From NCBI GenBank assembly GCA_963528875.1, contig CAURWT010000002.1:180001-212000 (forward strand): a DNA stretch of 32,000 nt, read 5' to 3'. A program made the position numbers and the translations under genes. Below are positions 1 through 32,000 of the stretch, one piece after another. This DNA comes from an uncultured Candidatus Saccharimonas sp. Its GTDB lineage: Bacteria > Patescibacteriota > Saccharimonadia > Saccharimonadales > Saccharimonadaceae. Below the pieces are notes generated by a model. The model was not told the origin of the DNA, ran no database searches, and saw only the letters and a list, made by a program, of their open reading frames with translations. The stretch's first letter is position 1. The number at the start of each line of letters is the position of its first letter.

Positions 1-789
1 CTTAGAAATGCTAAAATTGAAAGTTCACAACTTGATGCTGAGCTAATTTTAGCAAACGTTTTAAAAGTTGAACGAACTTTTTTACATGCAAATCCGCAAA
101 AAAAGCTTTCGAAAACTCTGGTTTTTCACGCTAATAACTTTTTAAATAAGCGCCTAAAGAGGATTCCGCTCGCTTATATTTTTCGAGAAAAGGAATTTTT
201 TGGAAGAACTTTTTTCGTGAACGAAAATGTACTAGTTCCTCGCCCAGAAACTGAAACCCTAATTGAAATTACTAAAAAAATTGCCAAAAAAGGTGATAAA
301 ATTTTAGATGTTGGTACAGGTTCTGGAATAATTCCAATCACTCTAAAAGCTGAGCTTGGCGAAAATATTGATTTTTTTGCGAGCGACATTTCACTTCAAG
401 CGCTTTCTGTGGCGAATCTAAACGCTATAAAAATCCTTGAAAGTGAAATTGAGCTTTTCGAAAGTGATCTTTTAAGCCAAATACCGTCAGAAATTCTTTC
501 GAAAATAACAATAATTACAGCAAATTTGCCGTATGTTAATAAAGATTGGATAAATTTCAAAAAGAATAATGAGCTACATTATGAACCACAAATTGCACTT
601 TATGCTCAGAAAAATGGTTTAGAGACAATTTTTAATTTAATTTTTCAAGCTCAAGATTTACCAAAATTGCAAAAAATTATTCTTGAAGCTGACCCTTCTC
701 AATTTGAGGAAATTGAAAATTATGCCAAAAAATGTGGTTTTTCAAAAACTTACTCAGAAAATTACACAATTATTTTCGAAAAAAAATAA
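1..789 (+). CDS. prmC: Release-factor glutamine N5-methyltransferase PrmC/HemK (5' end outside window)
   Basis: Frame 1 is open from nt 1 (LRNAKIESSQLDAELILANVL...RIPLAYIFREKEFFGRTFFVNENVLVPRPETE), so the ORF-track ATG at 217 is internal. SAM motif I is ILDVGTGSGIIP. Catalytic motif IV is present as ANLPYV, a variant of NPPY. Confidence 0.85.
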   Translation, partial: LRNAKIESSQLDAELILANVLKVERTFLHANPQKKLSKTLVFHANNFLNKRLKRIPLAYIFREKEFFGRTFFVNENVLVPRPETETLIEITKKIAKKGDKILDVGTGSGIIPITLKAELGENIDFFASDISLQALSVANLNAIKILESEIELFESDLLSQIPSEILSKITIITANLPYVNKDWINFKKNNELHYEPQIALYAQKNGLETIFNLIFQAQDLPKLQKIILEADPSQFEEIENYAKKCGFSKTYSENYTIIFEKK

Positions 790-849
790 CCCAAATGGAT
801 GTATGACATTCAGCAGTCTAAATAATCTGAGTTCACACATCTTATAAAT

Positions 850-884
850 ACAATAAAGATGACTGCCTTGGTCGTCTTTATTGT
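850..884 (+). terminator. Intrinsic terminator downstream of prmC
   Basis: acaataaagatgac / tgccttg / gtcgtctttattgt. The GC core stem is GATGAC/GTCGTC, with a U:G wobble that is valid only in the plus-strand RNA. It is flanked by an A-rich 5' side and a U-rich 3' side (UUUAUUGU). Confidence 0.6.
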
Positions 885-1139
885 CTGCAAGTGGATTCTA
901 TATAATCTATCTTATCCTTATTTAGAATGTTGTCCGACTTTAATTCTATTGCTAATAGCCATGCTTATTCAAAATATTTTCTAAATACACCACTAATTTC
1001 CTTTCCTTTCAAAGAATATAGGTGAGGTGCATAAGAAAAATAGCCTCTTCATTGTCAATTATTACAAATTGAATCTTTGGGAATTTTGTTTTTTCCTCCT
1101 TATTGTCAAAGCATCTATACTAATAAACGGAACCGTAGT

Positions 1140-1607
1140 TTATATGGTCAAGTACATTTTGTCAATATTACGCTCATAACTAAGAGTAAATATTTCTTTA
1201 TATTCTCTTATATCTTTTTTATGATTGTAGAATTTTCTAATTTCCCTATCAATATGATTGCTTACATACTTTTTCTTGGCCTCATTTCTTAGCATAGGAT
1301 TTATTGCCGTAAAGTTACCCGTTAAGCTCACAAACACCTTCCTTAGTCTATGATATTCGTTTGATAATATAATTATCAACTTCATTAATGTTTTTATAAA
1401 GAATTTAACGCTCTCAGAATGCCCTACGATACTACTTATATACTTAGATAGCTCCTCTATTTTTTCCAATTTATCTCTATTTTCAAACTGGTAAAGAATT
1501 AAAATAGTCGACACCAAAACAAGAAGAACTGAGGATATGGCAGGGTATGTCAACTCTATATCAGGCAATGATTTAAGCATGAAATTATTTACCATATCAT
1601 AAACCAT
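1140..1607 (-). CDS. Hypothetical protein with one N-terminal TM helix
   Basis: 155-aa ORF with a hydrophobic segment (AISSVLLVLVSTILILY) followed by a Lys/Glu-rich soluble part. I recognise no family motif. It lies in a very AT-rich tract. Confidence 0.45.
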   Translation of the reverse strand: MVYDMVNNFMLKSLPDIELTYPAISSVLLVLVSTILILYQFENRDKLEKIEELSKYISSIVGHSESVKFFIKTLMKLIIILSNEYHRLRKVFVSLTGNFTAINPMLRNEAKKKYVSNHIDREIRKFYNHKKDIREYKEIFTLSYERNIDKMYLTI

Positions 1608-1710
1608 TATTATGAAAATTACAAAAATAGTAATATACCCTACTAAAAATTCTATGATTTTTCTATTTTTTCACAATTCACCCCAACTATGTTTGATAGA
1701 TAAAGATAAA

Positions 1711-2487
1711 CTACAGCTTACTTACAAAAAAATCAACAAAAAGATTAGCCATATATTCCCATTTTCCGTCTTGAGTATATCCATGGTCACAATTTTCAAT
1801 CAATATTAACTCGACATCAATTGAAGAAGCTAGTAATTGTGATTGTAGCAATTGGGATTGCCGAAAAGGAATAATCTCATCATTCAACCCATGTGTTATA
1901 AGGCAAGAAGAGGATATATCTGAAGAATCTCTATAGATATTATATTTCATTGGATTATATAAAACGTTTATATTGTATCCATTTTCAGGGCAGTAGCCTG
2001 ATGTCTTCCAATTTATTGCCGCTTCCTCGGAAATCTCATTCAAATAAGCGTCCGGAAGGAAAGCGCACGGTGACTTGAAGCCTTGCGCTTTTACGTTTCG
2101 AAATTCTCTTGAAGCAATAATGACACTTGAACCAAAACTAGAAGAAAATACACCTATTCTGTCAGTATCTACTGCATCTATCTCGTCAATTAGTTTAACA
2201 ACAGTCTTGAAGTCGTCGATCCCTTTTTCTAAAGTCAATTCCTTTCTACTACCTTCACTGTCTCCTAATCCAGAAAAGTCAAAGGTTAGAGAAGCTATCC
2301 CTTTTTTGCTCAATAGTGGGGGGATTTTTGTCCAACTCAAACTCTTGGAGCCGCTAGGCCCATCCCCCGTAAGCATAATAACTAGCGGAAATTTAGTTTT
2401 CGTTTCCTCATTATTTTGCGGAAGAAAAAAATGAGCACATAGCTTTTCTCCCTTTCTATTTTTTGCGTATTTTTCTATCACTTTCAT
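1711..2487 (-). CDS. Alpha/beta-fold hydrolase (dienelactone hydrolase / S9-like)
   Basis: 258 aa with a nucleophile-elbow-like VFSSSFGSS, an acid in HGLNDEIIP and a His in ENCDHGY. This order is typical of alpha/beta hydrolases. Confidence 0.7.
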   Translation of the reverse strand: MKVIEKYAKNRKGEKLCAHFFLPQNNEETKTKFPLVIMLTGDGPSGSKSLSWTKIPPLLSKKGIASLTFDFSGLGDSEGSRKELTLEKGIDDFKTVVKLIDEIDAVDTDRIGVFSSSFGSSVIIASREFRNVKAQGFKSPCAFLPDAYLNEISEEAAINWKTSGYCPENGYNINVLYNPMKYNIYRDSSDISSSCLITHGLNDEIIPFRQSQLLQSQLLASSIDVELILIENCDHGYTQDGKWEYMANLFVDFFVSKL

Positions 2488-2581
2488 CTTTAACTCCTGT
2501 TATAAAATATCTAGTGTCCTTTATATTTTTTAGTAAAATCTATCCTCTCATTAAAGTAAGCCTAGCTAACTAGGGTTATTT

Positions 2582-3739
2582 TTATTTATGATATTCTTCA
2601 AGAGTTGCGCGAGTAGATTTTTCTCTACCGTCTCGAATATAAGAAATTTCAACAGTATCACTAACGGACTTTTCGCCGATTAAAGAACTAACGCTGGAAT
2701 TTTTAGAAACCTCAACGCCATCAATTTTTGTGATTATATCTCCGTCCTTTAAACCAGCTTTTTGTGCAGGGCTACCATAAACAATAGCATTACCTTTTCT
2801 TGACTTAACTAAAGCACCTTTCGAAACATCAAGATTGTATTTTTTTCTAATTTGTGAATTAATTGATATATAACTCGCTCCAAGATAAGCTCGTTTTGGC
2901 TCCTTACCTTCACTAATAGACTTTAAGATACCTTTTACTGAAGAGATCGGTATTGCGAAACCAATGCTTTGAGCTTTAGAGGCGACCGCAGTATTAATTC
3001 CAATCACCTGCCCTTGCGCATTCACTAAAGGACCACCAGAATTTCCACTATTAATTGCTGCATCTGTTTGAATCATATCGGTCAAAACTTCTCTTGAAGA
3101 ACCGTCTTCACTAGAGGCCTCAACCGTACGACCAATTCCAGAAATAATGCCACTCGTGACAGTACCGTCATATTCACCCAAAGCATTTCCGATCGCAATC
3201 ACCTGCTGTCCGATATTTATTTTCTTCGAATCTCCAAGTTCGGCGGCTTTCAATCCTTTTGCGTTCGAAATCTTTAAAATCGCAATATCGCTCATCGGGT
3301 CAATCATAACCACTCTAACGCTTTCACAAGAATCGCCACTATTAGTGATAACTAAAATTTCAGAAGATTTTTCAATAACATGCTTGTTTGTTAAGATATA
3401 GCCATTTTCACTGATAATAATTCCCGTTCCTGCGCTTGCAGAATCTTCTGTTGAATAAAAGAATCTTGAACTTTTTTGATTTTTACTAACAATAGAAACA
3501 ACACTTTGCGAAACTCTATTCGCAACCGACTCAATAGAATTAGAATCCATTTGATTCGTAAAATTTGAAGCTTTATCGCTTGCCGAAAAGTTGAAGTTTG
3601 CAGACCCAGTTTTATTCTTATTGAAATTACTTTTTGATATAATTTGAGCTAAAATAATTATACAAAATACAACCGCCACCATAATTATGGCTATTAAAAA
3701 TTGACTTTTTGGCTTTTTAAAATATTTTCGAAAATTCAT
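2582..3739 (-). CDS. htrA: HtrA/DegP-family serine protease with C-terminal PDZ domain
   Basis: N-terminal TM anchor; catalytic triad context TNKHV, DIAILKI and GNSGGPLVN; PDZ-like AGLKDGDIITKIDGVEV. Confidence 0.9.
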   Translation of the reverse strand: MNFRKYFKKPKSQFLIAIIMVAVVFCIIILAQIISKSNFNKNKTGSANFNFSASDKASNFTNQMDSNSIESVANRVSQSVVSIVSKNQKSSRFFYSTEDSASAGTGIIISENGYILTNKHVIEKSSEILVITNSGDSCESVRVVMIDPMSDIAILKISNAKGLKAAELGDSKKINIGQQVIAIGNALGEYDGTVTSGIISGIGRTVEASSEDGSSREVLTDMIQTDAAINSGNSGGPLVNAQGQVIGINTAVASKAQSIGFAIPISSVKGILKSISEGKEPKRAYLGASYISINSQIRKKYNLDVSKGALVKSRKGNAIVYGSPAQKAGLKDGDIITKIDGVEVSKNSSVSSLIGEKSVSDTVEISYIRDGREKSTRATLEEYHK

Positions 3740-3742
3740 ATC

Positions 3743-4528
3743 TTAACCTTTCGCAACTGGGATTGAAGAAAAGAATAACAATAAAGTCAAGATGAGAATT
3801 GTCGCAAAAATCACCTCTGGTAGAAATTCTTTTCGTTCCCTTTCTTTATCTTTATCTAAAACAATCATATTAAAACCAATAAAACTTAAAACTGTTAAAA
3901 TAATTGCAGCCTGAGGAATTACAAAATTAAAATATGGCGCAAAGTTAATGCGATAACCAATCACCAAAAAGTTAAAAATCCAAGCAAATTCAGCAACAAT
4001 TAGACCCCAAAAAAGACTGAAAATCTCAATATTTAAATCTGCATAAGACGACATAATATGCCGAATTGTTGAATATCCGAGCAAGAATACCAAGATAAAA
4101 ATTAAAGCTTCGTTCCAACCGTAAGTAATCGAATATAAAGCCGAAAACCCAAAAAATACGGTGAAAAGAGCTTGAACTTGCACAAATAATTCTTTTGAAC
4201 TTGGCTTGATAATTGTTAGCCAAAAAATATATAAAGCCAATAGTAGCCCTTGCGAAAAGATATAATCTATACCTGTTGAGAACATTAAAATAACTACACT
4301 CAACGAAAAGATTAAATCAACAAGATTTGATTTTACGTTTGCAAGCCAAAATCTTGGCCGAACAGCAAAAGTTCGCCATTTGCTCACAAAAACCAAGAGA
4401 ATTGCGATCCAAGGAGTCTTAGTAATATAAATGGAGAGCCAAACAATAACCGCCAAAACAATATTTAAAAAAATATGCGCAATATTTCCCCAAAAAGAAT
4501 GTTTTTTCGAAATTCTAATAAAATCCAT
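3743..4528 (-). CDS. Polytopic integral membrane protein, unknown function
   Basis: 261 aa, almost entirely hydrophobic helices (about 7-8 TM). Its stop lies 3 nt upstream of the htrA start, which suggests an operon. Confidence 0.7.
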   Translation of the reverse strand: MDFIRISKKHSFWGNIAHIFLNIVLAVIVWLSIYITKTPWIAILLVFVSKWRTFAVRPRFWLANVKSNLVDLIFSLSVVILMFSTGIDYIFSQGLLLALYIFWLTIIKPSSKELFVQVQALFTVFFGFSALYSITYGWNEALIFILVFLLGYSTIRHIMSSYADLNIEIFSLFWGLIVAEFAWIFNFLVIGYRINFAPYFNFVIPQAAIILTVLSFIGFNMIVLDKDKERERKEFLPEVIFATILILTLLLFFSSIPVAKG

Positions 4529-4604
4529 ACTTTCTCTATTATATCACACAATTTTAAAAATAACCATAATTGAAAATCTTTAAAAATCATGCTAAAATAT
4601 AAAA

Positions 4605-5222
4605 ATGAAGAGTAATTTTTGGCAACGGCATCCTCGAATAGCCGACACTTTCGGGATTTTTGTTTTCTTTTTTTGTGTAACTTTAGGAACAATTTTTATT
4701 AATAATTTTATTTTTCAAAGCTTCACAATTGTTGGCTCGAGTATGGAACCAACTTTTAAAGACGGCGATAAAGCCATTATAAATCGCCTACCCTTAACTT
4801 GGGCAAATTTTACGAACACAAAATTTATACCAAAACGTGGTGAGATTATCGTTTTCGAAAACCCACAGTTTATCGACGGGATGAAAGATCAATATATTAT
4901 TAAACGCGTGATTGCCTTTGCTGGTGAAAGAGTGAAAGTCGAAAAAGGAAAATTAACAGTTTATAACGATAAGCATCCTGACGGTTTTACCCCAGATGAT
5001 AATTTTAATAATGAACCAAAAAAGTATACAAGTCATGATGGAGAATGGACTGTTCCAGAAAATGAAATATTCGTTTCAGGTGATAATCGTGAGGGAAATA
5101 ATTCGTATGACTCCCGAAGCGGTCTTGGTACTGTTCCGCTATATAAAATTGTTGGCCCTGTCGCCTTTCGAATCTTTCCTTTTAATAAAATTCGCAATTT
5201 TGAATATTCACAGAACTATTAA
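4605..5222 (+). CDS. lepB: Signal peptidase I (S26)
   Basis: N-terminal TM; catalytic Ser box GSSMEPTF; Lys box YIIKRVIAFAGERV; C-terminal GDNREGNNSYDSR box. Confidence 0.9.
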   Translation: MKSNFWQRHPRIADTFGIFVFFFCVTLGTIFINNFIFQSFTIVGSSMEPTFKDGDKAIINRLPLTWANFTNTKFIPKRGEIIVFENPQFIDGMKDQYIIKRVIAFAGERVKVEKGKLTVYNDKHPDGFTPDDNFNNEPKKYTSHDGEWTVPENEIFVSGDNREGNNSYDSRSGLGTVPLYKIVGPVAFRIFPFNKIRNFEYSQNY

Positions 5223-5256
5223 AATGTAAAAAATAACCCTTTTAACGGGGTTATTT

Positions 5257-6141
5257 TTATTTTGAAAGAATTTCCTCAAGTCGCTTTAGCTCTTCTTCGC
5301 TTTTAAATTTAATAACGATCTTCCCTGAACCTCTTGCAGAAGTTTTAATATCCACATCTGCACTCAGCTTTTTCGAAATATGTTTAACTGTTTTTTCGAA
5401 AGGATTGTTCACTTTTTTAGGTTCAACTTTTTTAGACTCTTTGATCTGTTTTTTATAATTCACCAAGAATTGCTCAATTTTACGTGAGCTCCAATTTTCT
5501 TCAATAATTTTTGGCAGAATTTTCTTGATAGTTTCCTCATCAATCTTTAAAAGTGGGCGCGCTTGGCCTTCTTTTAACTCGCCAGAAATAATATAATCTT
5601 TAACAATTTGTGGAAGCTTTAATAAACGCAAAGTATTCAAAACTGCACTTTCGCTCCTTCCGCCAACACGTTCACCAATTTCCTTTGCCGTTAAATTAAA
5701 TTGTTCACGAAGTTTTGAATAGGCTTCAGCCATTTCAAGAACATTCAAATTATCGCGCTGAATATTTTCGATCAAACTTAATTCAAGGCGATTTTGGTCA
5801 GAAAGCTCGCGAACAACTGCGGGAACTCTTTCTAGCCCCGCGAGCTTTGAAGCGCGATAGCGCCTCTCACCAGCGACAATTAAAAACTTCGAGTTTTTTC
5901 GAACAACTACAATTGGCTGTAAAACACCATGAATTCTAATTGAGTTTGCGAGTTCTTCAAGCTTTTCTTTATTGAAGTGCCGGCGAGGTTGCTCTGGATC
6001 AGGCGAAATATCACTAATTTTTAGCTCTTTTAGTTGGCTTTTATCATATTCCAAACCTAACTCTGAATCGATTTTTTCATCAATAATCATCTCGGTTGGA
6101 ATCAAAGAAGAGAATCCACGACCAAGTCCTTTTTTCGCCAT
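5257..6141 (-). CDS. parB: Chromosome partitioning protein ParB/Spo0J
   Basis: ParB box LIVAGERRYRASKLAG, an HTH region, and GLGRGFSSLIP at the N-terminus. Its start overlaps the parA stop by 1 nt. Confidence 0.92.
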   Translation of the reverse strand: MAKKGLGRGFSSLIPTEMIIDEKIDSELGLEYDKSQLKELKISDISPDPEQPRRHFNKEKLEELANSIRIHGVLQPIVVVRKNSKFLIVAGERRYRASKLAGLERVPAVVRELSDQNRLELSLIENIQRDNLNVLEMAEAYSKLREQFNLTAKEIGERVGGRSESAVLNTLRLLKLPQIVKDYIISGELKEGQARPLLKIDEETIKKILPKIIEENWSSRKIEQFLVNYKKQIKESKKVEPKKVNNPFEKTVKHISKKLSADVDIKTSARGSGKIVIKFKSEEELKRLEEILSK

Positions 6142-6920
6142 TATTTACCCCCTTCTATACGCTGAATAATCTCTTTCGAAACTGCTTTATAAGCACGAGC
6201 TCCCTTGCTGAATCTATCATAAACACCAATTGGAACACCGTGACTTGGAGCTTCTGCAAGACGAATATTCCGCGGAATTGCATTCGAAAAAATCTTATCT
6301 GGAAAGAATTTTTTAATTTCTTCGAGAACTTGCCCGCCTAAAGTTGTGCGAGAATCCACCATTGTTGGCAAAACCCCAAGAAGCTCAAGGTTTGGATTCA
6401 TCCCTTTTTTTACAAGCTTCATACTTTCAAGAAGCTGGCCAAGACCTTCCATCGCGTAAAATTCAGCCTGAACTGGTAGAATTAAATAATCACTTGCAAT
6501 AAAACCATTCACAGTCAATAAGCTCAAACTTGGTGGAGAATCTAAAATAACATAGTCAAAATCGGCTTCAACAGATTTTAAAGCATCTTTCAATCGAGTA
6601 AATCGACCTTTCGCTGACGCAAGCTCAACTTCGGCATTAGCTAAAATTGGCGTACTTGGTGCAATTTTTAATTTAGAAAACTCTGTTTCAATAATAATTT
6701 CACCTAATTGTTTTTCGCCAGAAACTACATCTGCCATAGTAAAATCAAGATTATTTTTATCAATACCAAGACCGCTAGTTGCATTTCCTTGTGGGTCAAA
6801 ATCAACAAGAAGTGTTCGAAAACCTCGCTTTGCAATAAAATAAGCAATATTTATAGCGCTGGTTGTTTTACCAACCCCCCCTTTTTGATTGGTTATCGAA
6901 ATCACCTTCATAATGTTCAT
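6141..6920 (-). CDS. parA: Chromosome partitioning ATPase ParA/Soj
   Basis: Deviant Walker A NQKGGVGKTT, then DFDPQGNAT and ILDSPPSL. The start could instead be the internal MKVISIT, 3 codons downstream. Confidence 0.92.
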   Translation of the reverse strand: MNIMKVISITNQKGGVGKTTSAINIAYFIAKRGFRTLLVDFDPQGNATSGLGIDKNNLDFTMADVVSGEKQLGEIIIETEFSKLKIAPSTPILANAEVELASAKGRFTRLKDALKSVEADFDYVILDSPPSLSLLTVNGFIASDYLILPVQAEFYAMEGLGQLLESMKLVKKGMNPNLELLGVLPTMVDSRTTLGGQVLEEIKKFFPDKIFSNAIPRNIRLAEAPSHGVPIGVYDRFSKGARAYKAVSKEIIQRIEGGK

Positions 6921-6962
6921 ATTATATCACAAACCTTTAGCACTTTCAACTTTATTTTAATC

Positions 6963-6991
6963 TTGATTTTTGGAATTTTGTATGCTAAAAT
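6963..6991 (+). promoter_or_regulatory. Predicted sigma70 promoter of rplU (extended -10)
   Basis: TTGATT, 17 nt, TAAAAT, with TGc immediately upstream of the -10. A GAGGA Shine-Dalgarno sequence lies before the ATG at 7022. Confidence 0.5.
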
Positions 6992-7021
6992 AATAAAGAT
7001 ATTAAATTTAATGAGGATTTT

Positions 7022-7330
7022 ATGAAAAAAGCAGTCATAAAAGTTGGCGGTAAACAGTTTATCGTTAGCGAAAAAGAGACCCTTCTGGTGGACCTCCTCC
7101 CGCAAGGAACAAAAGAGCTCGAACTTGATGCTTTGATGCTTATTAATGGCGACAAAGTGGAAGTTGGAACTCCTGTTGTGAAAGGCGTGAAAGTTTCCGC
7201 TAAAGTTGTTGACGAACTTGTTAAGGGCGAAAAAATCCGTGTGATCCGTTACAAAGCTAAAAAACGCGTTCACAAAGAAAACGGACATCGTCAAAAATAC
7301 ACTAAAATTGAAATTGCTTCAATTAAATAA
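7022..7330 (+). CDS. rplU: 50S ribosomal protein L21
   Basis: MKKAVIKVGGKQFIVSEKETLLVD...IRVIRYKAKKRVHKENGHRQKYTKIEI is the typical L21 sequence and size (102 aa). Confidence 0.93.
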   Translation: MKKAVIKVGGKQFIVSEKETLLVDLLPQGTKELELDALMLINGDKVEVGTPVVKGVKVSAKVVDELVKGEKIRVIRYKAKKRVHKENGHRQKYTKIEIASIK

Positions 7331-7355
7331 TTAAAAGGTGGCCAGCCATTCAAAA

Positions 7356-7392
7356 ACTAGCTCTCTACTCAAGGGCTAGTTTTTTATTTTTT
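7356..7392 (+). terminator. Intrinsic terminator of rplU
   Basis: Stem actagctct / agggctagt (one G:U), 7-nt loop, followed by TTTTTTATTTTTT. Confidence 0.7.
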
Positions 7393-7505
7393 GTTCGTAG
7401 ATTTAACTATGTATATTTTAGAGTTGATGGATTTAATGAAACACTTAATATTAAAATTGTGCGACATAATTATTTTACTAACTTTTTAAACCCATATCCA
7501 GTAAA

Positions 7506-7539
7506 CCAAAAAATAAACCCCACTAATGCGAGGTTTATT
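7506..7539 (-). terminator. Intrinsic terminator of the surface-protein operon
   Basis: Minus-strand RNA AAUAAACCUC / GCAUUAGU / GGGGUUUAUU (10 bp including one G:U), followed by UUUUUGG. It lies just after the stop at 7552. Confidence 0.65.
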
Positions 7540-7551
7540 CAGTTTTCGAAA

Positions 7552-8994
7552 CTATTCTTTCTCTACTTTTTCAGATTCTTTAGCTTCGTGAGTTTTTGTC
7601 GCTTCAGATTCAACAACATCATTTGCTTTTTTCGTAAATTCAGCAGTTGCTTTTTTCATTTCTTCACGACTTCGGTACCAGTAGGCTACGGCACCAGTAA
7701 TTGCCATAATCGCAATCACCATCATTACAGCCTCAGCAGGACCAGTATGTGGTAGTTCGCTTGGAACTTCAGCACATTTTGGATCATTAGCTGCAAGGTT
7801 TTCAAGACCCGTAATTTTACATTTATCATTACAATTTGGGTCATTCTTCTTTAAGTTTCCTTTTCCAGGAATTTCACAAAATTCTTTGCGTTCTTGTGGT
7901 GTACAATTTTTTTGAACATTCACAACAGCTGTGTTCTCTTTTGAACCATTTTTTGTTGAAACTTGCGCACGATTAACTAATTTATTCAATCCACAAACAA
8001 GTTTATCTCGATCTGCTGTTGCAGTGAACGTTACATAAGCGTTTGAACCGGGAGCATAATTACCGATATTAATTCCAGAAGTTGTGATGTTATCTGAATT
8101 AATTTTTAGACCATTTGGATTTGAACTGTTTTTCAAAACAGTTGAACCTTTTTCATAAGTTAAGTTGTTTGGCAAGAAGTCACGAACCATTACGTTTTCT
8201 TGTGCAACTTCACCATTATTATCATAACCGATTCGATATTCAACTTTTTCGCCAGTTTTTACACTGACATCATTTTTCCACTCAGTTTCACCAATCTTTC
8301 GAACTTGTTTTGTAACTTTAAAGCTTGCTTGTTTTTGAGTTGTAACTTTAACTTTAAACAATACAATTCCAGAATATTGGAAACATCCAGGAATTTTTCC
8401 ATCCATTTGTTCGTAACCAAGTTTTGCGCCAGTGCTATTTACGATACTATCTGGCAAAGCAAAACCATTTGATGGATTTACGTTGTTGTAGTATTTCGCA
8501 GAGCCTGCTACGTAAGAAACTGTAAAGTTTTTACTTGCACTCTTGAATACTACTTGATCCCAGACAGTTGCAGGTTTAGAATTTGAAGCCGAAATTTGAC
8601 CTTGAAGCGTAATTTCTTTTGCCGACTGATTTGGCACACTCGCTTTAGCAGTCACATTTTCAGCAACTAGTTTTAAGTTTGCTGCAGCATTGTTGTGAAC
8701 ATACATTCGAATAAAATATTCACCATCGCTATCAACATCAACTACATCTTTCCATTGATTTGCTGCATCAGTGGTTTTTCTTGCAATAACAAAGTTTCTT
8801 TCATCGCCATAATTTGGGTTATTTGTTATGGCATTGAATGTCACCCTATCTGCAGGTTTTTCGATAGTATAGGTTGCACGACTTGGTCCCCACGCCATTG
8901 CTGCGGTACCACTTAAAACGGTAACCGCAACAACTGCGAAGATTAAACTCAATCGTAAACCAATACTGTTTTTAAAAAACTTTTTGATTTTCAT
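7552..8994 (-). CDS. Secreted surface protein with DUF11-type repeat domain and LPXTG-like C-terminal anchor
   Basis: Signal peptide (LSLIFAVVAVTVLSGTAAMA). Segment FKVTKQVRKIGETEWKNDVSVKTGEKVEYRIGYDNNGEVAQENVMVRDFLPNNLTYEKGS resembles the conserved-repeat (DUF11/TIGR01451) domain. LPHTG is followed by a hydrophobic helix, YWYRSREE, and then an unusual 35-aa charged tail. Confidence 0.8.
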   Translation of the reverse strand: MKIKKFFKNSIGLRLSLIFAVVAVTVLSGTAAMAWGPSRATYTIEKPADRVTFNAITNNPNYGDERNFVIARKTTDAANQWKDVVDVDSDGEYFIRMYVHNNAAANLKLVAENVTAKASVPNQSAKEITLQGQISASNSKPATVWDQVVFKSASKNFTVSYVAGSAKYYNNVNPSNGFALPDSIVNSTGAKLGYEQMDGKIPGCFQYSGIVLFKVKVTTQKQASFKVTKQVRKIGETEWKNDVSVKTGEKVEYRIGYDNNGEVAQENVMVRDFLPNNLTYEKGSTVLKNSSNPNGLKINSDNITTSGINIGNYAPGSNAYVTFTATADRDKLVCGLNKLVNRAQVSTKNGSKENTAVVNVQKNCTPQERKEFCEIPGKGNLKKNDPNCNDKCKITGLENLAANDPKCAEVPSELPHTGPAEAVMMVIAIMAITGAVAYWYRSREEMKKATAEFTKKANDVVESEATKTHEAKESEKVEKE

Positions 8995-9006
8995 TTTTTT
9001 CCTTTT

Positions 9007-11037
9007 TTATTCTACTCGTCCAGTATTTATACCAGCTGAGCCATTTGTTCCTTCTTGTGCTTCAACTTGAGTTCCTCCATTATTATAGGCGCTTTCCCAA
9101 GTTTGACTTGTTGTGTCATTTATCCAACCATCAGCCCTGTATTGAGGGGTTACCTCTACATTACCTTGACCTACAACAGTTTCATTGGCTAAATCTACGC
9201 TTGGCTGGATATTTAAATCAGGTTGAGCTGCAGGAGCCTCATATACGTTTGGCACTTCCTGTATCTCATCTTGCTGATTGCCCTCGTTAGTATTAACCTC
9301 AAATTTTTGTCCATCAACTTTAGCTTCAGGATTTAAGTTTGCATTGACGTTAATGTCTTTCGTAGGGTCTTTAGCCTCTAACTCTTGTGGAGGTGTCTCC
9401 GGTGTAGTAGGTGGCGTTTCAGGAGGGGTTTCTGGTGTAGGTGCTGGTGGGTTTTCGGTATTTGGTGCTGGTGGGGTATAAGCTTCTTCAAATGGAATCA
9501 CTGGAGTTGTCCAAGTGTTTGGAATTTCAGCAATCTTCTTCATAACCATTTGCTTACACTGGTCACGAATCAAAATTTGTTGCCCATTTTTCAATTCAAC
9601 TATACGAGCTGTTCCACCGAACGCACCTTCGGCATGAGCATAATCTTTATTAGAATTCACAAATAGTGAGTAATAATCACCGTCCAAAGTTTGATTTCCA
9701 ACAACTTTAGCGCCTTCCATATATTTCGAATATGCATCATTCATTTTTTTGAAAGCCGTCTGATCGCCATTTCGAGCGGCATCAACCAAATCATCAACCT
9801 CAGTATTCGAAATTCCAAGTAGATTTTGAGCAGATTCAGCATCGTTCACAAAGAATTGTCCCATATATTCAATATTGTCTTCGTTGTGCGATTCAATCAT
9901 TTTCTTTTGATATTCTTCATTCGAAAGTTTTGAAGTATCCGTTCCGATAGAATATTTGCTCTCTTTTTGATCGATGTTATTATAATCATCATTTTCAGAG
10001 TCATATTTACCGTTGTTAAAGTTCTTTTCTTGCTCTTGAGCATTACTATTATCAAAGTTTGCCAGTTTATTAAATTCAGATGCAGAACTTTCACTAAGTT
10101 CAGTTCTAGTATTATCTTCAACTTTTGGCTCACTGTTATTTACATGAACTGGTTCAGCGGATCTACGACCAGCTACGAATGAGATTGCGCCAAAACCAAC
10201 CAATGCCATAATTCCTAAAACAGCCTTACCAGCTCTTTTCATGAACTCTCGGGATTGTCCAGCTTTAGCTTCGATATTATCATCTTGATCAACAACATTT
10301 TTTGCCCTATCGGCTCGTTTTTGTTTGCTAAACGTAAATTCAGCATCACTTAGCTCAATAGAATCTTTTTTAGACTCTTTTTTTTCATTTGAAGGTTGTT
10401 CAATCTGAACCTGGGCATTATTTTTTTCGCCAGAATCTTTGACTACAGGTTCCGCCATTGCATTTTCCCAAATTGTATCAAGAACCTTTTGTCGATATTC
10501 TGGTTTTTTCGAATATTCCCATATAAATCGATCTTCAAGCTTATTGTTTAAACCGTCAAAATTTACACCGTTTTTTGAAAAATCATTCGAAGCTTCAATT
10601 AATTGCTGACGATATTTATTTTTAACTTCTTCACTTTCCGCATTTTGAATCATTTTAGCCAACGAATTCATTCTTTTAATTTCCAAACTCGCTCCTACAG
10701 CTTGATCCATTTCTTCTTTTGAAAGAGTAGAAATTTCATAAGGTTGTTCGCTTTCAACTCGATTTTCACCATTTTCCATTTGGCGGTAGTGTTCGTCGCG
10801 CTCCATCATTTCATCAAAAGCAACTTTATCACCTTTATGAATCGCATCGCGAACAGATTTATCAAATTTTTTCGCACCTTTCTTCAATTCTTCTTCACGC
10901 TTCTTAAGAGCATCAGCTTCGGCCTTTGCTTCTTGTTTTTGGTTTAGTTCTTCACGAAGAACATCCCAAGAACCATAAGCGTCTTCGAAAGACTTGCTTG
11001 CGTCTGGCGCAGAATTAAAATTTTCCCCGTTTTTCAT
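9007..11037 (-). CDS. Hypothetical bitopic membrane protein with Pro/Thr/Glu-rich linker
   Basis: 676 aa. An acidic, coiled-coil-like N-terminal region of about 270 aa is followed by a single TM (AVLGIMALVGFGAISFVAG) and then an extracytoplasmic part containing PPAPNTENPPAPTPETPPETPPTTPETPP. Only 12 nt separate it from the downstream LPXTG gene. Confidence 0.7.
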   Translation of the reverse strand: MKNGENFNSAPDASKSFEDAYGSWDVLREELNQKQEAKAEADALKKREEELKKGAKKFDKSVRDAIHKGDKVAFDEMMERDEHYRQMENGENRVESEQPYEISTLSKEEMDQAVGASLEIKRMNSLAKMIQNAESEEVKNKYRQQLIEASNDFSKNGVNFDGLNNKLEDRFIWEYSKKPEYRQKVLDTIWENAMAEPVVKDSGEKNNAQVQIEQPSNEKKESKKDSIELSDAEFTFSKQKRADRAKNVVDQDDNIEAKAGQSREFMKRAGKAVLGIMALVGFGAISFVAGRRSAEPVHVNNSEPKVEDNTRTELSESSASEFNKLANFDNSNAQEQEKNFNNGKYDSENDDYNNIDQKESKYSIGTDTSKLSNEEYQKKMIESHNEDNIEYMGQFFVNDAESAQNLLGISNTEVDDLVDAARNGDQTAFKKMNDAYSKYMEGAKVVGNQTLDGDYYSLFVNSNKDYAHAEGAFGGTARIVELKNGQQILIRDQCKQMVMKKIAEIPNTWTTPVIPFEEAYTPPAPNTENPPAPTPETPPETPPTTPETPPQELEAKDPTKDINVNANLNPEAKVDGQKFEVNTNEGNQQDEIQEVPNVYEAPAAQPDLNIQPSVDLANETVVGQGNVEVTPQYRADGWINDTTSQTWESAYNNGGTQVEAQEGTNGSAGINTGRVE

Positions 11038-11075
11038 TTCTGTCCTTGTTTATTTTTAATTTATTTTACTACCGT

Positions 11076-11104
11076 ATTTTACCACAAGCGTATTAAAAAG
11101 TCAA
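11076..11104 (-). promoter_or_regulatory. Predicted promoter of the 676-aa/480-aa surface-protein genes
   Basis: Minus strand: TTGACT, 17 nt, TAAAAT, with TGg extended -10. Confidence 0.5.
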
Positions 11105-11113
11105 CACTTTTTT

Positions 11114-11150
11114 AAAAAATAAAATCGATATTTCTACCGATTTTATTTTT
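11114..11150 (-). terminator. Terminator-like hairpin after the 159-aa gene
   Basis: aaaatcg / 10-nt loop / cgatttt, flanked by A and T runs. The stem is AT-rich and therefore weak. Confidence 0.45.
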
Positions 11151-11158
11151 GCTAGATA

Positions 11159-11638
11159 TTAAGCTTCAATATTTCCAGAAATTGCTCGAATAATGTTTAA
11201 AACACGTTTCCCCGTTGGAACTTCTCGGCGAATAGATTTCATTGTGCGAATTTCTTGAACAAGTTCTTCTTGTGTTTTAAATTGATTTTCCCGCAAGCTA
11301 AATTTATCTTCACGACCTTCATAAGTTTCGAAGTTTGCGTTATGATGATCTTTGAAATGTATAATATTCGAGCTTTGAGCTTCATCATCTCGCAAGAGAA
11401 AACTACTGCTTTCGCGGTTAGCATATCGTTCAGCTAGCGCATAAATATTGTTCAAGTTTTCAAGAGCTTCATTTTTCGAACTCTCTCGAGATTCTTCAAT
11501 TTCTGTTTGCTGTTCTGAACTTAAACTTTCAGGAGAGTCAAATTTAAAATCTTGAAATTCTCCAGAATTATTCTCTTGCTCAAGAGATTTTTTATCTTGC
11601 TCGTTCGTATTGTAATCGTTTATCTTAAAATTTTCCAT
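11159..11638 (-). CDS. Hypothetical acidic protein
   Basis: 159-aa ORF, Glu/Ser/Asn-rich, with no recognisable motif. It sits between ileS and the surface-protein genes on the same strand. Confidence 0.5.
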   Translation of the reverse strand: MENFKINDYNTNEQDKKSLEQENNSGEFQDFKFDSPESLSSEQQTEIEESRESSKNEALENLNNIYALAERYANRESSSFLLRDDEAQSSNIIHFKDHHNANFETYEGREDKFSLRENQFKTQEELVQEIRTMKSIRREVPTGKRVLNIIRAISGNIEA

Positions 11639-11673
11639 TTTTGCCTTTTGATTTTTTATGTTTTTGTTTAAAA

Positions 11674-11717
11674 ATAACTTATGCTCGTATTATAGCATAA
11701 GTTATTTTGATTGTCAA
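11674..11717 (-). promoter_or_regulatory. ileS terminator hairpin with an embedded consensus promoter
   Basis: Perfect 11-bp palindrome ataacttatgc/gcataagttat (11674-11705), followed on the minus strand by a U run. On the same strand, TTGACA (11717-11712), 17 nt, TATAAT (11694-11689) overlaps the hairpin. Confidence 0.55.
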
Positions 11718-11725
11718 TATTTTGG

Positions 11726-14623
11726 TTAAGCTTTTTTGAGTGAAATTTTTACTTCTGAACCTTCAACTTTTACAATCTGAGCAAAATCAAGTTCATCTTC
11801 TGAAATTTCAGCCTTTGTGGCCAAAACTTCTTTCGAAATTTCTTGTTCAAATTTCTTGAACGCGTCAAGGACTTCAGCATTTTCAGATGTAAAGTTAAGT
11901 TCAATTCGATCATCAACATTTAGACCAGCTTTCTTGCGTGTGGCCTGAATGTGGCGAATAATTTCACGCATTAAGCCTTCTGCACGGAGTTCAGGAGTTA
12001 ACTCAAAGTCAAATTCAACGCTCTCACTACCAAACTCAACACTTTTAACATTTAATTCTTCCATTAAAATTGGCGCGAAATCAAAAGATTTTGCATTTTG
12101 CGGAACTTTTACACTGGCTAGCGGCTGGCGAATTTTTACGCCATTTTTTGCTCGAAGCGCAAGAGCTTCATTCACATAGCCACGGACTTCGGCCATTTCA
12201 GCAAGTAAGCTCTCATCAATCTCGCCAGCTCCTGGCCAATCTTTCAAATGAACTGAACCATCGCCAATCATTTTGCTCCAAAGTTCTTCCGCCAAGAAAG
12301 GCACGAATGGCGCAAGAATTAACGCAAGATAGCTCAAAACATAGTGGAGCGTTTGATAAGCTTGAAGTTTATCGGCACCGTTTTCGCTCTTCCAGAAACG
12401 ACGTCGTGAACGGCGTACAAACCAGTTTGAAGCGTCATCGAGGAACGGCAAAACACCTTCAAGAGCGCGTGGAATATTATAAACATTCATATTTTCACTA
12501 ATTTCGTTTCGAAGCTCATGAACACGGCTCACAATCCATTTATCAAGCGGATTTTCAAGATCTTTCGAAGGATCTTTGAGTTCGCCGTTAAATTCCCAAC
12601 CGTCAACACTTGCATACATCGTGAAGAAATCATACATATTCCAAATCATCGAAAGTTTGCGTGCAACATCCGAAACATCTTTGTCGTGAAGTGCAAAATC
12701 TTCACCATTCAAAAGTGGGCTCGTTAGCAACAAGAATCGCAAACTGTCGGCTGAATATTGGTCCATTAGTTCGTTAGGATCGGTATAATTACCAAGCGAT
12801 TTACTCATTTTTCGGCCATCATTTCCAGCAACAACACCGGTTGTAATCACATTTTTAAAGGCATTTTTACCGAACAAAGCAGTATTTACCGCATGAACAT
12901 AATAGAACCACGCACGAACCTGACCAATATATTCAACAATAAAATCACCTGGGAAATTCTTTTCGAACTTTTCTTTGTTTTCGAAAGGATAATGGAACTG
13001 CGCAAATGGCATTGAACCACTTTCAAACCAACAGTCAAGCACTTTATCAATTCGAGTGTATTTTTCGCCATCAATTTCGAAAGTAATTTCATCAACCCAA
13101 GGTCGATGGTAATCTTCAAGTTCCACGCCGCTCAATTCTTTAAGCTCGGCATAAGAACCAACCACGCGAATCTTACCGCTTTCAGACTTCCAAACTGGCA
13201 TTGCTGTCGCCCAAAAACGGTCGCGCGACAAATTCCAATCTGGTGCGGCTTCAAGATTTTTTTCGAAACGACCGTGCTTCAAGTGTGCTGGGAACCAGTT
13301 AATATTTTCATTTTGTTCAATCATTAGCTCTTTTTGACCTTGAATATCAAAGAACCAACTTGGGTGTGCTCGATACATCAATCGGTGACCTGTTCGTGGA
13401 TTGTGTGGGTATTCGTGGCGAATGTAATCGATTCTCCAAACTACACCACGTTCTTTCAAGATTTTCGCTAATGGCTTATTAAATTCCCACACATCTTCAC
13501 CAGCAAATTCGCCGTCAATATATTTTCCGTATTCATCTAAAACGTGAAAAACTGGAATTCCATATTTTTTACCAAAGTTAAAGTCTTCTTCGCCATAAGC
13601 TGGTGCCGAGTGGACAATTCCCGTTCCACTTTCAAGAGAAACATAGTCTGCACCCCAAACTTTATAAGCATTCTCTTCACCTTCACCAGAATATTTCGAA
13701 TCTTCAGAAAGTGGTTCGTATCTCAAACCAATCAAATCCACGCCATCAATCAAATTGACAATTTCGAAAGGAATCGGTTGTTTTTTTTCATCAACAAAAA
13801 CTTTTTCGAGCAAATCTTTTGCCAAAATGAAGAATTCATCACCAACTTTTACTTTTGCGTAGGTAATTTCAGGATTCACAAACAAGCCCATATTGGCCGG
13901 CAAAGTCCAAGGAGTCGTTGTCCAAGCGAGCATTGCAGTTTTATCTTTTGAGCCTTCTGCATCTTCGAAATCTTTCAACCAAAATTTTACAAAAACGCTT
14001 GGGTCGGTAACAGTTTTATAGGCGTCGTTATCCATTGTAACTTCACTTTTCGAAAGTGGAGTTGCCCACGCCGTGTCATACATTAGAACGCGTTCACCTT
14101 CGTAAATTTTACCCTTTTCGTAAAGAGTTTTGAATGCCCACCAAACAGACTCCATAAAATCTTTATCCATCGTTTTGTAAGCATTTTTAAATTCAACCCA
14201 GCGGCCAATGCGATCAATCGTATTTTCCCAAAGCGCCGCATTCGAAACCATGCTTTCGCGCGCAGTCGTAATATATTCGGCGAGCGAAATTTTTTCACCA
14301 ACTTCGTGCCGAGAAGTGATACCGAGCTTTTTCTCAACAAAGTTTTCGGCTGGCAAACCGTGCGTATCCCAACCCCAACGGCGTTCAACTCTTTTGCCAA
14401 GCATCGTTTGATAGCGCGGAACAGCATCTTTTACGATTGAGCTAAGGAGTGTCCCGTGGTGTGGCACGCCTGTGATAAATGGAGGGCCATCATAAAACAC
14501 GAAGGTGTTATCTTCGCTACGATTTTCAACTGATTGCTCGAAAGTTTTTTCTGCTTTCCAACGCGCCAAAACATCGGCTTCGTATTCTTTTGCTCGTCTT
14601 CTTGAATTTGCTTGAAATTTCAT
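11726..14623 (-). CDS. ileS: Isoleucine--tRNA ligase, type 2 (eukaryote/archaea-like)
   Basis: 965 aa. Contains YDGPPFITGVPHHGTLL (HIGH region in the type-2 GPPF-TG context), KMSKSLGN, WNLSRDRFWATAMPVW and an editing-domain insertion. AGGAGG Shine-Dalgarno sequence upstream. Confidence 0.92.
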   Translation of the reverse strand: MKFQANSRRRAKEYEADVLARWKAEKTFEQSVENRSEDNTFVFYDGPPFITGVPHHGTLLSSIVKDAVPRYQTMLGKRVERRWGWDTHGLPAENFVEKKLGITSRHEVGEKISLAEYITTARESMVSNAALWENTIDRIGRWVEFKNAYKTMDKDFMESVWWAFKTLYEKGKIYEGERVLMYDTAWATPLSKSEVTMDNDAYKTVTDPSVFVKFWLKDFEDAEGSKDKTAMLAWTTTPWTLPANMGLFVNPEITYAKVKVGDEFFILAKDLLEKVFVDEKKQPIPFEIVNLIDGVDLIGLRYEPLSEDSKYSGEGEENAYKVWGADYVSLESGTGIVHSAPAYGEEDFNFGKKYGIPVFHVLDEYGKYIDGEFAGEDVWEFNKPLAKILKERGVVWRIDYIRHEYPHNPRTGHRLMYRAHPSWFFDIQGQKELMIEQNENINWFPAHLKHGRFEKNLEAAPDWNLSRDRFWATAMPVWKSESGKIRVVGSYAELKELSGVELEDYHRPWVDEITFEIDGEKYTRIDKVLDCWFESGSMPFAQFHYPFENKEKFEKNFPGDFIVEYIGQVRAWFYYVHAVNTALFGKNAFKNVITTGVVAGNDGRKMSKSLGNYTDPNELMDQYSADSLRFLLLTSPLLNGEDFALHDKDVSDVARKLSMIWNMYDFFTMYASVDGWEFNGELKDPSKDLENPLDKWIVSRVHELRNEISENMNVYNIPRALEGVLPFLDDASNWFVRRSRRRFWKSENGADKLQAYQTLHYVLSYLALILAPFVPFLAEELWSKMIGDGSVHLKDWPGAGEIDESLLAEMAEVRGYVNEALALRAKNGVKIRQPLASVKVPQNAKSFDFAPILMEELNVKSVEFGSESVEFDFELTPELRAEGLMREIIRHIQATRKKAGLNVDDRIELNFTSENAEVLDAFKKFEQEISKEVLATKAEISEDELDFAQIVKVEGSEVKISLKKA

Positions 14624-14631
14624 TATTCCTC

Positions 14632-15561
14632 CTATGAATTTACTTTATAGCTTAGTTTCATCATTTCTTTTGCAGTTTCTAATTGGTCGATACTATCTAT
14701 TTTTATTTGATAACAGCCAGTAGCCCAATGTCCTTTTTTCGAAACATCTTCAATATCGAAATATATTTTTGGATCAAAATCAGAACGTTCAATATTAAGA
14801 TTTAAATATAGAGAGTTTTTCTGAACAATAATACTAAAAATATTTTTCTTTCTAACTTTAAAAGCCAAATACGTCTTCTTCACATCTGGTTGAATTTCTG
14901 GACTAATATTCTCAGCAAAATCTTTCAATTCCCAATAAAACTCCTGAATAGAATCCGAGCCTCTAGACACTAGTTCGTCTTCACTATAGTTGACAATTTC
15001 CTTGAGCACAGTTTTCTCGTCATTACTATTTTTTGCTATATTCGCTTGGCTTTTTTGACTTCTACCCTTTTTCATACCCTTTTGTAAGTACTCCACAATA
15101 TCGCCATATTTCCTAAATTCATATAGTTCAACTGGGAAATTCTCGGTAGTATATTCGCTTGCTCTAAGCTGGTATTCAGTGAATTTTGGAGAAATAAGAA
15201 TTACGCGCGACTGAGACCAATCGATTTCTGGTATTCCTCCTCCGTTTTTCTCAATAAATTTTAAAATAAAAGCTTCTTTATTTTTCAACATCAACGATAA
15301 GTAAGCCAGACCTTGATCTGCAACAGAATCACTTTTAATTTTTTTATATTCAATGATTACAAAACTATTACTCTCATCGTCAAATGCCAAAGTATCTATC
15401 CGTAAATTGTCAACAGCAAACTCTGTTTCTATAAATCTTAACCCAAAAACCTCTTCAAGATTGTCTTCAGTCATTTTTTGAATATCTTTCTCAAGATATT
15501 TCTGAGAAACGTTCTCTTGTTTGATAGCTGTTAATTTTTCATTGTTCAATCTATAAAGCAT
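14632..15561 (-). CDS. NucS/DUF91-like PD-(D/E)XK nuclease-fold protein with a C-terminal DUF5655-like domain
   Basis: RIDTLAFDDESNSFVIIEYKK fits the D...(D/E)XK motif of NucS-type nucleases. I place the start at ATG 15561 (MLYRLNN), 6 nt after a strong GGAGAGGAG Shine-Dalgarno sequence; the ORF-track start at 15591 would translate that sequence. Confidence 0.65.
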   Translation of the reverse strand: MLYRLNNEKLTAIKQENVSQKYLEKDIQKMTEDNLEEVFGLRFIETEFAVDNLRIDTLAFDDESNSFVIIEYKKIKSDSVADQGLAYLSLMLKNKEAFILKFIEKNGGGIPEIDWSQSRVILISPKFTEYQLRASEYTTENFPVELYEFRKYGDIVEYLQKGMKKGRSQKSQANIAKNSNDEKTVLKEIVNYSEDELVSRGSDSIQEFYWELKDFAENISPEIQPDVKKTYLAFKVRKKNIFSIIVQKNSLYLNLNIERSDFDPKIYFDIEDVSKKGHWATGCYQIKIDSIDQLETAKEMMKLSYKVNS

Positions 15562-15577
15562 GTTTTTCTCCTCTCCT

Positions 15578-15780
15578 AAATTAAAAATCACCTCTTTTAG
15601 ACTCGAGAACCAAGCAAGCTCGGCGATACCATCTCGATTCCAAAAGAAGTGATTCTTTTAGCCCTTAATTTTAGCTTTCACGGAGCTTTCCCGCCCAGTT
15701 CTAATCAGTTTTCGAAACCTTTCTTCTGGGAGCTTCGCGGTTGATAGCCGCTCATTCATCAAAATAAAACGCTTTTATGA
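15578..15780 (-). ncRNA. Candidate structured RNA of about 200 nt, either a leader/attenuator or a stand-alone sRNA
   Basis: GC-richer than the flanking DNA, with no ORF on either strand. It starts about 7 nt after the promoter at 15786-15814. It ends in a long hairpin (15589-15651; 13 bp, a mismatch, 6 bp, then an apical 5-bp stem with a CUUG loop), followed directly by AUUUUUAAUUU. An alternative 9-bp pairing with the terminator 5' arm exists at 15721-15729. Confidence 0.4.
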
Positions 15781-15785
15781 TTTTT

Positions 15786-15814
15786 ATTTTATCAAAATTT
15801 AAAAATATTTTCAA
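15786..15814 (-). promoter_or_regulatory. Predicted extended -10 promoter driving the candidate RNA / nuclease gene
   Basis: Minus strand: TTGAAA, 17 nt, TAAAAT, with TGa immediately upstream. Confidence 0.5.
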
Positions 15815-15988
15815 GCTTTTAAGTGTTTTATTTATTACTATCCTTCGGACAGCTAAATAAAACCGACACGACACTATTATTTACTACTTTTAGAAATTTC
15901 CAACATTTCATCTGCGAGCTTTTTAGTGCCTTAGATTGCGATTGTCGCCTGTAAACCCTCCGAGCATCTCATCTTTAAAGCTTAATTA

Positions 15989-16026
15989 GTTGCCATATCC
16001 CTTAATAATTTAGAATATGACATAAT
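15989..16026 (+). repeat. Orphan degenerate CRISPR repeat
   Basis: gttgccatatcccttaataatttagaatatgacataat. The 3' 24 nt match the array repeat at 22/24 positions, including TGACATAAT. The 5' third has diverged and carries indels. It has the same orientation as the array and lies 663 nt from repeat 1. Confidence 0.6.
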
Positions 16027-16042
16027 TACAGATGGATATAAT

Positions 16043-16070
16043 AAAAATAGTGTAATATTTACACTATTTT
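16043..16070. terminator. Bidirectional terminator-like hairpin
   Basis: Perfect 10-bp inverted repeat aatagtgtaa/ttacactatt with a 3-nt loop, an A run on the left and a T run on the right. It overlaps the stop of the 76-aa ORF. Confidence 0.5.
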
Positions 16071-16294
16071 AAACTTTGAGAAACAAGAGATGGTATGGAA
16101 GATATAGAAAAATACACAATAATAGCTCCTATAATAGTGATTAGGAATTGAGTAACAACAATAAATGTTATAACATTAACATTAGCTTGAATACTTCGTT
16201 GAATTTTATATTGAGCTTCTAAATAGTCCTTTTCGGTAAATTCATTTTTTTCTTGCATAAACAACTCCATTAAATTTTTATATTTCTGAATCAT
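16064..16294 (-). CDS. Small membrane protein (76 aa, one C-terminal TM)
   Basis: A hydrophilic N-terminus is followed by VITFIVVTQFLITIIGAIIVYFSISSIPSL. It overlaps the upstream ORF by 17 nt. No obvious Shine-Dalgarno sequence. Confidence 0.5.
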   Translation of the reverse strand: MIQKYKNLMELFMQEKNEFTEKDYLEAQYKIQRSIQANVNVITFIVVTQFLITIIGAIIVYFSISSIPSLVSQSLK

Positions 16295-16664
16295 CAGTAT
16301 AAGATTTAATTATACGTGATTTCCTGAAATAATAGTAAGGGATCTGTAGGGCAATAAAGAAAAGCCAAACAAATGAAGAATTATTTTTTTGTGAATTATA
16401 CATAAAAAACATAAGCACAAAAAAGAAAGATAGCCATAAAACATGTTTTCGCATTTTAGAAATTTCTTGGCGTATATCGTGCTTAAGTCGTTGTCTTAAA
16501 AGATTTCTTGTCTCAATCGCTAAAGCTTCTTTTTGAGTGTTTTCTTGATATGCATCTGAAGCTTTTCGCTGATTTTCTCTTGAAGCAAAACTTTTATTTT
16601 CTTCAATTTCAATATTATTGTTTAATGGCTCTATTATTTTCTTATCCATAATTTCATTATACAT
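16278..16664 (-). CDS. Small membrane protein (128 aa, two TM helices)
   Basis: A charged N-terminal region of about 70 aa is followed by VLWLSFFFVLMFFMY and FVWLFFIALQIPYYYF. The start codon lies only 25 nt from CRISPR repeat 1. Confidence 0.5.
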   Translation of the reverse strand: MYNEIMDKKIIEPLNNNIEIEENKSFASRENQRKASDAYQENTQKEALAIETRNLLRQRLKHDIRQEISKMRKHVLWLSFFFVLMFFMYNSQKNNSSFVWLFFIALQIPYYYFRKSRIIKSYTDDSEI

Positions 16665-16689
16665 TAAGAATAAGCTTATTTCAATAAAT

Positions 16690-17318
16690 GTTATAGTTCC
16701 CTAACAATTTAGAATATGATATAATAATGCCTTCGAAAATGTTTATCGAGAAAGAGTTATAGTTCCCTAACAATTTAGAATATGATATAATAATGTATAA
16801 GAAACATGGTGTTATGTGTTAGTTATAGTTCCCTAACAATTTAGAATATGATATAATTTTAATACCAGTCTTAATTCCCATATCTTGTTATAGTTCCCTA
16901 ACAATTTAGAATATGATATAATTATATAAATTACCTAAATGCGGACTTGTTGGTTATAGTTCCCTAACAATTTAGAATATGATATAATGAATTAGCCGTG
17001 AGATTATTTTGTTCAATTGTTATAGTTCCCTAACAATTTAGAATATGATATAATTGAATAGCGGCGAAAATAAACGTTATTGAGGTTATAGTTCCCTAAC
17101 AATTTAGAATATGATATAATCACGTTCATAACCATTGAATAGAGTAAATGGTTATAGTTCCCTAACAATTTAGAATATGATATAATGCAAATATTATGGA
17201 AAACTCAAGCAAAAAAGTTATAGTTCCCTAACAATTTAGAATATGATATAATAAAATTTTCTTGAATTTTGATCGCATACAGGTTATAGTTCCCTAACAA
17301 TTTAGAATATGATATAAT
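16690..17318 (+). CRISPR. CRISPR array: 10 identical 36-nt repeats and 9 spacers (eight of 30 nt, one of 29 nt)
   Basis: The repeat GTTATAGTTCCCTAACAATTTAGAATATGATATAAT starts at 16690, 16756, 16822, 16887, 16953, 17019, 17085, 17151, 17217 and 17283. The plus strand is assigned as the crRNA sense strand because the tracrRNA anti-repeat is on the minus strand. Confidence 0.97.
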
Positions 17319-17326
17319 ACTTGCTA

Positions 17327-17355
17327 AAATCCCCATCTGTTGCGATGGGGTTTTT
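17327..17355. terminator. Bidirectional intrinsic terminator shared by cas2 and the array
   Basis: aaaat-ccccatc-tgttgc-gatgggg-ttttt: a 7-bp GC-rich stem flanked by an A run and a T run. It lies between repeat 10 (17318) and the cas2 stop (17359). Confidence 0.7.
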
Positions 17356-17358
17356 AGT

Positions 17359-17682
17359 TTAAAAAAATGAAAGTTGATCATTCGAAACACGCCTTTCTTG
17401 CGCAGTTTTTTTACCAGCAATCACATACATATTCGTAAATTGATGCTCTGTTAAATAAATTAGCCGAATCGAACCAACATCTGGCGCATTTCTCTTAACA
17501 CGATTCATATGTTTTTCGGCGGCATCCCTATTCGGGCAAAGCCTCGTGTAAACACTATACTGCAACATATTAAAACCATCTTTTAGCAAGAAGTTTCGAA
17601 AACGTGTTGCTATTCTTCTTTCTTTTTTACTACCCGTAGGTAGATCAAAAAATACCGCTACTCTCATAAATTTATATGCCAT
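17359..17682 (-). CDS. cas2: CRISPR-associated endoribonuclease Cas2
   Basis: 107 aa. MRVAVFFDLPTGSKKERRIATRFRNFLLKDGFNMLQYSVYTR shows the typical Cas2 beta1-Asp and ferredoxin-fold pattern. It follows cas1. Confidence 0.9.
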   Translation of the reverse strand: MAYKFMRVAVFFDLPTGSKKERRIATRFRNFLLKDGFNMLQYSVYTRLCPNRDAAEKHMNRVKRNAPDVGSIRLIYLTEHQFTNMYVIAGKKTAQERRVSNDQLSFF

Positions 17683-17717
17683 CTTTCCTCTTTTTGTTTT
17701 TATTTTTGTTTTATTTT

Positions 17718-18602
17718 TTATATTTTTGGCAACTCTAGACTACTTGAATCTTTCTTTAAAATACAATCAACAAAACTTTCAACCGTAATCTCAATTGCAT
17801 TTTTAATTGCGAATTTTTTACCCTTAATCTTAACCCGAAATTCTAAAACCTCAAGCAAAATCCGGCGTTCTTCTTTCGAAAGAGCCGAATCTTCTTTTTC
17901 GAACCCACTCAAACCAAATTTTTTAAGCACGAACAGGTCGATTAGAGGGCGATACGCTTCAATCAAGTCATCTGCTAAATTAAAGCTATTTAGCTCATTA
18001 TGATGAAAAATACCTTGCGAAACTACCAGCCCACGAGCCGCCAAATGCCGTGCCAACCCTGTGCGAACAAGCGCATAGCTGTAATTTAATGCCGAATTAT
18101 ACCACATTGGCCGACGACGGGTTGCGTCATCAAGAAGCTGTGAAAAGTAGTCGCGTGCGGCTAAAGACTCACGATTAGCGGAATCTCCAGATTTAACTTC
18201 ACTTGCACATTTTCGAAGATATTCATCATTTAAGCCAAAATATTTTAAAACATCAGCCTGATTAGAAATTTTTCGAATAATATTATTCTGCCAAATCTGT
18301 TTTTTGAGTGGAATCTTCATCTCAATTTGCTGGCGAGATACTTTAGCCTGCCGCGAATGTTGAGAATATGGTAAAACTATGGCCGTAGGAAGATGCTTCT
18401 GATCACAAATCACAACGCTCACTGCTCGAGAAGAGAGCTCATTTAATAGATTTGTGGTTAAGTTTAAACCATAATTATCAATTATTAACGAGTCGATATC
18501 TTCAATCGGAATCGAAACGTCTTCTTCTTGCGAAATTAAGAGCCGGTTATTTTTAACGCTTAGTCGAGCGGGATTTTCGATAGAAATAATGCGCCACGCC
18601 AT
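17718..18602 (-). CDS. cas1: CRISPR-associated integrase Cas1 (type II)
   Basis: MAWRIISIENPARLSVKNNRLLISQ is a type II Cas1 N-terminus. I place the start at ATG 18602, which forms a TAATG overlap with the cas9 stop; the ORF track instead uses a GTG three codons upstream (18611). Confidence 0.92.
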   Translation of the reverse strand: MAWRIISIENPARLSVKNNRLLISQEEDVSIPIEDIDSLIIDNYGLNLTTNLLNELSSRAVSVVICDQKHLPTAIVLPYSQHSRQAKVSRQQIEMKIPLKKQIWQNNIIRKISNQADVLKYFGLNDEYLRKCASEVKSGDSANRESLAARDYFSQLLDDATRRRPMWYNSALNYSYALVRTGLARHLAARGLVVSQGIFHHNELNSFNLADDLIEAYRPLIDLFVLKKFGLSGFEKEDSALSKEERRILLEVLEFRVKIKGKKFAIKNAIEITVESFVDCILKKDSSSLELPKI

Positions 18603-21600
18603 TAAATCCACCTATAATTATCGCCCAGAACGGAGATATCGTAGCGTTCAATTGAAGTTATTGTACCACCAGAAATTCTATCAGTATTCTTCTTATCTGC
18701 TTTATCGTGACCTATTAAAGATATTCTACCACTATCTATATCATAGCCAACATAATAACCCTCAACAATCTTATTTCCTGCATAAATCCGCACATAATCA
18801 TTTGGATACAACGAAAATTGCTTGACAAATCCATTTTCTTCAGTCGCAAAAATCTTACCTTTTTCATCGCGAATTTTATTAAAATCGGCTTTTTCTGCCA
18901 CACTTCGCCCATTTGGCGTTGGTAAAATTTCAACTTTTTTAGCATTCAACAGATGCGCATAAATTGGCGAAAAATAGTATTCAAATTCGCCCTTGTAATT
19001 TTTGCGCTTAAACACATCCAACCGAATCGTATCACCGTTATTAACAAAAGCTTTACCTTTGTTAATTAAGAAACCGCTTTTTGAATTTTGCGTATCATAA
19101 ACCTTAATTGAGCGAACAATATTACCGCGACCACCATTTTTTGTTGGTTTATAAACTGGGTTGCTTGGGTCGCCAAAAGCTTTTTCTGGTTTATTACCAA
19201 ACTTATTTAATCGTGCTTTTAAGATCTCATATAAGGCTGGGTCCGTTTCACTAACTGGTGATTTTTTAAGTATTTCTAATTTTACTTTTGTTAATCGGAT
19301 TCGTTGTTTCCGTGCTATAGCCGGCTTTCCTTCCGAATCTACGTAACCTTCGACAATTTTCGGTGAACGGATCGTTTCTTCATTAATATTACCCTTTCCC
19401 GAGCGTTTTGGCATTCTTGAAACGAAAATAGGCGTTGTTCTATTTCGAAAATCTTCATCATAATTCTCAAGACCAATTAGTTCGTTGCGAAGCTCCATTG
19501 GCGATTCATAATGAGCAGTCCTTTTTCGAACTTCTTTTCCAAAATCTTTCCACGGTTCAATATCCTCAAAGGTCTGTTCAAAATCCGCTCGACTAAAAAT
19601 TTCACCCGTTATTTTATCAATAACTTCATCTTCCGCCGAATATTTAAAAAGTTCAAAATATTTGTTCAGGCGTGAAATTTTTTGAATAACACTTTGGTCG
19701 ATCGCAGCAATTATACAGGCATCCGTAGCGTGATGAAGGTTGTTTTCTTCGCGATCCTTTGAGCCCACACGCCAAATACGGCGCAAATAAGAAGTTATTG
19801 AACCATTCGGCACAATCACTCGCTGAGCTGGATTTTCATTCTCAATTTTAGCAAATTTCAAATTCTTACGAAGATATTGGCTTAAGAACTTTGAAATATA
19901 TCGCGTATCATTTAACGCACGGCTATTCCAATCTTCTTTTGGTGGAACTTTCGCAAGCAATCGTTCTTTCTTTCGAAAAGGAAGGTTCATTGAATTTATG
20001 CGTGCCTCAAAATCAGCCCATCGGCTTTCATTAGCACCCCAAGCTTCGAAAGGTGCTAAATTACCTTTTTGGCGGTTTTCTTCAGTGAAAACTAAAACTT
20101 TATTTATTAAGCTGTCATTTCCGCAGCGAGAGAATGGAATGATGTGATCAATTTCGGCATAATGCTCATTGGAAAATAGATTTTCTAAAACAAGACTTTT
20201 TCCAGAATAAACGCATTTTCCGTTTTGTTGTTCATAAAGTTTAAATTTGGTAATTTGTAGGCCGGTTGGCGAAGGAACATTAAACTCGTTTTGAAGTCGC
20301 TCTTTAATACTTTCGTTGTAACTGGCATTTGCTTTTTGAGTTTTTTTAATTTTTTCACGTTCTTTAAAATTTTTAGCTAAATCACCCGCAGCTTCAATTT
20401 TAATTTGATATGGTGCGCCATATTCTCTGATAATGGCATTTACAACTTTAACAGTCTGCGAAACCGCCCGTTTAACAACAGGATTTGTAATTTGAGCTGA
20501 TTCTTCTTTCGAAAGGGGCGGAAGCTTGTTTTTATCCCCGGAAAGCTGCTGTTTTGTATCGTAGCCTGCATTTTCTGACGCATTACGATATGTATCACCT
20601 TTCAATAAAAATGGCAAGATTTTTCTAAGCGCCTTAAATGACAAATGGCCAAAACCGCTAACATTAATCATCATCAATGTTTCAACTGCATCTTTACTTA
20701 AATTAAGCTTCGAAATCTCTTTTCGCAAATTTTCATCATCTTTATTACATGAAAGAATTTCACCAAGTTCATCTAGCATTCTATAATTATTGTCACAAAC
20801 TTTTTGCCAATCTTCTGGAGTGTTTGAAAGAACAGCTTTAACCTTATGATAAAAAGAAAGTTCACCGAATTTATTTTCTTCACCGTTATTTTTGCTATCT
20901 TTTTTAATCTCGCCACGAATCATATTTGCTGGAAAGCTAAAGTTTTCATCTTTTTTATAACCTAAAACTTCACGGATGTGTTGATATTTCAGCGCTTTAA
21001 TATCCTTAGCTTTTTCAATAACTTTTGAAATTTCTTCTTCCGTTAGACCGCGCTCCTTGTTGTTTATTACAACCCTTAAGTGCGCTAAGTTTTCTGCCAA
21101 ACGAAACATCTCGAAACTATAACTCGCTTTTGGCGCACGAAATTCAGATTTCTCGAGACTACACTTTCCGCGCATTTTCATAATTAATTCACTAGTTATA
21201 AATGGGCGTTGCGAAAAAATTCCGTTAAAATTACCTTCCTTTTCGTTTCCAAAAAGGAGAAAATTAATCTTTTCATCTGAAAGCTTCAAGCCAAATTCTT
21301 TTTGAATTTTTAAAATAAGCTTCGCTTCATCTTCGAAATTCGCCCGCACGAAAGAATTGCTGTAATCTTCAGCTTTATTCCTTTTGTGAGCTATAAATTT
21401 TTCATTCGAATTTAACGCACTAGCAACAGTTTTATACTCTTTGAGTAACTTCTCGTTTTTTGAAATTGCTGAAAGAACTTTCGAATTTTCTTTATCGTTT
21501 TCTTCGGCAGATTTTCGATTACTTTTATATCCACGATGTTTAGCAATGTGATATAAACCAACAAAGAGTTCCTCGTTCGAGATCTTCTCATTCAACGCCT

Positions 21601-21907
21601 TTTCTCGAATTTTATATGGATCAAGTTTATTTCCTGGCTTTAAAAGCTCTTCAATTTGTTCTTTAGCTAATAGATTATTATCTCTGAAGAATCTTTTAAT
21701 AAAATTTAACCGCTGACGGCGACGCTTCAATCTTCTTCTTGTTGAGCGAGCTGTTCGCCGAGCTTCAGACAGACTTTTACCATCTTTCGGGTTTTCTGGT
21801 TTTTCGAAAATCCGAACGCCAACTTTTTCGATTCTTTTGTTATCTTCATCGATTATAGCCCAACCAATTGAGGTCGTACCTATATCTAAACCTATTGAGT
21901 ACTTCAT
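18602..21907 (-). CDS. cas9: Cas9, compact type II-C-like (1101 aa)
   Basis: RuvC-I MKYSIGLDIGTTSIGWAII; Arg-rich bridge helix RRTARSTRRRLKRRRQRL; RuvC-II IKIEAAGDL; HNH EIDHIIPFSRCGNDSLINKVLVFTEENRQKGN; RuvC-III NLHHATDACIIAA. No csn2 or cas4 is present in the locus. Confidence 0.96.
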   Translation of the reverse strand: MKYSIGLDIGTTSIGWAIIDEDNKRIEKVGVRIFEKPENPKDGKSLSEARRTARSTRRRLKRRRQRLNFIKRFFRDNNLLAKEQIEELLKPGNKLDPYKIREKALNEKISNEELFVGLYHIAKHRGYKSNRKSAEENDKENSKVLSAISKNEKLLKEYKTVASALNSNEKFIAHKRNKAEDYSNSFVRANFEDEAKLILKIQKEFGLKLSDEKINFLLFGNEKEGNFNGIFSQRPFITSELIMKMRGKCSLEKSEFRAPKASYSFEMFRLAENLAHLRVVINNKERGLTEEEISKVIEKAKDIKALKYQHIREVLGYKKDENFSFPANMIRGEIKKDSKNNGEENKFGELSFYHKVKAVLSNTPEDWQKVCDNNYRMLDELGEILSCNKDDENLRKEISKLNLSKDAVETLMMINVSGFGHLSFKALRKILPFLLKGDTYRNASENAGYDTKQQLSGDKNKLPPLSKEESAQITNPVVKRAVSQTVKVVNAIIREYGAPYQIKIEAAGDLAKNFKEREKIKKTQKANASYNESIKERLQNEFNVPSPTGLQITKFKLYEQQNGKCVYSGKSLVLENLFSNEHYAEIDHIIPFSRCGNDSLINKVLVFTEENRQKGNLAPFEAWGANESRWADFEARINSMNLPFRKKERLLAKVPPKEDWNSRALNDTRYISKFLSQYLRKNLKFAKIENENPAQRVIVPNGSITSYLRRIWRVGSKDREENNLHHATDACIIAAIDQSVIQKISRLNKYFELFKYSAEDEVIDKITGEIFSRADFEQTFEDIEPWKDFGKEVRKRTAHYESPMELRNELIGLENYDEDFRNRTTPIFVSRMPKRSGKGNINEETIRSPKIVEGYVDSEGKPAIARKQRIRLTKVKLEILKKSPVSETDPALYEILKARLNKFGNKPEKAFGDPSNPVYKPTKNGGRGNIVRSIKVYDTQNSKSGFLINKGKAFVNNGDTIRLDVFKRKNYKGEFEYYFSPIYAHLLNAKKVEILPTPNGRSVAEKADFNKIRDEKGKIFATEENGFVKQFSLYPNDYVRIYAGNKIVEGYYVGYDIDSGRISLIGHDKADKKNTDRISGGTITSIERYDISVLGDNYRWI

Positions 21908-21913
21908 AACTCT

Positions 21914-21942
21914 ATTATAAGATAATAAGTTTTTTTATTCAA
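21914..21942 (-). promoter_or_regulatory. Predicted cas9 promoter placing the TSS at or near the AUG
   Basis: Minus strand: TTGAAT, 17 nt, TATAAT, then 6 nt (agagtt), then the ATG. There is no Shine-Dalgarno sequence, although neighbouring genes have strong ones. Confidence 0.45.
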
Positions 21943-22111
21943 TATAAAGATAATCCACCCTTTAAGGATGGATTAGAGCTTTGCCTTAGGTTCGATAATA
22001 GAACTCTCAACCGTAGCTACACAGTGCGAAACTGCTGCCCTTAGTTGCTAAGATTATTATAGAAACCTAACGATTTAGAATATGATACAATCCTTACTTA
22101 AGGGACTGTCC
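21943..22111 (-). ncRNA. tracrRNA
   Basis: The anti-repeat (RC of 22056-22091) matches the repeat at 30/36 Watson-Crick positions plus 2 G:U pairs, with a 3-nt internal loop at repeat positions 8-10. It is followed by the hairpin CUUAG-CAA-CUAAG, further stems, and the terminal hairpin AAUCCAUCC-UUAAA-GGGUGGAUU plus a U-rich tail. The G:U in that hairpin is valid only on the minus strand. The ends given are predictions. Confidence 0.8.
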
Positions 22112-22117
22112 TTATAC

Positions 22118-22146
22118 AGTATACATCTAAATAAAATTATTGTCAA
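22118..22146 (-). promoter_or_regulatory. Predicted tracrRNA promoter
   Basis: Minus strand: TTGACA (22146-22141), 17 nt, TATACT (22123-22118), about 27 nt upstream of the anti-repeat. Confidence 0.6.
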
Positions 22147-22170
22147 TACAAAAAACACGCTTTTTTTAGC

Positions 22171-22431
22171 TTAGCGCGCATAGTATGCAGCTTCATCAAT
22201 TAACGGTAAAGGTCGCCCGCGCCACATCTGCAAAAGTCGGCCATCGTCAGCAATCGCTAAGATTGTTGGATATTCAACGATATCATAAGCTTGCAAGAAA
22301 AATTGATCCCTACTGCCATCTGGGTTCATTTGCTCAATTTCGAGCCCAGTTTGCCTTTCAAAATCATCAATATATTCTCGAACTTCACGGCCATGATCGC
22401 TAGCATCTCTATAAACTACTACAATTCTCAT
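22171..22431 (-). CDS. Small thioredoxin-fold-like protein without a CXXC motif (hypothetical)
   Basis: 86 aa. IVVVY...IVEYPTILAIADDGRLLQMWRG resembles the beta1 and cis-Pro/beta3-beta4 region of thioredoxins, but the protein contains no Cys. It overlaps nrdR by 23 nt. Confidence 0.5.
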   Translation of the reverse strand: MRIVVVYRDASDHGREVREYIDDFERQTGLEIEQMNPDGSRDQFFLQAYDIVEYPTILAIADDGRLLQMWRGRPLPLIDEAAYYAR

Positions 22432-22864
22432 TTTCTTCTCTAACCCTCAATAAAATCTCTTCGAAATCTTCAACTGTTTCAAAACCATTAAAAACACTTG
22501 CGAAACGAATGTACGCAACTTTATTCATCTCAAACAAGACCGAAAGAACCGTTTCGCCAATCTGGTGTGAAGAAACTTTACTTGATTTTTGAAGAAGTTC
22601 ATTCTCAACGCGATTGATAATTTCTTCAACTTGAAGATCAGAAATGAACTTACCAATTGAACGAATAATTGAACTCTTAAGCTTTTCACGACTAAAATCC
22701 TCACGGCCACCATGCGACTTCATAACAACAATTCGTGGTTTTTCAATCCGCTCATAGGTGGTGAAACGGGTGCCATCTGGCGCAACTCGGCGACGGCGCA
22801 CAGATTGGCCGTCAACCGACATTCTACTTTCCAAAACTTTTGTTTCGTCAAGTTTAAATTCCAT
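22409..22864 (-). CDS. nrdR: NrdR-family regulator (ATP-cone) with a degenerate zinc ribbon
   Basis: SVRRRRVAPDGTRFTTYERIE, an ATP-cone (VVMKSHGGREDFSREKLKSSI), and KVAYIRFASVFNGFETVEDF match NrdR. All four canonical Cys positions are substituted. The start forms a TAATG overlap with the ftsZ stop. Confidence 0.82.
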   Translation of the reverse strand: MEFKLDETKVLESRMSVDGQSVRRRRVAPDGTRFTTYERIEKPRIVVMKSHGGREDFSREKLKSSIIRSIGKFISDLQVEEIINRVENELLQKSSKVSSHQIGETVLSVLFEMNKVAYIRFASVFNGFETVEDFEEILLRVREENENCSSL

Positions 22865-24087
22865 TAATCTTCCTTTTTATTACGTTTTCGGCGTCGTAAA
22901 AATGCAGGAATATCGCTCTCATCCTTTTCTTCTTCATCTTGAGCCCAAATATTTTTAGTTTCGATATCACTAGCAAAATCTTCGGCTGAAGTTTTTTCTT
23001 CATTATTTAATTCCATATCAATTGCGTTCGAAATTGTATGGTTAATTTCTTGCGATTCAGTATGATCGTTTTCAAGATTAAAAGTTTTCGAAACAGCACT
23101 TTCGAGCGAATTTATCACAGGCTCATTATAATCACGGTCAAAACCAGTTGCAACAACTGTAATAATCAATTCATCTTCAAGCTCAGGTTTAAGTGTTGCA
23201 CCAAAAATGATATTTGCATCTGGAGCAACAGCACCAGTAATAATCTCAGCTGCCTCTTGAATCTCGCTCATACTCATATCATAACCACCAGCAACGTTGA
23301 ATAGAACACCACGCGCGCCATCAATAGAAACCTCAATCATTGGGCTTTCGATAGCTTGTTCGGCAGCCTTTTGAGCACGATTATCACCACTCGCACGGCC
23401 AATTCCCATCAAAGCAGAACCAGCATTACTCATAATTGACTTAACATCCGCAAAGTCAAGGTTGATTAAACCATGCTCAGTAATAAGTTCAGAAATGCCC
23501 TGAACACCTTGCCGAAGAACATCGTCGGCAATTTTAAAAGTTTCAAGAAGTGGCAAATTCCTATCAACAGTTTGAAGAAGACGATCATTTGGGATTGTTA
23601 TTAAAGTATCAACCGCATCGGCAAGCTTTTCAATTGCCCAATCAGCATTAGTTTTGCGTTTTGCGCCTTCGAAAGTAAATGGACGTGTTGCAACACCGAT
23701 AACTAAAATTCCCATTTCACGAGCAATTTCAGCCACAACGTGACCAGCGCCAGAACCAGTTCCACCACCAGCACCAATGGCGATAAACACCATATCGGCA
23801 CCATCAAGAGCCTCGCGAATTTCTTCTCGAGATTCAAGAGCGGCGCTCTCACCAACAATAGGATCAGCACCAGCGCCTAAACCATTTGTAGTTTCACGAC
23901 CAAGGTGGATTTTCTTGTCGGCCTTTGATTTATATAAAGCTTGAGCATCAGTGTTCATCGCAATAAACTCGATGTTACTCAAACCAACATCTTTCATTCG
24001 ATTAACGGCGCTTCCACCGGCACCACCGATACCTACAACTTTAATTTTAGCAAAAGTTTGAACTTCATTTGGCATAATTTCTGGCAT
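22864..24087 (-). CDS. ftsZ: Cell division GTPase FtsZ
   Basis: [13 protein letters not shown], the tubulin signature [18 protein letters not shown], and the C-terminal FtsA-binding peptide [10 protein letters not shown]. Confidence 0.96.
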
Positions 24088-24120
24088 TTCTTCTCCTTAA
24101 TCTACTCCCATTATATCACT

Positions 24121-25335
24121 TTATTGTTTTTTCTTGAATAATTTTGCGAAAAATCCGATTTTCGCTGGTTCTTCATCTCTATAACTATTATATCTTGAAG
24201 TATTATCGCGCATTTCGATTAACAAACCGACTGCAGCAGAATACTCGAGCGCTTTAACCTTTTCAGAAACTGTATTATCAATTCCATTTTTACTAATCTG
24301 TACTGCAAGCTGAAGATATTTTTTCGCAAATGTATCAATTCCTTTAAGAGCTGCTCCACCCCCAGTTAGTACAATACCGCCTGGTAATTGATTCTCAAAG
24401 CCAGACTTTCGAAGAACCTTTCGAACTTCCTCAAAAATTTCTTCAACCCTTGCCTCAATAATTTCATCAATTTCTTGCGTATTAAAGCTGTAATGCTCGC
24501 GACCATGTTTTACAACAATATCACTATTATTTTCTCTTTCGAAAGCAAAACCGTGCTTAATTTTAATTTCTTCAGCAACTTCTGGAGAAACCTTTAGCCC
24601 AATTGCAAGGTCGTTGGTAATATTTATTCCTCCCAGCGGAATATTTTCAATGAATTGCAAATTACCATCTTCGAAAATCACAACACCGGTAGTTGAAGCT
24701 CCCAAATCAACAACAACAACGCCATTTTCTTTTTGGTTTTCAGTTAGCACAGCCCGAGCTGAAGCTACTACACTTGGAATGTATAAATTCGAAGAAATAT
24801 CAAACCGCTCCAAAATATTTTCAGCATTTTCAACTTGTATTCTTGGTGCAGAAATTGCGTTTCCATAAACCTCAAGCCGTGTTCCAACCATTTCGAAAGG
24901 ATCAGCAATCCCTTCTTGATTATCAACATTATAATAATAAGGTATAAACTTCAAGATTTCTCGATTTTCTGGGATTTTGCCGATCAATGCAACATCTTCA
25001 ACTCGGTCAATATCCTCATCACCAACCAAGCCTTTTTCTGAGTTCACTGCAACCATTCCGTCTACTTTTGTACTCAAAATTTGCACGCCATTAACGCTCA
25101 CAGCTGCTCTTTCCGTTTTATAGCCGCTCATGCGTTCAGCTTCATCAAGAGCTTTATCAATCGCACGATAAACATTTTCTGGATGCGTGATAACGCCTTT
25201 TTTAAGTCCAGAATTTTCAGCCGACCCAAGCCCCAAAATATTTGGCGAACCATCTCTATCAAAGTTCGCAATAAGTACACGAACCTTACTTGTTCCAATA
25301 TCTATTCCTACCGCATATCGAGAATTCTCATTCAT
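24121..25335 (-). CDS. ftsA: Cell division protein FtsA
   Basis: Actin-fold motifs VGIDIGTSKVRVLI, VVVDLGASTTGVVIF and GIVLTGGGAALKGI. C-terminal amphipathic membrane-targeting helix KIGFFAKLFKKK. Confidence 0.93.
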   Translation of the reverse strand: MNENSRYAVGIDIGTSKVRVLIANFDRDGSPNILGLGSAENSGLKKGVITHPENVYRAIDKALDEAERMSGYKTERAAVSVNGVQILSTKVDGMVAVNSEKGLVGDEDIDRVEDVALIGKIPENREILKFIPYYYNVDNQEGIADPFEMVGTRLEVYGNAISAPRIQVENAENILERFDISSNLYIPSVVASARAVLTENQKENGVVVVDLGASTTGVVIFEDGNLQFIENIPLGGINITNDLAIGLKVSPEVAEEIKIKHGFAFERENNSDIVVKHGREHYSFNTQEIDEIIEARVEEIFEEVRKVLRKSGFENQLPGGIVLTGGGAALKGIDTFAKKYLQLAVQISKNGIDNTVSEKVKALEYSAAVGLLIEMRDNTSRYNSYRDEEPAKIGFFAKLFKKKQ

Positions 25336-25430
25336 AGTTCTATTATACCGTTAATGCTAATTTTTAGCAAGAGTAAAAATAATAAAACGAACAAAATTTA
25401 TATTTTTATTTCAAAGCAGAATATAAAAAT

Positions 25431-25465
25431 AAAAAAGCACCCTCGCAGTAGGTGGGTGTTTTTTC
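25431..25465 (-). terminator. Terminator-like hairpin downstream of the tRNA pair
   Basis: A run, gcaccc...gggtgt stem (about 11-nt loop), T run. Weak to moderate. Confidence 0.4.
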
Positions 25466-25478
25466 AAAAAATAATTTC

Positions 25479-25564
25479 TGGTGCTGGGAGAAAGATTCGA
25501 ACTTTCGAAGGCATCTGCCGACAGATTTACAGTCTGTTGTGTTTGACCGCTTCACTATCCCAGC
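25479..25564 (-). tRNA. tRNA-Tyr (anticodon GUA), class II with long variable arm, CCA encoded
   Basis: RC reads GCTGGGA-TA-GTG..CAC-A-ACAGA-CTGTAAA-TCTGT-(variable arm GGC AGAT GCC)-GAAAG-TTCGAAT-CTTTC-TCCCAGC-A-CCA. The full cloverleaf was checked by hand. Confidence 0.92.
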
Positions 25565-25590
25565 ATTCAACTCTTGTATTAAAAAATACT

Positions 25591-25667
25591 TGGAGCCACC
25601 TTTCGGATTCGAACCGAAGGCCTGCTGTTTACAAAACAGCTGCTCTAACCAGCTGAGCTAAGGTGGC
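25591..25667 (-). tRNA. tRNA-Thr (anticodon UGU), CCA encoded
   Basis: RC reads GCCACCT-TA-GCTC-AGCTGGTTA-GAGC-A-GCTGT-TTTGTAA-ACAGC-AGGCC-TTCGG-TTCGAAT-CCGAA-AGGTGGC-T-CCA. Confidence 0.92.
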
Positions 25668-25727
25668 ACAACCAAGTATATTAATAATTATACACGAGCC
25701 TTTTCAAAATTGCAAGCACTTTTTTGA

Positions 25728-26639
25728 TTATTTTTCTAAAATCTCAATCGTCGAATCTACAATCTGAAAATCTGGTAAAAAATGGGAGATTTTTTTGCGA
25801 ATCTCAGTAGCTCTTGAAATATCGCTCACAAAAATTCTTGCCGTAAAAATATGTTCCGCTCCGTCAAGGCTCCAAAAATGAATATTTTCAATTTTCAAAA
25901 CACCTTCAATCGCTAAAATTTGCTTTTTAATTTTGTTCAAATTTTTTATACTTGGTGCACGTTGAGTTAAAATTTTTAAAACACCCCAAGCATTCGAAAT
26001 TGCTCCCCAAGAAATAAATAATAAAATACATAAACTTGCCACACGATCGAGTATATGAAGGCCTGAAAATGAAATCAAAACAGAGGTGATAAATGTTAAA
26101 ATCCAACCAAGCAGATCTTCAATTAAGTGAAGCGAAACTGTTCGGTCAAGAATATTTTTCGAACCATATAAGCGTGCTGCAGCGAATAAATTAACTAAAA
26201 TCCCTGCAATTGAAACAATCATTAATCCTGGAACATTCACATATGGGTGAACATGCGGAAAAGTAAATTCATAATATACAGAAATCGCCATTGTGTATGA
26301 AAGCCACAAAATCACACCAGCATTTAAAAGAGCCCCGAGCGCTGCAAAACGTTTATAACCATAGCTCATTACAGAAGTTGGTTTTTTCTTGCTTAGTTTA
26401 TTTAAAATTAATGTAATCGTAAGCAAAATTGCATCACCCAAATCGTGAACAGCATCAGCCGAAATCGCCGCCGAACTAAAAAGTGTACCAAAGAAAAATT
26501 CCGCAATCGAAAAACCCAAATTTAAACCAATAGCCAGCGGAAGATTACTTGATTTTTTATGATTATGTGCTATTCCAAAATGAGCGTGCACTTGTTTGCA
26601 AGCATTTTTCTCTTTCGAAAATTTAGCTTTCCCTCCCAT
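25728..26639 (-). CDS. Cation diffusion facilitator (CDF) family divalent-metal efflux transporter
   Basis: Six TM segments with the metal-site motifs AVHDLGDA (TM2) and HLIEDLLGW (TM5), plus a C-terminal cytoplasmic domain. Confidence 0.88.
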   Translation of the reverse strand: MGGKAKFSKEKNACKQVHAHFGIAHNHKKSSNLPLAIGLNLGFSIAEFFFGTLFSSAAISADAVHDLGDAILLTITLILNKLSKKKPTSVMSYGYKRFAALGALLNAGVILWLSYTMAISVYYEFTFPHVHPYVNVPGLMIVSIAGILVNLFAAARLYGSKNILDRTVSLHLIEDLLGWILTFITSVLISFSGLHILDRVASLCILLFISWGAISNAWGVLKILTQRAPSIKNLNKIKKQILAIEGVLKIENIHFWSLDGAEHIFTARIFVSDISRATEIRKKISHFLPDFQIVDSTIEILEK

Positions 26640-26650
26640 TTTTCGAAATT

Positions 26651-27421
26651 TTATTCTAAAGTAAGAATTTCTGCTCCATCTTTTGTGACCAAAATGGTGT
26701 GTTCAAAATGTGCTGAAAGTGAGCCGTCTCTCATTAAAACATCCCATTCGCTATCTGTTCCATTGAAAATTACATCACCCTTACCCAGTGAAGTCATTGG
26801 CTCAATGCAAAAAGTGTCACCCTCTTGAAAAACTACACCTGTACCAGCTTTGCCGTAATTTGGAACTTCTGGCGCCATATGCATTTTTAAACCTACACCA
26901 TGGCCAACCAATTCCCGAACATTACCAAGTTTTGATTTTTTTAGCGATTTTTCAACTGCCGCACCAATATCACCAGTTTTCACGCCAGGCTTAACAACAG
27001 CAATTCCAGCTGAAAGCGCTTTTTTAGTATCGTTCAAGAGATGCTTAACTGCTCCTTTTGGCTCTTCACCAATCACGGTTGTCGTGGCAGAATCAGTCAT
27101 CATTCCCTTAAATTCAATTACCATGTCAAATTTTACTACATCACCTTTTTCGAAAGGGATATCATTTGGCGCGCCGTGGACAACACAATCATTCACCGAA
27201 ATACAAACTACACCAGGAAAATTTACCTCTGGCGTGAGATAAGCAGATCTTGCTCCATATTCTTTAATTTTCTTGCGCGCAAAAGCATCAACTTCAAGAC
27301 CAGTCGTGCCAACTTTCGAAAATTCCGTAAGCTCACGCAAAATTCGCGCGAGGATTTTTCCGCCCTCACGCATTGCCTGAATCTGTGCTTCAGTTTTATT
27401 GCCAGTAATTAAATTCCGCAC
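26651..27421 (-). CDS. map: Methionine aminopeptidase, type I
   Basis: Metal ligand contexts VVHGAP, GDVVKFDM, DSATT, VGHGVG, FCIEP and FEHT. 256 aa. Confidence 0.93.
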   Translation of the reverse strand: MRNLITGNKTEAQIQAMREGGKILARILRELTEFSKVGTTGLEVDAFARKKIKEYGARSAYLTPEVNFPGVVCISVNDCVVHGAPNDIPFEKGDVVKFDMVIEFKGMMTDSATTTVIGEEPKGAVKHLLNDTKKALSAGIAVVKPGVKTGDIGAAVEKSLKKSKLGNVRELVGHGVGLKMHMAPEVPNYGKAGTGVVFQEGDTFCIEPMTSLGKGDVIFNGTDSEWDVLMRDGSLSAHFEHTILVTKDGAEILTLE

Positions 27422-27957
27422 GATTCAATTTCCTCCATAATACGGTCATGGACTTGACCAACCGTACCAGTTCCATCGATGTGGGCAATTCTTACGCCGT
27501 TTTCATTAAAATAATTCAAAACTGGATACATTTCTTGCCGATAAATTCGAAGGCGCTCGTCGATAACTTCTGGAGTATCATCAAGTCGGCCACGAATTTC
27601 AAGCCGACGCATCAATTCACTTCGTGGAACTTCCAGAACAATCACTAAATCAACATTTCGACCATGATTTTGCTTATTTTCAATCAGCCATTTCGCCTGA
27701 GCAAGCTGGCGTGGATATCCATCAAGAATAACCTGTTTAACATTTTTACTGTTTGCACGATCAAGAGCCTCACCCATAACGCGATTAACAATTTCTGGGT
27801 CGACTAGTTTTCCCGTACTCATTCGCGCAAGAAGTTCAGGATCTTTACTATCACGCAAAAGCTGACCAGCGCCAAGCCAGCGCCAATCATTTCGCGCAGC
27901 TAATAAATTGCCTTGAACACTTTTACCAGCACCTGCTGGACCAAAAAATACAATCAT
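27409..27957 (-). CDS. adk: Adenylate kinase (short form, no zinc lid)
   Basis: P-loop FFGPAGAGKSVQG, ILDGYPR, and a short LID region RGRLDDT. It overlaps map by 13 nt. Confidence 0.9.
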   Translation of the reverse strand: MIVFFGPAGAGKSVQGNLLAARNDWRWLGAGQLLRDSKDPELLARMSTGKLVDPEIVNRVMGEALDRANSKNVKQVILDGYPRQLAQAKWLIENKQNHGRNVDLVIVLEVPRSELMRRLEIRGRLDDTPEVIDERLRIYRQEMYPVLNYFNENGVRIAHIDGTGTVGQVHDRIMEEIESCGI

Positions 27958-28144
27958 TAAATTCCTTTTGTTTTTAAAATTATATACTTTTACATTATAG
28001 CATAAAAAGTTAAAAGTTAGAAATCTTGGCTAAATTAAGTAATATTTTAATTATTCTGTTATAGAGCTGGTATTTTAAGAAGCTAAACCTATATTTTTAT
28101 AACATTATTATAAAATGAAATCACATTACGATCGCAATAATTAC

Positions 28145-28582
28145 TTACGAAAGTTCCTCTTTCACGATTTTCGCCAAAACCGCACCATCAGCAGAATTAC
28201 CAAATTTTGCTTTCATTTTGCCAATAATTGTTCCCATTTGCTTGATTGAAACTTCACCCATTGTTAAAATTTCAGCTTTCACAGCTGCGCGGATTTCATC
28301 TTCGCTCGCCATTTCTGGCAAATATTTCGAAAGAATTTCAGCTTCTTTTAATTCATTTTTAGCACGTTCGGCATCTAGTAAATTCGCAGCTTCTTTGCGT
28401 TTTTTTACTTCTCGCACAACCAAAGTTTCAATTTCAGCATCATTTAAGCCTTCTTCACGCTTACCAAGTTTTACTTCTTCGTCCAAAATTGAAGCTTTCA
28501 AGCCTCGCAAAACTGTAGTTTCGAAAGCATTTCGGGCAAGCATTGCTGTTTTTAAATCAGCATTAATTTGTTCTTTTAACAT
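28145..28582 (-). CDS. GatB/YqeY domain protein
   Basis: MLKEQINADLKTAMLARN...VREVKKRKEAA...YLP...MGTIIGKMKAKFGNSADGAVLAKIVKEEL is the typical YqeY family sequence. GGAGG Shine-Dalgarno sequence upstream. Confidence 0.85.
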   Translation of the reverse strand: MLKEQINADLKTAMLARNAFETTVLRGLKASILDEEVKLGKREEGLNDAEIETLVVREVKKRKEAANLLDAERAKNELKEAEILSKYLPEMASEDEIRAAVKAEILTMGEVSIKQMGTIIGKMKAKFGNSADGAVLAKIVKEELS

Positions 28583-28591
28583 TTTCCTCCT

Positions 28592-28622
28592 TTAAAAATA
28601 AAATCCAGCCTTTCGACTGGAA
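28592..28622 (-). terminator. Weak terminator after rpsU
   Basis: Minus-strand UCCAG-UCGAAAGG-CUGGA followed by UUUUAUUUUU. The stem is only 5 bp. Confidence 0.4.
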
Positions 28623-28631
28623 TTTATGTTT

Positions 28632-28850
28632 TTAGCGAATACCAAGTCGCATTTTTTGTGCTTTTTCAGCACGGCGTTGATTTCGAACGATTGCTTTTTT
28701 GCGTCGTTCAACCTTACTTAGAGGCTTCGAAAATCGCATCGACGCTTTAGCTTCGCTCAAAACTCCACTTTGTAGAACTTTTCGATTAAAGCGACGAATA
28801 ATATTTTCGTTAGCTTCTTTCTGGTCTTTCCTTGTTACACTAATACTCAT
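28632..28850 (-). CDS. rpsU: 30S ribosomal protein S21
   Basis: MSISVTRKDQKEANENIIRRFNRKVLQSGVLSEAK...RRKKAIVRNQRRAEKA. I place the start at the internal Met (MSISV), which gives the canonical size of about 72 aa. Confidence 0.87.
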   Translation of the reverse strand: MSISVTRKDQKEANENIIRRFNRKVLQSGVLSEAKASMRFSKPLSKVERRKKAIVRNQRRAEKAQKMRLGIR

Positions 28851-28931
28851 ACTGATTACTATTTTACCAAAGTTTTTTAAAAAAAGCAAGTAGAAAATAA
28901 AATTGCTTAATTTTGGACGATTTTATTAAAA

Positions 28932-29981
28932 TTATTTTAATTTTGCTTGCTCTCGATAAAAATCAATCCAAATTTTTAACAGCCTGTCTTCTGAATAATA
29001 CTCTGAAATTTCTTTCGACTTCGCTTTAAATTCTTTTAATTTTTCTGGATTTTTCGAAATATCTTTAATTACTTCATTCATCTCTTCGAAATCTTTGCCA
29101 CAAAGATATTTTCCTTCAAGAATATTTTTATACAAATCCAAATCTCGTAGCATTATTGGCGCCCCGCAACTAGCCGCTTCCAAAATAGACATTGGGAAAA
29201 GCTCCGCATAACTTGGCAGAAGAAACAAATCACAACTTGCATAAAACTTTCGAATTTCTTCGCGCGGAACAATTCCTAAAAATTTCAAATTTTTTGGTGG
29301 ATTTTCAACTATTTTTTTGTAACGCTCATAGCCGCTGGTAATTTTTCCGAACGAAAAACCGCCAGCCCAAACAAATTTAACATCGGGATTATTTTCTGCT
29401 AATTTTACGAAATCATCAATGCCTTTCCGCTGCTGAACTTGACCAACTCCAAAAACCACAATATCATTTTTTTTCCAGCCTTGTATTTTTCGAAATTCCT
29501 CTCGCTCTTCCTCATTCAAAGGTGACCATTTGTCTTTTGCAACGAAATTCGGAATATAAGTTATTTTTTCTCGGTCGATACCAATTTTAACTAATTCTTC
29601 TTTAAAATCTGGATTAACCACCACTAAATGATCCATTTTATCATAAAATTTGATCAGATATTTTTTTACAATTTTTTCAGCAATTGCTGGCATATCTAAA
29701 CTACCATCAAGAGTGTCAGGAATTAAGTGAACATAGCCAATTCTGCGGCCGGTATATTTTTTAAACTGTGCAGCTAAATAAAAATGCGGGTCAATAGTGT
29801 GAAAATGCGTAATATCTGGATTTTTCGCACGAAGTGTTTTAGTAATTTTTAACTCGCTCTTTGCTCGATTTTCAAGAAGATTCATTAGCTCAACATAAGC
29901 ACCACCAACACCTTGGCCAGCAACCTTATCCGCAGAACTCATCATATTCACATGGATTTTATTCATAGGCCAATTATACAC
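28932..29981 (-). CDS. GT4-family (GT-B fold) glycosyltransferase
   Basis: N-terminal GQGVGGAY; C-terminal FLLPSYAELFPMSILEAASCGAPIM (E-x7-E region). The start could instead be MNKIH (29966), which would avoid the 8-nt overlap with recJ. Confidence 0.85.
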   Translation of the reverse strand: MYNWPMNKIHVNMMSSADKVAGQGVGGAYVELMNLLENRAKSELKITKTLRAKNPDITHFHTIDPHFYLAAQFKKYTGRRIGYVHLIPDTLDGSLDMPAIAEKIVKKYLIKFYDKMDHLVVVNPDFKEELVKIGIDREKITYIPNFVAKDKWSPLNEEEREEFRKIQGWKKNDIVVFGVGQVQQRKGIDDFVKLAENNPDVKFVWAGGFSFGKITSGYERYKKIVENPPKNLKFLGIVPREEIRKFYASCDLFLLPSYAELFPMSILEAASCGAPIMLRDLDLYKNILEGKYLCGKDFEEMNEVIKDISKNPEKLKEFKAKSKEISEYYSEDRLLKIWIDFYREQAKLK

Positions 29982-31608
29982 GCTTTCTCTCTAAATGTAA
30001 AATCTGCCCTTCAACACTTTTTTGCCCTTGCCATTCGTTCAGGCCAAGTGAAAAAACCACGTCAATTTCTTCGCCGATTTCCGCAAAAAATTCTTCTGGC
30101 GCATTAAATTTTAACATTTTAATTTCATTCTCGCCATCTGTTAAAGTTAGCTTTAAATGCTGTTTTTTATCGCCCATTTCTTGCCGAGCTATAACTCGTG
30201 CGTTTTTAATTTCGAAAGTTGGCTCTTCATTTCCCTTTCCAAAAGGCTCAAGCGCTGTAATCTTTTCGAAAAGATCTAACGAAATTAGTGAAAAGTCTTC
30301 AAGCTGAATATCCACTTTTGGCAAAAGATATTTGAGTTGATCTTTAAGATTGAGCGAATCATAAAAATCATTCACGCTTTTTCGAAAATCATTAATTTTC
30401 GAGGTCGGCAGAGTCACACCGGCTGCGGCATCATGACCACCGCCCTTAATAATGATTTTGCGCGCTTTATCAACGGCTTGACTCGCCGAGAACCCACCGA
30501 AGCTTCGCGCCGATCCTTTTGCAATCTCACCCTCAATTGAAATTACAAAAACTGGTTTTTTAAAGCGTTCAAGCAAACCACTTGCCACAATCCCAATAAT
30601 TCCATCGTTAAAACTTTCATCCGCTAAAACTAAAACTTTATCATTTTCGAAATCCTTAGCTTTTTGGATTGCAATTTCGAGCGCTTCATGTTGAATTTTA
30701 CGGCGTTTTTTATTTAAATCATCAAGATTTTTAGCTTTTTCGAAAGCCACGAAAGCATCGTTTTCAAGCATTAAATCCAGAGCCTTTTCAGCCGTTTCAA
30801 GCCGGCCAGCCGAATTGATTCGCGGGCCAATAATAAAACCAAGTGTCGAACTTTTTGGCTCTTTCACGCCAGCTAGTGCAAGTATCGATTTCAAACCAGC
30901 TCGGCGAGTTTTCGAAAGGACTTTTAGCCCCCAAAAAATATTTTGGCGATTTTCGATAGTTTGCTCCATAATATCACAAACCGTACCAAGCGCTACCATA
31001 TCAAGAAACCATTTTTCTTGGCCAAGAGGCAAACCATCAAGTTTGGTTTGTAAAGCTTGAACCAATTTAAAAGCCACACCAACACCTGCGAATTTCTCAG
31101 CCTGCGGATATTTGTTTTCTTTTCGGCGCGGATTCACAACCGCCACCGCATTCGGCTGCACTTCAGCGATATTATGATGATCAGTGACAATTGTATCAAT
31201 CCCAAATCCTTTTGCAAAATCAATTTCAGCATGGTTTAAACTTCCGCAGTCAACTGTTAAAATTAGATTTGTTCCGCGTTCTGCTAAAATTTTAACGCCG
31301 CGTTCGTTCATTCCGTAGCCATCTTTAAAACGATCTGGTAAAAAATAATCTACATTCTTAAAGCCAAAACTTTCGAAAGCAGTTAAAATTACAGTTGAAG
31401 CCGAAACACCATCAACATCATAGTCACCATATACGGTAATTTTTTCTTGATTTTTATGAGCAACAAGCAATCGCTCGACTGCTTTTTCCATATCGGGCAA
31501 TAAAAAAGGATCGTGCTGGTTATCATAATCTGGGTTCAGAAAAGCCTCACGATTCTCTTTCGAAATTCCACGATTCTCTAAAATTTGTTCAAAAATTTGC
31601 TCCACCAC
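29974..31608 (-). CDS. recJ: Single-stranded-DNA-specific exonuclease RecJ
   Basis: DHH motifs YGDYDVDGVS, TVDCG and IVTDHH. DHHA1 motif GGGHDAAAG. Confidence 0.92.
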   Translation of the reverse strand: MVEQIFEQILENRGISKENREAFLNPDYDNQHDPFLLPDMEKAVERLLVAHKNQEKITVYGDYDVDGVSASTVILTAFESFGFKNVDYFLPDRFKDGYGMNERGVKILAERGTNLILTVDCGSLNHAEIDFAKGFGIDTIVTDHHNIAEVQPNAVAVVNPRRKENKYPQAEKFAGVGVAFKLVQALQTKLDGLPLGQEKWFLDMVALGTVCDIMEQTIENRQNIFWGLKVLSKTRRAGLKSILALAGVKEPKSSTLGFIIGPRINSAGRLETAEKALDLMLENDAFVAFEKAKNLDDLNKKRRKIQHEALEIAIQKAKDFENDKVLVLADESFNDGIIGIVASGLLERFKKPVFVISIEGEIAKGSARSFGGFSASQAVDKARKIIIKGGGHDAAAGVTLPTSKINDFRKSVNDFYDSLNLKDQLKYLLPKVDIQLEDFSLISLDLFEKITALEPFGKGNEEPTFEIKNARVIARQEMGDKKQHLKLTLTDGENEIKMLKFNAPEEFFAEIGEEIDVVFSLGLNEWQGQKSVEGQILHLERKRV

Positions 31609-31621
31609 TTTTTTAAAAAAC

Positions 31622-31942
31622 CTACCTTTTTACAGATTTTTCAATATAATTTCTAGAACGCGAAACACTATTTTGCTCACGAACTTTCACCACAATTGAT
31701 TGAAGTTCAGAAAAAAATAAAAAATTCGTATTTGCAAAATAAGTGTATGTATTCTTTTTCTTTTCTCTATACAAAAAACCAACTTTTTCAAGCTTAGCGA
31801 GCTCACGCTGAATATTTCCTGGGTCTTCTTTTAAAAGTTTCGCAAGACCGCGAGAATGCATTTTAATTACAGGATACGTCACGAAAAACACAACAATTTT
31901 TCGCTTTACTCGTGATGTAATAAAAATGTCTAAATCTACCAT
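31622..31942 (-). CDS. Winged-helix (ArsR/MarR-like) transcriptional regulator
   Basis: MHSRGLAKLLKEDPGNIQRELAKLEKVGFLYREKK is an HTH-plus-wing pattern. I take the start at MVDLDIF (31942); a longer ORF runs to 31993. Confidence 0.6.
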   Translation of the reverse strand: MVDLDIFITSRVKRKIVVFFVTYPVIKMHSRGLAKLLKEDPGNIQRELAKLEKVGFLYREKKKNTYTYFANTNFLFFSELQSIVVKVREQNSVSRSRNYIEKSVKR

Positions 31943-32000
31943 ATACTCGCCTTTTCGTATTTCTATTTTACAAAATTTTCGATATTTTCGCAAGGCTTAT

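Follow-up and report, generated by a model that had tools for sequence, protein, structure and literature searches.

The palindrome TTCGAA is hyper-abundant in a small Saccharimonas-like clade and resembles the highly iterated palindromes of cyanobacteria

Among the described DNA words that occur in large excess, the closest to the one analysed here is HIP1 (GCGATCGC) of cyanobacteria, which, like Elhai's 'alternate HIPs', is an octameric palindrome with a 6-bp core (PMC4390886; PMC5861425). More than one HIP1 copy per gene has been found in some species, and Xu et al. reported a long-range periodicity of site density of 10-90 kb (PMC5861425). The uptake sequences of Neisseria (DUS) and Pasteurellaceae (USS) represent a second class, present at about one or more copies per kb in the genes of related species. 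They are non-palindromic, 9-12 bp long and carry extended flanks. A third case is very-short-patch (VSP) repair of E. coli, in which the target of a methyltransferase (CCWGG, Dcm/Vsr) becomes over-represented through correction of T:G to C:G; the effect is modest and accompanied by depletion of the T-containing neighbour. Restriction targets, in contrast, are normally avoided. The hexamer TTCGAA is a classical Type II specificity (BstBI/AsuII), and m6A at TTCGA*A has been reported from an environmental metagenome-assembled genome.

Here we describe the abundance of TTCGAA in a window of 32,000 bp (the whole stretch of DNA analysed; 35.7% GC) from a metagenome-assembled genome of Candidatus Saccharimonas (Patescibacteria/CPR). 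Exact counting over positions 1-32,000, on no particular strand, yielded 96 TTCGAA, 46 of them as the octamer TTTCGAAA, whereas base composition predicts 10.6 and 1.09, respectively. This corresponds to a 9.1-fold excess for the hexamer and a 42-fold excess for the octamer, at a density of 3.0 TTCGAA per kb; 91 sites are located in predicted genes and five in non-coding DNA. A first-pass annotation of the window had arrived by hand at roughly 90-95 hexamers and 45 octamers, with about 10 and 1 expected, and was thus very near the exact values. Among the 64 palindromic hexamers TTCGAA is the commonest in the window, and its z-score ranks first among all hexamers at Markov orders 0-2 and second at order 3. 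Markov models of orders 1, 2, 3 and 4 predict 24.1, 41.1, 51.5 and 75.9 copies. The maximal-order expectations (hexamer 75.9, octamer 46.75) look close to the observed counts because the sub-words are mostly copies of the motif itself, which makes up 96 of 128 TTCGA and 96 of 194 TCGA; once the variance is properly computed, the hexamer reaches z = 6.2 under this model. Read in this way, neither the Markov models nor the codon-preserving shuffles described below bring the ratio of observed to expected copies near 1. TCGA outside TTCGAA was at expectation (98 versus 102). These data confirm that the excess noticed in the first-pass annotation is genuine.

Synonymous shuffles within genes (n = 1000) gave a mean of 31.0 sites (sd 4.7, maximum 48) compared to 91 observed. 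All three codon phases, each of which the first-pass annotation had found occupied, were enriched 2.2- to 3.6-fold (30, 22 and 39 sites versus 13.6, 6.7 and 10.7 expected from the shuffles), and 40-57% of the positions at which the protein permits TTCGAA do carry it. The three phases can be illustrated by sites on the minus strand, all in agreement with the translations: phase 0 (TTC-GAA, Phe-Glu) by ftsZ 23668-23673, phase xxT-TCG-AAx (x-Ser-Lys/Asn) by ftsZ 23027-23032 and a further site at 23087, and phase xTT-CGA-Axx (Phe-Arg-Asn) by cas9 19444-19449. The Phe-Glu dipeptide at 23668-23673 is conserved in outgroups, and therefore a synonymous change sufficed there, whereas at 23027-23032 the majority residues of the outgroups differ and the related species L002 lacks the site. 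The intergenic copies seen at first reading also form part of the excess: the extended region of 49 kb around the window contains nine non-coding TTCGAA versus 1.9 expected (4.8-fold), one of them the unstranded TTTCGAAA at 15711-15716 between the PDC-S18 gene and the tracrRNA/CRISPR region. A cause at the level of protein or translation, i.e., a favoured dipeptide, codon pair or RNA motif, is suggested by the genic location of 91/96 copies and by a coding density twice that of non-coding DNA. It appears extremely improbable, since the phases encode unrelated peptides (F-E, x-S-K/N and [FLIV]-R-x) which are all enriched, non-coding DNA is enriched as well, the flanks are duplex-symmetric, and shuffling that retains proteins and codon usage recovers only about one third of the sites. 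This explanation is refuted by the frame and shuffle tests.

Examination of the flanks showed T at position -1 in 68/96 window sites (71%) and A at position +1 in 66/96 (69%), the two being mutually independent; similar preferences were found in L002 and L279. The octamer is consequently the hexamer plus independent flank preferences, and beyond one base on each side of the window sites no further information was found. One-off variants of the octamer reached observed/expected ratios of 8.0 at position 1 and 9.3 at position 8, but only 1.8-3.3 at positions 2-7. A corresponding pattern at the outer positions was used by Elhai in 2015 to tie HIP1 to the core of a methyltransferase (PMC4390886). 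The symmetry of the flanks suggests that the duplex is read symmetrically.

Site spacing is Poisson-like. In the 49 kb the distances fit an exponential distribution (KS p = 0.47), with six gaps of more than 1 kb versus 7.7 expected, and local clustering, for which the window genome was tested, was not seen. The gaps listed in the first-pass annotation (775 to 2097, 8706 to 9725, 15711 to 16732 and 21803 to 22460) exist, as does an overlooked one from 18272 to 19444, but given this spacing they are not significant and carry no signal within the window. Their proposed partial coincidence with accessory DNA is not significant in the window. The type II cas2-cas1-cas9 operon (17359-21907, minus strand), which strain L001 and species L002 lack, carries 16 sites versus 13.3 expected. 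The proposal does hold in related genomes, where mobile restriction-modification (R-M) islands are strong cold spots. The PDC-S18/DUF5655 defence-candidate gene (14632-15591, minus strand) has one site versus 2.9 expected, which is not significant. This gene is the first of a variable island between ileS and the nrdR-adjacent gene. A CRISPR spacer copy reported earlier is present, albeit at 16732-16737 (unstranded), 2 bp away from the position first given (16730-16735); the spacer (approximately 16726-16755) lies next to the terminal repeat at the array's low-coordinate end, and the copy is the only one in 270 nt of spacers.

An even, Poisson-like density of a symmetric site conserved beyond neutral expectation might be expected of a nucleoid-associated or chromosome-organising protein, which would bind as a dimer to a T-tract/CpG/A-tract hinge while site density is selected for compaction or domain structure. 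Xu et al. (2018) read HIP1 in this way from its conservation and periodicity (PMC5861425), and in L002 the sites do cluster (22 pairs less than 30 bp apart versus 9.3 expected), which could reflect cooperative binding. Such proteins, however, usually tolerate degenerate sites, whereas in the present case enrichment is restricted to the exact hexamer, with only weak inner one-off variants; moreover, the window genome shows no clustering, and a candidate protein was not found in the DNA examined. We therefore consider this explanation quite unlikely.

The excess continues through 17 kb of window flanks and is lineage-specific for a small Saccharimonas-like clade. Motif-rich DNA amounts to 137.6 kb, in which at least four related lineages and two unlinked regions are represented, with 3.1 TTCGAA per kb (9.5-fold over composition), and housekeeping genes at the two loci carry 3-4 sites per kb. 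The longest contig seen for this clade is 375 kb. Other Saccharibacteria (1.28 Mb) have 0.29 per kb, i.e., 1.07-fold over composition, and motif-poor sister lineages occur in the same samples as motif-rich ones. The first-pass annotation had left room for an excess confined to one window, frame or dipeptide; it extends beyond all three, and recurs in related lineages and at the second locus. The origin of the hyper-abundance is recent, at the genus level. At some loci of related Saccharibacteria 0-1 TTCGAA were found versus 4-7 expected, no single locus being significant, which weakly suggests that TTCGAA-specific R-M systems circulate in the phylum.

Within the clade, two R-M islands are nearly devoid of the word, one with 0-2 sites versus 6-11 expected and one with 0 versus 13.6 (P = 1e-6), the latter showing a foreign tetranucleotide signature and low GC. 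This behaviour resembles that of DUS and USS, in that 1-3 sites per kb are found in all frames, with changes at tolerant residues, and recent islands lack the word. It raises the question of a DNA-uptake or recombination signal, in which a competence machinery or recombination protein would prefer TTTCGAAA DNA and spread the word via the gene pool of the clade. Saccharibacteria are naturally competent (PMC10633639), and recent literature links HIP1 to the efficiency of transformation and suggests it to be an uptake sequence. The full density of the strain-variable cas operon would be expected if it moved only among motif-bearing lineages. Four-fold-site divergence between clade species is mosaic (0.40 for ileS, 0.46-0.75 for most other genes and 0.39 for one small gene with n = 33 sites), which is compatible with gene flow but could also stem from differing constraint. 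Nevertheless, known uptake sequences are longer (9-12 bp) and not palindromic, a word of 6-8 bp discriminates only about 10-fold against other Saccharibacteria, and the site pairs are not set as terminator-like inverted repeats, although this last feature is not applicable to a palindrome. An uptake signal thus appears unlikely, though worth keeping in mind.

Conservation of the sites was compared with control hexamers of the same gene and phase at three evolutionary depths, and exceeded them at each: 41/48 versus 34.3 (P = 0.018), 22/37 versus 13.6 (P = 0.002) and 23/43 versus 11.7 (the observed count was reached in 0/20,000 simulations). Site retention is clearest in ileS (11726-14623, minus strand), in which 11 of 12 sites are common to L002 despite 40% divergence at four-fold sites. 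In recJ (29974-31608, minus strand) all eight sites (8/8) are common to L002 at 55% four-fold divergence, most of them on residues unlike those of outgroups. About half of the sites are nevertheless lineage-specific, and genes whose divergence is saturated still carry approximately 3 per kb. Codons within the motif agree with the outgroup orthologues at a lower rate (0.418) than do positions drawn at random from the same genes (0.552, P = 0.0006); proteins have therefore been altered to carry TTCGAA, many sites having arisen via amino-acid replacements. Together with the phases, the non-coding copies and the symmetric flanks, the altered residues bear out the earlier proposal that the process acts on the DNA word and not on the proteins. 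In summary, the long-resident DNA of the clade maintains this double-stranded word at a density of about 3 per kb.

Turnover between strains of 94% identity consisted mainly of single CpG transitions between TTCGAA and TTTGAA or TTCAAA (12/15 site differences), with three gains and four losses after polarisation by an outgroup, whereas the outer T and A changed at 0/58 sites versus approximately 6.8 expected. CpGs differed less often inside the motif (15.5%) than elsewhere (23.6%); they are not more mutable, and thus show no signature of m5C deamination. Methylation as m6A or m4C would leave no such signature. Near-balanced CpG transitions are what might be expected of a functionless by-product of context-specific mutation or repair bias, for instance T:G to C:G correction in TT_GAA in a very-short-patch manner or Elhai's methylation-biased mismatch-repair ratchet, by which the word would accumulate until gain balances CpG decay. 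Consistent with such a bias, foreign DNA lacks the word, and the excess of TTC-GAA among Phe-Glu dicodons (30 versus 9.4 expected) has its counterpart in a shortage of TTT-GAA (12 versus approximately 27-31), with GAG dicodons at expectation; Elhai has argued that sporadic alternate HIPs may be epiphenomena (PMC4390886). On the other hand, TTTGAA and TTCAAA are not depleted overall (observed/expected in the window 1.90 for TTTGAA and 1.55 for TTCAAA, against 2.01 and 1.46 in outgroups), and T-TCA-AA is even enriched in the serine frame. The outer positions would not be protected by a bias directed at CpG, single-step bias fails for the many sites that need several substitutions plus amino-acid replacements, and a Vsr homologue is absent from the 49 kb (Pfam). 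A mere by-product is accordingly a rather improbable explanation.

With its preference for T and A at the flanks (TTTCGAAA), TTCGAA belongs to the highly iterated palindromes, is specific to its lineage and stands nearest to HIP1. Our best guess, offered tentatively and with somewhat less than even confidence, is that it serves as a methylation-linked mark of self DNA. A resident protein, probably a dimer reading the site symmetrically, would recognise the 6-bp core. A DNA methyltransferase is the leading candidate, given that TTCGAA is among the classical Type II specificities and is known as an m6A motif. The enrichment implies protection by an orphan or always-on methylase, or the lack of a cognate nuclease. 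Point substitutions would create new sites through synonymous changes and tolerated amino-acid replacements, with turnover between close strains almost wholly at CpG. Existing sites may outlast neutral sequence either by selection on the role of the marked site or by repair or gene conversion biased to the marked word, and incoming foreign DNA without TTCGAA would gain it only after long residence. A likely use would be as a self-DNA mark for repair, recombination or transformation, as now proposed for HIP1. The undepleted TTTGAA and TTCAAA also speak against this explanation, as they run contrary to a simple VSP-type conversion sink.

Three DNA methyltransferases of the EcoRI and D12 families were seen in clade genomes, all within cold, mobile R-M islands; the EcoRI-family module is also found in four motif-poor genomes, with methyltransferases 73-95% identical, and the other module bears a foreign DNA signature. 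The 49 kb around the window encode only PrmC and Ung and no core-specific methyltransferase, and annotated regions, a small part of the genome, gave no Pfam match to Vsr or an m5C methyltransferase. Within the approximately 6% of one genome that was examined, a TTCGAA-specific methyltransferase, Vsr-like nuclease or other reader was not found.

Comparison with known systems places the clade word nearest to HIP1. Like HIP1, it is a palindrome of eight bases built on a 6-bp core; its excess amounts to an order of magnitude or more, copies lie in coding DNA (all frames) and in non-coding DNA, sites are conserved past neutral expectation, and one-off variants gather at the two outer positions. Short palindrome, hyper-abundance, frame independence, site conservation and outer-position deviants, five traits of the HIP class, are found here. 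With the alternate HIPs it has its sporadic, lineage-restricted occurrence in common. It is not HIP1 proper, being AT-rich with a CpG and carried by an ultra-small CPR episymbiont rather than a cyanobacterium, and it differs in its recent, genus-level origin and in its density of 3 per kb, whereas Elhai's model puts HIP1 saturation at about 1 per kb (PMC4390886). With DUS and USS it shares the copy number, the placement in genes, in all frames and at tolerant residues, the occurrence in related species and the depletion in recently acquired DNA (0-2 sites in R-M islands versus 6-14 expected, 3-4 per kb in housekeeping genes), but it is a palindrome of 6-8 bp with low discriminating power. As in the Dcm/Vsr bias, turnover is dominated by exchanges of C and T at the central CpG; unlike in E. 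coli, the excess is approximately 9-fold and the neighbours are not depleted overall. The BstBI/AsuII site is the same 6-bp palindrome, yet the direction in the clade is opposite to restriction-site avoidance, the word being enriched instead. The clade offers a simpler system for studying words of the HIP type.

TTCGAA occurs 96 times in the 32,000 bp of the window (35.7% GC), 46 times as the octamer TTTCGAAA, compared to 10.6 and 1.09 copies expected from base composition. Exact counting thus bore out the over-representation claimed in the first-pass annotation from hand counts. The word is the commonest of the 64 palindromic hexamers in the window and ranks first by over-representation among all 4,096 hexamers under Markov models of orders 0-2 and second at order 3, with expectations of 24.1, 41.1, 51.5 and 75.9 copies at orders 1, 2, 3 and 4, respectively. 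The maximal-order expectation lies near the observed count because the sub-words are mostly copies of the motif themselves; TTCGAA accounts for 96 of the 128 TTCGA and 96 of the 194 TCGA. The apparent refutation by a ratio near 1 was therefore rejected as a nested sub-word artefact, and using the correct variance the excess stands at maximal order with z = 6.2. Analyzing all palindromic hexamers in all loci, TTCGAA reached z values of 8-15 in the motif-rich Saccharimonas-like lineages (the clade), the next best hexamer 6.9. Among the 1,252 CpGs of the window, 96 are located in TTCGAA, and the runner-up NNCGNN context accounts for 18. The hexamer is preceded by T in 68/96 sites and followed by A in 66/96, independently of each other, demonstrating that the octamer is the hexamer plus two independent flank preferences.

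The 91 copies in predicted genes of the window are distributed over all three codon phases (30 as TTC-GAA, 22 as xTT-CGA-Axx and 39 as xxT-TCG-AAx), and the peptides originally given for example sites translate as stated. In 1,000 within-gene synonymous-codon shuffles 31.0±4.7 copies were obtained (maximum 48), corresponding to a 2.2- to 3.6-fold enrichment phase by phase, and for the octamer 42 copies were observed in genes compared to 7.5 in the shuffles. Where the protein permits TTCGAA, a large share of the positions carries it: the word is realised in 30 of 53 Phe-Glu contexts (11.2 expected from codon usage), in 39 of 106 [xxT]-Ser-[Lys/Asn] contexts (10.5 expected) and in 22 of 52 [xTT]-Arg-[Axx] contexts (6.7 expected). 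The enrichment in three phases together with the synonymous shuffle rules out a codon or dipeptide explanation, and confirms both the frame independence proposed in the first-pass annotation and its main inference of a process acting on the DNA word and not on the proteins.

FtsZ assigns the window to a Candidatus Saccharimonas MAG, and a 374,812-bp ENA scaffold (ERZ28636975 SUKU23-1 scaffold_8) contains the identical sequence at 331,134-363,133. When the window was extended to 49 kb, 9 copies were counted in non-coding DNA compared to 1.9 expected, and 134 in coding DNA compared to 14.3. Site spacing is exponential (KS p = 0.47) and gaps of more than 1 kb are no commoner than expected (6 versus 7.7), so the gaps are uninformative; the suggestion that motif-free gaps in the window mark islands of accessory DNA was not upheld, as spacing is Poisson-like and the cas operon shows normal density.

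Screening 80 FtsZ loci of Saccharibacteria and other CPR bacteria revealed the excess in only two, the close strain L001 (94% nucleotide identity to the window, 3.0 TTCGAA per kb) and the related species L002 (FtsZ 82% identical to that of the window, GC 42%, 4.0 per kb). The median for the 71 other FtsZ loci of at least 8 kb was 0.24 per kb, the maximum 0.78. A third related species (L153-155, 79-87% identity) carries 2.1-2.3 sites per kb, the range over the four motif-rich lineages being 2.1-4.0, whereas the sister group L150 and L156-158 from the same sample series shows only 0.19-0.28. The genomes classed as motif-rich comprise the window lineage, CAUQKG01, JAUMUX01 and the L153 lineage, those classed as motif-poor sisters CALEVS01 / GCA_937924695.1 and ERZ27319030 k141_101287. 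The excess was also detected in a second, unlinked housekeeping region (loci L279-L281; genes for G6PD, HIT, RlmH, an ABC transporter, PNPase and ValRS), with 63-68 copies in 20.9 kb compared to 17.1±3.8 in dinucleotide shuffles and the same flank preference as in the window. This region was assigned to the clade because, after masking of motif-related tetramers, its tetranucleotide signature correlates with that of the clade with r = 0.90-0.95 (outgroup median 0.65). Pooled motif-rich DNA contains 424 sites in 137.6 kb (3.08 per kb, 9.5 times composition), other Saccharibacteria 368 sites in 1.28 Mb (0.29 per kb, 1.07 times composition). TTCGAA represents a new highly iterated palindrome (HIP), AT-rich and centred on CpG, that is restricted to a young clade of Saccharimonas-like CPR bacteria and has a recent and sharply bounded origin.

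Several outgroup loci (L004, L033, L050, L052, L072, L079, L080) carry 0-2 copies compared to 4-7 expected from composition; this shortage, which is significant at no single locus, may reflect avoidance through TTCGAA-specific restriction systems in the phylum. The sites of L002 are clustered, with 22 neighbour pairs less than 30 bp apart compared to 9.3 expected (P = 3e-4), often at distances of 7-21 bp (for example at 596-617, 842-884, 7368-7389 and 21095-21115); such clustering was seen neither in L001 and L153 nor in the window genome. Scanning viral and metagenome collections for clusters of the motif mostly returned local repeat arrays, but also one clade contig (L194) and four phage loci, L126 and L103 (IMGVR_UViG_3300044959_000303), L124 (IMGVR_UViG_3300044959_000237) and L146 (IMGVR_UViG_3300020567_000331). 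These loci, of which three lie on contigs of 107-111 kb, encode tail-fibre proteins and homing/HNH endonucleases, contain 6-9 TTCGAA and 20-24 TCGA per kb, and are characterized by TA depletion, rare TAA/TAG and long antisense ORFs. Their oligonucleotide signature is unlike that of the clade (r = 0.24-0.55), and their TCGA/TTCGAA enrichment looks like a separate and even stronger phenomenon.

Comparison of the window with L001 (94.3% identity) demonstrated that 49 of 58 sites are kept, compared to 72% of all hexamers and 66% of CpG hexamers of the same composition. Twelve of the 15 site differences are single CpG transitions to TTTGAA or TTCAAA. CpG is the most variable dinucleotide in the 16.9 kb aligned (22.9% differ versus 5.7% of bases; transitions to transversions 812:151), with 15.5% differing inside the motif and 23.6% elsewhere. 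An m5C signature was rejected accordingly, as motif CpGs show no hypermutability compared to the remaining CpGs. No change was observed at the outer T and A of any of the 58 sites (~6.8 changes expected). Using hexamers from the same gene and the same codon phase as controls, excess retention was observed at all three depths, with 41/48 sites conserved in L001 (34.3 expected, P = 0.018), 22/37 in L153 (13.6 expected, P = 0.002) and 23/43 in L002 (11.7 expected, reached in 0 of 20,000 simulations). At the same time, approximately half of the sites are lineage-specific: 19 of 44 window sites are common to L002 and 21 are limited to the window/L001 branch, and 23 sites occur in L002 only. Genes of saturated divergence such as ftsA still bear 6-7 sites per species at differing positions, so the force is active in every lineage. 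Motif codons agreed with outgroup orthologues at a lower rate than did randomly chosen positions in these genes (0.418 versus 0.552, P = 0.0006), typical replacements being Ala->Ser, Lys->Arg, Tyr/Leu->Phe and Asp/Lys->Glu; the protein sequence gave way to the DNA word. An active force at the DNA level maintains the word, prevailing over codon choice and in part over amino-acid choice, and it is powerful enough to alter residues of essential proteins. Divergence of window genes from L002 and L153 is strongly mosaic (protein identity/four-fold divergence of 95%/0.40 for IleRS, 82%/0.62 for FtsZ and 53%/0.66 for FtsA), which may be due to recombination between species.

A functionless repair bias is an alternative. 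In line with this, the gain of TTC-GAA in Phe-Glu (30 versus 9.4) is mirrored by a loss of TTT-GAA (12 versus 31), with GAG dicodons unchanged. TTTGAA and TTCAAA, however, show similar ratios to the compositional expectation as in the outgroups, and a simple VSP-type sink was rejected since the neighbour words are not depleted overall. We consider a functionless repair bias improbable. Restriction avoidance was dismissed as the bias runs the opposite way.

The interval between the nrdR-adjacent gene for an 86-aa protein and ileS is a variable defence island and a hot spot for defence-gene swaps. In the window (14632-21907) it contains PDC-S18/DUF5655, a tracrRNA-like anti-repeat (…tgtcatattctaaattattaaggga…; ~15990-16045, -) located ~650 bp from the CRISPR array, two small ORFs in between (16064-16294 and 16278-16664), the array itself (16690-17319) with ten 36-bp repeats (ATTATATCATATTCTAAATTGTTAGGGAACTATAAC) and nine 30-nt spacers, and cas2-cas1-cas9 (type II). 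A weak NucS-like match in the DUF5655 protein was set aside, being better explained by the PADLOC candidate PDC-S18, and searching IMG/VR with four of the spacers for a phage of this host yielded no match. L001 carries PDC-S18 alone (12017-12131), and L002 (12352-14864), L153 (10001-12357) and L150 (10001-12507) carry a Type II restriction-modification (R-M) pair of an EcoRI-family methyltransferase and a DUF262-HNH nuclease, which is present in L002, L153-155 and the motif-poor L150 and L156-158. The methyltransferases of L002 and L150 share 95% identity, compared to only ~75% between the host genomes at ftsZ; motif-poor sisters from the same sample series exchange R-M modules with motif-rich lineages.

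The DNA examined yielded no TTCGAA-specific methyltransferase, no Vsr and no other reader. The sole methylase-like gene of the window (1-789, +) encodes part of PrmC, a 277-aa release-factor glutamine methyltransferase adjoining RF-1, and the methyltransferase-like ORF at 217-789 was rejected as a DNA methylase, representing its C-terminal part. A nearby UDG-family glycosylase gene proved to be an ordinary Ung. The EcoRI-family pair was rejected as writer because it is a cold spot (2 sites versus 11.0 expected in L002, P = 0.0012; 0 versus 6.0 in L153, P = 0.0024), is missing at the locus in two motif-rich lineages and is present in four motif-poor genomes (methyltransferase 73-95% identical). 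Clear avoidance of GAATTC, AATT or RAATTY, which might have indicated its specificity, was not observed. GAATTC in L002 lies three-fold below the maximal-order expectation, and GATC shows a six-fold depletion in L002 (12 versus ~70-77 expected) and a mild one in the window genome (89 versus 136-158). A serine-recombinase island at the second locus (293-6979 in L279-L281) carries an AlwI-family nuclease with two D12 (Dam-like) methylases. These R-M genes contain 0 sites versus 13.6 expected (P = 1e-6), have a GC content of 27-31% and a tetranucleotide correlation with the host of ~0, and were rejected as writer, their composition marking them as foreign DNA; the adjoining recombinase genes show normal motif density (5 sites in 1.6 kb). 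Neither R-M system drives the motif. The cas operon is at full density (16 sites versus 13.3 expected) and has evidently been long resident in motif-bearing lineages. The motif is a residence clock, setting long-resident DNA, including the strain-variable CRISPR-Cas, apart from freshly acquired islands.

Tentatively, we infer recognition of the word by a symmetric DNA enzyme that is specific to the clade and would mark self DNA, probably as a methyltransferase. Methylation of TTCGA*A has been described for a MAG. Binding by a nucleoid protein seems unlikely. A signal for uptake or recombination is somewhat less doubtful; natural competence of Saccharibacteria is documented (PMC10633639). More speculatively, TTTCGAAA could tag self DNA in an episymbiont that lives on nucleic acids imported from the host; it would be a second HIP/uptake-type system of independent origin, though we regard this as a long shot. 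A clade-specific reader/writer protein would then use the tag, probably methylated, to tell own and kin DNA from scavenged host DNA, and kin DNA would be steered into recombination or transformation and spared degradation. The contrast between motif-rich lineages and motif-poor sisters makes the creator or reader of the word tractable by gene-presence comparison and methylation calling. As the clade is young and its motif-poor sisters share the habitat, comparative genomics could pinpoint the responsible gene and, through it, the function of highly iterated palindromes, unexplained for decades.

In cyanobacteria, such palindromes were recognised three decades ago, and what they do is still under debate (among others PMC5861425). 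The HIP1 core is the target of orphan methyltransferases, and recent work tied HIP1 to methylation-dependent transformation and proposed an uptake-signal role. Literature searches revealed no report of TTCGAA in Saccharibacteria or Patescibacteria. The closest known phenomenon is cyanobacterial HIP1 (GCGATCGC) together with the sporadic alternate HIPs, from which the clade's motif differs in the word and, compared to HIP1, in its host, a Patescibacteria episymbiont. It shares with them the octameric palindrome on a 6-bp core, the order-of-magnitude excess and the independence of reading frame; with HIP1 the conservation beyond neutrality (Xu et al. 2018, PMC5861425); and with HIPs the concentration of one-off variants at the outer positions (Elhai 2015, PMC4390886), which here are 8-9-fold enriched compared to 1.8-3.3-fold inside.
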